Shown one piece after another: positions 1 through 64,000 of a stretch of DNA of 64,000 nt. The notes under the pieces are model-generated. The model worked only from the letters and a program-made list of their open reading frames with translations. It was not told where the DNA came from and did no database searches. How positions within the stretch are numbered: the stretch's first letter is position 1; every line of letters begins with the position of its first letter. Source of the DNA: a virus; IMG/VR virus record IMGVR_UViG_3300032242_003291, positions 208,285 through 272,284 of that record, one strand, 5' to 3'. Both the position numbers and the translations under genes were made by a program.

Positions 1-13
1 TAATGAGACTACT

Positions 14-496
14 TTACCAAGTTCTACATGCCCAATAACGTGGCTTCCATCTTGGTCCAGGATTATCACAATTCATTCTCGCTCTAAAGTTTCTTCTACG
101 TTCGGGATTATTCTTTTTAATTGTCATTCTTTTACCGTGAGCAGATTTTCCACCAAACCCAAAGTTAACCTTAACAACCTTACCCTTATCATTTTTAACA
201 TATACCTTGGACTTCTTCACATCACCTTGCATAATCTTTCCAAGTTGAACTTTACGTCCTTGATATTCAGCCTCATTTATGGAACCTTCTTCAAATTCTG
301 TTTCTTCAACTGAACCATACTCATCTTCATATAAAGTTTCATTTTTAGGCTTTATACCTTTTTTCTTCATGTTGATGGCAATTGCTGCTTGTTGTGCAGG
401 ACTTGATGCTTCGTCCATTTCATTTTCAGATTCTTTAAGAACACGTTTAACCAATTTCATCAAATCGGATTCTGTAAGTCTAACTATCTTTGGCAT
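14..496 (-). CDS. Hypothetical virion protein with the conserved N-terminal motif M-x-K-I-V/I-R-L-T-E-S/N-D-L-x-x-L-V-K/N-R-V-I/L-K/S-E (propeptide-like family, member 1). Lys/Arg-rich body.
   Basis: ORF track 14..556. The internal ATG at 496 gives MPKIVRLTESDLMKLVKRVLKESENE. Paralogous N-termini at 8991..9452 and 37165..37530. Confidence 0.5.
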   Translation of the reverse strand: MPKIVRLTESDLMKLVKRVLKESENEMDEASSPAQQAAIAINMKKKGIKPKNETLYEDEYGSVEETEFEEGSINEAEYQGRKVQLGKIMQGDVKKSKVYVKNDKGKVVKVNFGFGGKSAHGKRMTIKKNNPERRRNFRARMNCDNPGPRWKPRYWACRTW

Positions 497-525
497 AATA
501 AATGTTTTATTATAAATACATACGG

Positions 526-553
526 AAATAAAAAACCCACCATAAAGGTGGGT
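526..553 (-). terminator. Intrinsic terminator: hairpin cccacc-ataaa-ggtggg followed by a T-run on the minus strand.
   Basis: GC stem plus A-run on the plus strand, directly downstream of minus gene 563..2008. Confidence 0.6.
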
Positions 554-562
554 CAATATTTA

Positions 563-2008
563 CTATTGTTCTAACAAATTAAGTTGTGATTTCAAATACT
601 CTGATTGTTTTGCAATTTTCTTTAAAAATTCTTGATAATATTTTTTATTATACTGATAAAGTCCATTTAGATGTTGGGAACCTTTGTTTCCCAATAATTC
701 AAGACTTTCTTTTGATAATGAATTTTTACCTGAGGCATATCCAATTAAATTATCCAATTCTTGTTTAGCACCTTTAGCTCCGACTTTTTGAACTAAACCA
801 TTAATTTCGCTTGTCATATTATTTAAAATCATCTGATTATTTGCAACTATTTCTTGTGGATGATAAAGATATTGTTGATATAAATCTTTATACTTTTCAC
901 CAGCATTTATTGCGTTATCAATACCTTGACCTGTTTCAGACGCTTTAGCATATGCTGATTTATAGTTAGATAATTCAGTTTGTTTAGCGTTTTGAATGGC
1001 TTCATAAGAATTATTCAATTTTGGACTAACCAAAGATGGGTCCTTGATGTGAGTTGCTTCATGATTTAAAACTTGTCTTATTTCTTCTTCACTCTTACCT
1101 GCCAATGCGTCCAAGTTCATATAAATTTTATTTCTACCAACAGCTTCACCAGCAAAAGTTTCGCCAGGAAAACTTTTAACAATCACATCAACTTCTTTTG
1201 TAGTACCATTAACAATCAAATCCAATTTTAAAAAACGTTGTTCCCCTTGTTTAATTATTGGGACCAATTGTGAAATTTGATTTAATTCTGATTCTGCAAA
1301 TTTAATTCCTCCTTGAACTGCCATTCTGGCCAACTTATATGTATTGCCTGACGCGGACTTCAAATTATTTAAAAATCCTTCTTTGGTTATTTTATTTGAA
1401 AGAAATTGTTGGAGTAATTCATTATATTTTTGTTGTCCAAATTTTGAAATAAAATTTGGTTTTAATGATTCGACACTATTAACAATGGGAGTAAGTTTTG
1501 TTGACGCACTTTCTAAACCTTGTTTGACTAAGACCTCATTTTCTTTAATAGCATTCAAAGCAGTTGCTTCCGCAGGAGAGAAAATTTTCACACCTTTAGC
1601 AATTTTGCTTCCCAATGCTGCCATTGCCTTTGAACCTAATTGTTTTACACCAGGAATCTCACCAATGAAAGGTAACAAAGAAAAGGCTGCGGTTATACCC
1701 GCAGCTTTTGTATCTCCTTCATTGTAATAAATTGCTGAATCAGCCAATCCAATACCCGCAGAAATAAATGGACCTACAGCAGGAATAAAGGCCGTACCGA
1801 TGGCGAGAAATCCCATAAGTGTATGTACATCAAATGGTACCCCTTTGCCGTTTGTTGGGTCAATTGTTCCTGATTTAACATTTGTTGTTGGCTGAAGAAA
1901 ATTTGATGGTGCTGATGGTGTAAGAGTTGCGGCAGGTTTGACTCCCTTAACTTGTTCAGATAAGACTCTATTAAATTGTGATTCTGTGACAATAATTTTC
2001 ATTAACAA
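563..2008 (-). CDS. Hypothetical large virion protein. N-terminus MLMKIIVTESQFNRVLSEQ, then a Gly/Ala-rich hydrophobic segment (GFLAIGTAFIPAVGPFISAGIGLA). Paralog of 37546..38718.
   Basis: Long clean ORF. Similar to 37546..38718 at SLLPFIGEIPG versus SAVPYIGDIVAKP. Confidence 0.55.
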   Translation of the reverse strand: MLMKIIVTESQFNRVLSEQVKGVKPAATLTPSAPSNFLQPTTNVKSGTIDPTNGKGVPFDVHTLMGFLAIGTAFIPAVGPFISAGIGLADSAIYYNEGDTKAAGITAAFSLLPFIGEIPGVKQLGSKAMAALGSKIAKGVKIFSPAEATALNAIKENEVLVKQGLESASTKLTPIVNSVESLKPNFISKFGQQKYNELLQQFLSNKITKEGFLNNLKSASGNTYKLARMAVQGGIKFAESELNQISQLVPIIKQGEQRFLKLDLIVNGTTKEVDVIVKSFPGETFAGEAVGRNKIYMNLDALAGKSEEEIRQVLNHEATHIKDPSLVSPKLNNSYEAIQNAKQTELSNYKSAYAKASETGQGIDNAINAGEKYKDLYQQYLYHPQEIVANNQMILNNMTSEINGLVQKVGAKGAKQELDNLIGYASGKNSLSKESLELLGNKGSQHLNGLYQYNKKYYQEFLKKIAKQSEYLKSQLNLLEQ

Positions 2009-2039
2009 TAAATATACCGACCCATTTGTTTGATATAAA

Positions 2040-2068
2040 TAAAAAACCCACCATAAAGGGTGGGTCTT
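2040..2068 (-). terminator. Intrinsic terminator: cccacc-ataaa-gggtggg followed by a T-run on the minus strand.
   Basis: Same architecture as 526..553, downstream of minus gene 2089..2646. Confidence 0.55.
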
Positions 2069-2088
2069 AATATAGAATTATGTTTTAT

Positions 2089-2646
2089 TTAATTATTTTT
2101 ACGTTTTGCAAACTCTGAAAGTTCATATAGTTTAGCAAGGATTGAATCAACGTTCCCACTTAAAAGAATTGTTTCTGTTGTTGGTTGATATCCGTTTCCA
2201 ACTATCTCAACAAAAATACCTTTATAAAGTTTTCTCATGGCAAAAGTTGGGGTATAATTTTGTACTGTAATAGGATTTATATTGGCAGTACTATTAGGAT
2301 ATAAAGAATACACTAATGGTTTACCATATTCAAATTCCATTCTACTAGGAAACATTATATTATCCGTGTTAACATCACTTTTGGTTAAAACCAATGGACT
2401 ATAAGTTGAGGTTGCATATTGACTTTTTGAATTTAACAACCAAGGAAACCCGCGGCGTCCGTTATTCATTACTAACCCTTTTAAGAACTTTGTTACCTCT
2501 TGTTTTTCTTGTGGAGTTAATCCCTTTACCGCAGAATTAACATTTGCAGCAGAAGTTGCCGCAACATCGTCTTCTTTTAATAATCTTTTTTCCAATTTAA
2601 GATTAGCCTCTTGCATGTGTCTAATCTTACTCATACTTCTATTCAT
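2089..2646 (-). CDS. Hypothetical protein. A possible internal start gives MSKIRHMQEANLKLEKRLLKE, ending in L-K-E.
   Basis: ORF track. Coding-like composition. Confidence 0.45.
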   Translation of the reverse strand: MNRSMSKIRHMQEANLKLEKRLLKEDDVAATSAANVNSAVKGLTPQEKQEVTKFLKGLVMNNGRRGFPWLLNSKSQYATSTYSPLVLTKSDVNTDNIMFPSRMEFEYGKPLVYSLYPNSTANINPITVQNYTPTFAMRKLYKGIFVEIVGNGYQPTTETILLSGNVDSILAKLYELSEFAKRKNN

Positions 2647-2687
2647 AAAATTTCTTTATAATAAATATATTGTCAGACCCATTTGTT

Positions 2688-3002
2688 TTATTCAGCCGCA
2701 TCATAGGATTGAATATTTTCTTCAACTACTTCATCAATCATTGGTTGGTCTTCCAACTCTTCAATAACAATGTTAATTGCTTCAGGATAATTACAACTAT
2801 ATGACTGAAAGTATATCCCCGCAAGACCCAATACCTCATTGTTAATGTAGTGACGATTCTTACCTTTACCTTTTAATATTTCGTGGTCCATCGACACATC
2901 ATTCCAATCACCCAATACACATCTATGTCCACCTTTTTCTTTGTGTAATAGTCTAACGACATTATTATGACTGAAGTTTTCAATAAATTCTTTTAGTTTC
3001 AT
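2688..3002 (-). CDS. Hypothetical protein.
   Basis: ORF track. Confidence 0.4.
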   Translation of the reverse strand: MKLKEFIENFSHNNVVRLLHKEKGGHRCVLGDWNDVSMDHEILKGKGKNRHYINNEVLGLAGIYFQSYSCNYPEAINIVIEELEDQPMIDEVVEENIQSYDAAE

Positions 3003-3006
3003 ATTA

Positions 3007-3174
3007 GTTATGTATTATTTTTGGTTCTTTAATTCCACGAAGTTCTGTAAGATGTTTTTTAGCGTCTTCAATTGATTTGTGTGATTTGTAAGGCCATGCA
3101 GGTCTAACCGAGCTTTGTGATGTGTATATGTGAATTGATTCACTACAACTGAATGTTATTATTCTTTCTCCCAT
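3007..3174 (-). CDS. Small Lys-rich hypothetical protein of about 55 aa, not in the ORF track. Coordinates approximate.
   Basis: ATG-initiated ORF that fills the gap between 3002 and 3176 (MGERIITFSCSESIHIYTSQ...). Confidence 0.2.
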
Positions 3175-3175
3175 A

Positions 3176-3358
3176 TTATTTGATTAAAAAATTGATGATT
3201 AATAGTGCAACGACTCCCCCAATAACGAATCCACGCAAAAAATATGTAAATCTTTCAACTTGTAAAATTTCTTTTAGATGTTTTGTTGCATAATCTACAC
3301 TATGTTCTTGTTTTGAAACAAGTCTTAAAATTGATTTAATTAAATCTATTGTTTTCAT
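3176..3358 (-). CDS. Small protein with a C-terminal transmembrane segment (tail-anchored).
   Basis: ORF track. C-terminal sequence GFVIGGVVALLIINFLIK. Confidence 0.3.
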   Translation of the reverse strand: MKTIDLIKSILRLVSKQEHSVDYATKHLKEILQVERFTYFLRGFVIGGVVALLIINFLIK

Positions 3359-3372
3359 ATTATTTGTTTTAT

Positions 3373-3567
3373 CTAATACATACCTTTATTTTCTTTTGTC
3401 CTTTTGAATAATTTCCAATCATAATCTGTTAATTCTCTTGAATATAACACGTGAGTGTCTCTTCCTAACTCTTTCTCTATGAGTATAAAATTTTCTATTG
3501 ATGTCATTTCACCAAAAATAGTTTCGTGCTTTCCCTCTCTTAAAATTGTTAAATGATATGCTTTCAT
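3373..3567 (-). CDS. Small hypothetical protein.
   Basis: ORF track. Confidence 0.3.
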   Translation of the reverse strand: MKAYHLTILREGKHETIFGEMTSIENFILIEKELGRDTHVLYSRELTDYDWKLFKRTKENKGMY

Positions 3568-3688
3568 ATTATTTGTTTTTTGATTTTCTTATTTTAATTT
3601 CAGACACCATAAAAAATAGTAAAAACATTAATGTAACTCCACTCCAAAAGTATATCCAAACAAGCGACTCTTGATGTAAATTCATAGG

Positions 3689-4243
3689 TTATTTGTTTTT
3701 AACAATTTGAATCATTCTTTTAAGACACGCAAGTTGTGCATCATCATAATTCAAAGTGGTTTCTTTATAGATTTTTCTCTTGGATGGAAATTCGTAGATT
3801 GGTATGAGATTATGATTGATATTAGATGTAAAGGATGTTGATTCAGGTGTCACATGAATTTCATATCCATTAAAATATATCAATGGCAATAACGTAAATT
3901 GTCCTTCCAAATAACTTGATTCATCACTAATGCGAGTTATAATCATCTCTCTCAAAAACTTAAATGCTTGTTGGTAGAGTGGTGCTGATATAATTAATAT
4001 CTCAGTTGTATTAAAAATATCATTTATTGATGTGATTAGTTCATTACCTACATAATACCCAAAGCATTGCTCATCAAAACCTAATTCTTTAAGTTCTAAT
4101 GCTTGTTCATATGGGATAAATTGATTGTTCATATTATTTGTTTTTAATGTAGCATTAAAATTGTAATGTACACCACCGTTTTCGTCTTTAGTTGGTTCTA
4201 TTCCTGTACCTGCAAATAGTTCTTCAAATGTTTTAGGTTTCAT
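3689..4243 (-). CDS. Hypothetical protein.
   Basis: ORF track. ATG start with MKPK confirmed at 4241-4243. Confidence 0.45.
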   Translation of the reverse strand: MKPKTFEELFAGTGIEPTKDENGGVHYNFNATLKTNNMNNQFIPYEQALELKELGFDEQCFGYYVGNELITSINDIFNTTEILIISAPLYQQAFKFLREMIITRISDESSYLEGQFTLLPLIYFNGYEIHVTPESTSFTSNINHNLIPIYEFPSKRKIYKETTLNYDDAQLACLKRMIQIVKNK

Positions 4244-4473
4244 ATTATTTATTTTATATTACAAAACTAATACAAAGATATGATATATCCATCAGTATTT
4301 ATACTGAATTTTTTTCGGGGTCGGGTTAATCTGAGATGGTCATAATGAGGGGGTGATTATATGAACCAATCCGAACCACCGAAGGTGGTCGGGGACCGTC
4401 GGTCAAAAACGGGGGAAAATATCGACGAAGTCGTTTTCGTCGGCGAATATCTGGTTAAAAGCAGAATTAATTC

Positions 4474-4773
4474 TTACTGATGCCCATATACACCATCAGT
4501 TTCAAGAACATCTTCATTAAGTGTGTGAGCAACCCATCTCTTCATATACCAATCAACTTCTTCCACACTAAGAGAAAACATATCCATAATTGCAACCTGA
4601 ATATGTTGCATATAGTTAAATTGTTTGCGGGCATAAATTAATGCGCCGACAACATAAAAATTATCATGATATAGAATAAGGTGGTTATTCTGAAGTGCAG
4701 TTTTATAATCACCGAACCTATCCGTTATGAACTGTAGTATCAACTTTTCCATGAATTTTTTCATTTCCTCCAA
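4474..4773 (-). CDS. Hypothetical protein.
   Basis: ORF track. Confidence 0.4.
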   Translation of the reverse strand: MEEMKKFMEKLILQFITDRFGDYKTALQNNHLILYHDNFYVVGALIYARKQFNYMQHIQVAIMDMFSLSVEEVDWYMKRWVAHTLNEDVLETDGVYGHQ

Positions 4774-4954
4774 ATTTATATCTAAGCTGAAAAAGTTTCA
4801 TTATTTTATCATATTCATCCTCGATTTCTTGCCAATATTTTTTTGCATACAAATCACCTTCCTCTGTAGCAACACCACCTAAACTTTTCAACTTCTCAAC
4901 GTGTGGAAATCTATCTTCTGTTACTATATTCATTATGTATTTTTTTATTACCAC
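4718..4954 (-). CDS. Tandem-array paralog 1. Small protein with motifs DRFPH...LGG...FGGNxKIH.
   Basis: ORF track. Likely start MNIVTEDRFPH at about 4933. Confidence 0.45.
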   Translation of the reverse strand: MVIKKYIMNIVTEDRFPHVEKLKSLGGVATEEGDLYAKKYWQEIEDEYDKIMKLFQLRYKFGGNEKIHGKVDTTVHNG

Positions 4955-5111
4955 CGATTCTAAATCTTTCCAAAGTATTTTCCATAATGAAATCAGATTC
5001 TATGATAAATTCCGAATAGTTGTCATTATAATACTTTTCCGCTTCTATAGTTTCACCCAACTTCATTAAATTATAATGGTGCGGGAACCTATCTTTGTTT
5101 GCTATTGTCAT
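4911..5111 (-). CDS. Tandem-array paralog 2 (DRFPH / GGNKKIH).
   Basis: ORF track. ATG at 5109-5111. Overlaps the upstream paralog by about 23 nt. Confidence 0.45.
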   Translation of the reverse strand: MTIANKDRFPHHYNLMKLGETIEAEKYYNDNYSEFIIESDFIMENTLERFRIGGNKKIHNEYSNRR

Positions 5112-5301
5112 TATGAATTATTTTATTACCACCAAATGTTTGTCTAATTGTTACGGTTTCCACGAGGAATTCATATTCTTTATTCAACAGGTCACTATAC
5201 ACCTGATTATACCATCTAGCTTCATCAGTAGTTCCACCAAGTCTCATCAATTCTTTATAGTGGGGGAATCTATCTTTATTTGATATTGTTGCTATTGTCA
5301 C
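5089..5301 (-). CDS. Tandem-array paralog 3 (DRFPH / GGNKIIH).
   Basis: ORF track. Confidence 0.45.
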   Translation of the reverse strand: MTIATISNKDRFPHYKELMRLGGTTDEARWYNQVYSDLLNKEYEFLVETVTIRQTFGGNKIIHNDNSKQR

Positions 5302-5524
5302 TATTAATTATTTTATGAATAAATTCACTTCCACCCAATTGTTTTCTAAACCTATTTTCATCAATAAGTCTATCATATTCTTTATTTATCACATATTGAT
5401 TTTGTTCTGTATACAAACGACCTTCAGCAGTTTCAGAATTACCCAAACGAAATAACTCTTTAATGTGGGGGTACTTATCTATAATCATATTTAACGTATT
5501 TGTGAATAGCTTTATTTCCACCAA
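5276..5524 (-). CDS. Tandem-array paralog 4 (DKYPH / LGGSEFIH).
   Basis: ORF track. Confidence 0.45.
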   Translation of the reverse strand: MVEIKLFTNTLNMIIDKYPHIKELFRLGNSETAEGRLYTEQNQYVINKEYDRLIDENRFRKQLGGSEFIHKIINSDNSNNIK

Positions 5525-5684
5525 ACTTATATCTTAATTCAACATCATATAAATCCAAGTAGTTACCACGATTTTTCATGGAAGGAATACCATACATTCC
5601 TGCTGAAAGAACAAACTTGCGTCTCCTTATTTGATTTTTGGCATCAAGATACTTGTTCCACTGTTTTACTTCTTCTTGTTTCAT
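5475..5684 (-). CDS. Tandem-array paralog 5, divergent (FGGNKAIH).
   Basis: ORF track. Confidence 0.4.
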   Translation of the reverse strand: MKQEEVKQWNKYLDAKNQIRRRKFVLSAGMYGIPSMKNRGNYLDLYDVELRYKFGGNKAIHKYVKYDYR

Positions 5685-5874
5685 TTTTAATTAATTCATG
5701 TATTGCTCGGTCCCCACCCAATTTAAGTCTGAGATTATACATCTGCAATTTTTTTACAGCATCCGTCAACTCAAACCATAAAGAACCATTCGGGTTAACA
5801 AAATATAAACGTTCGTTATAACTATTCTCTTTCATATACGCATTCAGTTGGTTTATTCTTCTCCCACATATCAA
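5644..5874 (-). CDS. Tandem-array paralog 6, divergent (LGGDRAIH).
   Basis: ORF track. Confidence 0.4.
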   Translation of the reverse strand: MICGRRINQLNAYMKENSYNERLYFVNPNGSLWFELTDAVKKLQMYNLRLKLGGDRAIHELIKNETRRSKTVEQVS

Positions 5875-6115
5875 ATATAAAATCCAAAAATTCGGGACCT
5901 ACTGCAAAGTAATCCAAAAAGTCGTGAACAGATGCATACTCACACATTCTACCATGTTTATAATTATCGTATAATCCAATATTCACTCTCTCCCCCTCCT
6001 TATAAAAGATATTCTTCTTCGTTGCAACAAGTGTCACGGTCCCCAACTTATCTGACCTATTGGATAATACATCAAGATAACATCTTTGAAATGTGAAAAA
6101 TTTATTGAAGTCCAT
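5822..6115 (-). CDS. Hypothetical protein.
   Basis: ORF track. Confidence 0.4.
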   Translation of the reverse strand: MDFNKFFTFQRCYLDVLSNRSDKLGTVTLVATKKNIFYKEGERVNIGLYDNYKHGRMCEYASVHDFLDYFAVGPEFLDFIFDMWEKNKPTECVYERE

Positions 6116-6209
6116 ATACTATTTTCTTTTATCCATTTTTTCATCCACAATGGTCCATACAAATATAACAACCACCATCCCGAAAAAGATAATCATTGAG
6201 TAGTCCATA

Positions 6210-6392
6210 TTATCTTTTTTTGAATAGGTTAATAAATCCACTTATAGTTGAAAATACCAACACATAGTATAATCCAATTACAATCCATTTAACAATTTCC
6301 ATAATATAATTTTTACAAACATAGTATATTCCACAAAATTTTCCAAAAATTTTTTTTCTCGTTGGGTGAGTATAATAAAAGTGGGGGGTCAT
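6210..6392 (-). CDS. Small hydrophobic protein with one transmembrane segment.
   Basis: ORF track. Hydrophobic core IVKWIVIGLYYVLVFSTISGFINLF. Confidence 0.25.
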   Translation of the reverse strand: MTPHFYYTHPTRKKIFGKFCGIYYVCKNYIMEIVKWIVIGLYYVLVFSTISGFINLFKKR

Positions 6393-6534
6393 GTTCTTAA
6401 ATAAGTTACCTATTGTTCTTAACTCAAGAGGTGATGCACTTAAATTGGAAATATATTTCTAAATTATTAAAATTAAATAATGACTTGTTATTTTTTAGGT
6501 TGTAAACATATAATAATAATTTACAATTGGAAAT

Positions 6535-7137
6535 ATGTTTCTAATATTAAGTATATTTATTAGTATGAGTAATTTTTTAATATATGGATTGAGATGTCCA
6601 AAAACAGATGACTACAAATATATCGGTAAAAGTAGTTCAGGATATGAAAGAGCAAAGGCTCACTTAACCTTTTCACATAATAATTCAGTTAATCTTTGGG
6701 TGAGTGAATTGAGAGAAGAAGGACTGTCCCCACTAATTGATGTCCTTGAAGAATGTGATGAAAATAATCTCACAATTAAAGAACAATTTTGGATACAATT
6801 TTATGATGATAAAGGATGTAAATTAATGAACCACATAAAGTATGATGGTAAAGCAATTCATAAATTGAAACAAGACATTTTAATCGAACAAGAAAAACTT
6901 AATAAAGAATTAGAGACCGCTAAAAATAATTTACAAGAGTTTTCTAACATTTCTTTATTCATAAAAAAAAGAAGAAAACAATTAAACATAAATCAAATTG
7001 ACTTATCAGAAATGGTAGGTATAACTAATAGAACCCTCACCATGATTGAGAATGAAACAGGTAATCCTTCATACTCCACAATTGTATCATTGTTAGATAC
7101 CCTTGGATACAAATTGGTCCCAATATTGAAGACATAA
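6535..7137 (+). CDS. Free-standing GIY-YIG homing-endonuclease-like protein with a C-terminal XRE-type helix-turn-helix domain.
   Basis: LIYGL...(9 aa)...YIGKS...RAKAHL matches the GIY-YIG motif. The C-terminal LNINQIDLSEMVGITNRTLTMIENETGNPSYSTIVSLLDTLGYKL is HTH-like. Likely start MSNF at about 6565. Confidence 0.65.
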   Translation: MFLILSIFISMSNFLIYGLRCPKTDDYKYIGKSSSGYERAKAHLTFSHNNSVNLWVSELREEGLSPLIDVLEECDENNLTIKEQFWIQFYDDKGCKLMNHIKYDGKAIHKLKQDILIEQEKLNKELETAKNNLQEFSNISLFIKKRRKQLNINQIDLSEMVGITNRTLTMIENETGNPSYSTIVSLLDTLGYKLVPILKT

Positions 7138-7138
7138 A

Positions 7139-7170
7139 AAAAACCCCACCTAAAAGATGGGGTTAAAATT
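7139..7170. terminator. Bidirectional intrinsic terminator (cccacc-taaaagat-ggggtt) between convergent genes.
   Basis: The hairpin is flanked by an A-run on one side and a T-run on the other. Confidence 0.55.
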
Positions 7171-7190
7171 TTCATGCACAAATTTTAAGA

Positions 7191-7472
7191 CTATTCAGAA
7201 TCTTCTTCTGACTCCTCTTCATCTTCGTCCTCATCATCTGAATAAACATCATCCTCTAAATCAGAAACTCTCTCTTCTAAATCATAGATTTTTTCTTTTA
7301 ACATAGAGATTTCTAAAGCTGATGAGTTCTCCACTTCATCCTCTTCAGTTTCATCATCAGAAGTTGTTTCTTCTGTTTCTTCCTCAGTTGTTTCTTCGTC
7401 AGTTGTGTCAACTGTTTCTTCAGCCAATTCCTCATCAGCTGGTAATACTTGTTCATCATCTAAATTTAACAT
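7191..7472 (-). CDS. Hyper-acidic small protein (about 60% Asp/Glu/Thr/Ser). Candidate DNA mimic.
   Basis: MLNLDDEQVLPADEELAEETVDTTDEETTEEETEETTSDDETEEDEVEN...DEDEDEEESEEDSE. Confidence 0.5.
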   Translation of the reverse strand: MLNLDDEQVLPADEELAEETVDTTDEETTEEETEETTSDDETEEDEVENSSALEISMLKEKIYDLEERVSDLEDDVYSDDEDEDEEESEEDSE

Positions 7473-7557
7473 GTTAAAATGGGTTTTGTTTTATTTATGT
7501 TTTAACACTAATAAATAGTTTTTGGACATGACCCATAATGTAAATTTATTGTTAATA

Positions 7558-7592
7558 AAAAACCCCACCTGAGGAGTGGGGTTCTTAATATC
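7558..7592 (-). terminator. Intrinsic terminator (ccccacc-tgaggag-tggggtt followed by T-run).
   Basis: Downstream of minus gene 7608..8441. Confidence 0.55.
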
Positions 7593-7607
7593 ATTTAATA
7601 TGTGGGG

Positions 7608-8441
7608 TTACATTTTCATACCCGATTGATTCAAACACTCAACCAATCTACGTAATTCTTCTGCAGCTGCAGGGTCTTTTTTAATTCCAAAGGTTACAAG
7701 TAAATCCACAACAATATTATCCAATTGTTTAGTTTCTTCTCTTTTCATAAATTCAGAAATTTTAGGGTAACCACCTTTTGCAATACACGCTTTAATTGCT
7801 GGCATTGCATTTGCAATTGGTTTAGCAATTGCAGAATTCATTTTGTTCTTGATTGATGGTAATGCATTTGCGATTGGTTCATCAATAACTGATTTTAAAC
7901 TTGGTTGATAAGGTAATTGTTGTTCATTAAGTCCAGCAACTCCAAGTAATGCTCCTTTTGCCACATCACCCCATGAACCACCTGATGATTGAGGTTTGTT
8001 TCCCATTCCTGATTGCATTTGTTTGATGAATGGTGCTGCAATTCCCGTAAGACTTGTTGCAATGTTAGAAAGGGTTTTTGAAATATCTCCCCCTGTTACA
8101 GCATTTTTCAATGTTTGATAATGTTGACCCAATCTTGATTTCTCTTGGTCAAGAACTTGATTAAAAGATTTAGCATCTCCGCTTGCCGCCGATTTAATCA
8201 TGTTAAACAATGAAGTTGTTGGTAATGTTTGAAGAATGACATTTCCTAATTGACCATTTATTTCAAGGCCATTTCCAACAGCGCCTAACGAACTTTGTTC
8301 ATTAACCAATGGTTTAGAATCCCCAAGTTTAGAGTTAATTAATTTAGAAAAATTCTCAGTCATTACTTTCATTCCTCCTGAGTGTTGTTCACGGATTGCA
8401 TTTTTTTCTTCTTCCGTTAAGTTATTCAATATGTGCTTCAT
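7608..8441 (-). CDS. Hypothetical virion protein. N-terminus MKHILNNLTEEEKNAIREQ (I-R-E). Gly/Ala-rich.
   Basis: ORF track. Confidence 0.45.
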   Translation of the reverse strand: MKHILNNLTEEEKNAIREQHSGGMKVMTENFSKLINSKLGDSKPLVNEQSSLGAVGNGLEINGQLGNVILQTLPTTSLFNMIKSAASGDAKSFNQVLDQEKSRLGQHYQTLKNAVTGGDISKTLSNIATSLTGIAAPFIKQMQSGMGNKPQSSGGSWGDVAKGALLGVAGLNEQQLPYQPSLKSVIDEPIANALPSIKNKMNSAIAKPIANAMPAIKACIAKGGYPKISEFMKREETKQLDNIVVDLLVTFGIKKDPAAAEELRRLVECLNQSGMKM

Positions 8442-8465
8442 AAAATTTGTTTAATATAAATATAA

Positions 8466-8900
8466 CTAAAATCCTTTAATAATCTTTTTAACCAATCTGT
8501 TGATATCAGATTCATCAATCTTCTTGAACTTACTAACTCTATGGTTTTTATAATAATTTAATAAGTCTTCCAACTTAAGTCCCATATAAGCAATTCTTAA
8601 TTGACCTTCAACTTCAAATGGATTTATTACACGACCAATTTCATCAGATACTCTTAATGGTTCATCTTCTCCAAGTGGATTCTTAACACCACTCGGTAAT
8701 AATATCAAATATTTCTTTGGAGGTACGGAAACATAAAAGAATTGTCCCAACTTTGAATAGTGGTCCCAAAACCCTGGACCAAATACCTGTGGATTTCTAA
8801 ACTCCTTTGGTAATTCCTTATAAGAATTAATCATTTTAATTTGGTTCCAAAAATGTTTTCCAAATTCTTTCTTTAATAGTTTAATCATCATTTCATTCAT
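8466..8900 (-). CDS. Hypothetical protein.
   Basis: ORF track. Confidence 0.4.
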   Translation of the reverse strand: MNEMMIKLLKKEFGKHFWNQIKMINSYKELPKEFRNPQVFGPGFWDHYSKLGQFFYVSVPPKKYLILLPSGVKNPLGEDEPLRVSDEIGRVINPFEVEGQLRIAYMGLKLEDLLNYYKNHRVSKFKKIDESDINRLVKKIIKGF

Positions 8901-8937
8901 ATCAATAAATACAAAATTTTTCCAGAAATTTTTTAAT

Positions 8938-8972
8938 TAAAAAACCCCCTTCGTAATTGAAGAGGGTTAGTG
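8938..8972 (-). terminator. Intrinsic terminator (ccccctt-cgtaattgaa-gagggtt).
   Basis: Downstream of minus gene 8991..9452. Confidence 0.5.
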
Positions 8973-8990
8973 TTATAATATAGAACAAAA

Positions 8991-9452
8991 TTAGAATTGA
9001 CTAGTTGCACCTGTTGCACCCCCACCATATTGTGTTTGGTTAGGAGCTCCTCCAGTTGCTTTGTTTGGGTATAATTTATTTTTTAATTGAAGTGCATATG
9101 CAATTGCGTTTTGAGATGCTTTTTGTGAATTAGGTGAAACATTAAAAGATTTCACACCTTTATTACCTTGATAAAAAACTTCTAGAGTCCATGGATTTCT
9201 TGATGGGTCATCTCCACAATTTAAAAATACGTTAATACCTGTACTGTGGTTGTTGAAATACATATACTTACAACAAGCATATGGACATTTTTTCCATGTT
9301 GTTGCTTTGGACTCATCAACCAATTTGAATCCCTCTTTAGTTAATTGAGGTACGATTAATTTATTCCAATAATCGAAATCTTCTTGCTCTTTAATTACTC
9401 TATTCACCAAACGAACCAAATCGTTTTCTGTTAATCTTATTATTTTACTCAT
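8991..9452 (-). CDS. Propeptide-motif family member (MSKIIRLTENDLVRLVNRVIKEQED). Cys-containing body.
   Basis: ORF track. The N-terminus is paralogous to 14..496 and 37165..37530. Confidence 0.5.
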   Translation of the reverse strand: MSKIIRLTENDLVRLVNRVIKEQEDFDYWNKLIVPQLTKEGFKLVDESKATTWKKCPYACCKYMYFNNHSTGINVFLNCGDDPSRNPWTLEVFYQGNKGVKSFNVSPNSQKASQNAIAYALQLKNKLYPNKATGGAPNQTQYGGGATGATSQF

Positions 9453-9539
9453 AAAAAATATTTTATAATAAATATATCGAAAAGGTCATTTTTTTCCCAA
9501 AAATTTTTTTTGCGTAACTCAAGGTATTATCCCCCCCAA

Positions 9540-9620
9540 ATGACATTCTGACAGTATAGTAAGGGGGGATACGGGGGGAGGGGGGGTGCCTACCCCATGC
9601 CAAGGGGGGTATATGGGGGA
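9540..9620 (+). repeat. Cluster of five G5-7 tracts on the plus strand, with C-tracts just downstream. G-quadruplex-prone, non-coding.
   Basis: taaGGGGGGatacGGGGGGaGGGGGGGtgcctaccccatgccaaGGGGGGtatatGGGGGagg in a roughly 30% GC genome. Confidence 0.5.
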
Positions 9621-9625
9621 GGTAG

Positions 9626-9634
9626 TTATCCACA
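9626..9634 (+). promoter_or_regulatory. Perfect DnaA box TTATCCACA.
   Basis: Exact 9-mer match. One of at least 8 boxes between 9626 and 11272. Confidence 0.5.
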
Positions 9635-9661
9635 TTTAGTCCCCACCCCTCCCGTTGTCGG

Positions 9662-9670
9662 TGTGGATAA
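9662..9670 (-). promoter_or_regulatory. Perfect DnaA box on the minus strand (plus strand reads TGTGGATAA).
   Basis: Exact match. Confidence 0.5.
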
Positions 9671-9706
9671 CAAACACCCCCTCCTGACATGTTGTCTCAT
9701 AAAAAG

Positions 9707-9731
9707 TTATCCCCATATGGGATGGGGATAA
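9707..9731. promoter_or_regulatory. Inverted pair of DnaA-like boxes TTATCCCCA / TGGGGATAA separated by 7 bp.
   Basis: gttatccccatatgggatggggataag. Confidence 0.4.
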
Positions 9732-9772
9732 GTTTATTTGGTTGTGTGAAAGCTATGTTGTATCTTTGTAGG

Positions 9773-10219
9773 TTATTCAGGTATGGTGTGAGTGTCCTTG
9801 TAGCCAGCGGGGACAATCCATCTACCGATAGATAGTCTTCTTGTGCCAGGTAGCTTAAGGTCGTAAGGCATTGCTGCGGACTTATGAATACCTTTGATTG
9901 TATCTTCTATCTCGTTTGTTACTTCTTTGGCGTCTTCGTATGTACATTTGAATCCTGTGGACAGATATGGGGAGTTATATTCTCTACCATGTTCGATAGA
10001 ACTTACAAGCCAACTTGCAAGACCCCAACCATATTCATCCTCTATCAAGTAGGGGTCGAAGTAAACGTCAATGAAGATAAGGTTATATTCATTTATTCTA
10101 TCCTCTTCCACCCCGACATCAAGTATCCATGGGTATTCACGTTTCAGCGCTTTAGCTGTAACCTTATACTCATAGTTGTCATATAATTCCTGTGGGGTCA
10201 TTGGGTCCGATACTGCCAT
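9773..10219 (-). CDS. Hypothetical protein in the GC-richer island.
   Basis: ORF track. Protein-like composition. Confidence 0.4.
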   Translation of the reverse strand: MAVSDPMTPQELYDNYEYKVTAKALKREYPWILDVGVEEDRINEYNLIFIDVYFDPYLIEDEYGWGLASWLVSSIEHGREYNSPYLSTGFKCTYEDAKEVTNEIEDTIKGIHKSAAMPYDLKLPGTRRLSIGRWIVPAGYKDTHTIPE

Positions 10220-10247
10220 AATGGTAAAACCACATTTGGTTTAGAAT

Positions 10248-10859
10248 GTGGGGATAACTTCTTTTGGTTATATCATAAATACTACATACCTTTGTATTGT
10301 TCGAAGCGGGAGTGTAGAACGGGCGGGGGCAATGTGTCAGCTGAAGAAATCAGAGGTAGGCTATTTGGTCCCCACCCCAAACAGACGAGGGCGTAATACA
10401 AAGGTACGTCTTTTTTCTGTAACTACCAAATCTTTTTTTCGGGATTATTTCGTATCTTTGTACCCTATGAGACTGACAGATAAGATATATAATATGGACC
10501 TATCATACAGGGTGGTGAACTTGACCATTAAGTGGTGTGAGAAGTTCTTTACTGCTCCACACATTAAAAGACGTAGGGAACTTCTTGTCATGATATATCA
10601 TTCCCCCACCCATCAGGTGTTCGGACAATACTGTGATAAGAACCATTGGTTGAGTATTAACATACATAACTGTCCGACAGTTAGGGACCTTATTAAAACT
10701 ACCATCCATGAATATACCCACGTATGTCAGGACCTGAAGGAATATGCTCTTATGAATAAGATGGTGGGGTATGATAAGAATCCTCTTGAAGTCGAAGCAA
10801 GATTGAATGAGGACACATACTATAAGAATTGTTGGAGGAGCATTAAATCGAAGCTTTAA
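10248..10859 (+). CDS. Small HExxH zinc-metallopeptidase-like protein (IHEYTHVCQ). True start probably at 10332 (MCQ...) or 10494 (MDLSYRV...).
   Basis: HExxH motif. TAnnTTTG motifs at 10287 and 10453 lie upstream of the candidate internal starts. Confidence 0.45.
   Translation: MGITSFGYIINTTYLCIVRSGSVERAGAMCQLKKSEVGYLVPTPNRRGRNTKVRLFSVTTKSFFRDYFVSLYPMRLTDKIYNMDLSYRVVNLTIKWCEKFFTAPHIKRRRELLVMIYHSPTHQVFGQYCDKNHWLSINIHNCPTVRDLIKTTIHEYTHVCQDLKEYALMNKMVGYDKNPLEVEARLNEDTYYKNCWRSIKSKL
10249..10257 (-). promoter_or_regulatory. DnaA-like box (TGGGGATAA).
   Basis: 8 of 9 positions match the consensus. Confidence 0.35.
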
Positions 10860-11148
10860 TTAACTCCTGACACTTAGCCACAATATCCTTGGGAGTAATC
10901 TCTTCCCCACCATGGACATATAGTCCTTCCACCTTTGCATCCACACAGGCCCATCCATCTAATCCTATGGGTTTCCTTGAGAAGGACCTCTTAGCCTTCT
11001 CGAAATATAAGGTCCCTAACTCCACTTCCCCACCCATCATCGTGACCACGACCCTGATTCTGTCAGGGTCTAACTGTGTTAACTCATAAGATAATTTGTC
11101 CATGTGTATAAGTATACTTACGGAACACATAAAAATAAAGTTATCCAC
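10843..11148 (-). CDS. Hypothetical protein.
   Basis: ORF track. Confidence 0.35.
   Translation of the reverse strand: MDNFIFMCSVSILIHMDKLSYELTQLDPDRIRVVVTMMGGEVELGTLYFEKAKRSFSRKPIGLDGWACVDAKVEGLYVHGGEEITPKDIVAKCQELIKASI
11140..11148 (+). promoter_or_regulatory. Perfect DnaA box TTATCCACA.
   Basis: Exact match. Confidence 0.5.
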
Positions 11149-11198
11149 AGGTGGGGAATGGTCCTGACGATATGACAGGGTGGAAAAAAAGTTGGGGA

Positions 11199-11207
11199 TG
11201 TGGATAA
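11199..11207 (-). promoter_or_regulatory. Perfect DnaA box on the minus strand (TGTGGATAA).
   Basis: Exact match. Confidence 0.5.
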
Positions 11208-11263
11208 CTTTGGGGGTAAAATATTTGGATTTGTCAGAATGTCAGGGGACCGTTACGATGGGG

Positions 11264-11272
11264 ATAATCCCT
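11264..11272 (-). promoter_or_regulatory. DnaA-like box (TGGGGATAA).
   Basis: 8 of 9 positions match. Confidence 0.35.
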
Positions 11273-11683
11273 CGACACACTTTTCCCCCACTTTCTACCA
11301 CTATTGTTTCCCACATTTTACCACCGAAATAGTCCCCACGTATATAAAAACACCACTTTTTCCCCTCTGTAGGGGTCTACAGGACCAGTTTTTTACTATA
11401 TATAAAACCTAGCAAAAAAAGGAGTAATAAGTGTGAGACGCGGGGAAACGAACGTAGTGAGTGTTTCATGACTATTCAGTCATGGTTTAACCCCCCTTCA
11501 AGGAGGGAACCGATATGTTTTATTACCTCCAACGAGGTGACAACTCAGTCCCCCACTCGTGGTGGAGACCTGTAGTCTGTGATAATATATCGTGTAAATG
11601 TATGATATTTCATTTTATCGTGGGAATCCACGATGCTTATATATCATCTCATCCACATATGTAATGTGTCATAAGTAAACTTA

Positions 11684-11727
11684 TAGCTTGACCCGTAGGG
11701 ATGTTTTGTAAAGTTATAGCTTGACAC
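11684..11727 (+). repeat. Direct repeat of about 14 bp (cttatagcttgac / gttatagcttgac), spaced about 28 bp apart. Iteron-like. The region also contains short perfect hairpins.
   Basis: aaacttatagcttgacccgtagggatgttttgtaaagttatagcttgacaca. Confidence 0.4.
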
Positions 11728-11757
11728 ACTATATCACATATTAAAGTCTCTTCATAT

Positions 11758-12162
11758 ATGTGGGGAATATATTTGGTGGGGGATGTTCCCGACATGGATG
11801 TCGGAGACATATGGATATCCATATTTATCCGCAAATATACGATTGCATATCCGATATTATGTTATACCTTTGTGATTATGAGAAGATTGATATGGGAGTT
11901 CCTTAATATGAAGTATAAAGATATTGTAATATATCATCAGGTCTTTGACCTTGATAACAGACGCACTGAAAAGTTTGTCACTGAAAGTTATCAGAGCATT
12001 ATGGAATTTACTTATTTCTATAGTGGCAAAGATGTAAGGACTCATATAACTCCTGATATTAGAAAAAATATACAGAACTATTTCTGTGTTAATGCTTTAG
12101 ATGTTGAATCATATATTCTTGAATGGTGCCGTGATAAAAGTTATAAGACTATTGAAATGTAA
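11758..12162 (+). CDS. Hypothetical protein. Start probably internal (MRRLIWEF or MKYKDIV).
   Basis: ORF track. Confidence 0.3.
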   Translation: MWGIYLVGDVPDMDVGDIWISIFIRKYTIAYPILCYTFVIMRRLIWEFLNMKYKDIVIYHQVFDLDNRRTEKFVTESYQSIMEFTYFYSGKDVRTHITPDIRKNIQNYFCVNALDVESYILEWCRDKSYKTIEM

Positions 12163-12481
12163 TATGGATGAAGAATTAAACTTTGGTGAAAAGATTAAGA
12201 TTGTGCTTAATAAGATGGTTGTACCTGACTATGATGCTATTGACCGCGTGGAGTATACAAAGTTTGGTGATATAGGTGAAAGTCGATATTATGAAATCAT
12301 ATATATAGTCAAAAAAGGTTGCTATAGTGACTTAGATATTAATATAGGTACTGAAATCATTGAAAAAACTCAGAGAATTGTTCCTATGGTTGGATTGTTA
12401 CCTCATGAAGGTTATAATGTTTTGTTTCGTATCGATGGAAAGAAATATAATACATTGGAAGGAATGGGATTATACGATTAA
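12101..12481 (+). CDS. Hypothetical protein. Likely start MDEELNFGEK at about 12164.
   Basis: ORF track. The ATG lies 2 nt after the upstream stop. Confidence 0.35.
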   Translation: MLNHIFLNGAVIKVIRLLKCNMDEELNFGEKIKIVLNKMVVPDYDAIDRVEYTKFGDIGESRYYEIIYIVKKGCYSDLDINIGTEIIEKTQRIVPMVGLLPHEGYNVLFRIDGKKYNTLEGMGLYD

Positions 12482-12551
12482 TGAAAGAAGTGAGGGACAT
12501 CCACGGAACGTAGTGTAGTGGATTGTTCTTGTCCCGAACTGAGTGAATTAA

Positions 12552-12899
12552 TTGGATAATCTAAAAGTATTTATTCATATGAAGATAATCATCACAGAAG
12601 AACAATACGACAAAATCATTAGTCAGAAATCTCTTTTTTGGATTAAGAGAAGAATTGATTTGGTTAAAGACGGATTGAAAGAAACCTTTGAACTTATGGA
12701 GTATGATATTTGTCGAATCGATGATTATTATAAGTTTGAAAAGAAATTCTTCTCTGTATTAATGGATGGTCTTCATCCATATTTTTATGATGATGAAAGT
12801 TTTGACCACGCAGAATATGATGCTATGTATAATACATTAAAGGATTTATACTATGTTGAGTGTACCGAGTTTTATTTTGACGGTAGAGAACGCTGCTAA
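12552..12899 (+). CDS. Hypothetical protein. Likely start MKIIITEEQYDKIISQ at about 12579 (resembles the propeptide motif).
   Basis: ORF track. Confidence 0.35.
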   Translation: MDNLKVFIHMKIIITEEQYDKIISQKSLFWIKRRIDLVKDGLKETFELMEYDICRIDDYYKFEKKFFSVLMDGLHPYFYDDESFDHAEYDAMYNTLKDLYYVECTEFYFDGRERC

Positions 12900-13254
12900 T
12901 TTTTTTGATTCTCACACCCTTTTTTCATACCTTTGTATTGTGGAAAAACTTATGCATTTATATCTGAAAACAATTTATCCTAAAGCTTATGTTTATAAAT
13001 CTAAGTTTGGTTCCCTTATTTATAATATGGATGAATCTACTAGCTTTTGTTTGAAGTTTAATACTAAATTTCACATTAACAAAAAACCAGTTGTGAATCA
13101 ATTGATTCACCTATTTTGTTGTGACGAAAATGTTGCTGAAAATGTTTATTATAATTGGTTTGAAAGTCTCCCCGTATATGTTATGGGTAAAAACTTAACT
13201 TGTGAAGATGTTCTTGTACCATTGGTAACTGAATGTAATTCTACTGTCAGTTAA
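12853..13254 (+). CDS. Hypothetical protein. Likely start MHLYLK at about 12952.
   Basis: ORF track plus the promoter motif just upstream. Confidence 0.35.
   Translation: MLSVPSFILTVENAANFFDSHTLFSYLCIVEKLMHLYLKTIYPKAYVYKSKFGSLIYNMDESTSFCLKFNTKFHINKKPVVNQLIHLFCCDENVAENVYYNWFESLPVYVMGKNLTCEDVLVPLVTECNSTVS
12928..12935 (+). promoter_or_regulatory. Bacteroidota-type -7 promoter motif TAccTTTG, about 17 nt upstream of the ATG at 12952.
   Basis: Matches TAnnTTTG. The extended form TTTGTATTG recurs at other promoters in the window. Confidence 0.4.
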
Positions 13255-13298
13255 TAATAACTTAATATTCCCCGACAAAGTATATCCTATTTATCTAT

Positions 13299-13997
13299 AT
13301 GGTTAAAGATTTTCTTACTATTGTAATCCCCACAAAAAATGAGAGTGAACTTATCGATATCACTCTTTGTCATCTGAATAAACAAACCGATATAAACGGC
13401 ACTAAAGTTATAATTTGTGATTGTTCTGACGATAATACTGTGGAAGTTATTAAAACGGGTAATTACAAAAACTTAGATATTGTTTTTACTGATGGTGGAC
13501 TTCCGAGCGTTGCCAGAAATAACGGTGCCAAGTTATGTGATACTCCTTATGTTTTATTCTTGGATGCTGATATCTTCTTGGTGAATATTAATACCATAAA
13601 AGATACTCTTAATCTTATTAAGAACAATAATCTTTATTTGGTAACAACTAAGTTCAGAGTCAGAGGTATCTATTCATTTGTATTCCCTATCTTCGAATTC
13701 TTTAGAGACTTAACCGTATATAAAGCCCCATGTGCTGTCGGAGGTTTCATGCTCTTTGACATATTCGAATTTAATCGTCTTGGAGGATTTAATAATGAAG
13801 ATAAGTTTGCCGAGGACTTTCATATCAGCTTGAAGGTTAATCCATTCAGATTTCATGTATCCCCACATAAGATATACACAACAGATAGACGTTTCAAAAA
13901 GAAAGGTTTGTTCTATATGTTGAAGATGTCTTTCCTCTCTTATATCAATAGAGATAATCCTGAGTTCTTTAAGAACGACCACAAATATTGGAACTAA
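13299..13997 (+). CDS. Family-2 glycosyltransferase (GT-A fold).
   Basis: N-terminal VIPTKNE and a DxD-type motif LFLDADIF. Typical GT2 layout. Confidence 0.6.
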   Translation: MVKDFLTIVIPTKNESELIDITLCHLNKQTDINGTKVIICDCSDDNTVEVIKTGNYKNLDIVFTDGGLPSVARNNGAKLCDTPYVLFLDADIFLVNINTIKDTLNLIKNNNLYLVTTKFRVRGIYSFVFPIFEFFRDLTVYKAPCAVGGFMLFDIFEFNRLGGFNNEDKFAEDFHISLKVNPFRFHVSPHKIYTTDRRFKKKGLFYMLKMSFLSYINRDNPEFFKNDHKYWN

Positions 13998-14099
13998 TAT
14001 GGAAGATTGGATTGGATTCTTTTATATGTTAATAATTAAAGGAATGTTATCAGCTCTAATTGTGATTGGAGTTTATGCCCTTATTAAAAGAAAAAGAAA

Positions 14100-14840
14100 A
14101 TGAATTATAAAGCCGTTGTAATGTCTGACCTTCATTTGGGTATGAAGGACTGCAAACCACAAAAGATATTGGACTTCTTGGATTCTATGAGGACCGACAT
14201 CTTAATATTAAATGGAGACGTTATCGACTTTGATGCTCTTCGCAGAGGAAGCAAATGGAAAAATAAACATACAAAAGTTATTACCAAGATATTAGATATT
14301 TCTCGTCATGTTCCCGTGGTTTATATTCGCGGGAACCATGATGATGATATCCGTGAGTTCTTCGGAATGGAAATTGGTAACATACAATTTACAGATGAAT
14401 ATATTATTGATACTAAAGAATGGGTTGAAAATGATGTCTATCACAATAGAAGATATCTTGTTTTTCACGGTGACCAAATTGATGTCACATCCAAGTTCAA
14501 ACTACTTACTCAGATTGGCTCTGTGGGCTACGACCTGGCTCTAAGATTGAATACAATCTATAACCGTTACAGAGAATGGAGAAAACTTCCTTATTATTCC
14601 ATATCAAAAAGGATTAAAGAAAACTTTAAGAAAGCATTGAGCTTCATTAATAACTTTGAAGATAATGCCGTTCAGTATGGTAAAAGAAAAGGATGTAATG
14701 GTGTGATATGTGGGCACATACATATTCCTGTGATGAAAGAAATTAACGGAGTTAACTATTATAACTCAGGTGATTGGGTTGAAAACTTTACAGCAGTTGT
14801 TCTTACTACAGATTACAAATGGGAGTTAATTCATTTATAA
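14100..14840 (+). CDS. Calcineurin-like metallophosphoesterase.
   Basis: Motifs MSDLHLG, NGDVID, GNHDD, GHIH. Confidence 0.6.
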   Translation: MNYKAVVMSDLHLGMKDCKPQKILDFLDSMRTDILILNGDVIDFDALRRGSKWKNKHTKVITKILDISRHVPVVYIRGNHDDDIREFFGMEIGNIQFTDEYIIDTKEWVENDVYHNRRYLVFHGDQIDVTSKFKLLTQIGSVGYDLALRLNTIYNRYREWRKLPYYSISKRIKENFKKALSFINNFEDNAVQYGKRKGCNGVICGHIHIPVMKEINGVNYYNSGDWVENFTAVVLTTDYKWELIHL

Positions 14841-15473
14841 ATTTTCTCTTATTATTTTACAAGGTGAACCGTACGCAATTACGTTATCGGGAATGTCTTT
14901 TGTTACGACTGAACCCGCACCTATGATTGTGTTCTTTCCTATCTTTACTTCATGTAATATGTTTGTCCCCATCCCTATTGTTGTACCTTTACCTATGGTC
15001 ACGTTTCCTGCGATGTTGGTACCAGGATTGATTGAACAATAATCACTTATGATTGTATGATGACCTATGGAAACATGTCTATTAATGGATACAAAATTAC
15101 CTATCTTTGTTTGTGCTGCAATTGATACTTTGGAATTGATTAATACCCCACATCCTATTTTGCTTGTATGGGAAATATCTAAACCACTATGAATTACACT
15201 AATAAACTTGTTGAAGTCAGGATTTAATTCTTGTATTATTTTTATTTTATGTTGAGGTTGATATACCCCGAGAACAAATGCTGTGTAGTCATCTAAGTTA
15301 ACTTCATTCAAAACTTCTATGTTAAATCTGTCGTGATTAAACGTATTCAGTATTGGTAAATCTAAATTGTTATAGATTGTTATCTTTGGCATTTGATGAA
15401 TTGAATATAAGTTATCTAATATCATCGTGACAATATTATCTCCTTTACCTATAACTAATAATTTTGTTCCCAT
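14835..15473 (-). CDS. Hexapeptide-repeat (left-handed beta-helix) sugar acetyltransferase, NeuD/PglD-like.
   Basis: N-terminal Rossmann-like segment followed by repeated [LIV]G-x-x-x-x hexapeptides (IGNFVSINRHVSIGHHTIISDYCSINPGTNIAGNVTIGKGTTIG...). Confidence 0.65.
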   Translation of the reverse strand: MGTKLLVIGKGDNIVTMILDNLYSIHQMPKITIYNNLDLPILNTFNHDRFNIEVLNEVNLDDYTAFVLGVYQPQHKIKIIQELNPDFNKFISVIHSGLDISHTSKIGCGVLINSKVSIAAQTKIGNFVSINRHVSIGHHTIISDYCSINPGTNIAGNVTIGKGTTIGMGTNILHEVKIGKNTIIGAGSVVTKDIPDNVIAYGSPCKIIRENL

Positions 15474-16356
15474 ATCCTTTTTTTCTTAATTCGTATGATG
15501 TGTAATGAGTCATATCTAATTCATTCATTATTCTATGTGCTCGTTTTAATAACTCTATGTTGGTTGTCTTTTCCTTATCTTTGAAATATAAGTTATCTTC
15601 TAATCCGATTCTTATTCCATCGAAATCTAACAGACCATAAGTTGTGCTTTTTAGTTGTTGTGAACCTATCCCACCTAAACAAACGTATGAATTTGTTGGT
15701 AGATTAGATTTTATTGTTGATAATGTTCCGAAGTCACACTGACCGTTATATATGTTTCCCAATATAACGTTAATGTGATATGGTGGATTTAATCTGTTCT
15801 TTGAAATAAGGTAATTGGTATAGTTTAACATCCCTGTATCAAAACATTCTATCTCAGGCTGAACCCCGTGTTTGTTCATCTCTTCTATCAAAGATAGTAT
15901 CATCTCAGGTTGATTTAGAGATGCTCCTGATGGGAAGTTTAATGATGACATCGTTAATGAACCCATGTCAGGATATAATTGTAATACTTCTGCTCTTTGT
16001 TCTAATTCAGGAAAGTTTCTTCCAGTTAGTGAGACGCAAATCAATAATTCAGGACAATGTTTTTTTACACCTTCTATAATCTTTTGATACACTTCTTTCT
16101 TGTAAGTGTTCTTTAATGTATTTTCATCCCGAGCATGTAAATGCACAATCGATATACCCACTTCATGTGCGTTATGAATTTCCTCTATTATTTCGTTCGG
16201 TAATAGTGGAGCAAGAGAATTATCCCTTGTTGTTTGAGTACCTGTTGGTGTGAAATTGATTATTTTATGCACTTGTAATATATGATTTGATTTTGAACAC
16301 TTCCCTAAATTGATTATCGAATGCTTTTTCATAAATAACTTTTTGTGAGTTATCAA
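15445..16356 (-). CDS. BKACE/DUF849-family (beta-keto acid cleavage enzyme-like) TIM-barrel protein.
   Basis: IINFTPTGTQTTRDNS...NAHEVGISIVHLHARD resembles the Kce-family N-terminal signature. The ORF start overlaps the upstream gene, so the true start is probably further downstream (possibly GTG). Confidence 0.45.
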   Translation of the reverse strand: MITHKKLFMKKHSIINLGKCSKSNHILQVHKIINFTPTGTQTTRDNSLAPLLPNEIIEEIHNAHEVGISIVHLHARDENTLKNTYKKEVYQKIIEGVKKHCPELLICVSLTGRNFPELEQRAEVLQLYPDMGSLTMSSLNFPSGASLNQPEMILSLIEEMNKHGVQPEIECFDTGMLNYTNYLISKNRLNPPYHINVILGNIYNGQCDFGTLSTIKSNLPTNSYVCLGGIGSQQLKSTTYGLLDFDGIRIGLEDNLYFKDKEKTTNIELLKRAHRIMNELDMTHYTSYELRKKGYGNKIISYR

Positions 16357-17215
16357 CTCTTACGTGATTGATATCATCAAAAATTCCCAAAGGTCTTATG
16401 TGCCAGTGGTAAGGTTTTGTTGTTATGTTAACAATTGTAGATTTATTTACAATTACAACAATTTCTTCAGAGGTGTCTTTCACGGATTTATAAAAAATGT
16501 TCAATGTTTTGTCTGATGGATTATAGTACAAAGTGAAATGGACCCCCCTATGAAAAACTTTATCTCCCCTTTGAAATTTATCTTCCAAAGGTTCATCTTT
16601 GAATAATATTTTTCCCGAGTTTAATAGAAGGTTTTTTGTGAAATGCTCTAATTGGGTTTCTTTCATTTTTTTCATTTCTCTTTCAATATATTCCTTGTCA
16701 TAATTTTTTATTTTTTCAGGTAAAGAACTTACTTTCATAGACTTGAAAGAACCAAAAAGAAACCCGTCTTCTTGCCCATTATTAGTATAAATTACAGAAT
16801 CATACCTTTCTAAAAAATTACTATTTTCGTCAACTAAATTTTTATCTAACAGCAAACAATCATACTCGATATGATGAATATTTTGATATCCAAAATTTAT
16901 TGCTATTTGGCAAGCAATCGATAACATTCTATAAATCGCAAATCCATAAAAATATTTATTAAAAAATCTTGATTTTATTTTTGAATTTCCAAATTCGAAA
17001 TACATGTAGCCTAACAAATCATAATCCTCTGAAATTTCATTTTTATAATCATAAACATAATAATGACATTTTTTTTGAATATGAATTGGAACATGCGAAT
17101 GAGAAACTAACGCAATATGTTTACCACATTCTAAAACAGAATTAATACATTTTTCTAAAATTATTTCTTGTTCTTCTGTTGGACAATAAGCAGAAATAAA
17201 AATTAAATCTTTCAT
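16265..17215 (-). CDS. Hypothetical protein in the glycan-enzyme block.
   Basis: ORF track. Confidence 0.4.
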   Translation of the reverse strand: MKDLIFISAYCPTEEQEIILEKCINSVLECGKHIALVSHSHVPIHIQKKCHYYVYDYKNEISEDYDLLGYMYFEFGNSKIKSRFFNKYFYGFAIYRMLSIACQIAINFGYQNIHHIEYDCLLLDKNLVDENSNFLERYDSVIYTNNGQEDGFLFGSFKSMKVSSLPEKIKNYDKEYIEREMKKMKETQLEHFTKNLLLNSGKILFKDEPLEDKFQRGDKVFHRGVHFTLYYNPSDKTLNIFYKSVKDTSEEIVVIVNKSTIVNITTKPYHWHIRPLGIFDDINHVRVDNSQKVIYEKAFDNQFREVFKIKSYITSA

Positions 17216-17282
17216 TCCCCAAAAATAAATAAAAATAGTTTTTAATCAATAAAATGTTTTACCCTAAAAAGTATTTATTAAT

Positions 17283-17600
17283 ATGGACTATATTATGAAC
17301 CAAAGACAACTTGATAAGTTGATGAAACCATATTGGGATATGCATTTTAATGATGCATACTTTGGTAAAGTTAATTTGAGTGGTGAAGATTGGGTAGGTT
17401 TGATTAAAAAAGATTCTAAAGGTATTCCTGAATTATTGTTGGGACATCCTGAAGATAGAGAAGAAATGATGTGGTATTGTAATGGACCAACTTTTAATGG
17501 TGGACATACACTTTTTAGTATTAAGCGTAGTGCATTTAATGAATCTATGAAAAGATATGTTAAGGATAGATTTAACATTACAACAAAAGATATTATGTAA
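17283..17600 (+). CDS. Hypothetical protein.
   Basis: ORF track. Confidence 0.35.
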   Translation: MDYIMNQRQLDKLMKPYWDMHFNDAYFGKVNLSGEDWVGLIKKDSKGIPELLLGHPEDREEMMWYCNGPTFNGGHTLFSIKRSAFNESMKRYVKDRFNITTKDIM

Positions 17601-17855
17601 CTACTTCTTTTTTACCTTAACACAATTTGGGTATCTCTTTCCGAACATTGTCTTCATCCCCTTTTGAGTATATCCTTTCCAACATCTCTCAGTTATTTCT
17701 GATTCATTATTCTCATGTTTGAAGTGTTCGTGGTCGGGCTCCATTTCGAATGCTGGTGCTGCGTAAGCCCCAACGCCTTCTTTTTCTTCTTGTTCTTTCG
17801 AAGGTAAATTGTTCTCAATGTGTTCCCTGAGTATTTTTTTGATAAGTTGTCTCAC
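17601..17855 (-). CDS. Hypothetical protein.
   Basis: ORF track. Confidence 0.35.
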   Translation of the reverse strand: MRQLIKKILREHIENNLPSKEQEEKEGVGAYAAPAFEMEPDHEHFKHENNESEITERCWKGYTQKGMKTMFGKRYPNCVKVKKK

Positions 17856-17883
17856 AATAATAAATATCCTATATTTGAATTAG

Positions 17884-18186
17884 ATGGAAAGATTAATCAA
17901 TTCTTTTTTGGAAACTAAATACACTGATAAACTCCGTATTAAAACTAGATATATTACTGAAGGTATAAAGTGTATTGAATATAATATATCATCAGGTTAT
18001 GATGATATAATAACTGTTTATCTTTATTCCGAACACCAAAAAGGTTTTAAGGTTTTTGGTCCTTTAGCTAAAGAATTGGAATCATGGTTCGATATTAAAT
18101 TTAGAGGGAAAGTAGAAGAGCTTGTATTCTCTTGGTGTAAAACCAAAATAGATTTTAATAATAAAAACCTAGAATATTTTGTATAG
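17884..18186 (+). CDS. Hypothetical protein.
   Basis: ORF track. Confidence 0.35.
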   Translation: MERLINSFLETKYTDKLRIKTRYITEGIKCIEYNISSGYDDIITVYLYSEHQKGFKVFGPLAKELESWFDIKFRGKVEELVFSWCKTKIDFNNKNLEYFV

Positions 18187-18299
18187 TGTTAATGTCTATA
18201 ATGTGGATGATGTTTGTGCCAATGACGATGATGTTTTGTGGTTACACATGAAACCATTAAAATTGAAATGATTGATATTAAAAATAACTTTTTCATAAT

Positions 18300-19388
18300 T
18301 TACCAATTAAAATCTGTATTAGTATTTGTTGATTCGTAATTAATTATTAGTGGCATCCCCGTTGATATTCGTAGTCTTTTCTCTAATTCATAAGCTATAT
18401 CATCAGCATCAAAATCACCCCTCCTTATTGAAGAATAGTAAACCATAAGTTTTATATGCATGTACTTTTGTTCTATGGTCTTATTGCTATGCATAATTGT
18501 AACCCAATCCGCATCGTTAACCTCAATTTTTTCTAATTCTTCGAGTTGGTTACAATGTTCATCATTACTGTAATCAGGATAATCAATCATACCATCTTCA
18601 CATTCTTTTCGAATGTGTTTTATCTCTCTATCAATAACTTCTTGGAATAATTGTCTATATTTTTGTGATTCTAAAATAAGATTATATTGTGATTCTGTTA
18701 CGATGTATTTTTTTTTAGATTCTTTGATATCATCAATTAACATTGATTCGTATGGAATACCAAGTTTGTCCAAACTCCAAAGTATTTGATTATATTTTCC
18801 ATCATAAAGATTTTTTGAAAAATCTTTACCTTTCCAATGTTTTGTTGGTGCTGAACGAGTAACGGCTTTGTGAATCCAACTGTCGGGACTTGAATGTTTT
18901 ACGTTGTGTAATGTAATTAAATGAGTACTAGGTTCGTTAAGAAATTTTTTATAATCTTTTGAGTTTGGGTCACCCTCAATTGCTGGTGTAACAAATACCG
19001 CGCCAGCGTCAACTAATTTGTTTATATCAAATGGTAATCTTTCAGGAGATTCATTTCTACCCTCTTGATAATCATAAACAATTGATTCGTTCAAACCATG
19101 TGTCTCTCTATATCTTCTGTTAATGTATCCAGCAAATTTTTTATAAAGGTACCAATATAATTCGTCTTTTTCTGCAAGACTTACTTTACGACCTGTTTGT
19201 TCCCATATATAATCGAGAATTTTCTCATTCAACCAATTACACACCTCTTCCACACAATCTGTGGCATCGCTAAATGCACCCAAATCTAAATCATAATCTA
19301 ATACGACGTTTAATTCATCCAACAATTCACCATCATCCAATCTTCTTTTAACATGTGGAGACATTGACTCAAACAAAGATATTCCCAT
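18300..19388 (-). CDS. Hypothetical protein.
   Basis: ORF track. Long clean ORF. Confidence 0.45.
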   Translation of the reverse strand: MGISLFESMSPHVKRRLDDGELLDELNVVLDYDLDLGAFSDATDCVEEVCNWLNEKILDYIWEQTGRKVSLAEKDELYWYLYKKFAGYINRRYRETHGLNESIVYDYQEGRNESPERLPFDINKLVDAGAVFVTPAIEGDPNSKDYKKFLNEPSTHLITLHNVKHSSPDSWIHKAVTRSAPTKHWKGKDFSKNLYDGKYNQILWSLDKLGIPYESMLIDDIKESKKKYIVTESQYNLILESQKYRQLFQEVIDREIKHIRKECEDGMIDYPDYSNDEHCNQLEELEKIEVNDADWVTIMHSNKTIEQKYMHIKLMVYYSSIRRGDFDADDIAYELEKRLRISTGMPLIINYESTNTNTDFNW

Positions 19389-19408
19389 ACAATATAAATA
19401 TAGAATAA

Positions 19409-19597
19409 TTACTTCTTGTCTTCAGGTAATATTCTGAAGTTCATTACACGTTTACCATTCACTGTGGGCATACCATATTCATCTTTACCAATAGTTTTAA
19501 CTGTGGTTTTTTTATTTCTGAATCTACCTGTATATATTATATCACCTACCTTCAAAGGAATATAAATGCCGTCTATTCTGTTTTCTTTTGAACTCAT
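19409..19597 (-). CDS. Small basic hypothetical protein.
   Basis: ORF track. Confidence 0.3.
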   Translation of the reverse strand: MSSKENRIDGIYIPLKVGDIIYTGRFRNKKTTVKTIGKDEYGMPTVNGKRVMNFRILPEDKK

Positions 19598-19614
19598 AGT
19601 TTTATTTTTAATGA

Positions 19615-20238
19615 ATGAAATCTTGGTTTGTTAACATTTCTGAACAATATAAATATTTTACATGGACCCCTGAAAGAACGGGTTCAACTCATTTTACTAA
19701 TGTAATATCAAAACTTGGTTTTAAGTCTGCAGATGTTGTTGATTATAAAATTGTTTCATACGTAGATAATGTTCGTCATAATCATTTTTGTTCTCTTTTT
19801 GAAAACCATTGGGATTATAAATTAATAATAACAACTAGGAATCCTTACTCAATGGTTATATCAAGGTCAGGTGCGTCTTCACTCAATAATATATCTGATG
19901 TTCAATCTGAAATAGAATTAAGAATTGAAAATATGATGCAAAATCCCGTTGACAGTCCTTTTTGTTGTCAATGCTTTCAAGATAGAAAACCTGATTATTT
20001 CTTGAGGTTGGAAAATTTATATGAGGATTGGCTCAAAATACCATTTGTTCAAACACATGAATTTAATCTTTCAGGTGAATTAAAAAAATTAACATCAATC
20101 AGGTTGAATGAACAAAAAAATACTGAAAACATTAATTATTGGAAAAAATATTACAACAAAAGGATTGCTGATTTAGTTTACTATAATTTCCCAAACAATT
20201 TCGAATTATTTGGATATGATAAAGATTCTTGGAAATAA
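19615..20238 (+). CDS. Sulfotransferase-like protein (paralog of 31054..31719).
   Basis: TPERTGSTH resembles the sulfotransferase 5'-PSB motif (PKSGTT-like). TTRNPYSMVISRSG resembles the 3'-PB motif (RDPxDxxVS). Confidence 0.5.
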   Translation: MKSWFVNISEQYKYFTWTPERTGSTHFTNVISKLGFKSADVVDYKIVSYVDNVRHNHFCSLFENHWDYKLIITTRNPYSMVISRSGASSLNNISDVQSEIELRIENMMQNPVDSPFCCQCFQDRKPDYFLRLENLYEDWLKIPFVQTHEFNLSGELKKLTSIRLNEQKNTENINYWKKYYNKRIADLVYYNFPNNFELFGYDKDSWK

Positions 20239-20240
20239 GA

Positions 20241-20681
20241 TTACATTTGGTTCAAGACCATATGTTCAATCTCATTTTTATTAATCAAATATACAGGTAA
20301 GTGTGTCAAGTGTTTTATATTAATTGCTTTGTATAACCTATTTAATCCATCTGAAACTGATAAATTACCATCTTTTTCTTTTACCACTAATAAGGGATAA
20401 GATAAATCTGCCTTCAAAACTCTATTCTTATCGTTAGGATTACTAATGTCATAACTTAAGTCCCACCATTCCAAATTATGTTTAATTTTACTTAATGGAA
20501 ATTTTTTATGTAAATATTTTTCGGGGTTACTTTCAACAAAATCATATATGGATTTTACACTAAAAAGATTGCCATCGTCATCGGCAAATTTACTATCCTC
20601 AAAAGGTTCATTAACATCTCTATCTAATTTATCTTCATATAAGATACTTTTGATTCTTGATATTTCTTCGTGAAGTTTCAT
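20241..20681 (-). CDS. Hypothetical protein.
   Basis: ORF track. Confidence 0.4.
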   Translation of the reverse strand: MKLHEEISRIKSILYEDKLDRDVNEPFEDSKFADDDGNLFSVKSIYDFVESNPEKYLHKKFPLSKIKHNLEWWDLSYDISNPNDKNRVLKADLSYPLLVVKEKDGNLSVSDGLNRLYKAINIKHLTHLPVYLINKNEIEHMVLNQM

Positions 20682-21085
20682 TATTTTTCTCCGTACATTA
20701 ATTCTTCATATTTGAAAAAATCTTTTTCAAATGATTTAATAAAAATACTAGCCAATACGTTAGCCATATTTTCTTCAGGTCCACCAATATCTTTTATTGG
20801 TTGGTCGTCTCTTAATCCCATTTTTTGATGTTGATATTCATGTACCCATTCATGTGCAATTGTTTTGAGAACATCGATTAATAGACGATGTGCAGATAAA
20901 ACATATATTTCATGATTAGGAAGTCTAACTCCTGTAGTCATTGGCTCAACTCTTTTTTCTAAAAATGTAAAAGTGACATCCTCAGTAAGTTGTAGTTTGG
21001 TTTGAATAAATTTAATAAAATCTTTAATCACTTTTATTTCGTCAGGATTAAATAACTTTTTGGTATTTTTAAGACAGACTCTCAT
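20681..21085 (-). CDS. HExxH zinc-metallopeptidase-like small protein (IAHEWVHEYQH).
   Basis: HExxH plus a downstream H/E. Confidence 0.4.
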   Translation of the reverse strand: MRVCLKNTKKLFNPDEIKVIKDFIKFIQTKLQLTEDVTFTFLEKRVEPMTTGVRLPNHEIYVLSAHRLLIDVLKTIAHEWVHEYQHQKMGLRDDQPIKDIGGPEENMANVLASIFIKSFEKDFFKYEELMYGEK

Positions 21086-22190
21086 GATTATAAATATCTG
21101 TAATCATTTTTAATGCCTGAGCAATTATTTGATGCATGTCGTAATACACATATGTTGCCAATCTGCCACCAAATATAACGTTTTTAAGACCCTTAGTTAG
21201 TTCGTGATACCTATTATAGACCTGAGTGTTTTTATCGTCTCTAATTGGGTAATATGGTTCGTTATGACCATCGTATTCTTCAGGGAACTCGTAACTTATG
21301 ATTGTACCTTTTTGACCTTGATAGTCAAACCATTTATGTTCTAATATTCTGGTAAAAAGAGTTGTGGAATCTGTATAATTAACCACAGGATTACCTTGGA
21401 AATTACCTTCATCTATCGTAACATTGGTCCAACTCAAACTTCTGTAATCTAACTTACCAAACTGATAATCAAAATATCTGTCTATCGGTCCTGTATATAT
21501 TATTTTCTCTGCAAGATTGTCATAATATTCACGGTTATCGAAATAATCTTGACCTAAAGAAACATCAATACCTTCTAACATTTTTTCAAATATTTGAGTA
21601 TATCCACCTATAGGTATTCCAGTATATTTGTCATTAAAGTAATTACTATCCCACGTGAATCTTATAGGTAATCTTTTAATAATTGATGCTGGTAATTCAC
21701 TACAGGGTCTACCCCATTGTTTAGTGGTATAGCCATTGATAAGTTTTTCGTAAATATCATCACCAACAATTGACCTTGCTTGTTCTTCGAGATTTTTAAC
21801 TTCGCCTTTATACCTTTGTTTTTTGATGATTTCTTTTGCATCTTCTTCGGTTTTAACACCCCACAGTTGGTTAAAGGTCCACATGTTGAATGGGAGTGTG
21901 AACATTTCTCCGTTGTAATTCGCAATAACATTATGACTATATTGTTTAAATTCAGCAAATTGATTTATGTAATCCCAAATATATTTTTCATTAGTGTGGA
22001 ATATATGTGCCCCGTATCTGTGAACATGAATACCATTAACATTTTCAGTGTAACAATTTCCTCCAAGAGTGTTTCTTTTATCAATGACTAAACAAGATTT
22101 ACCTCTCTTAGTAAGTTCATAAGCACAAACGGAACCATAAGGTCCCGCTCCTATTATGAGGTAATCATATTTTTTATCGATTAAAATCAT
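21069..22190 (-). CDS. glf: UDP-galactopyranose mutase.
   Basis: N-terminal FAD-binding motif YDYLIIGAGPYGSV, ...LVIDKRNTLGGNCYTE..., HRYGAHIFHT. This is the characteristic UGM N-terminus. Typical length of about 370 aa. Confidence 0.75.
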   Translation of the reverse strand: MILIDKKYDYLIIGAGPYGSVCAYELTKRGKSCLVIDKRNTLGGNCYTENVNGIHVHRYGAHIFHTNEKYIWDYINQFAEFKQYSHNVIANYNGEMFTLPFNMWTFNQLWGVKTEEDAKEIIKKQRYKGEVKNLEEQARSIVGDDIYEKLINGYTTKQWGRPCSELPASIIKRLPIRFTWDSNYFNDKYTGIPIGGYTQIFEKMLEGIDVSLGQDYFDNREYYDNLAEKIIYTGPIDRYFDYQFGKLDYRSLSWTNVTIDEGNFQGNPVVNYTDSTTLFTRILEHKWFDYQGQKGTIISYEFPEEYDGHNEPYYPIRDDKNTQVYNRYHELTKGLKNVIFGGRLATYVYYDMHQIIAQALKMITDIYNHESLS

Positions 22191-23344
22191 TTGAAATCAA
22201 ATTTAATTGAATCTAAATTAATTGAAAATTCTCCAACCTTTTTTTCTATTTTGTTTTTCCAATCAACAAGATGGTTGCTTGAATTGTAATAAGCTCTATC
22301 TTCAATAAGGAACGCAAGTGTTGGGAATGGATTAACTCTTTCAGGTTGTAACATTTTTTTAAAATGAGGAATCATTTCTTCTAACTTTCCTTTTCTTTCT
22401 AAATGTTCACACAAATAGAGTAAATGTTCATTTCTTTGTGGTTGGAATTGTTCAGCCAATAAATAATGTTCTTCAGCAGATTTATTGTCTCCAATAAAAC
22501 TATGTGCATGTCCCATCGTACAAAGAGCAAAATAACACATTTCATCTTCATGTTTAGCAGTCTTAGAGTTAGACCAATCATGAGTTAATTCTAAAAATCT
22601 TTCATAGTACCATATTGAACGTCTAGCATATTCATCGGAATGTTTTTTACCAAAGGGTAGTTCACTTGGATTACCATAACAATCAGCATAACTTTTGGCA
22701 ATATACCATAAATGATAATAGTCTTCCAAAACTTTATTTCCAACAACCTTATCTTTCTCTAATTCCAACGCATCATTTAGAAATTTTCTTGGTACGTGCC
22801 AAGTTTCACCATCTTGTGATACCTTGTGTCTAAACCCCCATGGCATTCCAACTCTTTGAAACCCTTCTCCGATTTCAGGTAAATGAATTGTCTCGTGTCT
22901 TTTATCATGTTGGAAAAACCAAGGTAATTTAGCATTCCAAAGCCATGTTCTAAAATATTTGGTATCACCAGCTTCAGCACCAATATTGAAACTTTGTATT
23001 GATGTGTTATCAAATATAGACCAATCAAAATCTTCATCAACATGAAGTCTTTCATCAGCATCCATTCTTAAAATCCAATCACATCCATGTAAAGTTTTAA
23101 GTGCTTCTTGCAGGGTATGGTCTCTGTTAAATCCAGGAAAGTTCCATTCAGTAAAATAAGTAAATCCTGGTATTTTTTTTTCTTCAAAGAAATTATCAAT
23201 AACTTCTTTTGTGTTATCTTCGGTTCCATTACATTGGATTACATAATAATCTATATATGGTGCAACTGACTCCAACATTCTTGTAATGGTCTTAGACTCA
23301 TTGCCGACCATAGCATTCAAACAAATTTTTGTTTTTTTATTCAT
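22187..23344 (-). CDS. Putative GT-A-fold glycosyltransferase, or hypothetical.
   Basis: N-terminal KICLNAMVGNESKTI and a DxD-like WILRMDADERL. Confidence 0.4.
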   Translation of the reverse strand: MNKKTKICLNAMVGNESKTITRMLESVAPYIDYYVIQCNGTEDNTKEVIDNFFEEKKIPGFTYFTEWNFPGFNRDHTLQEALKTLHGCDWILRMDADERLHVDEDFDWSIFDNTSIQSFNIGAEAGDTKYFRTWLWNAKLPWFFQHDKRHETIHLPEIGEGFQRVGMPWGFRHKVSQDGETWHVPRKFLNDALELEKDKVVGNKVLEDYYHLWYIAKSYADCYGNPSELPFGKKHSDEYARRSIWYYERFLELTHDWSNSKTAKHEDEMCYFALCTMGHAHSFIGDNKSAEEHYLLAEQFQPQRNEHLLYLCEHLERKGKLEEMIPHFKKMLQPERVNPFPTLAFLIEDRAYYNSSNHLVDWKNKIEKKVGEFSINLDSIKFDFK

Positions 23345-24584
23345 AAATGTAATTCATAACTTGTTCTTCTTTGAAGAACTTTTTAACGGGTTGATGATTC
23401 TGAAATTTATGAGAATGTTCTCTTTCTTCATCCCAACACCAATCTTCAAATCCTAATTCTTGGATTCTTTTATGTATTGCCTTGTCATAATAATCTCTTA
23501 TCAATCTGGCTCTTCTGTTTATATCTTGTGCATTATTATCAACTGTACTATTTCTATTGTTATATTGTAAGTATAACATTCGTTTTACGTGAATAAACCT
23601 TGTATGTAAAAAACTCTTAACAATCATTTCAAAATCATCAGCAACGGGGGTATTTTTGTTATGTCCACCGATTTTGTGGTAAAGATTTCTTTCCCACATT
23701 CTAACGTGGTCTGGCATTGAAATATTGAATCTTATTGTTAAAGGATTTATATCAGGGTACCAATGAGCTAAATAATCTTTACCGTCAGCGTTAACCCATG
23801 TATGACCAGCATATCCAAAATCAAAATAGTTATCATGTCTTCCGTACCAATTACCTGACCAATCGTGGTCATATGTTTTCATTTCTCCATCATCATATAA
23901 TTCACAAACATCGCTATATAAAAATCCTGCATCAGGATGTTTTAAAATTGCGTCATTACATATCTCAAGACACTTATTTACAAATTTATCATCGTGGTCT
24001 AACTCAACCAACCAATCGCCATCACATAACATTGCCGCCCTATGTTTAGCAAGTCCGACATTACCACCTGATACTGGTAATATTTTATGTATTTTTACCC
24101 TATAATCATTTTTAGATATATCTTGGATAATATTCCATGTCTCATCATCAGGTGAATCATCAACAATAACCCATTCCCAATTTGTCCACGTTTGATTAAC
24201 CAAACCTTGATAGGTTCTTTTAATTCTTTCTCCTGTTTGATATGTTGGAGTAAAAATTGAGAATCTCGGTCTGTTGACTTTAGTATGTCTAAAAACTGTT
24301 TGACACACTATAACATTTGCCAACACATTATCGCCCAACATCTCATCATAATGAATGTGCATTTGTCTCAATTGGTGATGAGGAATTTCGATTAGTTCAT
24401 TAAAAGATATAATTAAATCAGGTTGATAATTTGTATAATCACCGACAACATCATTGTTATAAGGTAAAGAATAGACAACAACGTCGTCAAACAAAGATTC
24501 TTCAAAATAAACATCAGAAACTAAAGTTATTTCTCCTTTGATTTCTAGTCCATAAACAATTGCGCTTGGTTTTTTTGTCTTCAT
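23337..24584 (-). CDS. Family-2 glycosyltransferase with an extra N-terminal domain.
   Basis: FSIFTPTYQTGERIKRTYQGLVNQTWTNWEWVIVDDSPDD is a typical GT2 core. Confidence 0.55.
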   Translation of the reverse strand: MKTKKPSAIVYGLEIKGEITLVSDVYFEESLFDDVVVYSLPYNNDVVGDYTNYQPDLIISFNELIEIPHHQLRQMHIHYDEMLGDNVLANVIVCQTVFRHTKVNRPRFSIFTPTYQTGERIKRTYQGLVNQTWTNWEWVIVDDSPDDETWNIIQDISKNDYRVKIHKILPVSGGNVGLAKHRAAMLCDGDWLVELDHDDKFVNKCLEICNDAILKHPDAGFLYSDVCELYDDGEMKTYDHDWSGNWYGRHDNYFDFGYAGHTWVNADGKDYLAHWYPDINPLTIRFNISMPDHVRMWERNLYHKIGGHNKNTPVADDFEMIVKSFLHTRFIHVKRMLYLQYNNRNSTVDNNAQDINRRARLIRDYYDKAIHKRIQELGFEDWCWDEEREHSHKFQNHQPVKKFFKEEQVMNYIYE

Positions 24585-24910
24585 GTTTCGTAAGGGTCAT
24601 TCAAATCCCAACTTGTTAATACAAATTCTAATTGAAGAAAAGTAATTTGTCCATAGTCATCTTTAATTGCGGTCGCTTTTAACCCTCCGCTTGAAACAAA
24701 ATATTCTTCTTCAGGTGAAGCATATAATAAACAATTTTTGATTACTGATTCGAGTCTTTCTCGGGCCGCTATTCTTACATCGTCAACAGTTGGAATTCCG
24801 TTTGGATACCATATCCATTCGAGGCATGTCATAGCTTTTTGAATTTTTTCGTATTCAAAATTGTTCATTATATCAAACATCATCTTCTGATGTCTCTCCC
24901 TATGTTTCAT
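24581..24910 (-). CDS. Hypothetical protein.
   Basis: ORF track. Confidence 0.35.
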   Translation of the reverse strand: MKHRERHQKMMFDIMNNFEYEKIQKAMTCLEWIWYPNGIPTVDDVRIAARERLESVIKNCLLYASPEEEYFVSSGGLKATAIKDDYGQITFLQLEFVLTSWDLNDPYET

Positions 24911-25158
24911 TAGTTTAACTTATATTTGATGCCATCACCAAACTTAATCCAACCTTTTTTCTTTTTCATTCCAAAATGGTCTAATACCATTTTATAATTT
25001 CTTGGGTCAAGTACGTTGTTTTTTGAAAGTTTTTTTAATGTTGATAAAAATTCAACGACTTCCATTTCAGATATTTCGTTGTTCTCAATTAATTCTTTTA
25101 GATTAGATTTCATACTATTAGTTTTTACAAAGGTAATAAATAAAAAACCCCTAATCAA
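24910..25158 (-). CDS. Hypothetical protein. Start probably MKSNLKEL at about 25113.
   Basis: ORF track. Confidence 0.3.
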   Translation of the reverse strand: MIRGFLFITFVKTNSMKSNLKELIENNEISEMEVVEFLSTLKKLSKNNVLDPRNYKMVLDHFGMKKKKGWIKFGDGIKYKLN

Positions 25159-25172
25159 ATGTTAGGGGTTTG
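25141..25172 (-). terminator. Intrinsic terminator (cccctaa-tcaaatg-ttagggg followed by T-run).
   Basis: Downstream of minus gene 25189..25674. Confidence 0.5.
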
Positions 25173-25188
25173 TTTATTGATTGTTTTG

Positions 25189-25674
25189 TTAAAGATTTTT
25201 TGGTTTACCAGCTCCTCTGTATGCTTTCTTATAATTTGGTTCATTCAGACTACTAATTTTAACACCTTCATATTTATTTGAAGCATGGACAAACATTGTT
25301 TCACCTATGTAAGTTCCGCAATGCCATTTGGATGGAGATGCCTTACTTTTGAAAAAAACAATATCACCGACCTGTAAACTATCCTTCTTTACTCTTTCCG
25401 TTGTCTCCCATTGTAAAATACAGGTATTTTCAATGTTTATCTTATAAACATCCGAAGCCAGTCTTTTGTTAAATTGAGAGCAATCAATACCTTTCTCGGT
25501 ACTTCCTCCCAATTTGTATGGTTTTCTTAACCAATAGGTAATAAAATTATTCAAATTAGAATCTACTGCGAATCTGGGTTTAGTTTCAAATATTTGTGTT
25601 GGAACAAACACCTGAGCGTTTAGTTTTGTTGTAAATAAAAGTACAATAACTGTACTAAAAATAAGTTTTTTCAT
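25189..25674 (-). CDS. Secreted NlpC/P60-family cell-wall peptidase.
   Basis: Signal peptide MKKLIFSTVIVLLFTTKLNAQ. Cys motif GIDCSQF. His region WHCGTYIG...FVHAS. Confidence 0.55.
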   Translation of the reverse strand: MKKLIFSTVIVLLFTTKLNAQVFVPTQIFETKPRFAVDSNLNNFITYWLRKPYKLGGSTEKGIDCSQFNKRLASDVYKINIENTCILQWETTERVKKDSLQVGDIVFFKSKASPSKWHCGTYIGETMFVHASNKYEGVKISSLNEPNYKKAYRGAGKPKNL

Positions 25675-25715
25675 TTTATAAATTAAATTAAGGGGACGTT
25701 TCTGTCCCCTTTTAA

Positions 25716-26480
25716 TTACATTGTTTTCAGGATTGATTCAGTCATACCTGTCCACTTCTTGATTTGTTTTCTTGGAATCCAAAACTCCATCTCTCCAATT
25801 TCCTCGACTCTTTTCAAGTAGTCTTCACGAAAACGAGCCGCTTCAGAAGCATCCTTGATGTAAGGTACTCTCATATGATTTGCACATATCTTACCCATAC
25901 CTGTTAACATTGAAAACTCATCTGTCAAATCCTTCATACAAGAAGTACAGATTTTACCACGTTTGATAGTCATCTTACCAGCAAATTTAACTGCCTTTGG
26001 ACTAACCGCTAATAACTTTGTGATATCCAATAAAGTTGGATTGAATTGTAATCCGTAAGTTTCTTTTAACTCTTGACCAATTTTGCGACCAATGATGATT
26101 GTTTCGCTAGGAGTTGGCCAATTCATTCGAATGGTTTTTTCTTGGTCTTCCTCTTTTTGAATCTGAGCTAAAGCCGCTGACTTTTGTTTGTCGGTCAAGG
26201 TTCCGTACTTTTGTAACTTCTCAGCAATATCCTTAACAAATTTATTCTCACCTGTATAATCAACAATACGTTTCGTATCTTCAGTCATTTCTTCAGTTTT
26301 AACAGTCGCAACAGCGTTAAGACACTTCTCAACTGCTGCTAATTGGTTTGGTGTTAATCCGTTATACTTAGTAACAACGGTTTTCATTTTCAATACAAAT
26401 GAGTTATTACCTTCGTAGTTTCTAACTCTGTCTAAAGTGGTAGTGGTAGTAGTCATATTTTTATCGTTTTGTGAATACAA
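25716..26480 (-). CDS. Hypothetical protein. True start probably the ATG at about 26456 (MTTTTTTLDRV...). The ORF-track start is a TTG.
   Basis: The promoter motif TATCTTTG and a conserved leader sit immediately upstream of the ATG. Confidence 0.45.
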   Translation of the reverse strand: MYSQNDKNMTTTTTTLDRVRNYEGNNSFVLKMKTVVTKYNGLTPNQLAAVEKCLNAVATVKTEEMTEDTKRIVDYTGENKFVKDIAEKLQKYGTLTDKQKSAALAQIQKEEDQEKTIRMNWPTPSETIIIGRKIGQELKETYGLQFNPTLLDITKLLAVSPKAVKFAGKMTIKRGKICTSCMKDLTDEFSMLTGMGKICANHMRVPYIKDASEAARFREDYLKRVEEIGEMEFWIPRKQIKKWTGMTESILKTM

Positions 26481-26485
26481 AGATA
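26478..26485 (-). promoter_or_regulatory. Bacteroidota -7 box TATCTTTG (minus strand) with the conserved leader TATTCACAAAAC.
   Basis: The same 20-nt promoter and leader sequence is also found at 27853..27860. Confidence 0.5.
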
Positions 26486-26516
26486 AGACCTTTATACGAA
26501 TCCACCAAATGTTTTT

Positions 26517-26738
26517 TTAACTTAAATCTTTGATGATTTTAGATATCTTTTTTTCATAATATGATTTAATCATACTAAGAACATTCATTATTGCAAACAG
26601 AATGAATACCCCACCCATTAGTCTGATTACTATGGTAGATGTGATTGGTCGAGCATAAATAAGGTAATCAAGTCCTCCGACAAGATATAGTAATGTGGTT
26701 GGAATTAACCACCAATATGACTTAGTAAAGTTTTTCAT
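26517..26738 (-). CDS. Small protein with two transmembrane segments. Holin candidate.
   Basis: Two hydrophobic helices and a charged C-terminus, directly upstream of the glucosaminidase gene. Confidence 0.3.
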   Translation of the reverse strand: MKNFTKSYWWLIPTTLLYLVGGLDYLIYARPITSTIVIRLMGGVFILFAIMNVLSMIKSYYEKKISKIIKDLS

Positions 26739-27313
26739 TATAATTTTGTACTTGGAGTTTTACGTTTTATGATTTTTTTTTTATGTGTAGGGGTTTTTTT
26801 TGTTTTAGGTTTTATTGTTTCATCCCACTCCTTTGGTAAATCCAATCGTTTGATAATATCCTCTAATTGACGTGAATAACTCGAACCGACCTCACTGTAG
26901 GTACTATTGAGATACTTCATATATTCGTCCCTGGATGTCCTTATAATCGATTCCCTGACTGATTGTAAGAGGTAATAATCAACAACAGACATTTTCCAAT
27001 TTGAATAATGAGCATATGCACCAACTGTAGTGTCAGATGTTGAAATCCTACTATATGACCTTCTCATACCAAACAAGTTATTGTTGTTAATACAGTTTTG
27101 AGATTTGAACCATCCTGTTTCAAGGATTGCCTGAGCAACAACAATATTTTTATGTTTGAATGGGAGTGCCCATATTGTTAAAATTAAATTATCAACCGTT
27201 AAGGTATCTCCCATCGCAATTTGTGGTGCTTTAGGTCCGTTTTTCTTTTTTGTTACTTCAGTGAATGAACATGCCATTATACCAAAAGTTAATATCAATA
27301 AAAATTTCTTCAT
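26738..27313 (-). CDS. Lipoprotein with a glucosaminidase (FlgJ-like N-acetylglucosaminidase) domain. Endolysin candidate.
   Basis: Lipobox LTFGIMACS. AQAILETGWFKS...NNLFGM matches the glucosaminidase-domain signature. Confidence 0.55.
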   Translation of the reverse strand: MKKFLLILTFGIMACSFTEVTKKKNGPKAPQIAMGDTLTVDNLILTIWALPFKHKNIVVAQAILETGWFKSQNCINNNNLFGMRRSYSRISTSDTTVGAYAHYSNWKMSVVDYYLLQSVRESIIRTSRDEYMKYLNSTYSEVGSSYSRQLEDIIKRLDLPKEWDETIKPKTKKTPTHKKKIIKRKTPSTKL

Positions 27314-27329
27314 TATTCAATGATACAAA

Positions 27330-27362
27330 AAAAAATCCCCTATTTCAAGGGGATTATATTTT
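27330..27362 (-). terminator. Intrinsic terminator (atcccct-atttcaa-ggggat).
   Basis: Downstream of minus gene 27361..27855. Confidence 0.5.
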
Positions 27363-27855
27363 AATTTTGAACGAATGCTTTGTCCGCCCATGTTTTTGTA
27401 TTAACCAACTCCCACAATTTCATATCACACATATCAGGAAAAGATTGTCTCATAGTTCCAACTGTAATCACTTCAAGAAATCCACGGTCAATTGAGTACC
27501 ACTTACCTCCTTTAGTTGTAAACACATTGTGCCAAATTACACGTCCATCTTCCCATGTATGTTTCACTTGAATATTAACAAGAGAATTTTTAGACCATCC
27601 TCTCATCATGTCAGATGCCGTACCTTTACTATCGTGGATGTTAATGAAACCCGCTTGACATTTGTTTGCGATACGGAATTCATACTCTTGATTCACATCT
27701 TTGATGTGGTTGGAAACCAAAACTTTGATTAACTTGTTCTTTACTGTGGTGTTGAAAGAGCCGTAGAAAACGTCTCCTGCTAATGTACCTGTTGTTAACT
27801 TTACTGCTGGAATTGTAGGTGTGTTTGTCATATATCTTGTGTTTTGTGAATACAA
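27361..27855 (-). CDS. Hypothetical protein. True start probably the ATG at about 27831 (MTNTPTIPAV...).
   Basis: Same promoter and leader as 25716..26480. Confidence 0.4.
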   Translation of the reverse strand: MYSQNTRYMTNTPTIPAVKLTTGTLAGDVFYGSFNTTVKNKLIKVLVSNHIKDVNQEYEFRIANKCQAGFINIHDSKGTASDMMRGWSKNSLVNIQVKHTWEDGRVIWHNVFTTKGGKWYSIDRGFLEVITVGTMRQSFPDMCDMKLWELVNTKTWADKAFVQN

Positions 27856-27860
27856 AGATA
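27853..27860 (-). promoter_or_regulatory. Bacteroidota -7 box TATCTTTG plus the conserved leader (duplicate of 26478..26485).
   Basis: ttttgtgaatacaaagataag recurs. Confidence 0.5.
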
Positions 27861-27891
27861 AGGAGACTATTTCAAACCGCCAAAACTTTTT

Positions 27892-28308
27892 TTATTTATT
27901 ATAACAATCCATACATAATTGGCCTGAACCGTCCACATAACCTATTCTCATATCCACGTGTGTGGAACGTAAATAAGCCGTTTCTTTTCCACATAGTACA
28001 CATTTATCTAATGTGTTAGGGTCTTCTGCCTCCTGTTTCAAAACACATCCCAAATGGTCGTACCCCACCAAATAGTCGTATTCCACGTTTGATGTATCTT
28101 CGCCACAGATAGAACAGGTATATGGACGGACTATAGACTTAACAAGACCATCTTCTCCGATAATGATACCGAAGTGTTCATCATCATATTGAGGTCCTTC
28201 TTGGTCCCTTCTGGCTTGCCAGTATTTATTTCTTGTTAATTCACCTAACATTGCATCGTTTGGTGTATCAAGGATTTCTTTTTCTGTTAAAGTAACTTTA
28301 ATTGACAT
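27892..28308 (-). CDS. Cys-rich hypothetical protein (CxxC...CxxC, zinc-ribbon-like).
   Basis: CSICGED...CVLCGKE...CMDC. Confidence 0.4.
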   Translation of the reverse strand: MSIKVTLTEKEILDTPNDAMLGELTRNKYWQARRDQEGPQYDDEHFGIIIGEDGLVKSIVRPYTCSICGEDTSNVEYDYLVGYDHLGCVLKQEAEDPNTLDKCVLCGKETAYLRSTHVDMRIGYVDGSGQLCMDCYNK

Positions 28309-28331
28309 ATGTTATTTTTGAAAAAAACTAA

Positions 28332-28757
28332 TTGAAATTTTTTTATAAGTCAAATCTATTTATTACTATGATTAACAAAGAATCTTTGGTCGAGAAGTTA
28401 AAATATTTGATTACTGTAAATGGGAAATCTAAAATGTTTGACATAATGAACGTTTATATTGAACTAAACTTTGTTGACCAAGAACAAACTAAGTTAACAG
28501 GTTATGATTTGGATGTCAAATTTGATTATCAAGGAGCATTTGATTTTGAAATGTCCACTTTTTTATATGATATTCAAAAGATGGAACAAAAACTAAGAGA
28601 ATTTGTTGGTGAATATGTTTTAACTCCTGATGGTAAAATTGTAAGTCGTGCAAACACAGACGTTTCAATGTCAGACGCAAAGGTTTTTAGCATAGAGTTT
28701 GCCGTGGACGAAAAACACATCTTTGATTTAGGATATAGCTTTTATTTTGGAGAATAG
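28332..28757 (+). CDS. Hypothetical protein.
   Basis: ORF track. TAttTTTG at about 28311. Confidence 0.35.
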   Translation: MKFFYKSNLFITMINKESLVEKLKYLITVNGKSKMFDIMNVYIELNFVDQEQTKLTGYDLDVKFDYQGAFDFEMSTFLYDIQKMEQKLREFVGEYVLTPDGKIVSRANTDVSMSDAKVFSIEFAVDEKHIFDLGYSFYFGE

Positions 28758-29601
28758 TATGAGTGATAAATTAAAAAGATTAGCCAAGAACCTTTCGGAA
28801 CTATCATTAGCCGAGGTTGACAACCTACAAGAGGTTTACATCAGACTATGCGGTGTGATGTCCAATCAAAAAGAATACTTCGAACATCTCGGAACTTCCA
28901 ACGTAATCAAATTACTTTTTTATATTTGGTCTTACAAACAAACAGGTCAGTTTGAAATGGGTGATAAGATGATAAATCAAATTGCCTTTGCAATCCTTAT
29001 CACAACAGAAGGTGACAATTATGTTGAATCCTGTGATGGTTGTGCAGGCGATGGTTACGTCAGATGTGATGTTTGTGATGGAACTGGTGGAGTAGAATGT
29101 TCAGAATGTGATGGAACAGGTGAAGAAAATTGTTATCAATGTGATGGTGAAGGTGAAGTTGGTGGTGAAACTTGTGATGAATGTGAGGGTACAGGTAGTA
29201 TGACATGTACAAATTGTGATGGTGATGAAAATTTACAATGTTCTGAATGTGATGGTGGAGATAAAACATGTGATACCTGTGACGGGAATGGTGATGTTCA
29301 AACAGATGAGTACGAATATAAAAAATATTATATAGTGACTTGGAGCAAACTAATCAAAGACAGATGTGAGATAACCGAGGGTGATACTGACATCACAATG
29401 AGTGAATATGATTTTGATAGACTAAGAGAAAAATATGTAGTATTACATCTTGAAAACTTACATGATGAATTTCAAGAGTATGTTCAATCTAATGAAATGT
29501 ATTGTACAACCTATACAGATACCCCAAGATTATACTTCACACAACATATGGAACAATACTTCAAAGAAGACCGTGACGTAATAAAAAACTATATCGTCTA
29601 A
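28747..29601 (+). CDS. Protein with about 8 tandem CxxCxGxG-like (DnaJ-type zinc finger) repeats.
   Basis: CDGCAGDGYVRCDVCDGTGGVECSECDGTGEENCYQCDGEGEVGGETCDECEGTGSMTCTNCDGDENLQCSECDGGDKTCDTCDGNGDV. Confidence 0.5.
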   Translation: MENSMSDKLKRLAKNLSELSLAEVDNLQEVYIRLCGVMSNQKEYFEHLGTSNVIKLLFYIWSYKQTGQFEMGDKMINQIAFAILITTEGDNYVESCDGCAGDGYVRCDVCDGTGGVECSECDGTGEENCYQCDGEGEVGGETCDECEGTGSMTCTNCDGDENLQCSECDGGDKTCDTCDGNGDVQTDEYEYKKYYIVTWSKLIKDRCEITEGDTDITMSEYDFDRLREKYVVLHLENLHDEFQEYVQSNEMYCTTYTDTPRLYFTQHMEQYFKEDRDVIKNYIV

Positions 29602-29603
29602 CC

Positions 29604-30101
29604 ATGAGTGACTTAAATATATTCTTAAAAGCATTAAAAAAAGTTGGTTATCCAAATCCTGATGTAGTTTCTATTGCCCGAATGATGGATTACGACTTGG
29701 AACAATTCTTACCTGATTTAGTCGATGAAGTTGGCGAAGAAAAAGCTGACGAGTTCACTGAAAAAGCACTGAATAAAATAACACCAAAAGAAGGTATTAG
29801 AGTTAATCTTTATGACGACCCAAACCAATATGCCTACATCCATATACATAATCCACGTCTTGATTTAGAAAATGACGAGACAACAGTACTATGTGATTGG
29901 AGTTGGGGAGAAACACAAATTTTACATCAAGACGAAGATGGTAATGAAACTTATAAATCAATCGATGAAATAAGCGAAGACCTTGGTATGGGAGATTGGG
30001 CAGAATATGATGAGTTAGTTGACGGAATCAAAGCAGATTGTAGTGATATTGTTTTCAACAATTGTGGTTTCGGTGTATGGTGGGATGACTATAAATATTA
30101 A
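29604..30101 (+). CDS. Acidic hypothetical protein.
   Basis: ORF track. Confidence 0.4.
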   Translation: MSDLNIFLKALKKVGYPNPDVVSIARMMDYDLEQFLPDLVDEVGEEKADEFTEKALNKITPKEGIRVNLYDDPNQYAYIHIHNPRLDLENDETTVLCDWSWGETQILHQDEDGNETYKSIDEISEDLGMGDWAEYDELVDGIKADCSDIVFNNCGFGVWWDDYKY

Positions 30102-30165
30102 AAAAAGAGAGACCGAAGTCTCTCCTTTGAGGCCGTACAGTTTTGTACAGATTCCACCACCAAGT

Positions 30166-30459
30166 TTAACGAACTTGGAAACCTTTTCCAAATATTTTAT
30201 TAAGGAGTTCTGTTAAATCTTCTCCTTTCATATAACCAACAACGTCATCGCTTCCTTCGGGATAAAAAAACTTTGTGATAAATTCATCACTTTTTCTGTC
30301 AAATATTGCCAGTTCAAAATCTTTTTCGAAGTCACCATACAATCCACTTCTTCCACCAACGATTGAAGCCTCAACTTCTTCGTTAAAGATACGAGTCATT
30401 TTACCACCTTCTAATTGGTGTGGCTTAGACCATTCAATTATGTTTTCTACTGTTATCAT
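30166..30459 (-). CDS. Hypothetical protein.
   Basis: ORF track. Confidence 0.35.
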   Translation of the reverse strand: MITVENIIEWSKPHQLEGGKMTRIFNEEVEASIVGGRSGLYGDFEKDFELAIFDRKSDEFITKFFYPEGSDDVVGYMKGEDLTELLNKIFGKGFQVR

Positions 30460-30725
30460 TTTTTACCTAGTATTTGATTCAGTTTAACCTGAAGTAATTC
30501 AATATTATATCTATCCTTTTGAGTTTTATTGGGTTTATTTTTAATTTCACGAATCAAATCAAGAATATAATCTTCTTCACTGTTTGAATCAAATTCAACA
30601 ATTGGTTCTGCTTTTGGTTGTGGATTAACGTTTGTTTGTTTTCCACTACTTTGTCCAGCTTTATATGCACCATACACAACTGCTGCAAATAAACCCAACT
30701 TTACTATATTTTTTAATGTACTCAT
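30456..30725 (-). CDS. Small protein with an N-terminal transmembrane segment.
   Basis: ORF track. Confidence 0.3.
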   Translation of the reverse strand: MSTLKNIVKLGLFAAVVYGAYKAGQSSGKQTNVNPQPKAEPIVEFDSNSEEDYILDLIREIKNKPNKTQKDRYNIELLQVKLNQILGKK

Positions 30726-31003
30726 TTTGTTTCTAATGCCTCCATTTTTGATTTGTTAATTAAATGTTCCGCTAAAGTATATGTATCCACATTAGTTGTA
30801 ATTATTGAATTTACTAATTGTTTGTGTGGAATGTGAACTAAAAAATCCACACCATTGAAGAATGTTAAATCATTTTTCATTTCAATACATCCTTGTACCA
30901 TTTTCAAAAACAATTTGAATTGTGTTGGGTTAACAAAAGTTTCATTCAAAAGAACACCAAATGTCTCGTGTTGAATTTTGATAATGTGTTGTGGTAGATT
31001 CAT
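30722..31003 (-). CDS. Hypothetical protein.
   Basis: ORF track. Confidence 0.3.
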   Translation of the reverse strand: MNLPQHIIKIQHETFGVLLNETFVNPTQFKLFLKMVQGCIEMKNDLTFFNGVDFLVHIPHKQLVNSIITTNVDTYTLAEHLINKSKMEALETK

Positions 31004-31053
31004 ATGTCTTTATTTAGATTACAAATATAGTAAATTTATTTGAAACAACAAAA

Positions 31054-31719
31054 ATGAACAATTTTTTTTTATTTTCTGAAAAACATGAGTCTTTTGTATG
31101 GCTTCCATCGAGAACAGGAAGTAATCATTCATTTAGTATTCTAAAGTCTTTCGAGTTTGAAAATTATACATATTCAAAAAAAACTAATATGTTGGAACGT
31201 TCAAATACTTTTGGTTATGGGCATTCACTTAATCGATTTCCAAACGATGAAAATTATTGTTTGATAAGTACCGCAAGGCATCCATATACAAGATTGGTTT
31301 CTTTTTTCAAGATTTCAAGATGTTTCAAATATAAAAATAGTTATTCAATAAATTATACGATGGATGAACCTCTGAACGAAAGAAAATTAAAATTCAAAAA
31401 TTTTTTAGATGGTATATTAAATAATCCATCTATAATTCATCCTGCACTTAGAAGTTATACTTTAGATAGAATTCCTAACTTTTTTTTAAGGGTTGAAAAT
31501 TTGTATGAAGACTATATTAAAATTCCCTTCATATCATCAAGTGAATTTAATTTGAGTGGTGAATTAGAAAAAAAATGTTTAATAAAAGAAAACCCAAACA
31601 AAATCGATTTGACTCCTTGGCGAGAATATTTTGACCAATCAGTCGCAGATTTGATTTACAGTAAAACTGAACAATATTGTAACTTATTAGGTTATGAAAG
31701 GGATATTTGGAAGAATTAA
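31054..31719 (+). CDS. Sulfotransferase-like protein (paralog of 19615..20238).
   Basis: LPSRTGSNHS and STARHPYTRLVS correspond to the 5'-PSB and 3'-PB-like motifs. Conserved C-terminus with the paralog. Confidence 0.5.
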   Translation: MNNFFLFSEKHESFVWLPSRTGSNHSFSILKSFEFENYTYSKKTNMLERSNTFGYGHSLNRFPNDENYCLISTARHPYTRLVSFFKISRCFKYKNSYSINYTMDEPLNERKLKFKNFLDGILNNPSIIHPALRSYTLDRIPNFFLRVENLYEDYIKIPFISSSEFNLSGELEKKCLIKENPNKIDLTPWREYFDQSVADLIYSKTEQYCNLLGYERDIWKN

Positions 31720-32261
31720 TTCTTGATAGGATTTTGAATATCCGACATAAGTCTATAAGTTCTTATGATACCTAAATCAGTTAAAGTAACTCTTTCAACT
31801 TCTATTCCCCAATCTTTTGCCAATACTTTAACCTCTTCTGTAATGACATCATTAACATCAACCAAGTCATTCCAGTCTGTTCTTTCAACAATATCTCTAA
31901 TAACTCCTTGAGTGGTGTCAACAAGGACATCCGCAGCGTGATTAACACTCATTAGAAATTTTTTCACATCATACACATGATATCTTATTATTGATTTTAA
32001 TACAATATTTTTTTCATCCTGTGTAGTTAAAGTTTGAGGTTGGAGATGTACTGTTTGTGTGATAACATATGATGTCCAAATATGGTCTAAAAACGGGATT
32101 TTGAATCTAATTCCAGGTTTTATAATTCTTAAAAACTTTCCGCCTCTCATGTGAATTCCTCCCATCCATTCACTAACAATAACCACAGGTATTAGTTCAT
32201 CTTTTAAGTTTAACAGGAAATCTATCAGTTTATCGAACATATATTTTAATTTGAAATACAA
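31716..32261 (-). CDS. SPFH/band-7 (stomatin/HflKC-like) domain protein. True start probably the ATG at about 32240 (MFDKLIDF).
   Basis: IPVVIVSEWMGGIHMRGGKFLRIIKPGIRFKIPFLDHI...TQDEKNIVLKSIIRYHVYD matches the SPFH core pattern. Confidence 0.6.
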   Translation of the reverse strand: MYFKLKYMFDKLIDFLLNLKDELIPVVIVSEWMGGIHMRGGKFLRIIKPGIRFKIPFLDHIWTSYVITQTVHLQPQTLTTQDEKNIVLKSIIRYHVYDVKKFLMSVNHAADVLVDTTQGVIRDIVERTDWNDLVDVNDVITEEVKVLAKDWGIEVERVTLTDLGIIRTYRLMSDIQNPIKN

Positions 32262-32266
32262 AGATA
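32259..32266 (-). promoter_or_regulatory. Bacteroidota -7 box TATCTTTG (minus strand), 18 nt upstream of the ATG at 32240.
   Basis: gaaatacaaagataaac on the plus strand. Confidence 0.45.
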
Positions 32267-32284
32267 AACATTTTTTCTTAAATC

Positions 32285-32316
32285 AACAAAAAACCCTCCA
32301 ATTGGAGGGTTTCTAT
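32285..32316 (-). terminator. Intrinsic terminator (ccctcc-aatt-ggaggg followed by T-run).
   Basis: Downstream of minus gene 32321..33358. Confidence 0.55.
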
Positions 32317-32320
32317 TATT

Positions 32321-33358
32321 TTAATACCATGTTTGTCTTTTCTCATCAAACGTCCAACCATCTCTTTGTTCTCCAGGTTCTCCTGTACCTGTTGGTGGTT
32401 GTGGTGATTTTTGTGTTGTTTGCTCAGGTGCTTGTTGTGCTGATTGTTGCGCTTGTTGTGGCGCTGGTTGTGTTGTATCATTATCCCCTTCAACACCTTG
32501 TTTTGTTGTATTTCCACTATCTTCAACAGCTGTGTAGTCACTGTATGGATTATTATTCTGAGTTTGGCCACCTTTCAAATATTCATCTTTATATGACGCC
32601 CATGCCTTTGTTGTTCTTGGACCCATTCTACCATAACCCGCACCTGTTTTGTTCAAAATATTATTAGCATACCCTGTAGCCCAACCTGCCTTGTTTTCAT
32701 CTAACCAATCTTGGAAAGCCTTTACTCCTTTAATATCTTTTAATTCAGGTGGCGTCGGAGTTACACTTGAAGTAGAGCCACCCCCGCCACTTTTTTTATT
32801 AGTATCACTTTTCCATTTTTTTGTCGCAGAAGTAAAACTATCACCATCAGCAGTGTTTATTATTAGATTAGTTCCATCTACTTTCCAAGTTCCAGTCCAT
32901 GTGTCAGATACTGCTTTTCTAGCTAAAAGATTATCCCATCCATCAGAAATATAAAATTTTCCATCAGGCATAAATCCATAATAATACTTTTCATTCTCAC
33001 CAGTTCTTTGTGCAGCAAGTAATCCAGTGTCTTTATTTCTCACAGTTGGATAATGAATAACCTTAAAATAAGATGTATCTTTTAGGAAAGCCATCAAAAT
33101 AGGAAATTTGTCAAACCATCCTGTAGTTGAGGCAACATTATATTTAGCGTCAAGTTCTGCTTGCTTTTTGTTAGCTGCGGCAATGTCGTCAGCAGTTCTG
33201 TGTTCAGTACCAGGGTCTATTTTGTTTAGTTCCGCTCTTTCATAACTACCAATCACATCTTCATTAAATTCTTGTTCAGAAATTACTCTACCTCTTTGAT
33301 ATCCAAATAAGGATTTCATTCTTGTGATATCTTCATTAATCAATTTTTTTGAATCCAT
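32321..33358 (-). CDS. Virion-protein candidate with a propeptide-like N-terminus (RGRVISEQ), a peptidoglycan-binding-like segment, and a Gln/Pro-rich low-complexity C-terminus.
   Basis: GYGRMGPRTTKAWASYKDEY resembles the PG_binding_1 core. PQQAQQSAQQAPEQTTQKSPQPP forms the low-complexity tail. Confidence 0.45.
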   Translation of the reverse strand: MDSKKLINEDITRMKSLFGYQRGRVISEQEFNEDVIGSYERAELNKIDPGTEHRTADDIAAANKKQAELDAKYNVASTTGWFDKFPILMAFLKDTSYFKVIHYPTVRNKDTGLLAAQRTGENEKYYYGFMPDGKFYISDGWDNLLARKAVSDTWTGTWKVDGTNLIINTADGDSFTSATKKWKSDTNKKSGGGGSTSSVTPTPPELKDIKGVKAFQDWLDENKAGWATGYANNILNKTGAGYGRMGPRTTKAWASYKDEYLKGGQTQNNNPYSDYTAVEDSGNTTKQGVEGDNDTTQPAPQQAQQSAQQAPEQTTQKSPQPPTGTGEPGEQRDGWTFDEKRQTWY

Positions 33359-33384
33359 GTCTATTTTATTTATAAATATTCAAT

Positions 33385-33420
33385 AAAACAAAAAACCCCA
33401 TCCGTAGAAACGGACAGGGT
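33385..33420 (-). terminator. Strong intrinsic terminator (ccctgtccgt-ttct-acggatgggg followed by T6) ending the ORF-free transcript region.
   Basis: 10-bp stem plus T-run on the minus strand. Confidence 0.55.
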
Positions 33421-34341
33421 TAAGGCAAAAAAGGTTGAGAATACACCAAATTGAGAGAGTCTTTACAGGAGATTATTTTGATTCCTCCGATTTCCACTTC
33501 CTTTTGAGAAGTAACTCTCAGTCACGGTCAATTAGATTAACCAATCCTTAAGTCGTAATATACTCTATTCTTACTCATCACTCTTCGAGGTTGCCACCCC
33601 AATTAATCCTTGCGAGATTAGAGAACTTTCAAAACAATCGTATCGGGTTTGGGACCCTCTACGGCCATGAACAACTCATGACTAAGTAGTGACCTGTCTA
33701 CCACGACTGATGAACACTTTTCCTTGTATTATTAATTGATTTGTTAGAATCCAAATTTTAACAAAGGTTGTGATTTGTGGATGATAGATGTAGCGGTTCA
33801 TCAAACCAGCCATCTCATCTTTTGAACGAGACGATACTGAACTACACCTTGAAGTCTCCCGACCTCCATATCTCAAGTTTACTTCATAACTCCTACCTTG
33901 GTAGGTGAAGAGTAAGGAGAACAACAGCACCACCTGTACGAACCCATACCTTTCGGTTTTAAGTCTACTCTAATATTGAACTCCGTAATTGTATAGTTGG
34001 ATGACCATACTTCTTACAACAGCTCTACGAGTTATTCTTATTGGAGTTCCCTCCTCAACCAAACGACCCACATCGCTTGGTCACCCAACCACTTTCCCTA
34101 CAGTGTTACCCTCAGTACTAAAGGTCAGATGATATCCCGCTTGTCTACTCGAGCTCCCTTTCGGAAGCCGCAACCGTTCCAATCAAGAACGAATCACTTT
34201 ATACTACTTTCATAGTTTATTTTATGGATTATAGACCACCCAATATTTTTATTCAAAGAACTATCAAATTTGAAGGAGAGAGGAAACTTTACGACCAAGT
34301 AAACTTGGAACCTTTACTACCTCTTTCCTTCATTTGTCTTA
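33421..34341 (-). ncRNA. Candidate non-coding RNA locus: about 0.9-1.4 kb, ORF-free and GC-richer, bounded by three TAnnTTTG promoter motifs and a strong terminator.
   Basis: No ORF longer than 83 aa on any frame. GC is noticeably above flanking DNA. Promoters at 34342, 34522 and 34847 all point into it. Terminator at 33385. Confidence 0.35.
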
Positions 34342-34349
34342 CAAAGATA
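34342..34349 (-). promoter_or_regulatory. TATCTTTG -7 box (minus strand), oriented into the ORF-free region.
   Basis: ttgtcttacaaagataagattg. Confidence 0.4.
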
Positions 34350-34521
34350 AGATTGTTTTTGGAAACAATCAAATCTTTTAAGAGATTTTTTAACATAATA
34401 ACTGATTTAGTTATTCTCCATTGAAGATGTGTTATTCACCTTCAATCACCCCCTACTCGTAATAGGACAGGTTAACTTTCTCTCCGTGTTAAAGAACTAA
34501 CAACTCTCGTCGTTTGTTTTT

Positions 34522-34529
34522 CAAAGATA
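34522..34529 (-). promoter_or_regulatory. TATCTTTG -7 box (minus strand).
   Basis: tttttcaaagataagaag. Confidence 0.4.
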
Positions 34530-34609
34530 AGAAGAACTTTTCAATTCGTCAAATCTTTTTTTAAAAATAGGGAACCTCGATTTTACGACCATAGTCAACC
34601 CATTCTTAG

Positions 34610-34681
34610 TTGCGAGGGATGGATTCGAACCACCGACCTAAAGGTTATGAGCCTTCCGAGCTACCTCTGCTCTACCTCACG
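34610..34681 (-). tRNA. tRNA with CAU anticodon (Met, or Ile2 if modified), 72 nt, no encoded CCA.
   Basis: Minus strand reads CGTGAGG-TA-GAGC-AGAGGTA-GCTC-G-GAAGG-CTCATAA-CCTTT-AGGTC-GGTGG-TTCGAAT-CCATC-CCTCGCA-A. Canonical T-loop GGTTCGAATCC, anticodon loop CUCAUAA, 7-nt D-loop with GG. Position 1:72 is a C:A mismatch, as in bacterial initiator tRNA. Confidence 0.6.
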
Positions 34682-34846
34682 ATATATCTTAATGATTACA
34701 AACCCACTTCCCCACGGTCACCTATCCACGTCATGCGCTGGTTGTACCAGCGGGTGTAATCAAATTTATTAAAGAACTATCTCAAAAAGAAGTCCCACAA
34801 GCTTCAGTATTTCTCTCGAATCACACACTCGTGGGACATTTGTTTT

Positions 34847-34854
34847 ACAAAGGT
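34847..34854 (-). promoter_or_regulatory. TAccTTTG -7 box (minus strand), about 165 nt upstream of the tRNA.
   Basis: ttttacaaaggtaagtg. Confidence 0.4.
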
Positions 34855-34979
34855 AAGTGATAGTTTTGACACTGTCAAATTTTTATAAAACTTTTTTTGG
34901 GGATGTTTGTCCATTCGGACTTGGATATATAAATATATCCGTTTTCATCAAAGTCTCACAAAGATAGATAAATTTTTCA

Positions 34980-35399
34980 CTATTGTAAAATAATTTCAGC
35001 TAATTTGTAAAAATATTCTCCTGATGTCTCAGGTTTTATCTCTTTCAGAGTAAAATAACCACACTCTGTATGTTCATCTCCATCTATTGCATTCAACAGG
35101 TCAGGGTATAATGGAGTCTCAATTTCTAATAAATAAACATACATAAAACCTTTTACTTTTTTTCCGTCTCGGGTATGTCTTGGGATTAATCCGACAAACT
35201 TTAATTCAAGGTCACCAATATTAATATTTGTTTCCTCGAGAAACTCTCTTTTAGCGCCCTCTTGTGTTGTTTCATTTTCTTCTAACTTGCCACCAGGTAT
35301 AGACCACATACCAGGATATGACCCCTGATTATTTCTTTTACATAAAAGAAGTTTGTTTTTATATTTTACAGCAACCCCGACGTATCTTTTTTTATCCAT
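34980..35399 (-). CDS. NUDIX hydrolase.
   Basis: Nudix box GGKLEENETTQEGAKREFLEETNI matches GX5EX7REUXEEXGU. Confidence 0.65.
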   Translation of the reverse strand: MDKKRYVGVAVKYKNKLLLCKRNNQGSYPGMWSIPGGKLEENETTQEGAKREFLEETNINIGDLELKFVGLIPRHTRDGKKVKGFMYVYLLEIETPLYPDLLNAIDGDEHTECGYFTLKEIKPETSGEYFYKLAEIILQ

Positions 35400-35761
35400 G
35401 GTATTTATATTATATGAAAGTTAAAATTAACGAAAATATTATTAAAGTAAAAACATTAATTGACAAACATTCTCAAGCAATTGGTATGATGGGAAAAAAA
35501 TTTGACAAATCATTTAATGGTTTATTATTTTTAATGGGTGGAAAAAAACAATGCTTTTGGATGAAGAATTGTATCATCCCATTAGACATAATAATAATAA
35601 AAAATAATGTAATAGTTAATATACATCAAGATTGTCCTCCTTGTAATGAAGAACCTTGTCCTTCTTATTGTGGAAGAGGTAATATAGTTTTAGAACTTGC
35701 TGGTGGTAGTTGTGAGAGTCTTAACATACAACCTGGTGATTCTGTTGAATATCTATTTTAA
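35318..35761 (+). CDS. DUF192-family protein. Likely start MKVKINEN at about 35414.
   Basis: GMMGKK...GLLFLMGGKKQCFWMKNCIIPLDIIII...CPPC...IVLELAGGSCESLNIQPGDSV fits the DUF192/COG1430 pattern. Confidence 0.5.
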   Translation: MTPDYFFYIKEVCFYILQQPRRIFFYPWYLYYMKVKINENIIKVKTLIDKHSQAIGMMGKKFDKSFNGLLFLMGGKKQCFWMKNCIIPLDIIIIKNNVIVNIHQDCPPCNEEPCPSYCGRGNIVLELAGGSCESLNIQPGDSVEYLF

Positions 35762-37180
35762 TTTAGATTCTTTTTCTTCTTCAATCTTTTCTTTTAGTTT
35801 TGTTTTGAATTCGTTGGCTATCATCTTTGTAAATTTAACATAAGGGTGGTCTTCGCTCTCAGGATTATAACGATAAGAACCTTGAGGTGGTCTTGTACCT
35901 CTACCCAAATAACTTAATCCTCCAATGTTTGTGATACATTTATGCCCACCTGAATTAGATTGAATTAAATCCCATGCATTTACCAAGATACTGTCTAAAA
36001 TGTTTTTTTCTCTATCAGTCAAATCTTTGAATGGTTTCTCCATCATCTCCCTAATCTTATCTAAAGCTTCCTCCCCTTTTGGAATACCTATGAATTTACC
36101 ACCATATATCGCATCAAAATCTTGGAACGTATACCCAATACTTTCAGGACCAACACTAGTCTCGCTAATCCATTTAATTGTAGATAATGGTATTTTCTTG
36201 TCTTTGAGTTGACCTTCCCATTTTGATAATACTTCTTGTGCTATCTCACCTAAATTTACGCCTTTAAGTCCTCGGTCTTTTTTGAAGGGATTACAAGATG
36301 CTTGAACTAATCCCATGGGCCAAGCCATAATCAAAAAATCGGATTCAGGATTATTTCTGAATGGTGTGTATCTATCATAAGAACCTGGTTTGAACATACT
36401 ACCACCACCATATTGATAAATTATATTATCACTAACCTGAGGAAAATCCTTCATTTGTTGTGCATAATCATCTGCATTTGATTGTAATTCTTCAGGACCT
36501 ACTGAATTGGTCTTTTTCATCCACTCTTTGATGTTTCCTAATATTGAAAGTAATGATGGTTCCGAATCCATAACCAATCCTTCCAAAAAACCTGGCTTAT
36601 TTTTGAATGCTAAAATTAATTTGTTAATGACCAAACCTAACAACATTTTATTTTTTTGTAATGATTTGTCTTTATCGAATCTGTATATATAATTTACGAC
36701 TTCATCAGGAGTAATATTGTGTTTAATAAAATCCGCAGAGTCTACAGTATTAATTAACAAAACATCTGATGTTGGAAACAAATCTTTTGTTGATACTACT
36801 TGAGATATCGTTTCGACATTTGAACGTGCACCTCTAAATTGTTTTGATGTTCCCTTTTCAACCCCTACTTGTGTGTCATGATGGTCAGTATGAATTTTGA
36901 ACATTGGTTTACCGTGAGCAAAATCTACAAGGACAGGCATTGTATCACCTGTTGCATCATTTTTTTTAACTGAAAACTCCTTGTCACCATATTGAATTAC
37001 ATGAGCCCCAACAACATCAATACCATTATCTTCAAGATATTTTTTCATTGCAATTGCTGTTGTAACACCATCTAAGTCCTGATGAAAATAAATTTCGGCT
37101 TTGGGATATCTTTTCCTCAAAGCCGAAATATCTCTTATACCGCTTTCGTTAATTAATTTTTTCATTAAAGTCCAATCCAA
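35753..37180 (-). CDS. DHH-family phosphoesterase (NrnA/GdpP/RecJ-like catalytic core) with a large C-terminal extension.
   Basis: Motifs FHQDLDGVTTAIAM (DxD), LVDFAHG, IHTDHHDT (DHH). Confidence 0.55.
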   Translation of the reverse strand: MDWTLMKKLINESGIRDISALRKRYPKAEIYFHQDLDGVTTAIAMKKYLEDNGIDVVGAHVIQYGDKEFSVKKNDATGDTMPVLVDFAHGKPMFKIHTDHHDTQVGVEKGTSKQFRGARSNVETISQVVSTKDLFPTSDVLLINTVDSADFIKHNITPDEVVNYIYRFDKDKSLQKNKMLLGLVINKLILAFKNKPGFLEGLVMDSEPSLLSILGNIKEWMKKTNSVGPEELQSNADDYAQQMKDFPQVSDNIIYQYGGGSMFKPGSYDRYTPFRNNPESDFLIMAWPMGLVQASCNPFKKDRGLKGVNLGEIAQEVLSKWEGQLKDKKIPLSTIKWISETSVGPESIGYTFQDFDAIYGGKFIGIPKGEEALDKIREMMEKPFKDLTDREKNILDSILVNAWDLIQSNSGGHKCITNIGGLSYLGRGTRPPQGSYRYNPESEDHPYVKFTKMIANEFKTKLKEKIEEEKESKLK

Positions 37181-37530
37181 TTTAGGAATCTATCCATTAA
37201 ACCTCCTTCATCTGCAACAAGGTCTTGTAATTGTTTTCTGTCTTGTGGTGGCATTTTACTCCAAGTTTCTTCACCCCACACTCCATCAGGTCTTCTACAA
37301 CCAATACTTGATTGATATCTCGATATTGCTTGTGATGTTTGTGATGTTTGATTGATGTCCGTTTTACCGTCAACAGTCAGTGGTTGTCTATTATCACCTG
37401 TAATTTTTTTATTATTCAAGAATCTTTGAATTGCTCTAATGAATTGTCTATCCATGTTTTGTTCTGAAATAACTCTTTTAACAAGATTAGTTAAATCGTT
37501 TTCTGTAAGTCTTATTATTTTTTTTGCCAT
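37165..37530 (-). CDS. Propeptide-motif family member with a peptidoglycan-binding-like domain.
   Basis: MAKKIIRLTENDLTNLVKRVISEQ. LTVDGKTDINQTSQTSQAISRYQSSIGCRRPDGVWGEETW resembles the PG_binding_1 pattern DG.fG..T..A...fQ...gl..DGvvG..Tw. Confidence 0.5.
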   Translation of the reverse strand: MAKKIIRLTENDLTNLVKRVISEQNMDRQFIRAIQRFLNNKKITGDNRQPLTVDGKTDINQTSQTSQAISRYQSSIGCRRPDGVWGEETWSKMPPQDRKQLQDLVADEGGLMDRFLNWIGL

Positions 37531-37545
37531 GTTATTGTTTTTATA

Positions 37546-38718
37546 TTAAACTGCTGCTAATGCCGATTTAGCCACTTGACTACCAAATAGTGATGAGAAA
37601 AAGTCTCCCACAGGATTTGATGATGATGTTGATTGTGTTGTTGATTGTGAAGGTTGTGTTTGTTGTTGAGTTCCTTGAGGTGTTTCTGTACCAAAACTAT
37701 CTTTAAAATATTGTTGTGCTTGTGGTGTCTGATTATATTGTGCAACTTTAGACTCAAACTTATCTTGACCCATTTTTTCAACTGCTTCCTCAGGTCCTAC
37801 AAAATTTCCTATTCCCATCCAATCTAAAAAACCCAACCACCATTTGGTTTGTCTTGCTAAAGCTCTAACTGATTTGTTTCTACCCATCAACTGTGGCATG
37901 CCACCAAATAAAGTTTTCCAAGATAAAGCACCTTTAGTTGTCCTATATGATGTAAAGAGTCCTCCCGCTTCTTTGGACATTTTAATTAAATTTTCTAAGT
38001 TTTTAACTTGGTCAGCTTTGCTCAGTCTCAATATACCAGCACCACCCGCAGGAATTCCTTTAATTTTTGCCGCTAAATCAACACCAGCAGTTCTTATAGC
38101 CGCTCCTTTAGTTGCTCCTTTTTCAAATAATTCAATCCATTGTAATATTGTGTTTTTTAACCCTTTAAATGGTCCCATCGGCATTTTTTCGATGAAACCT
38201 TTCATTTTACTTCCAATTCTACCCATTCCCTCTGTAAATTTACCAATAATTCCACCACCTTTAGTAAGTTTTTCAAGTTCAGCTGCCGCTTCTACAGATT
38301 TACCTGCTTCAGATAATTTTAACACTCCCTCCAAAGCTTTGGCACTCGGTGCTCCAAGTTTTAATGCCCCCATCACAGGTTTTGCAACAATATCACCAAT
38401 ATATGGAACCGCAGACACTAAAGATAAAAATCCAAATAACTTATCTCCTTGAGAGATGTAAGAAATTCCATTAACTAAATCTACAACACCAGTTGGGTCA
38501 AAAATTCCAACAATATCACCCAATGTATTATACCAATGACTTTCATTTAATTTTTTGGCTTTTTTTGGATACAAAACTTTTAAGAATTCTACAACAAATT
38601 CTTTTTCGTTAGTTGAAAATTTTTCCCAATTTTCAGTTGCTAATTTCCTATTATTTTCTTTTGAAATGTTTTCTTGAATTACTGCAAGTTGTTTTGTGGA
38701 TATAATAATTTCCGCCAT
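37546..38718 (-). CDS. Hypothetical large virion protein. N-terminus MAEIIISTKQLAVIQENISKE. Gly/Ala-rich amphipathic body. Paralog of 563..2008.
   Basis: Shared segment LFGFLSLVSAVPYIGDIVAKPVMGALKLGA versus AFSLLPFIGEIPGVKQLGSKAMAALG. Confidence 0.5.
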   Translation of the reverse strand: MAEIIISTKQLAVIQENISKENNRKLATENWEKFSTNEKEFVVEFLKVLYPKKAKKLNESHWYNTLGDIVGIFDPTGVVDLVNGISYISQGDKLFGFLSLVSAVPYIGDIVAKPVMGALKLGAPSAKALEGVLKLSEAGKSVEAAAELEKLTKGGGIIGKFTEGMGRIGSKMKGFIEKMPMGPFKGLKNTILQWIELFEKGATKGAAIRTAGVDLAAKIKGIPAGGAGILRLSKADQVKNLENLIKMSKEAGGLFTSYRTTKGALSWKTLFGGMPQLMGRNKSVRALARQTKWWLGFLDWMGIGNFVGPEEAVEKMGQDKFESKVAQYNQTPQAQQYFKDSFGTETPQGTQQQTQPSQSTTQSTSSSNPVGDFFSSLFGSQVAKSALAAV

Positions 38719-38747
38719 TTTTATTTTTCTTTATAAATATCCAAGAA

Positions 38748-38775
38748 ACAAAAAAAGGGTCATTCGACCCTTTTA
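38748..38775 (-). terminator. Intrinsic terminator (gggtc-attc-gaccc followed by T-run).
   Basis: Downstream of minus gene 38776..39663. Confidence 0.5.
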
Positions 38776-39663
38776 TTATAAACCTAATTCTAATTGTTTG
38801 TTCAAATCAACAAAATGTTGTACTCTTTCTTTTGCAATTTTGGTATAAGCATCACTTAATTCAATCCCAATCCACCTTCTGTTCCATATTTCAGCAGCAC
38901 AAATACTTGTACCTGAACCTGTAAATGGGTCTAACACAATATCATTTTTATATGATAGTATTTTGATGGCTTTGACTGGAATATCCATTGAGAATGTTGC
39001 CTTAGTCAATTGCTTGGTATCTGCAAAGTAATCCCATTGACCATAAACTAAATCCATAAATTCTTTCTTATCATCTTCTTGATATACATTTTTCTTTTTT
39101 ACTGCACCGTCCTCCTGCTCGACGTCAATAATTTGTCCTTTCCATTGAGGTTCACCTTTAATTTTCTTAATGTGTGTTTTTTTGTAAGCCAACAATACAC
39201 ATTCTTTTGGATTATATATGTATGGTGCCGATGGTGACATCCAAGAACCCCACGCTGTGGTTTTACTCCTATGTGGAGATTCTTCTTCCAAATCAACTAT
39301 ACCATAAAACTTATAACCAATGTTTTTCATAATCTGCCAAAGTTCTGATACCATTAAAATTCTCCCACCTTTATCCTGTCTGTTAATTTCATAAGGAATG
39401 TTTAGGGCTATCCTCCCATCATCTTTCAATACTCTGTACGCCTCTCTTAACCAATTAGCACTGAAAACTTTGTATTGTTCAAATTCTATATCATCATCAA
39501 ATGTATCATATTTGATTCCAACACCGTAAGGTGGTGATGTTACGATTAGGTCTACGGAAGACTCAGGCATTTTTGCCATGACTTCAATACAATCCCCATT
39601 AATTACTTTACCTATATAATCTTCCATTATTTTTATTTTACTATTACTACGTCGCCCTTCCAA
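38776..39663 (-). CDS. DNA methyltransferase, beta-class amino-MTase (N4-cytosine or N6-adenine). Likely start MEDYIGKVINGDC at about 39627.
   Basis: Motif IV IVTSPPYGVG lies N-terminal to motif I VLDPFTGSGTS. This order defines the beta class. Confidence 0.65.
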   Translation of the reverse strand: MEGRRSNSKIKIMEDYIGKVINGDCIEVMAKMPESSVDLIVTSPPYGVGIKYDTFDDDIEFEQYKVFSANWLREAYRVLKDDGRIALNIPYEINRQDKGGRILMVSELWQIMKNIGYKFYGIVDLEEESPHRSKTTAWGSWMSPSAPYIYNPKECVLLAYKKTHIKKIKGEPQWKGQIIDVEQEDGAVKKKNVYQEDDKKEFMDLVYGQWDYFADTKQLTKATFSMDIPVKAIKILSYKNDIVLDPFTGSGTSICAAEIWNRRWIGIELSDAYTKIAKERVQHFVDLNKQLELGL

Positions 39664-39866
39664 ATGACTTCATTTGCCTGACAACTCATATGATGTTTAT
39701 CCACTCGTTCACCTCTTTTATTATCCCAAACTAAATCTCTTGTGGTGTGTAAAGGTATCTCAACTATTACGTTAGATGCTGTCCATTCTACGCCATCAAT
39801 TAGAATTCTCCAAAACATGTGATTATCTTCACACAAGGTATTCCATCTTATTTTAACGTCTATCAT
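39633..39866 (-). CDS. Small hypothetical protein.
   Basis: ORF track. Confidence 0.3.
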   Translation of the reverse strand: MIDVKIRWNTLCEDNHMFWRILIDGVEWTASNVIVEIPLHTTRDLVWDNKRGERVDKHHMSCQANEVIWKGDVVIVK

Positions 39867-40297
39867 AACTTACCTTCTTGCTTTAGTTGTTCTCTGATTT
39901 TGGTTGCGGAGATTTCACTAACTTCTTGTGGTGGTATATGTTCGATAACATCATAACCGACTCCCCTTCCGAAATTAACTGACTCTATATCTGGGATTTT
40001 AATAACTTCAACCCTTCCTTCACTGATTAAATCCAACAATTCAACAGTTATGTTTGAATGAACTTGATTGGCTGTGAAAGGATTTTTTTCATCAGGTTCA
40101 ACATCCCTAATACAAATTAAAACATTTTTTCCTTGTTCTAATCTTTGGTCTATTAACCATCTATGACCTGCGTGCCATGGCTGCCATCTTCCAATAAACA
40201 TTGAATATTGTTTACCGACGCTGTTTTTTAATTTTGGGTCTCCCTCTACGTGTATTTTTTCCATATTAATATTCGTACGCCAGAATTGTTCTAGCAC
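39863..40297 (-). CDS. HxGH nucleotidyltransferase, closest to NMN/NaMN adenylyltransferase (NadM/NadR type).
   Basis: FIGRWQPWHAGH closely resembles the NMNAT signature GRFQPxHxGH. The C-terminal ISATKIREQL resembles the ISSTxIR motif. Confidence 0.55.
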   Translation of the reverse strand: MLEQFWRTNINMEKIHVEGDPKLKNSVGKQYSMFIGRWQPWHAGHRWLIDQRLEQGKNVLICIRDVEPDEKNPFTANQVHSNITVELLDLISEGRVEVIKIPDIESVNFGRGVGYDVIEHIPPQEVSEISATKIREQLKQEGKL

Positions 40298-40709
40298 ATT
40301 CTTGAACCGTTTTATTATCAGTATTGATATCTACGAAAAGCTCAGTTGGAGCTTCATAGTTTTCTACAAAGAAATTTTCACGTCCTCTCACCTCTGTTGT
40401 ATGAACGTAAAATTCAACAAGATTATCTCCCATTTTTTTCTTGAAGTTCTCTCTTTGGTCTTTATACGGTGAAACTAACGACACAATAACATTATGTCCT
40501 TTAGATACTAGATATTGTGAAAGTTGTTGAGCCAACTCGATATTCTTTCTTCTACCTTGTTCCGAATAATCTTTATTATCAAATAATTCTCTGATGTCAT
40601 CACCATCAACATTGAATGAATTTTGAGTTAAAAGATTATTACAAATGTATTTTGCAATTGTAGTTTTTCCTGCTCCAGGTTGTCCTGTTAGCCAATAAAT
40701 TTTAGCCAT
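40266..40709 (-). CDS. P-loop kinase, best match adenylylsulfate (APS) kinase CysC-like. The alternative is NadR-type ribosylnicotinamide kinase.
   Basis: Walker A GQPGAGKTT. Then VDGDDIRELF corresponds to APS-kinase LDGDNVR. KNIELAQQL corresponds to ENIRR. LVSPYKDQRE corresponds to ISPYRxDR. Confidence 0.55.
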   Translation of the reverse strand: MAKIYWLTGQPGAGKTTIAKYICNNLLTQNSFNVDGDDIRELFDNKDYSEQGRRKNIELAQQLSQYLVSKGHNVIVSLVSPYKDQRENFKKKMGDNLVEFYVHTTEVRGRENFFVENYEAPTELFVDINTDNKTVQECARTILAYEY

Positions 40710-40932
40710 TGTTTTCTAAGTTTTTTATTTTTCTATCTAAATAGAATGCCGCTTTCTTGAGGTCTTCCAATTCTTTTGCAGGGTCTTTCTTACCCGCTCT
40801 TGCAACATATTTAACTACATTGAATAGGTACGCATCATAATCTAATCCCCAAGCTTCACAGACTTTTATTACTTCGTATGGATTATCTGCCCCACCATAG
40901 TGAGAAGGTCCATTTACCATTTCTTTACTCAT
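40702..40932 (-). CDS. Small conserved phage protein, DUF3310-like (HYGG motif).
   Basis: MSKEMVNGPSHYGGADNPYEVIKV. The assignment is from memory of the family and is uncertain. Confidence 0.3.
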   Translation of the reverse strand: MSKEMVNGPSHYGGADNPYEVIKVCEAWGLDYDAYLFNVVKYVARAGKKDPAKELEDLKKAAFYLDRKIKNLENNG

Positions 40933-41037
40933 TTTTTATTCCCCCATTTTTTTTCCATGTACTCAATATACCTGTCAGTTTTATTACCGTTGTATAAGAA
41001 ATATACAAAATAATAATCCCAAATCCAGTCTAATTTT

Positions 41038-41325
41038 TTAAGAAACTTTTTCATTTTTCTTCTTTTTCTTTTCTTTATCTTTTTGGTATTGTGCCGCGGT
41101 GTTTAAAGAAACTGCTGCCGCCTCATCGATTAAAACTTTATCAGTTTCGTGATTAGGATTAACTTCCGTTTCAACAACTTTCTTTCCTTTTGATAACTTC
41201 CACTCTGTTTTGGAAATATATTGCCAGCTGCTGCCGACCATATTCATTGCAGTTTTTTCATCAACTCTTTTGATGTCACCTACATCTACGCCTTTAGACG
41301 CTCTGATTGCTTTGATACACTTCAT
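41038..41325 (-). CDS. Hypothetical protein with a Lys-rich C-terminus.
   Basis: ORF track. Confidence 0.3.
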   Translation of the reverse strand: MKCIKAIRASKGVDVGDIKRVDEKTAMNMVGSSWQYISKTEWKLSKGKKVVETEVNPNHETDKVLIDEAAAVSLNTAAQYQKDKEKKKKKNEKVS

Positions 41326-41533
41326 TGGTTTTTTCCTCCATGTTTTTTTTGTTATTTATAATAGATAGAATCTCTTCATCAGTTTTTCCCTGAATGAATA
41401 GTTCATATATTTCTACGCTTTCATCATCTTCGAAAGTGAGTCCATCACTTTTTCCGTAATACTTTCTTAAACCGCCTTCGCTCAAGGCTCTATAACTTCT
41501 TTCAAAGTCTACATATCGTTGATTGAATCCCAT
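41294..41533 (-). CDS. Hypothetical protein.
   Basis: ORF track. Confidence 0.3.
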   Translation of the reverse strand: MGFNQRYVDFERSYRALSEGGLRKYYGKSDGLTFEDDESVEIYELFIQGKTDEEILSIINNKKNMEEKTNEVYQSNQSV

Positions 41534-41551
41534 ACAACAAAGATAGTAAAA

Positions 41552-42331
41552 TTATAATTCAGAGTCAAAATTACTTATCTTTTGAAAATTAACTACCTGA
41601 AAGACATATTGCATAATTTTACGTTTCATAATTGGAATTAACGTTTCTTGCATTGGAAATGATTGTGAACATCTTGTTTCAAAGATTGGGAACTCTTTGT
41701 AATTTTCAACATTTGTCCAACTTGAAAATGTATCAATGATATATGAAAGTGTTAATTCGCTCGGCTTCCCTTCGTATATTAATTTTAGATATGTCTTATT
41801 ATTATGGTCTGTTTTTTTTGTTTTCTTTATTTGGTATTCCCAAACCATAATCTTATTTTCTTCTTTATGATAAAAATAGATATAACCAACACCTCCGTGT
41901 AAACCTTCTTTATTTTTTTTGATGGTGACTTCTAAACTATCAAACGCTAAATTCCAAATAGATTTTGCCATATTGAAAGCATCAAACAATTTATTACCTG
42001 AATAACTAATTGTTTTGTTAAGTTCAACTTCTTCTTCTTTAGTAAGTTCTCTTGGTTTTTTGGCAACTAATTCTTTAACAAGAATTTCATCATCACAGGA
42101 TTCAAATTTCTTATTGGTTAATAATAATGTATTCTCTTTAACTAAAGATTGTATGTTGGCAAGATGTAATGACAATTCAACAAAGTCGGGATATATCTCC
42201 AAATTGTTAAATCTCTTTTCACATTTTTGAAGATAGTCTAGCAAAGTATATTTGTTGAATTCAAAATCCAATGGTTCTTTTAACATCCATTCAGGATTCA
42301 ACTTAAACGCTTGTTTTTTCTTTCTACCCAT
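41552..42331 (-). CDS. Hypothetical protein.
   Basis: ORF track. Confidence 0.4.
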   Translation of the reverse strand: MGRKKKQAFKLNPEWMLKEPLDFEFNKYTLLDYLQKCEKRFNNLEIYPDFVELSLHLANIQSLVKENTLLLTNKKFESCDDEILVKELVAKKPRELTKEEEVELNKTISYSGNKLFDAFNMAKSIWNLAFDSLEVTIKKNKEGLHGGVGYIYFYHKEENKIMVWEYQIKKTKKTDHNNKTYLKLIYEGKPSELTLSYIIDTFSSWTNVENYKEFPIFETRCSQSFPMQETLIPIMKRKIMQYVFQVVNFQKISNFDSEL

Positions 42332-42357
42332 ATATCAAATATAAATCTATGATTGTC

Positions 42358-44118
42358 TTAATCAATCCTGATTACATAAATTAAATCATTTTGTATTCTT
42401 ACTTCATCAACATTTCCGTCATAACTACCAATACATCCACCATAACCATCCGCATCAATTACCCCTTGGATAAAATCATCTTTATCTATGTAATCCTGCC
42501 AATCAAGTCCAAAGTCATTCATAAAGTATTGTGGGTCCCTTTTAACATCATTAACTAAGTCATCTACTTTCTCATCCATTAAGTCCTCGGGAAATTCACC
42601 TTCAGGATTTTCTTCAATCTCTGTAATTTCATCATTATATTCTTCGATTCTTTCATTAAGTTCTTCAATTTTCTCATCTATGTCTGAATCATCATCACTA
42701 CCATAATGGTCCTCTAAACTCGAGATTGTTTTTTCTGCTTGCTCAATTCTCATTTTTAAGATATCAATCTTTTCAACTTGCTCATCTGAAAGTTGTCTAT
42801 CTTCATCATTGAAATATGAATCAGGATTTTGATAAACATCTTCATTGTAGATTTCATAAGCTCTGTGTGCCACAGCTTCTTCATCTATATAAGACTGTGC
42901 AAACCCTTCGCTAAATCCTTCATAACCAATATCGTCAATTAAACTTTCGACATAATCGTAACAACTTCTGTCCATATCCCCTTCGAATCCTGCAGCATAT
43001 CTATTACCATCAACAGGGCTATCAATTAATTCAAATTCAGCTAAACTGTAATGTTCTCCTGTTGGAATTATATTATATACATCCACCTTATCTTCTTTCA
43101 AACTTTCAATCTCTTCTTCTAAAGATTCTATTTGGTCTAACAATCCTCTATCTACGTCCTCACCATTATCATATTGGCGTTGTAATTCGTCAATTTGATT
43201 TTGGATAGAATCTATTTCGGCTCTATCTTCATTTGTTAGTACTTCAACCTCTCCATTATCAACTAAATAATTCAATACCGCATGTGCAAGTAAACCTTCA
43301 TTTGGACAATTGGGACCTAACTCCCATTCATTATTTTGTCTTCTTTCTTGAGATTCTTCTTGTCTCCCGTGTTTTAATTTTTTTAGTCTTAATTTGTCTT
43401 GTCTTTCTCTTTCTTTTTTTGCTTCTTCTTGGTCTCTAAAAACTTTTAATTGGGACGCATATTCTTCTTCCATATAAGAATTAATTGCATCACTTATTTT
43501 ATTATATTCAACTGAACCTAAAGTTTCAGGTAACGATTTTATAGTTTCATCAACCGCATTATAAGAAGACTTATCATCATTGAATTTTTGTAAAATTGCT
43601 ATTTTATATAATGGGTCGTCGGTTTTCTTTGTTTTATCCAAAATATAAAATAACTTACCATCCTCATTATATCTTTTGAATTGATAATCAGAGTCCGCAG
43701 CAGTACACCATTTAGTTCCTCTACCGTAATAACAAGAAGCTTCATGTGTTTGTGGATTTACAACAAAAAATCTTGGGTCTTCATAAACAACGTTACCTCC
43801 CTCAACTTTCTTAATTTGTCTTCTTGGTTTATTTTCATAATCCTTTAATGCTTGAATTAGTTGTCCTGCATTTTTATATTCATTAATATCTGGCTGTGGA
43901 AGATTAGTTGATATTTTTTCAAATTTATTAATTGCATCAACAAGTAATGGAAAATTTTCATCAAAATTTACCGTATCAAAACTCTTACCAACCCACATCA
44001 AAAACTTTTGAGGTATTGTATCAAGAATTTTTGTTATTTGTTCCTGAGTAAATTTTCTACCGTAACTGTTTTTGAAGTCATCAACTCTGTTCTCTAATAT
44101 AATTTCTGAAAATTTCAT
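42358..44118 (-). CDS. Large hypothetical virion protein. N-terminus MKFSEIILENRVDDF (I-L-E). Long acidic coiled-coil region.
   Basis: ORF track. Heptad-like E/D/K-rich stretches. Confidence 0.45.
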   Translation of the reverse strand: MKFSEIILENRVDDFKNSYGRKFTQEQITKILDTIPQKFLMWVGKSFDTVNFDENFPLLVDAINKFEKISTNLPQPDINEYKNAGQLIQALKDYENKPRRQIKKVEGGNVVYEDPRFFVVNPQTHEASCYYGRGTKWCTAADSDYQFKRYNEDGKLFYILDKTKKTDDPLYKIAILQKFNDDKSSYNAVDETIKSLPETLGSVEYNKISDAINSYMEEEYASQLKVFRDQEEAKKERERQDKLRLKKLKHGRQEESQERRQNNEWELGPNCPNEGLLAHAVLNYLVDNGEVEVLTNEDRAEIDSIQNQIDELQRQYDNGEDVDRGLLDQIESLEEEIESLKEDKVDVYNIIPTGEHYSLAEFELIDSPVDGNRYAAGFEGDMDRSCYDYVESLIDDIGYEGFSEGFAQSYIDEEAVAHRAYEIYNEDVYQNPDSYFNDEDRQLSDEQVEKIDILKMRIEQAEKTISSLEDHYGSDDDSDIDEKIEELNERIEEYNDEITEIEENPEGEFPEDLMDEKVDDLVNDVKRDPQYFMNDFGLDWQDYIDKDDFIQGVIDADGYGGCIGSYDGNVDEVRIQNDLIYVIRID

Positions 44119-44206
44119 TCAACTTTTATTTAATAAATATCTTTTGTATTGTATAATTGGATTACAAACATATTTATAATAATAAACAAAACAAAATTTA
44201 ATAATC

Positions 44207-44380
44207 ATGGGATGCGGATGCAAAAATAACGGAAATAACCCACCAGCTCAGCCACAAACTCCTCAACAAGTTCAACAGGCTCAACAAGCTAAGGTACAAC
44301 AAAATGAAAGTGTTAAATCTGCTATTAAAAAAACAGTAGAAAAATACTACAACGTGAACAAAACAAACACAAACGGCTGA
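44207..44380 (+). CDS. Small Gln-rich protein of 57 aa (MGCGCKNNGNNPPAQPQTPQQVQQAQQAKVQQ...), not in the ORF track.
   Basis: ATG-initiated ORF with no internal stops, followed by a plus-strand intrinsic terminator at about 44405..44436. Confidence 0.3.
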   Translation: MGCGCKNNGNNPPAQPQTPQQVQQAQQAKVQQNESVKSAIKKTVEKYYNVNKTNTNG

Positions 44381-44404
44381 ATCAAAGATTAAGGTATTTG
44401 TAAA

Positions 44405-44436
44405 AACTATTTCAAAGGAGCAATAAAATGCTCCTT
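44405..44436 (+). terminator. Intrinsic terminator (ggagca-ataaaa-tgctcc followed by T7).
   Basis: Hairpin plus T-run on the plus strand, after the small ORF. Confidence 0.5.
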
Positions 44437-44453
44437 TTTTTGTATTTATATGT

Positions 44454-45458
44454 ATGGAATATTCTTGGGACGACATAGTAGAAAAATTCAATAATAATGA
44501 TTTAGACGTTGAAAAGTATTTTAACGATTATCAGACATTTTTTAGTATCTTGAAAAAAAGAGGGTTAATGAGTGAAGTTGACCCAAAAAATGGCACTTCT
44601 AGCGAATACTGGCAAAATGAATATCTATTATGGTTATATGAAAATGATAAAGAAAAGTATTACAAATGGATTCAAGAATTGTTGAACGATATTGTTATTG
44701 AAAATGGAATTGCATACTTAGAAGTAACAGATAGGTCTGAATTATCTAAATTGTTTTGTAAGAACAGTAGAGGTGATATCAGTCGTGATACCATCGAATC
44801 TATTTTGTCAGGGGAACGTGATTGGGAGCCTTACTACGATACAACGGATGATGTTTATGGAGACGTCATTGAAGAACTAACACCTGAAAATGATAAAAGA
44901 TTGTGTGAATACATTGTTGAAACTTTAAAAGGTCAACAAGTTATAGGTTTGAGTGAAGAATTAGAACAAATCGCATCAGAACAAGGTCATCCTGATTATG
45001 TCGAAGTTAACATGGAAAATGTTAAAAGAATAGTTGACGACAAAGAATCTATGATTGAACTTTTAGATAACCAACTACACGATTTGAAAAGTGAGTTGTA
45101 TTCAATCCATAGTAGTGCATATAACGACGCATATGAATCAGAGATTTGGGACGAGATATTTGATGAATTAAAAATTTATATAATAGGTTCAGGTGAATGG
45201 ATAACCAAATCACACCCTTATAAAAAAAATACAGAAATTCAATATTTTAAGGTACCTTTGGTAGACTTTGAATCAAATATAAACGATTACTTAATTAATA
45301 ATAAAGGTTACGGTCAATCGGGGACGTTGGAGTATCACGGTAGTTACATCGATATCATGGCTGAAGATAGAGATTGTTTAAGTATAAGAGTACCTGATTA
45401 TCCTGATTCAAGGAAAGTTGATAAAAATATTAATTTATACTTCAAAGATTATATTTAA
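44454..45458 (+). CDS. Acidic hypothetical protein.
   Basis: ORF track. Confidence 0.45.
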   Translation: MEYSWDDIVEKFNNNDLDVEKYFNDYQTFFSILKKRGLMSEVDPKNGTSSEYWQNEYLLWLYENDKEKYYKWIQELLNDIVIENGIAYLEVTDRSELSKLFCKNSRGDISRDTIESILSGERDWEPYYDTTDDVYGDVIEELTPENDKRLCEYIVETLKGQQVIGLSEELEQIASEQGHPDYVEVNMENVKRIVDDKESMIELLDNQLHDLKSELYSIHSSAYNDAYESEIWDEIFDELKIYIIGSGEWITKSHPYKKNTEIQYFKVPLVDFESNINDYLINNKGYGQSGTLEYHGSYIDIMAEDRDCLSIRVPDYPDSRKVDKNINLYFKDYI

Positions 45459-46246
45459 TGAAAATTGAACAAATGATACATAAAGTTTTAGAGGAACAAA
45501 GAGGTTTTACCCCACACAAAAATCCTCCTAAGAACATCAAGAATATTCTATCTCAGATTGAATTGTTTGAAATGTATCCAAAGATTTTTGCCCTTGTGAT
45601 TAAAGATGATAAGTTAAGAGCCAGAGTATTCATGCGTTACCAAGAGTTCTACGAATCGGACTCTGATTCATTCAGAGGTAAAGGATTCAAATGGTATGAC
45701 TACGTTAAATTCTATAAAGAAAAGACAAAGAAAGATTACTTCTCATATCACGAAGATTGGGCAGGATATAATATTCCATGTACTTCTATTGAGTCATGTA
45801 TGGCTGTTATCCCCGACCTTAACTTCTATGATTTAATAATGTTCAGTGTTGTTGATACAATCAGAGAACAAGTTGGTAGTGAAAACTTTTATTTAATTGG
45901 TATTGACCAATCAACAGGAGAAGACCCATCACTTATATTCCATGAGGTTGCTCACGGATTATGGTTTTCATCCGCAGTATACAAAGCAAAACAATCTAAG
46001 AACATAGAAAGATTAAAACCTTTTGTTAGAGATGCAGTTGCGAAAAAGATTACTGGTATGGGTTATGGTGAAAACGTTGTGGATGATGAGATTCAAGCAT
46101 ATTTATCTACAGGTATTGGTGATAACATGACAAGAATAAAAGATATCAAACAAGCCCAAATTCCATTCAAAGAAACATTTGATTCTTATGCTGGTAAAAT
46201 AAAACCAAAAAAGATTCAAATTGATTGGAGTACTGACTTAGACTAA
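45458..46246 (+). CDS. HExxH zinc-metallopeptidase-like protein. N-terminus MKIEQMIHKVLEEQRG (L-E-E).
   Basis: IFHEVAHGLWF. Confidence 0.45.
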   Translation: MKIEQMIHKVLEEQRGFTPHKNPPKNIKNILSQIELFEMYPKIFALVIKDDKLRARVFMRYQEFYESDSDSFRGKGFKWYDYVKFYKEKTKKDYFSYHEDWAGYNIPCTSIESCMAVIPDLNFYDLIMFSVVDTIREQVGSENFYLIGIDQSTGEDPSLIFHEVAHGLWFSSAVYKAKQSKNIERLKPFVRDAVAKKITGMGYGENVVDDEIQAYLSTGIGDNMTRIKDIKQAQIPFKETFDSYAGKIKPKKIQIDWSTDLD

Positions 46247-47100
46247 TGATTAAATTTATTAACATATTAGAAAACGTTATATCAGAACAAAAGAAATATC
46301 AATTTCATCCTGAAGTACTTCAGAAGTTAAAAGATATTACAAATAGACTTTGGAATGATAGAAAAAAGAAATACAAAGGGAGAACATTAGTCGACTCTTT
46401 AATATTTCACGTTGCTGATGGTACTGAAGGTTTAGTTAAGTTTTATGTAAATCCTGATTTACCATACATTGGTTTCATGGATACTGAACCAAAAAAATCT
46501 ACAAATCCTAAAGATATATACATTGATGTTAATCCTAAAAACTACGAAAGTAAAAAGAATTTATATCTCACACTATATCATGAAATGATTCATGCGTCAG
46601 ACCCTAATTTGTCAACCAAGATGACTAAAAAATACATGTCAACTTATGATGAGAATAGTGATGAAAAGTATTGGGGTCATCCAATTGAATTCTTTGCAAT
46701 AACTAACGAATTTTTGGAAGGCTTGATAAATGAATTCCAACTAAGAGTGTTCAGATTAAGAAATGTTGAAAATAAAAAAGCACTAATCAAATCATTTAAT
46801 AACATATTAAATTATTTTTCAAAAGGTGAAAAGTTATCAAGATTATCTTTGAATATTTTGGACAGAATAAATGATACTGGTGTAGTTGAAGATAAATTCA
46901 AAAGAGTTTTTTCAGATATTTCAGTTGAAAGTCCAATTTCTTCTGAATTAGTTAAGTCTGAAGATGAAGAACCATATTATTTAACATATATTAATTTAAT
47001 CAAAAAATACAATCCGAAAATTTGGACAAGGTTTTTAACGATGTTATATAAAGCAAAGGAAGATGTTGAAGATGTGATAAATAAAAAGGGACTTAAATAA
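46246..47100 (+). CDS. HExxH zinc-metallopeptidase-like protein. N-terminus [17 protein letters not shown] (I-S-E).
   Basis: [12 protein letters not shown]. Confidence 0.45.
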
Positions 47101-47118
47101 GTCCCTTTTCTTTTGCTA
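47088..47118. terminator. Bidirectional terminator hairpin (gggactt-aaat-aagtccc) between convergent genes.
   Basis: Followed by TTTTCTTTTG on the plus strand. Confidence 0.5.
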
Positions 47119-48916
47119 TTAATTCCAATTTGTCTAATTTGTTTTGACTAACTTCAAGAATAACCGATTGTTCTTTTATTGCTTCAATACATAATGCAAC
47201 AATATCTTGATATTTAACTCTTAAAATTTCAGGTTCTTCACCCATTACTACTTCGGGTAATGCGATTTTAAGCTCTTGAGCGATAAACCCTATGTCTCTT
47301 CTTTCATTATTTCCACCTGCTCCGTTTTTCCAAAAGAAACTAACCCCTCTAATTTTTTTAATTGTATTAATTGAATCTTTTATTATTTGGATATCTTTCT
47401 TAAACCTTTGGTCTGATGGACCTGGAGGACCCGTTGGTCCTGTTGGTCCTGGCGCTCCTGTATCACCTGGTGCGCCTCCAGGTCCTGTCGGTCCTGTAGG
47501 TCCTTGAGGACCTTGTGGACCTGTATATCCTGTTGGTCCTCTACCTCCTTGTGGACCTGTTGGTCCTTGTGGTCCTGTTGGTCCTGTTGGACCTGGTGCA
47601 CCACCACCACCTTGGCTTCCTTGAGCTCCTGTAGCACCTCCACCTCCTTGAGCACCCTGAGCACCTCCAGGTCCTGTTGGTCCTGTTGCACCTTGTGGTC
47701 CTCTTGGTCCCTGTGGCCCCGTTGCCCCTTGGGCTCCTTGACCTCCTGTTCCTCCTTGGGCTCCCTGAGCTCCTTGAGCTCCACCAGCTCCTTGAGCTCC
47801 CTGAGCTCCTACGGGTGATGGTCCTGGTATTCCTGTTGCACCTTGAGCACCTTGAGCTCCTGTAGCACCTCCACCTCCTTGTGCACCTTGTGCACCTTGG
47901 CTTCCTCCAGGACCTTGTGCACCTTGGTTTCCTCCAGGACCTTGAGCTCCTTGCGCACCTTGTCCTCCTGTAGCACCTTGGGCTCCTGTTGAACCTCCGC
48001 CTCCTTGTGCACCTTGCGCACCCTGTCCTCCTGTTGCTCCTTGAGCCCCTTGTGGTCCTTGGACTAAAATTCCTGTTGGTCCTTGAGCACCTGTAGCACC
48101 TTGTGGACCTGTAGCTCCTTGAGCACCTGTGATTCCCTGAGCTCCTTGAAACCCTTGTGCTCCTTGACCTCCTTGAGCACCTACTGAACCTAAACTTCCT
48201 TGAGCACCTTGTCCTCCTGTAGTTCCTTGAGCACCTTGTGGTCCAGCATTTCCTTGAGCACCTTGAAATCCTTGGGCTCCGATTGCACCTTGTGAACCTG
48301 TTGCTCCCTGTCCTCCCTGAGCCCCTTGGGCACCTTGTCCTCCTGTTGAACCCGCACCCCCCTGTGCACCTTGTCCTCCTTGAGCACCTTGAGCTCCTTG
48401 TCCTCCTGTCGGTCCTTGAGCACCTTGTGCTCCTGAAGCACCTTGAGCACCCTGAGCGCCTTGTCCTCCCTGAGCACCCTGAGCGCCCGTTGCTCCTCCT
48501 CCTCCTTGAGCACCCTGAGCACCTTGTCCTCCTTGAGCACCCTGAGTTGTACTGTTAGCTCCTTGTGCTCCCGCAGTTCCTTGGGCTCCTTGCGCACCTT
48601 GGATTCCCTGAGCTCCTTGAGCTCCTTGAGCACCTTGAGCCCCTGTTGGTCCTGATGGTCCTGCTGGTTGAGCACTTCCTTTCCAACCTGTACTATCTAT
48701 TAAAGTTCCAAATGAATTAATTAAAGATGTACCTAATCTTAAGTCAGCATTCGAAACTGCTATTGTTGGTTGAGTCGAATTAAATGCTATATAGGTTGTT
48801 GCACCTCTTTTGAATTTAATTGAACCAGATTCAATGACCATTGTTGTTACTGTACTCGCAGTATCACTAAAATCAATTTTGCCCGACCCTGGGGTTATAA
48901 TTATATCTTCAGCCAC
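47093..48916 (-). CDS. Collagen-like (Gly-X-Y) tail-fibre protein with a C-terminal intramolecular-chaperone/auto-processing (peptidase S74-like) domain.
   Basis: N-terminus [12 protein letters not shown]. About 400 aa of GAQ/GPT/GGQ triplets. C-terminus [15 protein letters not shown]...GVSFFWKNG matches the S74 SDxRxKxxI...GV.F.W signature. Confidence 0.7.
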
Positions 48917-50795
48917 CTATTAACTCTTTTAGTTTGTTTATTCTTTGATAGATAGAATCAATTATTTTTTGTTGTTCTTGTATTGAACCAATACCCAAAC
49001 TAACCATCGCACCATATTCTACGGATTTGTATCCGTCTTCATCAGTAAATACTAATTCGGGAACTATATTTTCAACTTGTTGAGCAATAACACCAATAGC
49101 ATTACCTTGAAAGGCTTCAGGTACTTCAATATTTTTGTCATTTATAATTTTCGGATGATTATAATCCCAAACGAAACTAACTCCTTCTATTTGTTTTGTT
49201 TTGCCGTAAACATCAGACAAAGGTTTAATATTATCTTTTAATCTTCTATCTGATGGAGGGCCTTGTGGTCCTTGAGGTCCTGTTGGTCCTTGAGCACCTT
49301 GGGCACCTTGTCCTCCCATACCACCCTGTGGTCCTGTAGGTCCTACGTTTCCTTGAGGTCCTGTGTATCCGTATGGTCCTTGTGGTCCTGTGGCACCTTG
49401 TGGTCCTGTGGCACCTTGAGGTCCTGTTGGTCCTCCAACACCTTGAGCACCTGTTGCTCCTCCACCACCCTGAGAACCTTGCGCACCTGTTGCTCCTCCA
49501 CCACCTGTCGCTCCTTGAGCTCCTTGGAATCCTTGAGCACCTCCTGGTCCTCCTGGCCCTTGAGCACCTTGTGGACCACCTGGTCCTGTGGCACCCGTCG
49601 CACCTGCAGTTCCACTTGCTGCCCCTTGAGCTCCTTGAGCTCCTTGACCTCCAGTTCCACCTTGAGGTCCCGTAGGTCCTTGAGCACCTGTTGCTCCTCC
49701 TCCACCTGCGGTTCCTTGAGCTCCTTGAGCTCCAGTTGTGGCACTTGCAGCACCTTGAGCACCTGTTGGTCCCTGAGAACCTTGAGCACCTTGAGCACCT
49801 GTTGTTCCACCCTGAGCACCTTGAGCACCAGTACCTCCTTGAGCGCCTTGGGCACCTTGAGCACCTGTTGTTCCACCTTGTGCTCCTTGAGCTCCTGTGG
49901 CACCTTGAGGACCTAATCCTCCTTGAGCCCCTGTGGCACCTTGAGCACCTGTTGAACCTTGAGCACCTTGAGCACCTGTTGAACCTTGAGCACCTTGTAC
50001 ACCACCTTGAGCTCCTTGAGCTCCTTGAGCACCTTGTGGACCTTGTGGGCCTTGAGCACCTTGAGTAAGTCCTTGAGCTCCTTGAGCACCTGTAGCTCCT
50101 TGAAAACCCTGAGCTCCTTGAGCTCCTGTTACCACACTTGCACTTCCTTGAGCTCCTTGGGCTCCTGTATTCCCTGTGGCTCCCTGAGCTCCAGTTGTCA
50201 CACCTTGAGCCCCTTGTGCTCCCTGAGCTCCCGTATTTCCTGTAGCTCCTTGAGCCCCTGTATTAGCACCTTGTGCACCTTGAGCACCTGTTGAGCCTTG
50301 AGCCCCTGTATTACCTTGAGCCCCTGTGTTGGCACCTTGTGCACCTTGGGCACCTGTCGAACCTTGAGCACCTGTTGCCCCTTGAGCACCTGTCGCCCCT
50401 TGAGCACCTGTTGTACCTATAGTACCTTGAGCCCCTGCTGAACCTTGAGCCCCTGTAGGACCTGTGTTACCTGGAGCTCCTGTTGCTCCTTGAGCACCTT
50501 GACCACCTTGTGCACCTGCGGAGCCTTGAGCACCTGCTATACCTGATGTGGGTCCAACCCAAACTCCTGTATTATCAATCATCTTAAGACCACCAACATA
50601 TAAATTACCTGTTACTGAAGTTCCACTTGAAACCATAGTATCTGTAATTGTTGATGAACTTGTGTTAGTTGAAGATGAAAAAACAATTTGACCATTTTGT
50701 ACATCTATTGCCATCAAATTTGTTCCGTCATTAAACAACGCGTAAGGGTCAGTAATAGTTCCTTTACCTTGTGGATATATAATTACATTAGCCAT
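48909..50795 (-). CDS. Collagen-like tail-fibre protein with a C-terminal S74-like chaperone domain.
   Basis: N-terminus [12 protein letters not shown]. Gly-X-Y repeats. C-terminus [34 protein letters not shown]. Confidence 0.7.
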
Positions 50796-53700
50796 TAATT
50801 CAATTTATTTTCTAAGTCTTTTAATTGTTCTTCGATGTCTTCAATAAATACTTGTTGTTCTTTTATACCTTCAACTAAAACCGCATTTAATTTAGCATAC
50901 TCAACTTTATAATATCCATCTTCCGTAGTTTGTATTACTTCAGGGTAATATTCTCTAACGTTTTGTGCAATTAATCCAATTGAGTGTAATCTATCTTGTT
51001 TTTGATAATAAACGTATTGACTTGGATTTAATTTTTCGTTCCAATCAAATTCAACAACATCAAACTTCAATATAGATTTCAATGTATCAGGAATTGTTTC
51101 AATTCCTTGTTTTAATCTTCTATCTGAACAAAATCCCTGTGCAGACCAATAACTTCGATTATCTAAGTAACCGTAAACACCACAGATTTTAACGTAATTA
51201 TTTTCAATTCCTGTACCCGAGTTATTAAATGTTTGACATGCATAGTACGTAGGATATAAAAGTCCATATCCTCTTGATGAAATATTACATGCATAGTCAT
51301 TTCCAAAAACTAAACCACCATTACCATAATAACAAGCATAGCTTATAGAAGGTCCCCATTCGATACTAAGACTATAACAAGTTTGATATGCTGATGGACC
51401 TGTCGGACCTGCTGGACCTGATGGGCCTTGAGCTCCTTGCGCTCCTTGATAACCAGTAGGTCCTGTATATCCGTATGGTCCTGGAGGGCCGTAGGGTCCT
51501 GTTGGTCCTTGTGGCCCTGTTGGTCCTGTTGGTCCTGTACCACCTTGAGGTCCTTGTGGTCCAGTACCTCCCTGTGCCCCTGTTGCACCTCCACCACCTT
51601 GTGACCCTTGTGCACCTGTCGCACCTTGTGGGCCTGTTGGACCTGTCGGTCCCGTGGCTCCTTGTGCTCCTGTGGCACCACCTCCTCCTGTGCTACCTTG
51701 AGCTCCTTGAGCTCCTGTTGGACCTCCTGGACCTGTTGGACCTGTGGGTCCACGAGAACCTTGACCTCCTGGTGCTCCTGTTGAACCTTGTGGTCCCGCC
51801 GCGCCTCCACCTCCTTGAGCTCCTTGAGCTCCTTGTCCTCCTTGTGCTCCTGTATTACCTGTGGCTCCTTGTGGACCTCTTGTTCCTGTAGCACCTGGTG
51901 AACCTTGAGCTCCTGTGGCACCTCCCGCTCCTTGTGGACCAACATTACCCGTATTTCCTTGTGCACCTTGGTTCCCTGTACCACCCGTAGCACCTGTTGG
52001 ACCTCTAAAACCTACAGCTCCTTGTGCCCCTGTTGGTCCTACTGGACCTTGAGCACCTTGTGGTCCTGTGGCTCCTTGTGCCCCTGTATTACCTTGAGCC
52101 CCTTGTGGACCTTGAGCACCTTGTGGGCCTGAAGCTCCTTGTGCACCTGTAGGTCCTTGTGCCCCTGTACTACCTTGAGCCCCTTGTGGTCCTACAAAAC
52201 CTGTATTACCTTGTGCACCTATATTACCTTGAGCTCCTTGTCCACCTGTTGGTCCACGTGAACCTTGTGCTCCTTGTCCTCCTTGAGCTCCTGTATCCCC
52301 TCCCGTTCCTGTTGGACCTACAGCACCTGTGGCACCTCCCAAACCTTGTGAACCATTTGCTCCCGTCGCACCTTGTGGTCCTGGTGCACCTGTTTTTTTT
52401 ATGATTAAGTTGTAGTTATTACCAATAGTTAGAGAACCAACAAAAGAATCATTAGTAAGTATAGCATAAAATGTACCAAAATCAGTTACACTTGTAATTA
52501 AAGTATTTATCCAACCATTAGTACCATCAGTATATGTAAGTGAATCACCAACATAAGGTAAAGCTAATGTATTTCCATTAAAATCAGTTTTGTTTACATT
52601 TGCTCTTTTTGCTAATGATTTATATAATTGTCCTGCGTCATTCGAAAAAGCATATTGATACGGGTTTGTATTACCTGCATAACCTTGAGCCCCTTGACCT
52701 CCTTGCGACCCTGTATTACCTGTGCTACCTTGGGAGCCTGTTGCACCTTGAGCACCTGTATTACCTTGAGCACCTGTATTACCTTGAGCCCCTTGTCCTC
52801 CTTGTGCTCCTGTTGTACCAACAGCTCCTTGAGCTCCTGTTGTACCTTGTGTACCTTGCGGTCCTTTATATCCAACACATTTACCTACACAACTTGTATA
52901 TGCATATCCTGTTGGACAAGTGTATCCTGATGAAATATATATTCCATTTACGTTTTGAACAACTTCTGCACTTGTTTTACCACTTGATGATGAAATAATA
53001 TTCAATTGGGAAACACTTGTAGCTGCCGTTAATTGGGCTAATGTATTATCATAAACTTCATATCCAAAACCTTGGATTGAACCTTCGTTCAGTCCATAAA
53101 GTTCTAAAGTATGATTTCCCCCAGACAAAGTAATTGGATAGACGTTCCAATATTTGAATGTATTAGGACTTCCTGAAGTTGAAGGGGTATATGTATTTAC
53201 AACATCTGTTGAATCTAATCTAAGTCTGTATTCGTTGTCCGCACCAACACCAATATAGTAGGTTTTACCAGCAGTTATTCCTGACAAACATGTAGAATAA
53301 CCATACCAATAATAATCTTGTACTGTTGAACCTGATTTACCAGACCTATTTAATGGTCCGTCAAGTCCACTTGGTTGAGTTCTTCTCCAAACACCAGCAT
53401 TTAATGACGTTGCTTGAACAGTACCAGAACCATCAGTGGCATATCCTGAAGCGAAAAATCTTGTTCCAAAATCACTATATTCAATAGCGGCCGTATTTGT
53501 TAATGAAACCGTAAAGGCTGGTGGTGTTGGGTCTATAATGTTACCTGTGTATCCTTGTGCACCTGCAGCACCTTGTGCACCTGAAATATTTGTGGTTGGT
53601 CCAACCCAACTTGATGTTGCGTTTATGACTTGAGTTCCGTTAACTCCAAAGTAACCTGTGACATTTAATGAACTACCAATTGATATAATTGCGTTACTTG

Positions 53701-53866
53701 GCTGAATTGATAATACACTACTTTGTGTGGTCGAACTAAATTGTACTGTCGCACCTGATAAAACTTGTAAAGTAAGAGTTCCTGTATTAGTAAAATTGAT
53801 GTAAGGTATACGTGTTGCCAACCTTGATACCGCATTACTCGGATAGATTATTATATTTTTAGCCAT
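50795..53866 (-). CDS. Large collagen-like tail-fibre protein (1023 aa) with a globular beta-rich middle domain and a C-terminal S74-like chaperone domain.
   Basis: N-terminus [13 protein letters not shown]. Two Gly-X-Y blocks. C-terminus [31 protein letters not shown]. Confidence 0.7.
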
Positions 53867-53983
53867 GAACTAGTTTTCTATTATCCTATAAATACAACGA
53901 AATTTATTATTAGTGGAATATTTCATTCCTTTTTATTTTTAATTTTACTATAATTTAGCCTACAATAAACACATATTAATATT

Positions 53984-54721
53984 ATGACAATAAAGAAACC
54001 TTGTAGTAGAATTTTTTTAGTGAACTTATTTGCAGACTTTATATTATCAAAAATCCCTATTACTGAAAACTCAATTATAAATGTAGTAGACTGCAAAAAC
54101 TTTTTTGTTGTGAAAGGAAAAACTTCATCAAAAGATTTATTAAATTTATCTGAAATTATCACAGAATTTTCGAGTAAGTTTTCAAATTATATTATAGAAA
54201 ATAAAATTACACATACAATTGATTTAATCGAATACGACCAAGAATTAAATCCATACAAAAATTCAACTTTTACATATTACAATAGTGACAATTGTTCTTA
54301 CCATTACGAACAAATCAGTGCGTACAAACAAAAAGAATCATCATATGAGTATATTCATTTTCTAAATGAAATTAATGATGAGGAATTTATTACACAATCA
54401 GAATTCCCACATGGGTACTCATTGGGACAAGGGAGATTATTATATTACTATGGTAAACATATAATGTATAATATTCCTTCAAATTATCCCGTTACTTATT
54501 TAACTTTCAATTTATCAACTGAAAAGAATGAGGATGGTGAACAATTATTTTCTATCGATAAAAATGAGGAATTAACTTCTGCAGTATTAGATGTTTTTGA
54601 TTTTGATATGAGTTGGTTAGAAACAGAAATGAAAAAAGTGGATTGGTCTGTTGAACTTACCAACCCACTTCAGGATTATGATTTCTTAAAAAGAATTATT
54701 GACGGATTTATTATTATATAA
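53984..54721 (+). CDS. Hypothetical protein.
   Basis: ORF track. Divergent from the fibre genes. Confidence 0.4.
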   Translation: MTIKKPCSRIFLVNLFADFILSKIPITENSIINVVDCKNFFVVKGKTSSKDLLNLSEIITEFSSKFSNYIIENKITHTIDLIEYDQELNPYKNSTFTYYNSDNCSYHYEQISAYKQKESSYEYIHFLNEINDEEFITQSEFPHGYSLGQGRLLYYYGKHIMYNIPSNYPVTYLTFNLSTEKNEDGEQLFSIDKNEELTSAVLDVFDFDMSWLETEMKKVDWSVELTNPLQDYDFLKRIIDGFIII

Positions 54722-55013
54722 TTCCAACCTTTTTTCTATGATTATTAATGATATCAACAGCTTCGGTTAATTCCATATAATCTCTATCAGGAGCATACAA
54801 GAATGATTCATAGGTTTCACCCTCACCTTCAATCACTAATAAAGCAGGTATCATATCATTTTCAGTTATTTTAGAATACGTATCATATTCTTTTTCATGT
54901 TCGTGAATATCTCTATCAAAAAACTCAATTCCTTCTTTAACTAGCATTTCTTTGAATTGGTCACAAAAAGGACACCCTTTCATAGTATAGACAATAACGT
55001 TTAAGTCTTTCAT
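54714..55013 (-). CDS. Glutaredoxin-like protein (NrdC/NrdH-like).
   Basis: VIVYTMKGCPFCDQFKEML is a CPxC redox motif with glutaredoxin spacing. Confidence 0.6.
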   Translation of the reverse strand: MKDLNVIVYTMKGCPFCDQFKEMLVKEGIEFFDRDIHEHEKEYDTYSKITENDMIPALLVIEGEGETYESFLYAPDRDYMELTEAVDIINNHRKKVGII

Positions 55014-55014
55014 A

Positions 55015-55338
55015 TTAATCTAATAAGTTTAGCACTTCTCCTGGAGTCATCACACCTGGTCTTGAAAAAACCTCTTTACCCTCTTTGAAGATTTTTATAG
55101 TTGGTACACTTCTAATACCTAATTCATTGACAACGAATTCTTTATCAGTATCGATATCGTATTTGTAGATATTGTATTTTGGAGCACTTGTTGATTCTTT
55201 AATTAAAGTTTCATTAACCTTTGATAGGTTGTTTAACATTATTTTACAAGGTCCGCACCATGTCGCAAATAAATCTAATACAAAATCTTCCCCATTTTGC
55301 ATTTTTTCTTTAAGTTGGTCTGTTGTTAGTTGTTGCAT
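55015..55338 (-). CDS. trx: Thioredoxin.
   Basis: LDLFATWCGPCKIM has the canonical WCGPC active site. Protein is 107 aa. Confidence 0.7.
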   Translation of the reverse strand: MQQLTTDQLKEKMQNGEDFVLDLFATWCGPCKIMLNNLSKVNETLIKESTSAPKYNIYKYDIDTDKEFVVNELGIRSVPTIKIFKEGKEVFSRPGVMTPGEVLNLLD

Positions 55339-55663
55339 TTTTATATTGTTTTAATAATTGTGATAAGAACATGTACAATTCTGTGTACTGTTTTACGTTA
55401 TAATAAATAGTTAAATTTGAAATTATGTCTGAATGTGGAACTACTCTGAATTTAACGAATAAATAAAAGTTTTGTTGGCTTTCAAAAATTACTTCTTCAA
55501 ATTTTATAATACCACTTTCATTCATTGATGACTTTTCATAAACTCTCGTTAACTTTTTTTCGTTTAGATATTTCAAAAAATCCCCTTTTAATTCAGGTGC
55601 AACCATTACCGAGAAGATTCCTTCATTTGATTCTATGTTTTTTATATATTCTGGTTTATCCAT
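55310..55663 (-). CDS. Hypothetical protein.
   Basis: ORF track. Confidence 0.35.
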   Translation of the reverse strand: MDKPEYIKNIESNEGIFSVMVAPELKGDFLKYLNEKKLTRVYEKSSMNESGIIKFEEVIFESQQNFYLFVKFRVVPHSDIISNLTIYYNVKQYTELYMFLSQLLKQYKNATTNNRPT

Positions 55664-57297
55664 TATAAAAAAATATTATTGAAAAATAATGATTGATTAC
55701 TATCAATAGTTTTATGTGTCCATCTAAGATTTCCTTGTTCATCCCAATATGAATCCGACTTAAGGGTCGTACCATTATTACACTCTTTGGTTAACTTTAC
55801 AGTATCAAATCTTTTGTCTCTTACACAAGATAATACTTGTTGGTCTAATTTCAATAGAACCGAAGTCCACACATCATCTAATTTTTGATTAAACTTACCT
55901 AAACTTTGAACTCTATTAGCACTTACCAATGCTCCACTCATGTTCATCCTGTATTCAATAGTTGCCCTTTCATCACCTTTTTGTACAGAGATAATCAAAG
56001 AACCAGGTTTACCAATATAACCTTTAACACAATTAGATTGGAAATTACTCTCATCATTATAGTTTTTACTACTATCTAACAATGTTGGGTGGTAGACTTC
56101 GAATATTGGTTTAGAAATTTTTTCATACATATATTCGGGATAGTGTCTACTATAAGTTCCCATCTTATAATGTTGTAATTTGTCACTCCAATCCAAATGT
56201 TCTTTTCTAAAATCTTCTTTACTCTCAACTGATTGCCACCTCAAATCACGTTCACCAAACATTTTCAATTCTGTATACATTCTGATATGGTCATGAAATG
56301 TATATGAATCTAAATTTTGATGAATGAAAACTTGTTTGAAAAGAATATATACTCTCCTCAATTCTTCTTTTGAAATGAGTTCAGAAAACAATCGAGGGTA
56401 ATTAATTGAACCTAAAAGTGAGTTAGGTGAGTTTAATATATCTACAATAATATTTTCTTCGTCTTGGTTTAACCAATCATCTCCAAAAAGTTTTCTCGCC
56501 GCTTGATATAATTCAATATTTAATTTATCACATGTATGTAATGCATGTTTAACTTTTTTTCCTGATAACTGATGTTTAATCATAATGGCATCAACTAATT
56601 TGTTACCATTCTTTTTCAGGATTTTTTTAATCTCAGGACCTACTAATTGACTCGGAAATATTTTGAAATTATTTGGGTACTTGTAATTTCTCTTATCAAG
56701 ATAAAATCTGAATAGTCTATCCCCAAAATTTAGTGTTTCGAAATTTTGTCTTTGGTCTATTTGAAACATAAATTCAGAAAACGCAATTGATACTTCATCA
56801 TAAGAATTTTCAGTAAATCTTGTAAGAATGTTTTTAATTTTAGACTTGAGTGATTCAATAGGTTCTAAATAAAAAGCATTTCTCTTAACCGCCTTTACAC
56901 ATTTTTTCTTCCTTTGATATCCACGGATATGACCGCTATACACATCACCAGTTTTAGTATTAACTGAAATATAATCTACATTCTTTTCAACTTTGAACCA
57001 TAGCTTACCTTCCCCTCTATGCCTAAATCCTGTAAATAATTTAATTACAACCTTGTCTTCATTTTTTTCGACAACAATCATCACGTATTCTTTTGAAATG
57101 GAACACAATGGATTGAATAGATTTTCAGTATAACACTCTTCGCCCTCAACATTACCATTATTTATAAACAACGGATGTTTTTCTGTCACATAAAAAATAT
57201 TGTCATCATTATTTAATGGAAATATTTTTGTTTGGTCTTTATACTTGACTGTATTGTATCTCTCAAAATTTTTCTTGTAGATTTCCTCTTTCATCAC
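55663..57297 (-). CDS. Hypothetical large protein.
   Basis: ORF track. Confidence 0.45.
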   Translation of the reverse strand: MMKEEIYKKNFERYNTVKYKDQTKIFPLNNDDNIFYVTEKHPLFINNGNVEGEECYTENLFNPLCSISKEYVMIVVEKNEDKVVIKLFTGFRHRGEGKLWFKVEKNVDYISVNTKTGDVYSGHIRGYQRKKKCVKAVKRNAFYLEPIESLKSKIKNILTRFTENSYDEVSIAFSEFMFQIDQRQNFETLNFGDRLFRFYLDKRNYKYPNNFKIFPSQLVGPEIKKILKKNGNKLVDAIMIKHQLSGKKVKHALHTCDKLNIELYQAARKLFGDDWLNQDEENIIVDILNSPNSLLGSINYPRLFSELISKEELRRVYILFKQVFIHQNLDSYTFHDHIRMYTELKMFGERDLRWQSVESKEDFRKEHLDWSDKLQHYKMGTYSRHYPEYMYEKISKPIFEVYHPTLLDSSKNYNDESNFQSNCVKGYIGKPGSLIISVQKGDERATIEYRMNMSGALVSANRVQSLGKFNQKLDDVWTSVLLKLDQQVLSCVRDKRFDTVKLTKECNNGTTLKSDSYWDEQGNLRWTHKTIDSNQSLFFNNIFL

Positions 57298-57299
57298 TG

Positions 57300-57345
57300 C
57301 AAATATAAGAAAATAAAAAAGGAGAACAAACGTTCTCCTTATATT
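57300..57345 (-). terminator. Intrinsic terminator (ggagaac-gtttg-ttctcc followed by T-run on the minus strand).
   Basis: Downstream of minus gene 57344..57625. Confidence 0.5.
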
Positions 57346-57625
57346 AATTTAGACAAATTAGTCCGTATTTTGTTGTTATGAATATGTCTTTGATTTTCTT
57401 ATCCAAGACAGGGTCTTTACCATTAATCTTAACACAAATCTCCATTAATTGAGTTTGAGTTAAACTAGCTTCTTCTCCTTTATCAAAGTTTTTTGAAGCT
57501 TGTTCACGAATTTTGACATAAAATTCTTCTTCTTTATCTTTAGGTACCAAATTTAATAAATCATTTGGGTTCTCCCTGAAGAATTTTAAGATGTTATTCA
57601 TGTATATGTCAACATCAACACTCAT
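57344..57625 (-). CDS. Hypothetical protein.
   Basis: ORF track. Confidence 0.35.
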   Translation of the reverse strand: MSVDVDIYMNNILKFFRENPNDLLNLVPKDKEEEFYVKIREQASKNFDKGEEASLTQTQLMEICVKINGKDPVLDKKIKDIFITTKYGLICLN

Positions 57626-57642
57626 AGATTAAATTTTTGAGA

Positions 57643-58956
57643 TTACTCTTGAAGGTCCCACATTCCTCCACCCATATCAGTACCTTTTGCTTTGATTGAT
57701 TCAGGAACATTAACATTATTACTTCCTTTTAAGTTTAAGAAGTATAAGTTTGGAATGTCCGCAATACATTCAGGAATTGATTTCAACTTAGGGTTATTAA
57801 TTAACGCTAAGAATCTTAACTTAGGTAATGAACAAATTGCATCTGGTACACTTTCAATACAGTTATCCAAAAGAATCATATGTAAGTTTTTGAATCTTCC
57901 GATTTCCTGTGGAATATTAATAGTGATATCACTCTTGTTATCTCTATTTTGAATTTGGAATTCTTGTAGAGTATCAGGTAAATTACCAATCAAATCATCT
58001 AAACCATAAAGAGCAATGAATTTACCAATTGCACCATGACTGAAACTATCAATTATTAATTTTTCACCACCAACCGTAAGTCCTTTCGCAAATTCAGGTT
58101 TGAATAACTCTTTCAACTCTTTCATTGGACCATTTAAGTATTGAACCAAATCAATCTGATGGTCATGAATATCCATGAATTGATTGGATGGGAAATGGAA
58201 TTGATATCTTTCTTTTGGTAAACCTGATGGGTGAACGTTTGTATCAGTTGGTTTGTAAACCACATATAATGGACCATCCTTAATATATCTATCGAACCAA
58301 TTCAAACCAGGTCCTGAAGTACACCATCTTGTTTCTTGTTGATTACCACCGTAAAAACATGCAGCTTCTTTTCCTAACGCACCTTTATCTTTGATTTCAA
58401 CAACTCTCCACTCATCACCATCATATAAAAGTTTTGAGCCAGGATGAACTGTTGCCGTTTTTCTTTCAGTTTTAGTTGTTGTTGCAAGAGTCAAATCAAA
58501 ATCTTTAACCGCATCAAATAACTGACGAGGAGTTAATTTGTTAATATCTTTTTCACCTTTAATCTTATTCTTGAATCTATCGAATTTTGTAAGGTCCTCA
58601 GTTACTTTATATAAATCCTCCATAAAAAGGTCCTTAACTTGCTTAACCTCTTTCTCATATCCATTATCACCAGGTTGTCTTTCTGTTGTTGGAGTTAAGT
58701 AATTTTTAATTAACCATTGAACATACTTACCCACCTTGATTTTCTCAAGTTCTTTTGGGTCTTTACTATCAGGGTCAACGTTGTTCATTCTTGACGTTGG
58801 GTCAGCCTGAACTAATGCCATGAACTCTTGTTTAGTCAGTTTTGGTTTAGTTTTATTCCCTTTTTTATCCTCACTAGGTTTTGTTAGTGCGTTGTATAAA
58901 ACCTCAAACCTTGACTGTTCTGATATTATTGATTTAAGTATTGACGTAAATTTCAT
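57643..58956 (-). CDS. Virion-protein candidate with a propeptide-like N-terminus (MKFTSILKSIISEQ) and C-terminal leucine-rich repeats.
   Basis: The C-terminal roughly 100 aa contain the LRR pattern LxxLxLxxNxL repeated several times: NLHMILLDNCIESVPDAICSLPKLRFLALINNPKLKSIPECIADIPNLYFLNLKGSN. Confidence 0.5.
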   Translation of the reverse strand: MKFTSILKSIISEQSRFEVLYNALTKPSEDKKGNKTKPKLTKQEFMALVQADPTSRMNNVDPDSKDPKELEKIKVGKYVQWLIKNYLTPTTERQPGDNGYEKEVKQVKDLFMEDLYKVTEDLTKFDRFKNKIKGEKDINKLTPRQLFDAVKDFDLTLATTTKTERKTATVHPGSKLLYDGDEWRVVEIKDKGALGKEAACFYGGNQQETRWCTSGPGLNWFDRYIKDGPLYVVYKPTDTNVHPSGLPKERYQFHFPSNQFMDIHDHQIDLVQYLNGPMKELKELFKPEFAKGLTVGGEKLIIDSFSHGAIGKFIALYGLDDLIGNLPDTLQEFQIQNRDNKSDITINIPQEIGRFKNLHMILLDNCIESVPDAICSLPKLRFLALINNPKLKSIPECIADIPNLYFLNLKGSNNVNVPESIKAKGTDMGGGMWDLQE

Positions 58957-58999
58957 CTAAAAAGATTTAATTATAAATATATTGTGAGAGCAAAAATAA

Positions 59000-59839
59000 C
59001 TAATAATTCAATATCAACAGCTCTTCACCCATATTTTGTTTGGTATTTTTTTTCGCAGAAGCTGCTTTAGCAAATTCTTTACGTTCCCAACGGTATAAAT
59101 CTTCAGGAAACCAATCATGTAATAGCGGAAAATCGTAATATGATAGACTGAATTTACCTTGAATACCTTGAAGGGTATTTGCAAGTCTTTCGTGGTCTTG
59201 TCGGTCAAAATCATGATTAGAATAGTAATTCTCTGTTTTCCAATATGGTGGGTCTAAGTAGATGTATGTTGATTTTGAATCATATTTGTTTATTACATCC
59301 CCAAAATCCATATTCTCAACATCTGTAATCTTCAAAAAATGGTCAATCCAGTTAGGTTTACTTAACTTATCCCTGAAAGAAAGGTATTTGGACCTATATT
59401 TCCCCTTCAAATCTATAAATGAAGATGTCTCAGGCTTACTACCTGAAAACACCTGTGTGAGGACATAAGCGTACTTAGCAGCCACTTCATAATCAGGATA
59501 ATTGATTGTAAATCCAGAGCTGAATAATTCTTGTTGGAATGTATTAAATCTTTCTTTGTGTTCGGGCGGAGTAACATCAACTCCGATTTGTTGTACGGAT
59601 ATTGAATCTAACGCTCTTTGCAGTTCAGATGGATTCTGAACACACTTAAATAGATTATAATTTAATGGGTTAAAGTCATTATAAACAACTTTCTTAAGAT
59701 TTGGGTACTGACTCAAATTCATATTAAAGAAACACCAAAACATCCCTCCGAATGTTTCAACATATGTTTCCATGTCCTGTGGGTAATATGGAACTATCCA
59801 TTTACCAATTTTTGATTTTCCACCGATATAACTTAGCAT
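59000..59839 (-). CDS. dam: Dam-family (D12 class, alpha) N6-adenine DNA methyltransferase.
   Basis: N-terminal YIGGKSKIGKWIV is the AdoMet-binding motif. Motif IV IYLDPPYW lies near the C-terminus. Confidence 0.65.
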   Translation of the reverse strand: MLSYIGGKSKIGKWIVPYYPQDMETYVETFGGMFWCFFNMNLSQYPNLKKVVYNDFNPLNYNLFKCVQNPSELQRALDSISVQQIGVDVTPPEHKERFNTFQQELFSSGFTINYPDYEVAAKYAYVLTQVFSGSKPETSSFIDLKGKYRSKYLSFRDKLSKPNWIDHFLKITDVENMDFGDVINKYDSKSTYIYLDPPYWKTENYYSNHDFDRQDHERLANTLQGIQGKFSLSYYDFPLLHDWFPEDLYRWERKEFAKAASAKKNTKQNMGEELLILNY

Positions 59840-60052
59840 ACTTCAATAATAAAACAAAATGTTGAAAAAGCAAATTTATTGTCGTATTATTTATAAATAA
59901 ATCAATTACTATGTCAGAAGAAAAAGAATGTAAAAAGTGTAAACAAAAAAATACGTCACCTAAACAACTATTGATGGCAATTGGAGGTTTTTATTTATTG
60001 TTTTCATCAATCTATGGAACCATCCAAATCGTTCACAACATCATCAACTTAT

Positions 60053-60979
60053 TTAGATAGGTCTTTCAAACCTTACATTAAGTTTTACATACATATCCCC
60101 ACCATCAAAACCTTTTCCTCTTAGTCTTAGAGGTCTACCTGTGTCAAATATTTTTGGTGCGTCCATGTTCAGGTCACCATCTGGATGTGGAATTAAAAAT
60201 TTATCTTTTTGTATTTCTTCTAAGTTCAATGTTAGTTTATAGATTAAATCGTTATTCATTTTTTCAAACCCATCTTTTTCTATAAGTTCAATCTGAACAA
60301 CTAAGTCTCCATAGTCCCCATTCCTATAATCTCCAAGATTCTGTAATTTCAAGAACTGACCACTATCAACTCCAACAGGAATATTGATTCTGACTTCATT
60401 TGAATTTGGTTTACTTCCTCTACCATCACAATAATAACATTTGTGTATCAAAGTATAACCTCTACCACCGCAAGTCTGACAAGAAGTTCTTATCTGTTGA
60501 ACCATAAATCCAGTACCAAAGGTTTTAACTTGAGCTCCGCTACCACCACAAGTTGAACACAATTGCTGGTCACCACCTGACCCATTACATATATTACAAT
60601 TAATATCCCTTACATAATATAAAGTTTTTTCAACACCTTTATAAGATTCTATTGGTGTTATCTGAAGTTTAATTATTTTATCTGGTGCGGATTTTCTATG
60701 TCTTGGTTGTGCATGTGCCTGTTGGTGCATAGCATTGAATATGTCTTGGAATGGTGTTCCTGCATATGGATTGCTTTTGGATTGATTATATTGAGCTTTC
60801 TTGGTCTTATCACTTAATATATCATAAGCTTCTGCAATCTCCTTAAATTTTTCAGCGCCTTCAGGATTAACATCGGGATGATATTTCTTAGATAGGTTCC
60901 TATAACTTTTTTTTATGTCGTCATCGGACGCATTCTCTTCAACTTCTAAAATTTTGTAGTAATCTTTCATATATGGCAA
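60053..60979 (-). CDS. dnaJ: DnaJ-type co-chaperone: J-domain, four CxxCxGxG zinc-finger repeats, and a C-terminal domain.
   Basis: YYKILEVEENASDDDIKKSYRNLSKKYHPDVNP includes the HPD tripeptide. CNICNGSG...CSTCGGSG...CQTCGGRG...CYYCDGRG. Confidence 0.75.
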   Translation of the reverse strand: MPYMKDYYKILEVEENASDDDIKKSYRNLSKKYHPDVNPEGAEKFKEIAEAYDILSDKTKKAQYNQSKSNPYAGTPFQDIFNAMHQQAHAQPRHRKSAPDKIIKLQITPIESYKGVEKTLYYVRDINCNICNGSGGDQQLCSTCGGSGAQVKTFGTGFMVQQIRTSCQTCGGRGYTLIHKCYYCDGRGSKPNSNEVRINIPVGVDSGQFLKLQNLGDYRNGDYGDLVVQIELIEKDGFEKMNNDLIYKLTLNLEEIQKDKFLIPHPDGDLNMDAPKIFDTGRPLRLRGKGFDGGDMYVKLNVRFERPI

Positions 60980-61611
60980 ACTACTTAGTAGTCTTATTCA
61001 AGGATAAAAAGAGAAAAAGAATAATAAAGAAGTTCATCACACATAAAAAGGCAAAACTTTTTTATGACGGGTTGATAAAAAATTCTAATGAGGTAATCTT
61101 CAATACCGAAGTTGAAAATGGCAAGCCGTGCAAATATGAACTTGGTATCGTTGAAATGAGTTCAAAACAACTTATCCCTGTTTATATGACAGACGAGTTT
61201 GGTCGTTCTATTAAAGTAAAGTTGGAAGAAGATGGTATGACTTTATTCCAAATTGCACCTTACAAAAAAGAAGAAACAATCTACGACGTTGAAAAGAAAA
61301 AGAAAATAACCATCCAACAATTTATTTCAAAATATCTAAAAGGGACGGGTATGAAAATGGTGTCATCATTGAATAATAAAATCATTGTACAAGAAGACGA
61401 GAAGGTATCGTTGTTCACAACAAAATCTGAATCTGAATCTCAACGATTTATTGATTGTATATCAAATTATTTCTTTAAAACCAAAAGAGGTGATTGTTTG
61501 TTTGTAAAAGATAACTCTATACCGCAAAAAAAATACCTTTATGAATTGTTAGAATCAAAAGGTATTTCTAAAAAAATATTATATCGAAAATTTACATCTC
61601 TTCCTCAGTAG
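60973..61611 (+). CDS. Hypothetical protein.
   Basis: ORF track. Confidence 0.4.
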   Translation: MANYLVVLFKDKKRKRIIKKFITHKKAKLFYDGLIKNSNEVIFNTEVENGKPCKYELGIVEMSSKQLIPVYMTDEFGRSIKVKLEEDGMTLFQIAPYKKEETIYDVEKKKKITIQQFISKYLKGTGMKMVSSLNNKIIVQEDEKVSLFTTKSESESQRFIDCISNYFFKTKRGDCLFVKDNSIPQKKYLYELLESKGISKKILYRKFTSLPQ

Positions 61612-61843
61612 ATTTTTTCTTTTTCTCAATTAAAACAAAATGAAACTCAGTTCCTGATATGTCAATTGAAAATTGCTTGTGGTCTCTATCAATTTCTCTA
61701 AAATGATTAATAACACTAGTGTATTCTCCTTTAGGTAATTCAAAAAGTATAGTCGCTTTACCTGAAAAAATTGTTTGTACAGATTCTGCAATAAGGGCAA
61801 GTTTTTCTAACTCCCCAATATCAGTATTTTTATCTTTTTCCAT
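61592..61843 (-). CDS. Hypothetical protein.
   Basis: ORF track. Confidence 0.3.
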   Translation of the reverse strand: MEKDKNTDIGELEKLALIAESVQTIFSGKATILFELPKGEYTSVINHFREIDRDHKQFSIDISGTEFHFVLIEKKKKSTEEEM

Positions 61844-61879
61844 AGACTTAGTTTTTTTGGTTTTGGAAACATTTGTTCC

Positions 61880-62392
61880 TTATTCAACTTCTTTACCTGT
61901 TGGGCGAGTTTGTCTCTTTGTTGCTGTAACTCTCTTTGGTCTTTCCTCTTCTCGCTCTCCAACCATTTCAAAAGTTTCTCGTTCTGACTCGTCTGGCTCA
62001 TGTATATCTAAATTTGTATCTTCTTCAGTTTCAAAATCAAAATATAAGTTCTGAAGTTTATCTAAATCAGTCTTTTCAAATGTTTGTTTTAATTGTTCAA
62101 CTGTTTGTTTGAAAAGTTTCTCTTTTATCTCTTTTTCTTTATTTAATTTAATCAATTTCGCAATTGTGTATAAAGTTGCGTCAATTTTCTCGTCTGAAAT
62201 TTCTGTTACAAAAGATATACCTTTTGTTTCGGTATTTTCAGTTTCAAATCCTACAACTTGATTTTCATCTATTAAACTTTTTGGCATTGACCATTTGGTT
62301 GGAAATTCCATGTCAAAACTTAAATAGTTCTTAAGCTTTCTTATTGAACGAATGTATTCAATAAATGGTGATAATTGTGTATAAAAACTCAT
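61880..62392 (-). CDS. Hypothetical protein.
   Basis: ORF track. Confidence 0.4.
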   Translation of the reverse strand: MSFYTQLSPFIEYIRSIRKLKNYLSFDMEFPTKWSMPKSLIDENQVVGFETENTETKGISFVTEISDEKIDATLYTIAKLIKLNKEKEIKEKLFKQTVEQLKQTFEKTDLDKLQNLYFDFETEEDTNLDIHEPDESERETFEMVGEREEERPKRVTATKRQTRPTGKEVE

Positions 62393-62601
62393 TTTGAAAT
62401 TAAGTATGTGATTATGTAACTTATTGATAATGCTAGGAAAGTGAGTTCCCTGTTACTATAAAATAACGGTTTAGGGTCTTTTTGTAACAGGGCACCTACA
62501 AACTTTGTGACATTTTTCAACGACACTAATATTGTGAATACAAATATAAAAAGGTATATAGTATCAATATTATGCATTATCTTGTGTCTTGTTGTGTTCA
62601 A
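62389..62601 (-). CDS. Small membrane protein.
   Basis: ORF track. Hydrophobic segments. Confidence 0.25.
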   Translation of the reverse strand: MNTTRHKIMHNIDTIYLFIFVFTILVSLKNVTKFVGALLQKDPKPLFYSNRELTFLALSISYIITYLISK

Positions 62602-62752
62602 GGACTTCTCCTCTTAATTGTTGAAGAAGTGCTTTTAACTCTTGAGCAGTTTTTCTAGCTCTTGTACCAGCACTCTTGTTACCTTTGAAGAACTTCGTAG
62701 TATCAACAGAAAGTACCTCCGTCAATTCTTTAATTTTTTCTAATGTTTCCAT
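62570..62752 (-). CDS. Histone H1-like (Hc1-family) small basic DNA-binding protein.
   Basis: FFKGNKSAGTRARKTAQELKALLQQLR resembles the Hc1 core KGNKAAAQRVRT...KLEK. From recollection of the family. Confidence 0.4.
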   Translation of the reverse strand: METLEKIKELTEVLSVDTTKFFKGNKSAGTRARKTAQELKALLQQLRGEVLEHNKTQDNA

Positions 62753-62835
62753 TTTAAGAATATTAAGTTTTGTTTATTGTAATATCAAAAATATTAACTT
62801 TTTTTACCCTGGTGTAAATAGAAATGAGGTTTTTT

Positions 62836-63303
62836 TTATTCTATATTTTTTTCTAACAATTTATAAAGTTCAGTAAGAACATCTAAATCTGATTTGGTAA
62901 AAGGCTTATCAACATCAAAAACGTCGGACAAAAAGTTAGGAATTGCTTCTCTGATATTTTTTTCTGTTGGATTATAAAAAGTATCTAAGTAAAAATCTTT
63001 AAAGTAATCTTTATGTGTCCCTTCCAACTTAATTTCGATATTTTCTTTTTTGAAGGACTCTACGGTTTTTTTCCAACACCATTCAAAATGAGATTCTTTC
63101 TCATCTTCAGACATTGTTATTTTAGTTTCAGTATTGTCATCACCCATGTACGTGTCGGAAACCGTTTGATTAAGTGATTTGAATACGTCACCGTATAGCT
63201 CAATCTTCTCATAATTCATGTTATGAATATTGAACCAAATTACAATATCTTCTTGTGGTACTGGCTTGGACATCCAATTAAAAAAATTCTCCATAGAGTT
63301 CAT
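62836..63303 (-). CDS. Hypothetical protein.
   Basis: ORF track. Confidence 0.4.
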   Translation of the reverse strand: MNSMENFFNWMSKPVPQEDIVIWFNIHNMNYEKIELYGDVFKSLNQTVSDTYMGDDNTETKITMSEDEKESHFEWCWKKTVESFKKENIEIKLEGTHKDYFKDFYLDTFYNPTEKNIREAIPNFLSDVFDVDKPFTKSDLDVLTELYKLLEKNIE

Positions 63304-63342
63304 CTATGGAGAATATAAGTTATTGATTCTAAATGTGAATTT

Positions 63343-63966
63343 TTATTGAGTTTTTCTACTATAAGATATTAAATTTTTCATCTTATTCATTTCTTCATTA
63401 ACAATATTTTGTTTTTTTTCATCTTTAGACTCAGACAATTTATTAAGAACTTTAGTCCCTTTACTTGATTTCAAATTTGCTGTTGCTTTGTCATCACCTG
63501 CATTATCAACTGGTGTTGGGTATCTCTGATAAGACGCTGACTTTTGTTCTTTTCCAAATTCATTGTTTTTGTAGTTCTTCATAAATCTTTCTCCAACTTT
63601 ACTTGGAACTACATTTCCTAAAGCATTTCCTTCTTCATCCATCTCTGCGTTTCCCGTAGTTCTATGACCTTTCAAATACTTTTCGATATTCTTATCGTTA
63701 GGTTTGATTTCATCATAAACAATGTTTGTTTGACCAGGATATGAAAAGTATTCAATATATTCTTCAACTGCATCTGAAGGCATATATTTTTTTACCTTGG
63801 GATTTTTCTCTAAATTGTAATTACTTTCAGGAAAATTATCGGGACTTTCACTATATTCACCTTTACTACCAGCTTTAACGTAATCTTTCATTTTTTTAAC
63901 AACTTCTTTAGCATAGTCGTCGTTTTCTTTTTTAGATGCGTCTTGAGCCTTAACAGTTTTTTTCAA
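63343..63966 (-). CDS. Hypothetical protein.
   Basis: ORF track. Confidence 0.4.
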   Translation of the reverse strand: MKKTVKAQDASKKENDDYAKEVVKKMKDYVKAGSKGEYSESPDNFPESNYNLEKNPKVKKYMPSDAVEEYIEYFSYPGQTNIVYDEIKPNDKNIEKYLKGHRTTGNAEMDEEGNALGNVVPSKVGERFMKNYKNNEFGKEQKSASYQRYPTPVDNAGDDKATANLKSSKGTKVLNKLSESKDEKKQNIVNEEMNKMKNLISYSRKTQ

Positions 63967-64000
63967 ACCTTCAGGTGATTTTTTTGCTATGTTATCTTTC

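Follow-up and report, generated by a model that had tools for sequence, protein, structure and literature searches.

An N-terminal leader ending in hydrophobic-x-Glu on many proteins of an uncultured giant phage, a candidate T4-like capsid-targeting propeptide

The prohead protease gp21 of phage T4 cuts after L/I-X-E, and the internal proteins of T4 carry targeting propeptides of 10-19 residues (PMC9026906). Many head-internal proteins of phiKZ, 201phi2-1, and SPN3US, among them paralogues with identical N-termini, are processed after Glu by a prohead protease that is related to that of T4 (PMC5694885). The giant capsids of the phiKZ type contain about 50 proteins, and the proteases of the phiKZ/SPN3US type use S/A/G-x-E or A-x-E, with propeptides that are often longer than 100 residues (PMC5694885).

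The window that was analysed in this work is a stretch of viral DNA of 64,000 nucleotides from a contig of 0.2-1 Mb. It contains 13 genes whose products begin with a leader of 9-48 residues. Like the T4 capsid targeting sequences, the window leaders are short, resemble propeptides, and stand at the N-terminus of proteins that are otherwise unrelated, often basic, and seemingly non-essential, and both kinds end in L/I-x-E. Both also occur alongside an S77 protease and a Gp23 capsid protein with a matching N-terminal site, which in the present case are found in relatives of the window. The initial annotation equated L/I-x-E with the gp21 consensus, which agrees with the published site (PMC9026906). 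However, homology to the T4 leader MKTYQEFIAE, which at ten residues is too short for a meaningful comparison, is not evident, and the likeness (M-K-x-x-x-E-hydrophobic-hydrophobic-x-E) is by eye only. At 22 residues, the main leader exceeds that of T4 in length and is much more strongly conserved, and its P1' residue is usually Gln where T4 has Ala. T4 has about four such genes, whereas the 64-kb window alone has 13 and the families number in the thousands. Internal copies of the motif are a further difference from T4. The S/A/G-x-E motif of the phiKZ/SPN3US type was rejected, as position P3 is Ile (77%), Leu (10%), or Val (11%), together 98% of 155 unique leaders. The head module of the relatives also differs from that of phiKZ, 201phi2-1, and SPN3US in being gp23/gp21-like in sequence.

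Two other kinds of N-terminal marker are comparable. The double-glycine leaders of class II bacteriocins and competence peptides are N-terminal amphipathic stretches of 15-25 residues with an L-[ST]-x-x-[ED]-L-x-x-I core and diverse cargo. The leaders described here resemble them in length, amphipathicity, core, and diversity of cargo, but the cargoes here are proteins of 100-500 residues in a phage context. A double-glycine leader was rejected, as positions -2 and -1 are x-Glu and not Gly-Gly. Polymorphic toxins and type VI secretion effectors carry a short conserved N-terminal marker on hypervariable C-terminal domains. The same combination of N-terminal marker and variable bodies is present here, and one body is a Tae4 amidase, but the context is a phage head module, and neither genes for a secretion system nor immunity partners were detected.

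The initial annotation reported a near-identical 22-residue N-terminus in three window proteins. This N-terminus was recovered exactly as described, M-x-K-I-[IV]-R-L-T-E-[SN]-D-L-x-x-L-V-x-R-V-[IL]-x-E, in 14..496, 8991..9452, and 37165..37530, which are all minus-strand genes. The profile built from these three proteins gave them E-values of 4e-16 to 5e-18 in the search of the window and matched no other window protein. The reported total of at least 12 window proteins with a related leader was borne out, with the three 22-mer proteins and at least ten proteins whose related leaders end in hydrophobic-x-Glu, usually followed by Gln. The genes are listed below, where a slash marks the putative cleavage position.

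14..496, minus strand: 22-mer gene, leader MPKIVRLTESDLMKLVKRVLKE/S coded 431..496; basic body (pI 9.6) with C-terminal domain phrog_7595; GTATTTAT 23 nt upstream.
8991..9452, minus strand: 22-mer gene, leader MSKIIRLTENDLVRLVNRVIKE/Q coded 9387..9452; ATATTTAT 23 nt upstream.
37165..37530, minus strand: 22-mer gene, leader MAKKIIRLTENDLTNLVKRVISE/Q coded 37462..37530; body PG_binding_1; immediately downstream of 37546..38718, which has the same orientation.
563..2002, minus strand: class-2 leader gene, leader MKIIVTESQFNRVLSE/Q coded 1955..2002, recurrent in related loci; body with a Gly/Ala-rich hydrophobic stretch and a HEATH motif; ATATTTAT 13 nt upstream.
2089..2646, minus strand: class-3 leader gene, leader MNRSMSKIRHMQEANLKLEKRLLKE/D coded 2572..2646, of the type SKIRHIQESN...LLxE/Q that occurs in at least eight related proteins; upstream motif 22 nt 5'.
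7608..8441, minus strand: class-4 leader gene, MKHILNNLTEEEKNAIRE/QH...KPLVNE/Q, conserved part coded 8298..8441, recurrent in related loci; upstream motif 22 nt 5'.
32321..33358, minus strand: class-5 leader gene, ...ITRMKSLFGYQRGRVISE/Q coded 33275..33358, recurrent in related loci; upstream motif 21 nt 5'.
20241..20681, minus strand: leader gene missed by the initial annotation, MKLHEEISRIKSILYE/D coded 20634..20681, resembling the recurrent class MNLxENIxRIKExMG..E/Q.
37546..38718, minus strand: short-leader gene, MAEIIISTKQLAVIQE/N coded 38671..38718; Gly/Ala-rich body; upstream motif 22 nt 5'.
42358..44118, minus strand: short-leader gene, MKFSEIILE/N coded 44092..44118; the homologue on contig L037 begins MKFSEFVLSE; upstream motif 22 nt 5'.
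57643..58956, minus strand: short-leader gene, MKFTSILKSIISE/Q coded 58918..58956; weak C-terminal LRR signal; upstream motif 24 nt 5'.
45458..46246, plus strand: short-leader gene, MKIEQMIHKVLEE/Q coded 45458..45496; body with a HEVAH motif; second gene behind the upstream motif at 44442.
46246..47100, plus strand: short-leader gene, 14-residue leader/Q coded 46246..46287; body with a HEMIH motif and a weak Peptidase_M91 match; the orthologue on contig L066 starts MKKILNILNHLIVE/Q.
12579..12899, plus strand: doubtful member with the class-2-like start MKIIITEEQYDKIISQK; GTATTTAT 12 nt upstream.

Two starts were revised. The gene given earlier as 563..2008 stands as a member, but its start is most likely the ATG at 2002, which gives the N-terminus MKIIVTE... 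of the related class. For the possible member 12552..12899, position 12579 is the most likely start, and membership is doubtful because the leader (..KIISQK) has no Glu at the expected position. The window bodies had been described as unrelated to each other, which holds for most of them, except that one domain is common to 42358..44118 and 57643..58956 (E 4e-7). Among the domains that had been named, PG_binding_1 in 37165..37530 passes the Pfam cut-off, whereas the LRR and Peptidase_M91 matches are below threshold.

The alignment of N-termini that had been proposed earlier shows that conservation ends at the terminal Glu, which is itself conserved in at least 90% of the sequences. The following residue (P1') is Gln in 40%, Ser in 19%, and Asn in 12% of the leaders. 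The longest and best conserved version of the leader is M-K-K-I-I-R-L-T-E-S-D-L-x-R-I-V-K-R-V-I-x-E, and the short leaders correspond to its second half. An AlphaFold2 model places residues 1-8 in an extended conformation and residues 9-29 in a helix (pLDDT 88), so the leader is predicted to form a short extended stretch and then an amphipathic helix that ends in hydrophobic-x-Glu.

The enrichment of the motif at N-termini depends on how much of it is specified. Bare [LI]-x-E is found in the first 25 residues of 38 of the 95 window genes against about 25% expected, which is a modest enrichment. The longer motif [LIV][LIVK]-x-E-[QN] is strongly N-terminal, with nine of its 20 window matches inside the first 25 residues. 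When the 1,902 proteins encoded in the window and in related loci are taken together, the first 30 residues show a 7-10-fold enrichment of [LIV]-x-E-Q, whether or not the 22-mer proteins are removed, and no such rise is seen for the controls [LIV]-x-D-Q and [LIV]-x-Q-E. Inside the bodies of leader proteins, [LI]-x-E is depleted relative to other proteins (ratio 0.84, CI 0.76-0.93; 0.86 when size-matched), and six control motifs show no such depletion. The depletion amounts to only about 15%.

The search of 1.84 billion cluster representatives with a 30-position profile returned 7,647 representatives at E<=1e-3, and in nearly all of them the match covers residues 1-28. None of 50,697 GenBank phage records contains the leader, and the 22-mer was not found in the searched literature. 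The 22-mer family is very large and is known only from metagenomes. In 1.32 Mb of IMG/VR loci, 239 leader proteins were identified, with up to nine genes per 20 kb. Of 243 motif copies in these loci, 231 are N-terminal (starting within the first 12 residues) and precede 146 distinct bodies; the other 12 are internal second copies in which the whole helix is kept. A pure N-terminal signal does not need such internal copies. Recognisable bodies are few (PG_binding_1 four times, Tae4, LysM, and OmpA) and act on the cell wall. Orthologous bodies, including those of 14..496, bear different leaders (the 22-mer, MKIQLTESELISLIESIIGK, or MNINEIIKKVLKE), which suggests that the leaders are interchangeable.

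The window itself encodes neither an S77 protease nor a capsid gene. Its link to a T4-type head would come from shared leader families and from homology or synteny with other contigs. Contigs L085 and L021 carry leader genes and also encode a Peptidase_S77 (gp21) protease. On L085, the protease is located at 960-1679 (E 7e-23) and the Gp23 capsid protein (PF07068) at 3711-5564 (E 3e-72). Proteases annotated as gp21 in 2,521 phage records match that of L085, which keeps an N-terminal L-I-E site, as T4 gp21 does. The capsid protein aligns to T4 gp23*, and its ...FLINE/A sits ten residues before the first aligned block, comparable to the T4 cut at ...FLTE/A. A scaffold protein adjoins the capsid gene, and its conserved 48-residue N-terminus ends in SL[KST]E/Q, followed by variable acidic sequence. 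The likeness of this N-terminus to the leader is statistically weak (hhalign P 0.005). A 22-mer gene is present in eight of the 80 protease-anchored loci. The complete 484-kb relative LR756508 encodes a Gp23 protein (PF07068, E 3e-82) with ...LLKE/A ten residues before the first conserved capsid block, and an S77 homologue at 156.6-158.1 kb. It also carries 17 genes with the sister leader M-R-L-S-E-R-K-L-R-R-I-V-K-E-E-I-x-R-V-L-x-E, 14 of which are located at 155-195 kb, around the head genes.

The leader genes and the head genes have a promoter-like motif and its spacing in common. TATTTAT is found within 45 nt upstream of 74% of the 22-mer genes, mostly at -20 to -25, and AATAAAA upstream of 35%, compared with 11% of other genes. 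Two protease-anchored loci, L163 and L105, have TATTTAT at -21 to -36 of the genes for protease, scaffold, and portal, and in L105 it is also located at -20 of TerL.

These findings point to a T4-like cleavable capsid-targeting propeptide, used at a far larger scale than in T4, as the reading that we favour on balance. The source is a giant phage, uncultured and rich in AT, that probably belongs to a T4-like lineage with a gp23-type capsid and a gp21-type protease, and the host is probably a freshwater member of the Bacteroidota. The leader helix would bind the scaffolding core of the assembling prohead, like the T4 capsid targeting sequence, and may imitate the N-terminal helix of the scaffold protein itself (...E-L-V-K-E-S-L-K-E/Q). 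The S77 prohead protease would then cut after Glu and free the body inside the head. The bodies, which are small, often basic, and extremely diverse, would be carried in the virion and would probably exit with the DNA. If this is true, the proteins that these phages carry to inject into the host form a large set that changes fast. The initial annotation had proposed the same capsid-targeting role, and it is partly supported, by the S77 protease and Gp23 on leader contigs, the I/L/V-x-E end, the depletion in bodies, and the promoter spacing in common with head genes, but the internal copies, the cell-wall bodies, and the homologues in Prevotella fit it less readily.

Those homologues carry the leader MNKKLIRLTESDLHRIVKESVNRVLxE in chromosomal DNA of Prevotella/Segatella, beside IS1595 transposases, and no phage head genes are in view at these loci. 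An S77 protease is not evident at these loci either. The terminal L-x-E is nevertheless conserved there, so that Glu may have a structural role. The leader would then be an uncleaved docking or oligomerisation helix with Glu as its cap, an adaptor that ties diverse bodies to one partner, for instance a chaperone, a host factor, or a part of the virion. The confident helix prediction and the internal copies, which keep the full helix and thus more than a cut site, are consistent with this explanation. We nevertheless regard it as rather unlikely, since many unrelated leader classes have only the terminal hydrophobic-x-E-Q in common, conservation stops exactly at Glu, [LI]-x-E is depleted in bodies, and the capsid protein, scaffold, and protease of the lineage bear the motif where T4 proteins are cut.

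An export or envelope role would also fit the cell-wall-directed bodies, which make up the few that are recognisable. The leader would then be a host-cell localisation or export signal that is unrelated to capsids, for example to the envelope or periplasm of Bacteroidota, and common to phages and other mobile elements. Seven of the ten Pfam matches among the 146 bodies are peptidoglycan-directed domains, window members contain Gly/Ala-rich hydrophobic stretches, and the Prevotella homologues lie beside transposases. However, the leader has no hydrophobic core, lipobox, twin-arginine, or Gly-Gly, and these loci also contain genes whose products have ordinary Sec or lipoprotein signals. In LR756508 the leader genes cluster around the head genes, promoter spacing is common to leader genes and head genes, and the depletion of [LI]-x-E would be left unexplained, which makes such a signal distinctly improbable. 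Reading of the sequences likewise rejected a Sec, lipoprotein, or Tat signal peptide (charges every 2-4 positions, no Cys, and no RR-x-F-L-K).

A broader proposal combines the phage and chromosomal loci. The leader might be a general head-loading code of a large, uncultured clade of T4-like giant phages, with dozens of rapidly swapped and injected effectors per phage that include cell-wall enzymes, and the IS1595-linked genes of Prevotella would have copied it to get their products into the heads of infecting phages, as a Trojan-horse defence or as hitch-hikers. We give this extended version very little credence.

A recombination cassette at the DNA level (terminator, promoter, 5' UTR, and first codons) that shuffles the genes of a hypervariable region around a functionless peptide is hardly credible: upstream k-mers are common to the 22-mer genes, terminator-like hairpins precede several window leader genes, and in the Prevotella loci a conserved nucleotide block spans promoter and leader alike, but no promoter context accompanies the internal copies, the motif persists in lineages with 30-46% GC, and synonymous codons vary freely at invariant residues. 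Nucleotide identity of the leader above the expectation from amino acid conservation was tested for and was not found. The three window copies of the 22-mer differ at many third codon positions, and invariant Leu, Ser, and Arg are encoded by several synonymous codons, with Ser codons from both boxes. The leader is selected at the protein level.

The window is AT-rich (GC ~32%) and densely coding, chiefly on the minus strand, with one tRNA-Met gene. Megablast and tblastn against 50,697 GenBank phage records gave no close match to it. The initial annotation had reported proteins that share a short N-terminal leader ending in Leu/Ile-x-Glu; translating the ORFs reproduced its protein sequences, and the shared 22-residue start (the 22-mer) was confirmed for 14..496, 8991..9452, and 37165..37530. 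The alignment of these three N-termini has 13 invariant positions and gives the consensus M-x-K-I-[IV]-R-L-T-E-[SN]-D-L-x-x-L-V-x-R-V-[IL]-x-E. A profile of the 22-mer matched only these three window proteins (E ~1e-16 to 1e-18), so the wider leader set that had been proposed stands as related by pattern, but not as homologous to the 22-mer at a level that a profile detects. The short window leaders (..HKVLEE/Q, ..KSIISE/Q, and ..ENVISE/Q, where the slash marks the putative cut after the leader Glu) are plausibly minimal versions of the leader. In the window, the leader-protein body has a pI of at least 9 in 8 of 14 cases.

The bare motif [LI]-x-E lies in the first 25 residues of 38 of the 95 window genes against ~25% expected, which is weak evidence for the leader set. 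Nine of the 20 window matches to [LIV][LIVK]-x-E-[QN] lie within the same 25 residues. Among 1,902 proteins pooled from the window and from related loci, the frequency of [LIV]-x-E-Q per 1,000 positions is 1.6, 3.1, and 2.9 in the three N-terminal bins of 10 residues each and ~0.3 deeper in the proteins, even with all 22-mer proteins taken out. The control motifs [LIV]-x-D-Q and [LIV]-x-Q-E do not exhibit an N-terminal peak in these proteins. The strong positional enrichment and the flat controls rule out chance or composition as the source of the motif. [LIV]-x-E-Q is found within the first 50 residues of 153 proteins that do not carry the 22-mer, many of which belong to recurrent leader classes:

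MK[IY]IITE.Q...
M.RSYSKIRHIQESN...LL.E
MKHLLNNLSEEEKN.IRE
...FIITEEEKN.IK.LYE
MN..ENI.RIKE.MG...E
...MK.LFGYK.GKVISE
...ESTIGDVKPLI.E

Five recurrent classes other than the 22-mer have one window member each:

563..2002, recurrent-class leader
2089..2646, recurrent-class leader
7608..8441, recurrent-class leader
32321..33358, recurrent-class leader
20241..20681, recurrent-class leader, unflagged in the initial annotation

The orthologues of the body (the protein past the leader) of 14..496 start with the 22-mer, with MKIQLTESELISLIESIIGK, or with the short MNINEIIKKVLKE, which is the second half of the 22-mer. Since orthologous bodies carry different leaders, the leader classes look interchangeable.

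The 22-mer defines a very large family that is found in metagenomes only. A 44-column profile retrieved 31 short proteins, all with the leader at the start and wholly divergent sequence after it. A 30-position profile matched 7,647 of 1.84 billion cluster representatives at E<=1e-3, of which 831 reach E<=1e-10, nearly always at residues 1-28, and no examined 22-mer cluster carries a functional name. About 25 of the top 150 profile matches have a second, internal copy that has lost M-K-K-I-I and retained (L)-T-E-S-D-L-x-R-I-V-K-R-V-I-x-E. Some of the metagenome proteins P0032-P0058 and P0158 contain the leader helix two or three times, with a copy ahead of each domain; such proteins are gene fusions or else have a polyprotein-like arrangement. 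The leader is present at >400 IMG/VR loci, whose contigs reach 322 kb. The 86 loci that were fetched (1.32 Mb) encode 239 leader proteins with a median of 128 residues, at up to nine leader genes per 20 kb, and 231 of the 243 motif copies are N-terminal. Behind the N-terminal copies are 146 distinct bodies that match only ten Pfam families, and seven of the body matches are cell-wall-directed (four PG_binding_1, Tae4, LysM, and OmpA). The leader-protein bodies are more often basic: 39% have a pI >8.5, against 26% of other proteins. The leader itself has no match in Pfam and PHROGs, the 22-mer and the 49-residue class-4 leader have none in GenBank phages, where the Prevotella-type leader has only one at E=4, RLTESDL and LTESDL have none in the literature searched, and no description of the leader system was found in that literature.

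The bodies had been described as unrelated to each other, which fails for 42358..44118 (minus strand) and 57643..58956 (minus strand). Both exhibit a domain of ~130 residues with a conserved W-C-T motif (E 4e-7) that matches PHROG families of unknown function (phrog_17056 and phrog_28193). A PHROGs search with ten further window proteins gave nothing informative.

The invariant Leu, Ser, and Arg of the leader are each encoded by several synonymous codons, with Ser from both codon boxes. Selection on the leader works at the peptide level, and a DNA repeat as the cause of the shared leader is ruled out because synonymous sites vary. Conservation drops off immediately past the leader Glu. Position P3 of the putative cut is Ile (77%), Val (11%), or Leu (10%), P1' is mostly Gln (40%), Ser (19%), or Asn (12%), and Pro, Asp, Glu, and Gln are over-represented in the 15 residues after the Glu. 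For the leader alignment, AlphaFold2 predicted residues 1-8 as extended and 9-29 as a helix (pLDDT 88).

Among the large genes of leader-anchored loci are those for a gp6-like baseplate wedge protein, a DnaB-like helicase, a large terminase, and a Clp-type ATPase, and four of these loci encode a major head protein. The IMG/VR locus L085 exhibits the order ribosomal protein S21, 152-residue ORF, 239-residue protein, 71-residue protein, acidic 533-residue protein, and head protein. The 239-residue protein is Peptidase_S77, the T4 gp21 prohead protease (Pfam, E 7e-23), and matches the annotated gp21 genes of 2,521 phage records. The head protein is Gp23 (Pfam, E 3e-72), is alignable with T4 gp23* structures, and has its nearest cultured relatives in Microcystis phage Mel-JY01 and Flavobacterium phage immuto (41-43% identity). 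It reads ...ENQASFLINE/ATSDG ten residues ahead of the first block aligned with T4 gp23*, so that ...FLINE/A compares with the T4 gp23 cut at ...FLTE/A. The protease has L-I-E at residues 16-18, and T4 gp21 likewise has L-I-E near its N-terminus. The putative protease substrates, the scaffold-like protein among them, bear the leader-type motif at the expected places. In the scaffold-like protein the N-terminal 48 residues are highly conserved, end in ...ELVKESL[KST]E/Q, and are followed by variable acidic sequence. The hhalign alignment of leader positions 9-26 onto scaffold positions 35-52 (P 0.005) is suggestive only, and we take the apparent resemblance as a hint and not as evidence. A phage-encoded S21 gene (PF01165) adjoins the protease or scaffold gene within the head module of two distant relatives (L085:214-402, minus strand; L257:9713-9952, plus strand, in LR756508.1).

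LR756508.1 is a complete 484-kb uncultured phage with a weak match to the Prevotella-type leader. Its sister leader, M-[RK]-L-[ST]-E-[RK]-K-L-R-[RK]-I-V-K-E-E-I-x-R-V-L-x-E, is on at least 17 genes, and 14 of the 17 lie at 155-195 kb around the head genes. The Gp23 capsid protein reads ...QQLLKE/ASRTG. The S77 homologue at 156.6-158.1 kb is in two pieces with ~1.1 kb between them, possibly because of an intervening element. The assignment of its LYRGT-containing leader proteins as Alt-like ADP-ribosyltransferases was dropped for want of Pfam support.

No head gene lies within the 64-kb window, which is part of a contig indexed at 0.2-1 Mb. Forty window genes are homologous and syntenic with leader-bearing IMG/VR loci (e.g. 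L066, L083, L015, and L027), and together with the identical leader families they would tie the window to a T4-type head. Because the link runs via leader families and synteny, we infer, rather than observe, an S77 protease in the phage of the window.

The motif [LI]-x-E has an observed/expected ratio of 0.92 in leader-protein bodies vs 1.10 in other proteins of the same loci. The depletion ratio is 0.84 (bootstrap CI 0.76-0.93, redundancy removed) and 0.86 (0.76-0.97) when size-matched, and six control motifs exhibit no depletion (0.91-1.13, all intervals including 1).

Many genes of the window, and of related loci too, have a promoter-like motif, [AG]TATTTAT[AT], ahead of them; window examples are:

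512..519, minus strand, promoter-like motif
2008..2015, minus strand, promoter-like motif
9468..9475, minus strand, promoter-like motif
44442..44449, plus strand, promoter-like motif
53888..53895, minus strand, promoter-like motif

In 74% of 22-mer genes TATTTAT is present in the 45 nt before the gene; the figure is 59% for other hydrophobic-x-E-Q genes and 31% for the remaining genes. Its usual position is -20 to -25 in leader genes and -11 to -13 in the remaining genes. In the window it stands before almost all leader genes and before the collagen-like fibre operon. The protease-anchored loci L163 and L105 have it at -21 to -36 before the protease, scaffold, and portal genes, and TerL in L105 has it at -20. 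The fibre operon and the head genes are in the long-spacing class (about -20 to -36) with the leader genes. The 22-mer genes also have an A-rich 5' UTR (AATAAAA) in common.

T4 gp21 cleaves after L/I-X-E, and the T4 internal proteins IPI-III carry capsid targeting sequences of 10-19 residues, which first bind to the core and are removed afterwards (PMC9026906). The loading of varied proteins by T4-like phages via such tags has already been proposed by the authors of that review (PMC9026906). Many ejection proteins of phiKZ-like phages are processed at S/A/G-x-E (PMC5694885). By its sequence features, the leader system would work like that of T4, and we give slightly better than even odds to the leader being a T4-like cleavable propeptide that targets proteins to the capsid. 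In contrast to the T4 tag, the leader is longer, much more conserved, and of no detectable homology to it, the scale is far larger, and copies outside phages exist.

Those copies were found by scanning one genome per prokaryotic species, which gave 13 leader loci, mostly in Prevotella/Segatella genomes and rumen MAGs. The homologous leader MNKKLIRLTESDLHRIVKESVNRVLxE heads variable small proteins in Prevotella chromosomal DNA; the proteins start with MNKKLIRLTESDLHRIVKESVNRVL-x-E and then diverge. The flanks are chromosomal, e.g. glycoside hydrolase and TonB-dependent receptor genes. In five loci the leader gene and an IS1595 transposase gene (PF12762, E 3e-45) are convergent, and a further locus retains a remnant of that transposase:

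~4990..6450 in L246, L248, L251, L253, and L255, leader gene and IS1595-family transposase
4992..5341 in L252 (Segatella bryantii DSM 11371), leader locus with transposase remnant

Nucleotide-level conservation covers the promoter-plus-leader block and the transposase but not the variable body in between. No phage head genes were seen around the Prevotella-type loci. Capsid targeting by the leaders of these loci would call for a further assumption; the conserved L-x-E of these leaders could be a structural helix end. Because of these loci, the internal copies, and the cell-wall-directed bodies, two other readings are kept alive, in which the leader is a docking helix that stays uncleaved or a cellular localisation signal.

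If the propeptide reading is true, the three to four internal proteins of T4 with a 10-residue tag would correspond to a large system in abundant uncultured freshwater phages, in which one conserved tag is on thousands of protein families, dozens per genome. The injected cargo of these phages would be recognisable from sequence alone; among such cargo one expects anti-defence and host-takeover proteins (cf. T4 IPI). Much unannotated sequence of their genomes would gain a role. The leader would also be a ready-made, highly conserved tag for loading foreign proteins into capsids. Given the copies in Prevotella chromosomes, one may ask whether cells or transposons make use of this tag too.

The window also exhibits a full-length match to GOLLD RNA (RF02032) at 33432..33849 on the minus strand (325 bits, E 2e-92), ~760 nt from the tRNA-Met gene (34610..34681, minus strand); the phage of the window thus carries a large structured RNA. 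The region 9463..12162 has a GC of ~40% against the 32% background, no convincing ORFs, and no Rfam match at the gathering score. The region 47093..53866 (minus strand; GC 46-50%, well over the rest of the window) encodes three successive collagen-repeat proteins, each with a C-terminal Peptidase_S74 chaperone domain, and these proteins are probably fibres of the tail or head. Auxiliary genes are found in the final 10 kb of the window:

54714..55338, minus strand, auxiliary gene
59000..59839, minus strand, auxiliary gene
60053..60970, minus strand, auxiliary gene
62570..62752, minus strand, auxiliary gene

Glutaredoxin-like and thioredoxin-like ORFs were recognised there by sequence reading. 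A Dam-type methyltransferase, a full DnaJ, and an Hc1 histone-like protein were recognised there from precomputed Pfam matches in the identical Logan contig L006.

What the first reader, a model, noticed from the sequence alone, without database searches (positions are those of the whole stretch)
19615..40709. Candidate phage-encoded sulfation system: two sulfotransferase-like paralogs plus an APS-kinase-like gene
Two paralogous proteins of about 210 aa (19615..20238 and 31054..31719) carry sequences that resemble both PAPS-binding elements of sulfotransferases. These are RTGSTH / RTGSNH (5'-PSB-like) and TTRNPYSMVIS / TARHPYTRLVS (3'-PB, RxPxDxxxS-like). Separately, 40266..40709 matches adenylylsulfate kinase at three places: the P-loop, then VDGDDIR (LDGDNVR in CysC), and VSPYKDQRE (ISPYRxDR). 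APS kinase makes PAPS, the sulfotransferase cofactor, so the three genes would form a coherent pathway. The paralogs sit beside a glycan-enzyme block (GT2s, UGM, acetyltransferase). This suggests sulfation of a glycan, the virion, or a host surface or small molecule. As far as I know, sulfotransferases are very rarely reported in phages.
Basis: partly seen in the sequence, partly recalled or inferred. Interest (0 to 1): 0.8.

Follow-up and report, generated by a model that had tools for sequence, protein, structure and literature searches.

The report
Phage sulfation module with mini PAPS-synthase

Summary

The kinase passes the Pfam APS_kinase threshold and keeps the P-loop, DGD and APS-binding residues. 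It lacks about 18 lid residues and misses the NCBIfam cut-offs.

New here: the gene 1 nt downstream (39863-40264) is a 133-residue HxGH nucleotidyltransferase, called NT.
- Kinase and NT are one polypeptide in thousands of metagenomic proteins, in cultured phages (Xylella Sano, Stenotrophomonas DLP_6) and in at least 232 bacterial species.
- Sulfotransferase-like genes are the commonest neighbours of this fusion in phages: 24-30 of 80 loci, against 0 in 456 kb of control loci.
- Rhizobium sp. BK376 fuses all three in one 555-residue ORF.

Best reading: NT plus kinase act as a compact PAPS synthase feeding the sulfotransferases, probably to sulfate a glycan. NT acting as a sulfate adenylyltransferase is inferred only; its sequence resembles NMN adenylyltransferase. 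Phage sulfotransferases are not rare in annotations, and phiRSL1 has a similar annotated cluster.

The parts
19615..20238 (+). ST1: small (207 aa) sulfotransferase-fold protein, paralog 1
   Evidence: Translation. Paralogy with ST2. Family HMM score 240 bits. Motif conservation. No Pfam hit of its own. Ortholog in L016 at 62% identity, also beside the UGM/GT2 block.
31054..31719 (+). ST2: small (221 aa) sulfotransferase-fold protein, paralog 2
40266..40709 (-). KIN: lid-truncated APS-kinase-like P-loop kinase (147 aa)
   Evidence: PF01583 69.4 bits against a cut-off of 21.1, but only profile positions 3-110 of 152 are matched. TIGR00455 80.6 bits, below the 138.7 cut-off. All 21 PDB hits at E up to 0.001 are APS kinases or PAPS synthases; the alignment shows about 18 residues missing between query positions 104 and 116. 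More than 3152 homologs of about 145-153 aa.
39863..40264 (-). NT: 133-aa HxGH nucleotidyltransferase (GRWQPWHAGH ... FGRGVGY ... ISATKIR). Its ATG lies 1 nt after the KIN stop codon; the mechanical ORF starts at a GTG at 40297. Proposed adenylyltransferase partner of KIN.
   Evidence: Translation. CTP_transf_like 27.1 bits. Best NCBIfam and PDB matches are NadM-type NMNAT, over the N-terminal ~75-80 residues only and far below cut-offs. Always adjacent to KIN in relatives. Fused to KIN in L028 and in a very large protein family.
21069..24584 (-). Glycan block next to ST1: UDP-galactopyranose mutase (21069-22190), GT2-like gene (22187-23344), GT2 (23337-24584). Candidate source of the acceptor glycan.
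   Evidence: Pfam: GLF 256.7 bits; Glycos_transf_2 66.8 bits; the 385-aa protein gives only weak GT2 hits. The block is syntenic with ST genes in L012-L019 and L016.
13299..16356 (.). Further sugar-modification genes of the same island: GT2 (13299-13997 +), metallophosphoesterase (14100-14840 +), hexapeptide acetyltransferase (14835-15473 -), BKACE (15445-16356 -).
   Evidence: Pfam hits.
38776..39663 (-). N6/N4 DNA methyltransferase. Invariant downstream neighbour of KIN-NT in this phage group; its membership in the system is not shown.
   Evidence: PF01555 113.6 bits. Synteny.

Best explanation
The window comes from a large uncultured phage that carries its own sulfation module. NT (39863-40264) and KIN (40266-40709) are translationally coupled neighbours and work as a compact two-step synthase of the activated donor. 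In step 1, NT adenylylates sulfate with ATP to give APS; this step is inferred. In step 2, KIN phosphorylates the 3'-OH of APS to give PAPS; this is inferred from conserved APS-kinase catalytic and APS-binding residues. The two about 210-residue sulfotransferases, ST1 and ST2, then transfer sulfate from PAPS to an acceptor. Their fold and PAPS-binding motifs are shown here; their activity is inferred. The acceptor is most probably a phage-made glycan built by the adjacent GT2/UGM/acetyltransferase genes, on the virion or on the infected cell surface; this is the weakest inference. Carrying both activation steps would make the phage independent of the host's sulfate-activation capacity.
For: ST fold:
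- Of 132 family members, 38 hit Sulfotransfer_2 and 35 hit Sulfotransfer_1.
- In the profile search of PDB, 23 of 24 hits are sulfotransferases.
- The PSB and 3'-PB motifs and a His at position 57 are near-invariant.

KIN:
- It passes the Pfam APS_kinase threshold, and all PDB hits are APS kinases.
- It keeps the P-loop, VDGD, R40, Y48, R53 and VSP. These align with the LDGD motif, Arg483, Phe492, Arg497 and Ile523-Ser524, which bind APS in M. tuberculosis CysC (alignment; PMC4373884).

Coupling of KIN and NT:
- They are adjacent in all relatives examined.
- They form a single ORF in L028/L029.
- The fused query finds 7633 proteins at E up to 0.001; the 120 best listed are all ~240-280 aa, i.e. 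fused length.
- The fusion occurs in cultured phages Sano, Salvo, DLP_6 and others.
- It occurs in at least 232 bacterial species.
- The domain order, kinase then adenylyltransferase, is the same as in human PAPSS1, where the kinase maps to residues 55-144 of 630.

Coupling to ST:
- ST genes lie directly upstream of KIN in L009-L011, L017, L020-L025 and L036, and directly upstream of the fused KIN-NT in L028/L029.
- In an unbiased clustering of neighbours of 80 viral KIN-NT loci, the ST family is the most widespread neighbour: 24 loci, 46 genes, up to 5 tandem copies.
- Six more loci and L042 carry a different, Pfam-significant Sulfotransfer_2 gene.
- ST gene density is 4.0 per 100 kb around viral KIN-NT, against 0 in 456 kb of control loci.
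- All three bacterial ST hits are directly adjacent to KIN-NT. One of them, in Rhizobium sp. BK376, is a single 555-aa ST-KIN-NT ORF. Its N-terminal domain hits estrogen sulfotransferase at E 4.6e-5 and the ST family profile at 92.9% probability.

Other points:
- No canonical ATP sulfurylase, CysD or CysH motif occurs in the window or in any fetched KIN-NT locus.
- phiRSL1 has an annotated APS kinase, glycosyltransferases and a sulfotransferase in one operon.
- KIN-NT sits beside GT2, hexapeptide-repeat and epimerase gene blocks in L039, L044, L045 and L047.
Against: - NT shows no sequence similarity to ATP sulfurylase: no Pfam hit, no PDB hit at E up to 10, and no QxRNPxHxxH motif. Its only detectable relatives are NadM-type NMN adenylyltransferases.
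- A NUDIX gene is syntenic in this phage group, as would be expected for NAD salvage.
- KIN lacks about 18 residues of the lid. In CysC the lid supplies Lys562 and Arg559, and its integrity is essential for activity (PMC4373884). KIN also fails every NCBIfam APS-kinase cut-off.
- In the window itself the ST genes lie 9 and 20 kb from KIN.
- About 50 of 80 viral KIN-NT loci, and 77 of 80 bacterial loci, show no ST within the flanks. Bacterial KIN-NT has no conserved neighbour.
- Neither window ST passes a Pfam gathering threshold on its own.
- The acceptor is unknown, and no experiment exists for any component.
Confidence: 0.55

Rival explanations
1. Half-linked model. KIN is a genuine APS kinase that boosts PAPS for ST1 and ST2, but APS comes from the host's CysDN or Sat. 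NT is an ordinary, minimal NMN or other adenylyltransferase with a separate role such as NAD salvage together with the nearby NUDIX gene. Its fusion to KIN would reflect shared nucleotide handling, not sulfate activation.
For: NT's only sequence relatives are NadM-type NMNATs. A NUDIX gene is conserved 5 kb away in this phage group, and NadM-Nudix fusions are known (PDB 2qjt and 2qjo). phiRSL1 has the kinase domain without NT, yet also has a sulfotransferase.
Against: KIN and NT are fused in thousands of proteins, and all three parts are fused in Rhizobium sp. BK376. That is hard to explain if NT acts in an unrelated pathway. NT matches only the first ~75-80 residues of 168-181-residue NMNATs and is about 40-50 residues shorter. 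NUDIX lies near fused KIN-NT in only 6 of 80 viral loci, against 24-30 for ST.
Confidence: 0.2
2. NAD pathway model. KIN-NT is a NadR-like bifunctional enzyme: either ribosylnicotinamide kinase plus NMNAT, or NMNAT plus a kinase acting on the adenosine ribose of NAD. It is unrelated to sulfation, and the ST genes use host PAPS and merely share a variable genomic island.
For: NT has NMNAT-like motifs (GRxQPxHxGH, ISxTxxR). Some fused proteins show weak AAA_28 (NadR-type kinase) hits. A NADAR/YbiA-like gene lies next to KIN-NT in phage Sano and next to a canonical APS kinase in LR756500.
Against: KIN scores far better as APS kinase than as any other kinase. It conserves the two arginines and the aromatic residue that bind APS. 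No NADAR gene is found in any of the 80 viral or 80 bacterial KIN-NT loci. The ST enrichment, the adjacency and the triple fusion would be unexplained.
Confidence: 0.12
3. Alternative-donor model. NT and KIN build a 3'-phosphorylated nucleotide donor other than PAPS. The precedent is Campylobacter jejuni Cj1416 and Cj1415, which help make CDP-phosphoramidate 3'-phosphate; 3'-phosphorylation of dephospho-CoA is another analogue. The ST-fold proteins would then transfer that non-sulfate group.
For: A nucleotidyltransferase followed by an APS-kinase-like 3'-kinase is a known route to a non-sulfate donor (PMC11800397; that Cj1415 is homologous to APS kinase is my own recollection). KIN has an atypical lid and NT is not an ATP sulfurylase, so specificity may have shifted.
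Confidence: 0.08
4. Sugar-activation model. KIN-NT is an HldE-like sugar kinase plus sugar-1-phosphate nucleotidyltransferase that supplies an NDP-sugar to the neighbouring glycosyltransferases. The ST genes would be independent tailoring enzymes of the same glycan.
For: In L047, KIN-NT follows an epimerase and a SIS_2 (GmhA-like) isomerase inside a GT cluster. In L039, L044 and L045 it abuts GT2, hexapeptide-repeat, NIF-phosphatase and epimerase genes.
Against: The nucleotide (APS)-binding motif of APS kinases is conserved in KIN. NT resembles nucleotide- rather than sugar-phosphate-adenylyltransferases. Most bacterial copies are stand-alone genes outside glycan clusters. The ST-KIN-NT fusion suggests a shared cofactor rather than a shared sugar.
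Confidence: 0.05

Closest known systems
Bifunctional PAPS synthases (metazoan PAPSS1/2; bacterial Sat-CysC and CysN-CysC fusions)
   Same: They use the same two-step logic of adenylyltransferase plus 3'-kinase, and the two activities are fused. The order, kinase at the N-terminus and adenylyltransferase at the C-terminus, matches human PAPSS1 (the kinase maps to residues 55-144 of 630). KIN is homologous to their kinase domain.
   Different: The adenylyltransferase here is an about 110-133-residue NadM-like HxGH domain with no detectable similarity to ATP sulfurylase (PF01747) or CysD. The kinase lacks about 18 lid residues. The whole fused enzyme is about 250 aa, against about 550-630 aa.
Ralstonia jumbo phage phiRSL1 ORF230-238 cluster
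   Same: It is an annotated 'adenosine 5'-phosphosulfate kinase' (ORF238), three glycosyltransferases and a 'galactose-3-O-sulfotransferase' (ORF232) in one operon of a cultured jumbo phage. ORF238 has the same KIN domain, and ORF232 matches the ST family HMM at E 2e-9.
   Different: ORF238 carries a different C-terminal domain instead of NT. Other nucleotidyltransferases (ORF235, ORF236) are present. The cluster abuts a thymidylate-synthase-family gene. It is known from annotation only; no function has been shown.
Annotated viral sulfotransferases (cyanophages ACG-2014f, S-T4 and P-SSM7; Roseobacter phage SIO1 gp5.1; Pithovirus and Mimiviridae; OM43 phages)
   Same: They share the small sulfotransferase fold and are the top BFVD matches to the ST2 model. 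The literature lists them as auxiliary genes of unclear function (PMC10580990).
   Different: ST1 and ST2 belong to a divergent family that Pfam does not recognise at threshold and that has no tblastn match in 50,697 GenBank phage records. None of the annotated cases has been linked to a dedicated donor-synthesis cassette.
Rhizobial Nod-factor sulfation (NodP/NodQ plus NodH); own knowledge, not tested here
   Same: It is an accessory, dedicated PAPS-synthesis unit encoded together with a specific carbohydrate sulfotransferase.
   Different: NodPQ are canonical CysD/CysN-CysC homologs. Here the adenylyltransferase is a different family and the kinase is lid-truncated.
Campylobacter jejuni MeOPN donor pathway (Cj1415-Cj1418)
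   Same: A nucleotidyltransferase and a nucleotide 3'-kinase build a 3'-phosphorylated activated donor used to decorate a surface glycan (PMC11800397).
   Different: That donor is CDP-phosphoramidate 3'-phosphate and the transferases are not of the sulfotransferase fold. Here the transferases have the sulfotransferase fold and conserved PAPS-type motifs.
NadM-type NMN adenylyltransferase and NadR (NMNAT plus ribosylnicotinamide kinase)
   Same: NT shares the GRxQPxHxGH and ISxTxxR motifs and is the closest sequence relative. NadR also joins an NMNAT to a P-loop kinase.
   Different: NT matches only the N-terminal ~75-80 residues, is about 40-50 residues shorter, and scores 25-37 bits against cut-offs of 127-181. 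The domain order is reversed relative to NadR. The kinase is APS-kinase-like, not NadR-like.

Membership tests
PAPS-dependent sulfotransferase superfamily (Sulfotransfer_1/2/3) | Sulfotransferase alpha/beta fold | tested here: met
PAPS-dependent sulfotransferase superfamily (Sulfotransfer_1/2/3) | 5'-phosphosulfate-binding loop (PKxG[TS][TS]-type) | tested here: met
   ST1 has PERTGST and ST2 has PSRTGSN. Across the family: K 69 and R 53 of 132; T 104; G or A 128; S or T 131.
PAPS-dependent sulfotransferase superfamily (Sulfotransfer_1/2/3) | 3'-phosphate-binding motif R-x-P-x(5)-S | tested here: met
   ST1 has RNPYSMVIS and ST2 has RHPYTRLVS. R is kept in 128, P in 131 and S in 124 of 132. 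HMMER aligns this motif to RNPKDxxVS of SULT4A1 and SULT2A8.
PAPS-dependent sulfotransferase superfamily (Sulfotransfer_1/2/3) | Catalytic base (His or Glu) positioned at the acceptor site | tested here: inconclusive
   A near-invariant His (H57 of ST2; 124 of 132) lies 18 residues before the 3'-PB Arg, similar to the spacing I recall for cytosolic SULTs. No residue-level superposition was possible.
PAPS-dependent sulfotransferase superfamily (Sulfotransfer_1/2/3) | Pfam curated score threshold | tested here: not met
   ST2 scores 18.2 bits on Sulfotransfer_2 against a cut-off of 22. ST1 has no hit. At family level, 38 of 132 members hit Sulfotransfer_2 (best E 5e-8) and 35 hit Sulfotransfer_1.
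PAPS-dependent sulfotransferase superfamily (Sulfotransfer_1/2/3) | PAPS-dependent sulfate transfer | not testable with these tools
   Needs an enzyme assay.
Adenylyl-sulfate (APS) kinase, CysC (PF01583 / TIGR00455) | Pfam gathering threshold | tested here: met
   69.4 bits against 21.1, covering profile positions 3-110 of 152.
Adenylyl-sulfate (APS) kinase, CysC (PF01583 / TIGR00455) | NCBIfam equivalog and subfamily cut-offs | tested here: not met
   TIGR00455 scores 80.6 against 138.7. NF004041 scores 67.1 against 127. NF003013 scores 62.3 against 163.
Adenylyl-sulfate (APS) kinase, CysC (PF01583 / TIGR00455) | P-loop and LDGD motif | tested here: met
   GQPGAGKT and VDGD are present. Their roles are taken from PMC4373884. 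In the fused KIN family the motif is NAD(E).
Adenylyl-sulfate (APS) kinase, CysC (PF01583 / TIGR00455) | APS-binding residues: two Arg on the phosphosulfate, an aromatic sandwich on the adenine, and the I-S-P backbone | tested here: met
   R40, Y48, R53 and V79-S80-P81 align with R, F, R and ISP of the APS kinases 8a8h and 7yq0. These correspond to Arg483, Phe492, Arg497 and Ile523-Ser524 of Mtb CysC. The second aromatic residue is plausibly F113 in 'ENFF', but this is not firmly aligned.
Adenylyl-sulfate (APS) kinase, CysC (PF01583 / TIGR00455) | About 30-residue mobile lid carrying the catalytic Lys and the ATP-stacking Arg | tested here: not met
   Twelve residues separate query positions 104 and 116, where 7yq0 has 30 (positions 109 to 139). 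A canonical phage APS kinase with a full lid (…[29 protein letters not shown]) is shown for contrast. The lid is essential in CysC (PMC4373884).
ATP sulfurylase (Sat/MET3 PF01747, or CysD) | Sequence or profile similarity, and the QxRNPxHxxH and GRDHAG motifs (motifs recalled from own knowledge) | tested here: not met
   NT has no Pfam hit other than CTP_transf_like. No ATP sulfurylase appears among PDB hits at E up to 10. The motifs are absent from the window and from all fetched loci. NT is therefore not filed as a member; the claim is only that it may work like one.
NMN adenylyltransferase, NadM type (TIGR01527 / NF002243) | GRFQPxHxGH and ISxTxxR motifs | tested here: met
   GRWQPWHAGH and ISATKIR are present and invariant in alignment A4.
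NMN adenylyltransferase, NadM type (TIGR01527 / NF002243) | Full-length match above the curated cut-off | tested here: not met
   NF002243 scores 37.4 against 127 and TIGR01527 scores 33.2 against 181.2, matching profile positions ~2-81 of 167-175 only. PDB profile hits cover residues 4-82 of 168-181. NT is 112-133 aa long.

The most novel reading that the evidence does not exclude
The about 110-133-residue NadM-like domain NT is a third, minimal class of sulfate adenylyltransferase. Together with a lid-less APS kinase, either fused or translationally coupled, it forms an about 250-residue 'mini PAPS synthase'. This enzyme would be widespread in large phages and in Alphaproteobacteria, would have gone unnoticed, and would supply PAPS to a large family of about 200-residue sulfotransferases that decorate phage or cell-surface glycans.
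Probability: 0.4. Interest if true: 0.8.

Novelty: new variant of a known kind. Interest (0 to 1): 0.65.

Why it matters
Sulfate activation is textbook biochemistry with only two known adenylyltransferase types, Sat and CysD. A third, much smaller type fused to a pared-down APS kinase would be a new enzyme for a classic reaction and a compact PAPS generator of practical value for enzymatic sulfation.

It would also change how the 'cysC' and 'sulfotransferase' genes listed in viromes are read. These are usually taken to mean that phages boost host sulfur assimilation. Here they form a dedicated modification system, often with several tandem sulfotransferases and glycosyltransferases. That implies sulfated glycans on virions or infected cells, with possible roles in adsorption, superinfection exclusion or evasion of defence.

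The module occurs in cultured systems: Xylella phage Sano, Stenotrophomonas phage DLP_6, Ralstonia phage phiRSL1 and Rhizobium sp. BK376. The hypothesis is therefore directly testable.

Tried and rejected
- Megablast of 19-42 kb against GenBank phages found no match. tblastn of ST2 against the same set found no match.
- The first AF2 model, from an 11-sequence alignment (pLDDT 79.5), gave only weak Foldseek hits (E 0.09 or higher, TM about 0.4), although nearly all were sulfotransferases. It was replaced by the deep-alignment model.
- Early on I thought the kinase could not be coupled to the paralogs, because it has more than 3000 close homologs and ST2 only about 10. The locus analysis overturned this.
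- The idea that the 475-aa protein at 35753-37180 is a DHH/NrnA-like pAp phosphatase was dropped. The only support is a 17.9-bit DHH hit below cut-off, with no PDB support.
- The 362-aa neighbour of ST1 (18300-19388) has no Pfam, NCBIfam or PDB hit.
- The first genome scan, with a single fused protein, found nothing; it succeeded with alignment A3.
- A link to NADAR/YbiA genes, seen in Sano and in LR756500, does not generalise: 0 of 160 loci.
- Sano gp33 as a sulfotransferase is suggestive only. Its single PDB hit is TPST1, but at E 1.3.
- The invariant GR(D/G/E)VGY motif of NT was considered as an equivalent of the ATP-sulfurylase 'GRD loop'. I rejected it as evidence, because the Asp is not conserved and hhhGxD-type motifs are, as far as I recall, common in this superfamily.
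- The afdb50 fold library was unavailable.
- The paper on Cj1415 (PMC5938747) is not held.

Full report
**1. What is in the window**

The window is AT-rich, about 30% GC, and is phage-derived.
- It encodes three collagen-repeat proteins with Peptidase_S74 chaperone ends, typical of tail fibres.
- It encodes NlpC/P60 and glucosaminidase lysins, a DUF3310 protein, two DNA methyltransferases and one tRNA-Met.
- Its relatives lie on IMG/VR contigs of 309-326 kb.
- It has no nucleotide match in GenBank phages.

The kinase is on the minus strand. The two about 210-residue proteins are paralogs with 32% identity and E 7e-35.

**2. The paralogs are sulfotransferase-fold proteins**

On their own they barely register. 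ST2 scores 18.2 bits on Sulfotransfer_2, below the cut-off of 22. ST1 has no Pfam hit, and neither has a PHROG or NCBIfam hit.

An exhaustive profile search shows that they belong to a family of about 200-residue proteins with 426 representatives at the 50% clustering level. Evidence at the family level:
- Of 132 aligned members, 38 hit Sulfotransfer_2 (best E 5e-8) and 35 hit Sulfotransfer_1.
- The family profile finds 24 PDB sequences, 23 of them sulfotransferases. The alignment runs through the RNPxxxxxS 3'-phosphate motif and the following YEDxxxD region.
- With the deep alignment, AlphaFold2 gives a confident model of ST2: pLDDT 93.7 and pTM 0.90.
- The family conserves P-x-(K/R)-T-(G/A)-(S/T), a His at position 57, and R-N-P-Y-x-R-x-x-S.

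Phage sulfotransferases are not rare as annotations. The BFVD search returns sulfotransferases from cyanophages, Roseobacter phage SIO1, Ralstonia phage phiRSL1 and giant viruses. Virome papers list them with 'function unclear' (PMC10580990; PMC8290583).

**3. The kinase is APS-kinase-like but atypical**

It passes the Pfam APS_kinase threshold with 69.4 bits against 21.1, and no other kinase family scores nearly as well. All 21 PDB hits at E up to 0.001 are APS kinases or PAPS synthases.

By alignment to 8a8h and 7yq0 it keeps the P-loop, VDGD, R40, Y48, R53 and VSP. In M. tuberculosis CysC the equivalent positions are the LDGD motif, Arg483 and Arg497 on the phosphosulfate, Phe492 on the adenine, and Ile523-Ser524 (PMC4373884).

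Three things set it apart.
- It matches only profile positions 3-110 of 152.
- It fails all NCBIfam APS-kinase cut-offs.
- It has 12 residues where 7yq0 has 30, so the lid that carries the catalytic Lys and the ATP-stacking Arg in CysC is largely deleted.

This short form is not a one-off. More than 3152 homologs of 141-160 residues exist at 64-95% identity.

**4. A fourth gene was missed**

One nucleotide downstream of the kinase stop codon starts a 133-residue protein (39863-40264). It carries the motifs GRWQPWHAGH, FGRGVGY and ISATKIR. I call it NT.

NT is an HxGH nucleotidyltransferase (CTP_transf_like). Its only detectable relatives are NadM-type NMN adenylyltransferases. The match covers only the first ~75-80 residues and lies far below curated cut-offs. 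NT is about 40-50 residues shorter than those enzymes.

KIN and NT are adjacent in every relative examined, within the conserved order DUF3310, KIN, NT, N6/N4 methyltransferase.

**5. KIN and NT are one functional unit**

In IMG/VR contigs L028 and L029 the two are a single 257-residue ORF. This fused form is a very large family.
- A search with the fused protein finds 7633 proteins at E up to 0.001, and the 120 best listed are all ~240-280 aa, i.e. fused length.
- A viral scan finds 163 loci, of which 80 were fetched.
- It occurs in cultured phages: Xylella phages Sano, Salvo and Bacata; Stenotrophomonas phages DLP_6, BCU1, Suzuki and Bhz60; Xanthomonas phages Seregon and AhaSv; and Clavibacter phage 33.
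- It occurs in at least 232 bacterial species, mostly Alphaproteobacteria such as Bradyrhizobium, Microvirga, Inquilinus, Reyranella and Chelatococcus.

No NCBIfam model claims this family. Its N-terminal half scores best as apsK and its C-terminal half scores best as NMNAT, both below cut-off.

The fused kinases carry FNADEVRANINKDLGFSEADRIEQARRMG. This is very close to the APS-kinase APS-binding segment. The order, kinase then adenylyltransferase, is that of human PAPSS1.

**6. KIN-NT is linked to sulfotransferases**

- In window-like phages, ST-family genes sit at three alternative sites. These are beside Band_7 (as ST2), beside the GT2-GT2-UGM block (as ST1), or directly upstream of KIN on the same strand (L009-L011, L017, L020-L025, L036). 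In the distant L028/L029 an ST gene lies directly upstream of the fused KIN-NT.
- I clustered all neighbours of 80 diverse viral KIN-NT loci (±7 kb) without prior labels. The most widespread neighbour family is the ST family, with 24 loci and 46 genes, and up to five tandem copies in L172, L180 and L196.
- Six further loci (L130-L133, L135, L201) and L042 carry a different small sulfotransferase that passes the Pfam threshold: Sulfotransfer_2 at 36.6 bits against 22.
- ST-family gene density is 4.0 per 100 kb around viral KIN-NT. It is 0 in 456 kb of control loci, which are DnaJ neighbourhoods of the same phage group.
- Only three ST hits occur in 1.26 Mb around bacterial KIN-NT, and all three touch it. 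In L105 and L094 they lie 97 and 47 nt upstream. In Rhizobium sp. BK376 ST, KIN and NT form one 555-residue ORF. The N-terminal domain of that ORF hits estrogen sulfotransferase at E 4.6e-5 and the ST family profile at 92.9% probability.
- In cultured jumbo phage phiRSL1, one operon holds an annotated APS kinase (KIN domain plus an unrelated C-terminal domain), three glycosyltransferases, two nucleotidyltransferases and a 'galactose-3-O-sulfotransferase' that matches the ST HMM.

For comparison, NUDIX genes lie near fused KIN-NT in 6 of 80 viral loci and NADAR genes in none.

**7. Mechanism proposed**

Shown here:
- ST1 and ST2 have the sulfotransferase fold and conserved PAPS-type motifs.
- KIN is an APS-kinase homolog that retains the APS-binding residues.
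- KIN and NT are fused in many genomes.
- ST and KIN-NT are repeatedly adjacent, and in one organism all three are fused.

Inferred:
- NT adenylylates sulfate, KIN converts APS to PAPS, and the STs use the PAPS.
- The NT step rests on pathway logic. It is the only missing activity; ATP sulfurylases are usually coupled or fused to APS kinase; and no canonical ATP sulfurylase, CysD or CysH motif occurs in the window or in any of about 200 fetched loci.
- NT also has family-specific invariant arginines (R32, R79) that I do not recall in NadM NMNATs. It lacks the middle segment of NMNATs.
- Against this, NT has no sequence similarity to ATP sulfurylase.

The acceptor is unknown.
- A glycan is favoured. 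ST1 lies 0.8 kb from the UGM/GT2 genes, in an island that also holds another GT2, a hexapeptide acetyltransferase, a metallophosphoesterase and a BKACE enzyme. KIN-NT abuts GT2, epimerase and hexapeptide-repeat gene blocks in L039, L044, L045 and L047.
- Modified DNA cannot be excluded. KIN-NT lies in nucleotide-metabolism neighbourhoods in several phages, next to a DNA methyltransferase in this window, and next to a thymidylate-synthase-family gene in phiRSL1.
- Collagen-like tail fibres cannot be excluded either. A 2OG-Fe(II) oxygenase is adjacent in L028, L044 and DLP_6.

**8. Rivals**

- Host supplies APS and NT has a separate role (confidence 0.2).
- NadR-like NAD salvage (0.12).
- A non-sulfate 3'-phospho-nucleotide donor, as in the C. 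jejuni MeOPN pathway (PMC11800397) (0.08).
- HldE-like sugar activation, suggested by the SIS_2/epimerase context of L047 (0.05).

None of these explains the ST enrichment together with the triple fusion as simply as the main model does.

**9. Comparison and novelty**

The components belong to known superfamilies, and a similar annotated cluster exists in phiRSL1. 'Phage sulfotransferase plus APS kinase' is therefore not new as an annotation.

What appears to be undescribed:
- I found no paper linking these genes.
- The conserved ST/KIN/NT module and its fusions are not described.
- The lid-less kinase form is not described.
- The candidate non-canonical adenylyltransferase is not described.

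I rate the finding a new variant of a known kind. A more novel reading, a third class of ATP sulfurylase, has a probability of about 0.4.

**10. Verdict**

Interest is 0.65.

Noticed in passing
window 47093-53866 (- strand): A GC-rich island (up to 50% GC in a 30% GC genome) consists of three consecutive genes (607, 628 and 1023 aa). Each has collagen triple-helix repeats and a C-terminal Peptidase_S74 intramolecular chaperone domain, so they are probably tail fibres. The Gly-X-Y codons explain the composition.
   Followed up: partly
L087 9167-10834 (Rhizobium sp. BK376, NZ_SLZG01000001.1): A single 555-aa ORF fuses a sulfotransferase domain, the APS-kinase-like domain and the NT domain. It comes from a cultured organism in which the whole module could be tested as one protein.
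   Followed up: yes
L209 (Ralstonia phage phiRSL1, ORF230-ORF238): The sulfation-type operon (APS kinase, three glycosyltransferases annotated as HMC-glucosyltransferase-like, two nucleotidyltransferases, a sulfotransferase) directly abuts a thymidylate-synthase-family gene. This raises the possibility that the target there is hypermodified DNA rather than a surface glycan.
   Followed up: no
L028 9332-9988; L044 6357-7019; L210 6471-7022 (DLP_6): A 2OG-Fe(II) oxygenase (prolyl-hydroxylase-like 2OG-FeII_Oxy_3) recurs immediately upstream of the ST or KIN-NT genes in unrelated phages. It might create the hydroxyl group that is later modified. This was not examined further, and jackhmmer with the L028 copy did not link the copies.
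   Followed up: partly
window 15445-16356 (-), 14100-14840 (+), 14835-15473 (-): A beta-keto acid cleavage enzyme (BKACE, 203.7 bits), a calcineurin-like metallophosphoesterase and a hexapeptide-repeat acetyltransferase sit together with a GT2 in the glycan island. A BKACE enzyme is unusual in a phage.
   Followed up: no
window 60053-60979 (-) and 28747-29601 (+): There is a full-length DnaJ chaperone (J domain, CXXCXGXG zinc finger, C-terminal domain). A second 284-aa protein has only weak matches (below the Pfam cut-offs) to cysteine-rich DnaJ/BSD2-type zinc-finger domains.
   Followed up: no
window 38776-39663 (-) and 59000-59839 (-): There are two DNA methyltransferases: an N6/N4 type immediately downstream of KIN-NT, with conserved synteny in all relatives, and a D12/Dam type.
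   Followed up: partly
window 31716-32261 (-): A Band_7/SPFH-domain protein overlaps the end of ST2 convergently. It marks a variable slot: relatives carry a DUF6734 gene there instead of a sulfotransferase.
   Followed up: partly
L208 4963-5550 and 5559-6002 (Xylella phage Sano gp33, gp34); L244 8074-8550: Sano gp33 (195 aa), two genes upstream of the fused KIN-NT gp35, has PRSRS and HRPAREVAHS strings. Its only PDB hit is tyrosylprotein sulfotransferase, at a non-significant E of 1.3. Sano gp34, and the gene near the canonical APS kinase of uncultured phage LR756500, looked to me like YbiA/NADAR-type proteins on reading the sequences; no profile search was run on them. This pairing does not recur in the 160 other loci.
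   Followed up: partly
L043, L046, L048-L127 (bacterial loci): The fused KIN-NT gene is a stand-alone gene with no conserved neighbour in most Alphaproteobacteria. Its role there, in organisms that, as far as I know, already have canonical sulfate activation, is unexplained.
   Followed up: partly
window 34609-34681 (-): A single tRNA-Met (CAT) gene lies between the NUDIX gene and the ST2 region.
   Followed up: no

Follow-up and report, generated by a model that had tools for sequence, protein, structure and literature searches.

A full-length GOLLD RNA in a predicted cluster of non-coding RNA genes beside a tRNA-Met gene of an uncultivated phage

The analysed window is a stretch of 64,000 nt of viral DNA, and a part of it that is free of long genes is very probably a cluster of non-coding RNA genes of an uncultivated phage, the main product of which is a full-length GOLLD RNA of 812 nt. 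GOLLD RNAs are among the largest non-coding RNAs of bacteria and phages and are known since 2025 to build RNA-only cages larger than the ribosome. The position of a GOLLD gene beside a phage tRNA-Met gene is the textbook context of this known class, and the copy described here brings no new principle. Its genetic setting is well defined, with a consensus promoter of its own, a clean terminator, an initiator-like tRNA gene just upstream and dozens of close relatives. Moreover, a compact hairpin termed L2 was found next to the tRNA gene, which may outweigh GOLLD itself in interest; it is extremely conserved, adjacent to tRNA genes and present in about 100 uncultivated phage contigs.

Gene-free locus on the minus strand

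No open reading frame (ORF) of at least 100 aa is present at 33359..34979 of the window (1621 nt), the second-longest gap of the window at this threshold. The initial annotation, made from the sequence without database searches, had described the region as free of longer ORFs and as GC-richer than its surroundings, and both observations hold: the longest ORF within 33421..34600 has 83 aa (33682..33933, minus strand), and the GC content is 0.408 for the GOLLD part and 0.391 for the locus vs a window mean of 0.335, a modest enrichment. Only 9% of the 812-nt windows are equally GC-rich, the majority of them within the collagen-repeat gene block. Among the genes of the window are a DNA methylase gene and tail-fibre genes of the collagen/S74 type. 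A larger gap without long ORFs is located elsewhere in the window (4244..6534) and consists of a series of small genes.

The promoters, the tRNA-Met gene, GOLLD and the strong terminator are all located on the minus strand (Table 1). The promoter motif, the one clue to the host, suggests the phylum Bacteroidota. A search with 20 kb around the locus gave no near-identity match among 50,697 GenBank phages, and a distant search with the locus returned only tRNA matches and the GOLLD 5′ domains of two huge phages. The whole locus, and then 34600..34790 once more, was scanned against Rfam at a permissive threshold (E up to 10), and beyond GOLLD and the tRNA only chance-level matches were obtained, e.g. 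an L10 leader with 27 bits vs 44 and terminator look-alikes; no Rfam family covered L2 (in either scan), unit X or the leader hairpins.

Table 1. Features of the non-coding RNA locus, given in window coordinates.
Feature	Position	Strand	Description	Basis
GOLLD-unit intrinsic terminator	33385..33421	-	12-bp stem 33421..33394, then UUUUUUGUUUU	
GOLLD whole RNA	34243..33432	-	812 nt	End-to-end alignment with env-38
GOLLD 3′ domain (P14-P27)	33432..33849	-		Rfam RF02032
GOLLD P21b hairpin loop	33598..33589	-	UGGCAA	
GOLLD P21a hairpin loop	33616..33608	-	CGCAA	
A-rich unstructured linker of GOLLD 3′ domain	about 33779..33722	-		
GOLLD 5′ domain (P1-P13)	33850..34243	-		MAFFT alignment, RNAalifold
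Leader of the promoter P1 transcript	34244..34336	-	Long hairpin 34336..34265 with two copies of GGUNGUAAAGNUUCC	
Leader motif	34262..34253	-	AGUUCUUUGA, then AAUAAAAAUA abutting GOLLD nt 1	Motif count
Promoter P1	34342..34373	-	TTTG-N20-TATCTTTG, then ACAAAUG	Motif scan; kept in all relatives
Unit X behind promoter P2	34375..34516	-	Small hairpin, core hairpin, optional hairpin, 3′ hairpin	Alignment
Unit X, conserved core hairpin	34472..34448	-	ACCUGUCCUAUUAnGAGUAGGGGGU	
Unit X, motif	34498..34489	-	AGUUCUUUAA	
Promoter P2	34522..34553	-	TTTG-N20-TATCTTTG, then ACAAACG	Motif scan, alignment
tRNA trailer	34562..34608	-	Hairpin GGGUUGACUAUGGUCGUAAAAUCGAGGUUCCC, then UAUUUUU, terminator-like	Fold, z only -1.7
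tRNA-Met(CAU)	34609..34681	-	Initiator-like features	ARAGORN, Rfam tRNA
L2 motif	34762..34693	-	70-nt hairpin	Covariance model R1, 65.3 bits, E = 7e-19
Motif downstream of P3 hairpin	34778..34769	-	AGUUCUUUAA	
P3 promoter-proximal hairpin	34784..34837	-	Hairpin 34837..34792, then UUCUUUUU	
Promoter P3	34848..34879	-	TTTG-N20-TACCTTTG, then ACAAAUG	Motif scan, alignment

Identification of the main RNA as GOLLD

The initial annotation had predicted a minus-strand locus for a stable structured non-coding RNA with host-type promoters, an intrinsic terminator and a link to the tRNA, and had called the class of this RNA not identifiable by eye. The covariance-model scan that it proposed supports the former prediction and assigns the RNA to a class that is already known, since the main RNA matched the Rfam model of GOLLD (RF02032). 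The match at 33432..33849 (minus strand) reached 325.1 bits vs a gathering score of 150 (E = 2e-92) and extends over model positions 1-416 of 416, i.e. it is not truncated. No non-canonical consensus pair was flagged in the alignment, and the long-range pseudoknot-type pairing can form. Because RF02032 models the 3′ half of GOLLD only, the 5′ half has no Rfam family of its own. The two domains are contiguous and sum up to 812 nt, compared to about 700-830 nt or more for the class, in which the 5′ domain is structured but the less conserved of the two. A GAAA-capped hairpin is present at the P11a position, and the tRNA-Met gene is located upstream of GOLLD nt 1 at a distance of 366 nt, so that the phage-borne and tRNA-adjacent context of the class is present.

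For the 5′ domain, the window GOLLD was aligned end to end with MAFFT to env-38 and to two huge-phage GOLLDs (LR745206, 287 bits; LR756502, 275 bits). Identity to env-38 was found at 542 of 782 aligned positions (~69%), with 68% in the 5′ domain (261/384 aligned positions) and 71% in the 3′ domain, all of which are approximate values because the env-38 copy comprised 816 of 833 nt. Additionally, 49 distinct full-length relatives of 789-834 nt were collected, all of them from IMG/VR viral contigs. RNAalifold predicted 105 consensus pairs for the 5′ domain on the basis of 31 relatives, and 67 of these pairs show the compensatory changes for which the initial annotation had suggested to look. In close relatives GOLLD is 90-97% identical, vs 73-93% for the flanking non-coding and coding DNA of the same relatives. 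These results show that the 5′ domain is a homologue of its env-38 counterpart and that its structure covaries extensively.

These data bear on two other readings of the region. It might be a decayed protein gene or a stretch of small unannotated genes, as several short ORFs of 30-83 aa are present and the gap at 4244..6534 is simply a run of such genes. However, the covariance model is matched in full length with a score far beyond the threshold, the substitutions among 31-49 relatives keep base pairs and not reading frames, the region is more conserved than the neighbouring genes, and a 1-nt indel at the L2 core region of the relative L163 breaks any frame there. Thus, the pseudogene that the initial annotation had named as the outcome against its reading was not found; the comparative alignment is that of a structured RNA with compensatory changes instead of a disrupted gene. 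For 33432..34243 this reading is already refuted, and its overall probability is practically nil. Hardly more probable is an RNA of an unclassified kind, such as a large non-coding RNA not described before, a new ribozyme or an intron remnant, the last two of which had been considered in the initial annotation. The missing Rfam family for the 5′ half (33850..34243) would fit such a class, but this half aligns over its full length with the 5′ domains of env-38 and the huge phages and is contiguous with the 3′ domain, and no intron or ribozyme family was matched even at E up to 10. For the 812-nt RNA this reading is likewise already refuted, and it may apply to the small elements L2 and X only.

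Promoters, terminators and transcription units

Three minus-strand TAnnTTTG motifs had been listed in the initial annotation; those at 34342 and 34522 were found again, whereas the third one is located at 34848 instead of 34847, and a fourth minus-strand motif occurs at 34959. The bare 8-mer is mildly enriched (126 vs 99 expected), while the bipartite motif TTTG-N18-21-TAnnTTTG is strongly enriched (19 vs 3.7 expected, 0/100 shuffles). The promoters P1, P2 and P3 are each bipartite with a 20-nt spacer, and all three are kept as complete consensus promoters in every relative. A sigma-70-like site (TTGAAT-17-TATAAT at 34256..34228) was rejected as a promoter, since its TATAAT belongs to GOLLD helix P1 and a 63-nt insertion in many relatives ruins the spacing.

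The strong stem and U-run which had been noted at 33385-33420 are present, but the stem has 12 bp and not 10 bp. It is followed by T6GT4, has a folding energy of -18.5 kcal/mol (z = -5.41, with 0/200 shuffles as stable) and is 93-100% identical in the closest relatives. A consensus terminator scan of the locus flagged 33394..33421 only.

Further structured elements were found behind each of the promoters. The hairpin of the leader behind promoter P1 has a folding energy of -24.1 kcal/mol (z = -3.85), and 7 of its 12 consensus pairs show a compensatory change among 21 relatives. For unit X behind promoter P2 the fold gave z = -2.6, and its core hairpin has 10 pairs, 3 of them with a compensatory change, and 97% of cells paired (20 relatives). 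For the hairpin behind promoter P3 a folding energy of -24.4 kcal/mol was obtained (z = -4.81; 12 pairs, 6 with a compensatory change), the U-run is present in nearly all hairpin-bearing relatives, and the hairpin and UUCUUUUU together resemble a terminator or attenuator. At the position of the tRNA trailer other relatives carry unrelated hairpins with U-runs, and because these are not homologous a conserved terminator function is suggested for this position.

Three transcription units can be proposed from this layout. The unit of promoter P3 appears to be a short one of its own which consists of the hairpin, L2, the initiator-like tRNA-Met and the trailing hairpin with U-run, and promoter P2 with X likewise appears to be a separate short unit. 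Promoter P1 would give rise to the leader and GOLLD, with the transcript predicted to end at the strong intrinsic terminator at 33385..33421. It is also possible, though the less favoured arrangement, that the whole locus is transcribed as a single long precursor, with transcription from promoters P3 and P2 reading through the tRNA and X into GOLLD, and with the promoter-proximal hairpins and AGUUCUUUrA motifs serving as processing sites from which the tRNA, L2, X and GOLLD are released, in the manner of the T4 tRNA cluster. All of the elements are on the same strand, the terminator scan gave the single hit mentioned above, AGUUCUUUrA occurs 3 times in the locus vs 0.8 expected for the whole window, four relatives (L128, L127, L103 and L006) lack the trailer that otherwise separates the tRNA from promoter P2, and co-transcription of tRNA and GOLLD was suggested as possible by Weinberg et al. 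2017. Read-through alone, however, would make the three promoters kept in every relative needless, and the hairpins and U-runs after promoter P3 and the tRNA, with those after the tRNA being non-homologous among relatives, fit real terminators.

tRNA-Met and the L2 hairpin

The tRNA-Met(CAU) gene of the initial annotation was recovered at 34609..34681 (minus strand) by ARAGORN and at 34610..34681 by Rfam (59.8 bits). Bacterial initiator tRNAs are characterized by the absence of a Watson-Crick pair 1:72 (C1xA72), by A11:U24 and by three G-C pairs at the foot of the anticodon stem. In the window tRNA, C1xA72 and A11:U24 are present together with two of the three G-C pairs (A29-U41, G30-C40, G31-C39).

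L2 ends 11 nt before the 5′ end of this tRNA. Its 25-nt core, CAACCAG-M-GCAUGAC-K-UGGAU(A)GGUG, is invariant, with no variation seen in its CCA/UGG and CA/UG helices, and perfect covariation is shown by the M-K pair at the base of the 7-nt loop (A-U 22, C-G 18, U-A 1, unpaired 0). The outer stem is free to vary in sequence, with pairing always kept, and because of an invariant G.U pair the strand of L2 is that of the tRNA. The core was found in 95 IMG/VR contigs of uncultivated phages, usually just 5′ of a tRNA gene and for instance between tRNA-Asp and tRNA-Met in the array of L200. It was found in none of the 50,697 GenBank phage records and, among 185,579 species genomes, in a single MAG contig of Victivallales. 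The adjoining tRNA is mostly an initiator-like tRNA-Met: of the 22 distinct tRNA(CAU) genes that adjoin L2, C1xA72 is present in 16 and G1-C72 in none.

Several identities were considered for L2 and rejected. A peptide gene (ATG ACG TGG ...) is disfavoured by the indel in L163 and by the base-pair covariation, which both favour RNA. A companion of GOLLD is disfavoured because L2 is present at only 5 of 100 other GOLLD loci and also occurs in GOLLD-free tRNA arrays. A k-turn is disfavoured by topology. T-box leaders are defined by a Stem I with Specifier loop and, roughly the length of one tRNA further on, an antiterminator that carries a UGGN bulge, and they are located upstream of an aminoacyl-tRNA-related gene; L2 gave no T-box match, has only 60-70 nt, precedes a tRNA and not an mRNA, and carries its AUGA loop about 10 nt from the UGGU segment, so that the likeness is one of sequence words only. 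HDV-like ribozymes cleave at their own 5′ end and form a nested double pseudoknot (P1, P1.1, P2, P3, P4), in which J4/2 provides the catalytic C. The fold of L2 is just a nested hairpin, no HDV-family match was obtained at E up to 10, and the adjoining tRNA is mostly 3′ of L2, which also argues against a theta ribozyme. The theta ribozymes are minimal HDV-like ribozymes beside phage tRNAs, with the tRNAs within 5 nt of the cleavage site (PMC10879173).

On balance, the evidence leans slightly towards L2 being an undescribed class of structured RNA that is specific to uncultivated phages and is contained in their pre-tRNA transcripts. Its most likely role would be to be recognized by a protein, of phage or host origin, that controls how the neighbouring tRNA is processed, kept stable or used. 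The L2 loop AUGA is complementary to UCAU of the tRNA-Met anticodon loop, and in a bolder view L2 would be a candidate for a new small self-cleaving or tRNA-binding RNA. L2 may reflect an unknown step in the handling by phages of their own tRNAs.

Cage assembly and possible function

GOLLD RNAs are encoded in phages and prophages near tRNAs, and env-38, which originates from a marine metagenome and lies downstream of a Met-tRNA, assembles into a 14-mer cage of D7 symmetry (Kretsch et al. 2025, PMC12286853; PDB 9MEE). The centre of loop L21a is GC or CG, and loop L11a has the sequence GAAA (PMC12286853). Members of the class are expected to be abundant discrete RNAs whose level increases in the lytic phase, and to form protein-free cages of 10, 12 or 14 subunits. 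The loops described as inter-subunit bridges are kept in the window RNA, namely the central GC of L21a and GGCA of L21b, and GAAA of L11a is also kept. Judged by the cryo-EM structures of env-38 and Streptococcus agalactiae GOLLD, the transcript would fold into separate 5′ and 3′ domains and may self-assemble, with no protein needed, into a homo-oligomeric nanocage of closed dihedral form, the interior of which the A-rich linker would face. Since the RNA aligns with env-38 over the full length and keeps both P21a and P21b, an env-38-like 14-mer would be the best guess, with a calculated mass of about 3.7 MDa (14 x 262 kDa). The subunit number of GOLLD depends on P7, P9, P10, P11a-c and P21b (PMC12990946), and the P11a hairpin is shorter in the window RNA than in env-38, a kind of difference which alters the subunit number in published work.

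During infection the cage might act on the translation apparatus, e.g. by holding or shielding tRNAs or ribosomes. It is highly unlikely that this GOLLD copy is an inert passenger which travels with the tRNA module and is useless to the phage: no function is known for any GOLLD and the comparable RNA ROOL was reported to be non-essential in one strain (PMC12286853), but the copy has its own consensus promoter and strong terminator, is conserved while its flanks diverge, preserves 67 pairs of the 5′ domain by compensatory changes and is retained in full length in dozens of distinct contigs of related phages. The close relatives offer natural variation, and if a phage of this group were cultured, deletion and expression experiments would be easy to design.

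Comparison with known systems

The closest known system is env-38, the two domains of which align with those of the window RNA (812 vs 833 nt), both RNAs being located downstream of tRNA-Met. They share an A-rich linker that follows the first 3′-domain helix, the CGCAA loop of P21a and a P21b loop that contains GGCA, whereas at the P11a position CC-GAAA-GG in the window RNA stands against GGGG-AAA-CCCC in env-38. The promoter context of the window GOLLD is of the Bacteroidota type and differs from that of env-38. The GOLLD of S. agalactiae belongs to the same family and shares the conserved 3′ domain P14-P27 which drives ring formation; it forms a 12-mer (PDB 9L0R), and the RNA has a length of 700 nt and is devoid of P9, P11a-c and P21b (PMC12990946). 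Because the window RNA aligns with env-38 across the P9, P11a-c and P21b regions, it is assigned to the env-38-like long form.

ROOL (RF03087 class) is another large ornate RNA of phages and prophages near tRNA genes and forms RNA-only 8-mer or 6-mer cages (PMC12286853). It is unrelated to the window GOLLD in sequence and fold, and no Rfam match to ROOL was obtained in the window. Theta ribozymes resemble L2 in being small, highly conserved, present in uncultivated phages and only a few nt away from tRNA genes, often tRNA-Met (PMC10879173). Their HDV double-pseudoknot fold differs from the nested hairpin of L2, which has no HDV-like topology and lies mostly 5′ of the tRNA.

The tRNA region of phage T4 encodes stable RNAs, species 1 and 2, and had served as the model for the locus in the initial annotation. 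To our knowledge, GOLLD, the dominant RNA of the locus described here, is absent from T4, and no sequence or Rfam relation was detected between species 1 and 2 and L2 or X. The analogy is a loose one that stands in one respect, namely that small conserved non-tRNA RNAs (L2 and X) accompany a tRNA gene on the same strand.

Gene content and boundaries of the locus

The initial annotation had described an ORF-free, GC-richer stretch with a strong terminator next to a tRNA; this observation is real and its general reading correct. The gap is bounded by two minus-strand genes, one of 345 aa that ends at 33358 and the NUDIX gene, which starts at 34980; it contains no ORF of at least 100 aa, the longest having 83 aa. 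The GC content of the GOLLD stretch is raised, though not extreme (0.41 vs. a window mean of 0.335). The tRNA-Met(CAU) was found on the minus strand by ARAGORN and Rfam in agreement, and the terminator has a stem of 12 bp with a U-run behind it (fold z = -5.4 vs. shuffled sequence). No Pfam match was obtained for the genes of 345 aa (directly downstream of this terminator) and 475 aa (upstream of the NUDIX gene); NUDIX, SPFH/Band 7, N6/N4 DNA methylase, cytidylyltransferase-like and APS-kinase-like proteins are encoded in the further neighbourhood.

Features of the locus and of related loci (window positions unless a record or locus is named)
Feature	Position	Strand	Remark
345-aa gene	32321..33358	-	
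Terminator	33421..33394	-	
GOLLD, Rfam match	33432..33849	-	RF02032
GOLLD, predicted extent	34243..33432	-	812 nt
AGUUCUUUrA	34253..34262, 34489..34498, 34769..34778	-	after the promoter-proximal hairpins of P1, P2 and P3
GGUNGUAAAG..UUCC	34320..34306, 34296..34282	-	P1 leader hairpin
GGUNGUAAAG..UUCC	34590..34571	-	tRNA trailer
X	34375..34516	-	behind P2
X, optional hairpin	34445..34418	-	
X, core hairpin	34472..34448	-	
tRNA-Met(CAU)	34609/34610..34681	-	
L2 hairpin	34693..34762	-	core CAACCAG-M-GCAUGAC-K-UGGAU(A)GGUG, invariant
P3 hairpin	34837..34792	-	
P3 hairpin with U-run	34784..34837	-	directly downstream of P3
Fourth promoter-like box with two-hairpin element	34885..34966	-	
475-aa gene	35753..37180	-	
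L001	LR745206.1 418024..423261		full GOLLD, tRNAs adjoining
L002	LR756502.1 431764..437091		full GOLLD, tRNAs adjoining
Extra ~63-nt hairpin	L072 6341..6405; L122 7161..7223; L120 7096..7169; others		

Identification of the GOLLD RNA

Scanning the whole window with Rfam at the gathering threshold yielded two matches only, the tRNA and GOLLD. The structured ncRNA suspected from the sequence was thus recovered by a covariance model: GOLLD reached 325 bits (cut-off 150), with the full model matched and zero non-canonical consensus pairs. RF02032 covers just the conserved 3′ half of the RNA. When the locus was compared with GenBank phages by distant BLAST, window positions 33922..34241 matched two uncultured phages of 630-640 kb (L001 and L002), whose records carry no annotation; GOLLD 3′ domains lie immediately downstream of the matched segments (287 and 275 bits), and the 5′ domains are homologous to that of the window. 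The sequence of env-38, a GOLLD with a cryo-EM structure, was taken from Supplementary Table 4 of Kretsch et al. 2025 as a machine-read copy of 816 of 833 nt. It aligns end to end with the minus strand of the window: its first nucleotide falls near 34243, its 3′ end (CUCAACCU) at 33432. Of 782 aligned positions, 542 are identical to this copy, the share being 68% for the 5′ domain and 71% for the 3′ domain. The predicted extent of the GOLLD RNA follows from this alignment. The main RNA is a further representative of GOLLD, an already known family, and has the genomic context usual for it.

Structural selection on the 5′ domain

Relatives were collected from IMG/VR in two ways, by a conserved 18-mer from the 5′ domain and by the neighbouring NUDIX protein, each giving many contigs. 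The 49 distinct full-length GOLLDs extracted are 789-834 nt long and share 64-97% identity with the window. Among close relatives GOLLD identity is 90-97%, compared with 73-93% for the leader, X and the NUDIX gene end. RNAalifold predicted 105 pairs from 31 5′ domains; for 67 of these pairs, at least one sequence has changed both partners and retained the pairing. Such compensatory changes had been proposed as a check, with a pseudogene as the refuting alternative; the paired changes and the higher conservation than in the flanks exclude a pseudogene and demonstrate structural selection on the 5′ half.

An additional hairpin of ~63 nt (..GAUGAUGAGACCUUCGGGUUGAUUCUGAG..) stands between AGUUCUUUGAAUAAAAAUA and GOLLD nt 1 in many relatives; it is missing from the window (at 34244) and from the loci L047, L052, L006 and L043.

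Promoters and transcription units

The three minus-strand TAnnTTTG boxes of the initial annotation are present at 34342, 34522 and 34848 (promoters P1, P2 and P3), and all three are bipartite. The 8-mer by itself is hardly enriched in the window; the bipartite form TTTG-N18-21-TAnnTTTG, which is the Bacteroidota sigma-A promoter consensus, occurs 19 times vs. 3.7 expected. The spacer is 20 nt in each of P1, P2 and P3, and ACAAAyG lies downstream of each. Across 25 aligned relatives the order NUDIX gene, P3, hairpin, L2, tRNA-Met, trailer, P2, X, P1, leader hairpin, GOLLD and terminator is kept. Downstream of every promoter lie a hairpin and, after it, AGUUCUUUrA (4 copies in the window vs. 0.8 expected, three of them in this locus); the copy preceding GOLLD is invariant among relatives and may mark a processing site.

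The P3 hairpin is stable (z = -4.8) and conserved, with a U-run behind it in nearly all relatives having it. The arrangement resembles an intrinsic terminator or attenuator placed right at the beginning of the tRNA unit, and it could also terminate the NUDIX transcript. Hairpin/U-run pairs also follow the tRNA and are unrelated between different relatives. Owing to these elements after P3 and after the tRNA, separate short transcription units are favoured, read-through of the locus as one precursor being the less probable alternative.

Just outside the locus, a fourth promoter-like box (TATCTTTG, minus strand, 34959) overlaps the NUDIX gene end, with a conserved element of two hairpins (GGAUAUAUUUAUAUAUCC and GUCCGAAUGGAC, then AACAUCCCC) downstream; the second hairpin shows compensatory changes.

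Leader, unit X and tRNA-Met

In the P1 leader hairpin (z = -3.85), where 7 of 12 pairs show compensatory changes, GGUNGUAAAGNUUCC occurs twice, and a third, related copy is located in the tRNA trailer. In L083, L136 and L094 the leader hairpin is replaced by variants (GGUUGACCAUAGGUCGUAAAAUCGAGGUUCC) of the GGUNGUAAAG..UUCC motif, which may be a protein-binding repeat. X had no Rfam match; its core hairpin is conserved with compensatory U-A to C-G changes, and its optional hairpin is absent from about a third of the relatives. The tRNA-Met carries the initiator hallmarks C1xA72 and A11:U24; of the three G-C pairs that initiators typically have, it shows two. Relatives' tRNA(CAU) genes by GOLLD or L2 mostly have C1xA72 or U1-A72, and none of those adjoining L2 has G1-C72.

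The hairpin L2

The 70 nt just 5′ of the tRNA are near-invariant in all relatives, more so than the tRNA itself. The L2 core, searched in IMG/VR with M (A/C) and K (G/T) as its degenerate positions, was present in 95 contigs, copies occurring also in L200, L201, L203, L206, L213, L235, L250, L251, L276 and others; with N in place of both M and K, the combinations seen were C..G (82) and A..U (25) alone. A covariance model built from 30 diverse copies (R1) scored the window's L2 at 65.3 bits. Over 41 distinct sequences 94% of cells are paired, and the covariation score is 0.335 vs. 0.093 when shuffled (reached in 0 of 500) and 0.01-0.06 in slid registers. The loop-closing M-K pair covaries perfectly (A-U 22, C-G 18, U-A 1, unpaired 0), and the G.U beside it is near-invariant, which places L2 on the strand of the tRNA. 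Every copy has a stable outer stem, the stem sequences being unrelated.

L2 has a 7-nt loop closed by two pairs, followed by a 3-nt bulge and by short helices with single bulges, a shape typical of a protein operator. A protein or RNase recognition site appears the most likely role, a ribozyme being possible. In most copies a tRNA, mostly tRNA(CAU), starts 22-38 nt past the core, and in tRNA arrays tRNA-Asp often ends 19 nt before it, so that L2 lies between tRNA-Asp and tRNA-Met. L2 was found at only 5 of 100 other GOLLD loci and is therefore associated with tRNAs more than with GOLLD. It matched no Rfam family and nothing among GenBank phages, and in 185,579 species genomes a single match, on one MAG contig, was obtained. 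L2 is a well-supported small motif and appears to be uncatalogued.

Other regions of the window

A 6-kb GC-rich island (47093..53866, minus strand; 0.44-0.51 vs. 0.31) comprises three successive tail-fibre-like genes that combine collagen triple-helix repeats with an S74 intramolecular chaperone domain at the C terminus, its high GC being due to Gly-X-Y codons. The window's longest stretch without an ORF of at least 100 aa (4244..6534, 2291 nt) had no Rfam match; it consists of successive small ORFs of 60-99 aa on the minus strand and has several TAnnTTTG boxes, as is typical of phage early genes.

Comparison with known GOLLD RNAs

GOLLD RNAs are encoded by phages and prophages, often near tRNAs (PMC12286853), and their expression goes up in phage-induced lysis. 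Env-38 is located 'downstream of Met-tRNA' and forms, by cryo-EM, a closed D7 14-mer cage of 380 Å with 5′ domains as caps, 3′ domains as rings and a disordered linker inside (PMC12286853). The S. agalactiae GOLLD, without P9, P11a-c and P21b, is a 12-mer (PMC12990946). Enclosing or tethering tRNAs or ribosomes has been proposed hypothetically as a role (PMC12286853, PMC12990946). The window GOLLD keeps both P21 hairpins, with the P21a loop CGCAA (central GC) and a P21b loop containing GGCA. A hairpin capped by GAAA is likewise retained at the P11a position, as is an A-rich linker around 33779..33722. By analogy, we infer that it could assemble into an env-38-like cage.
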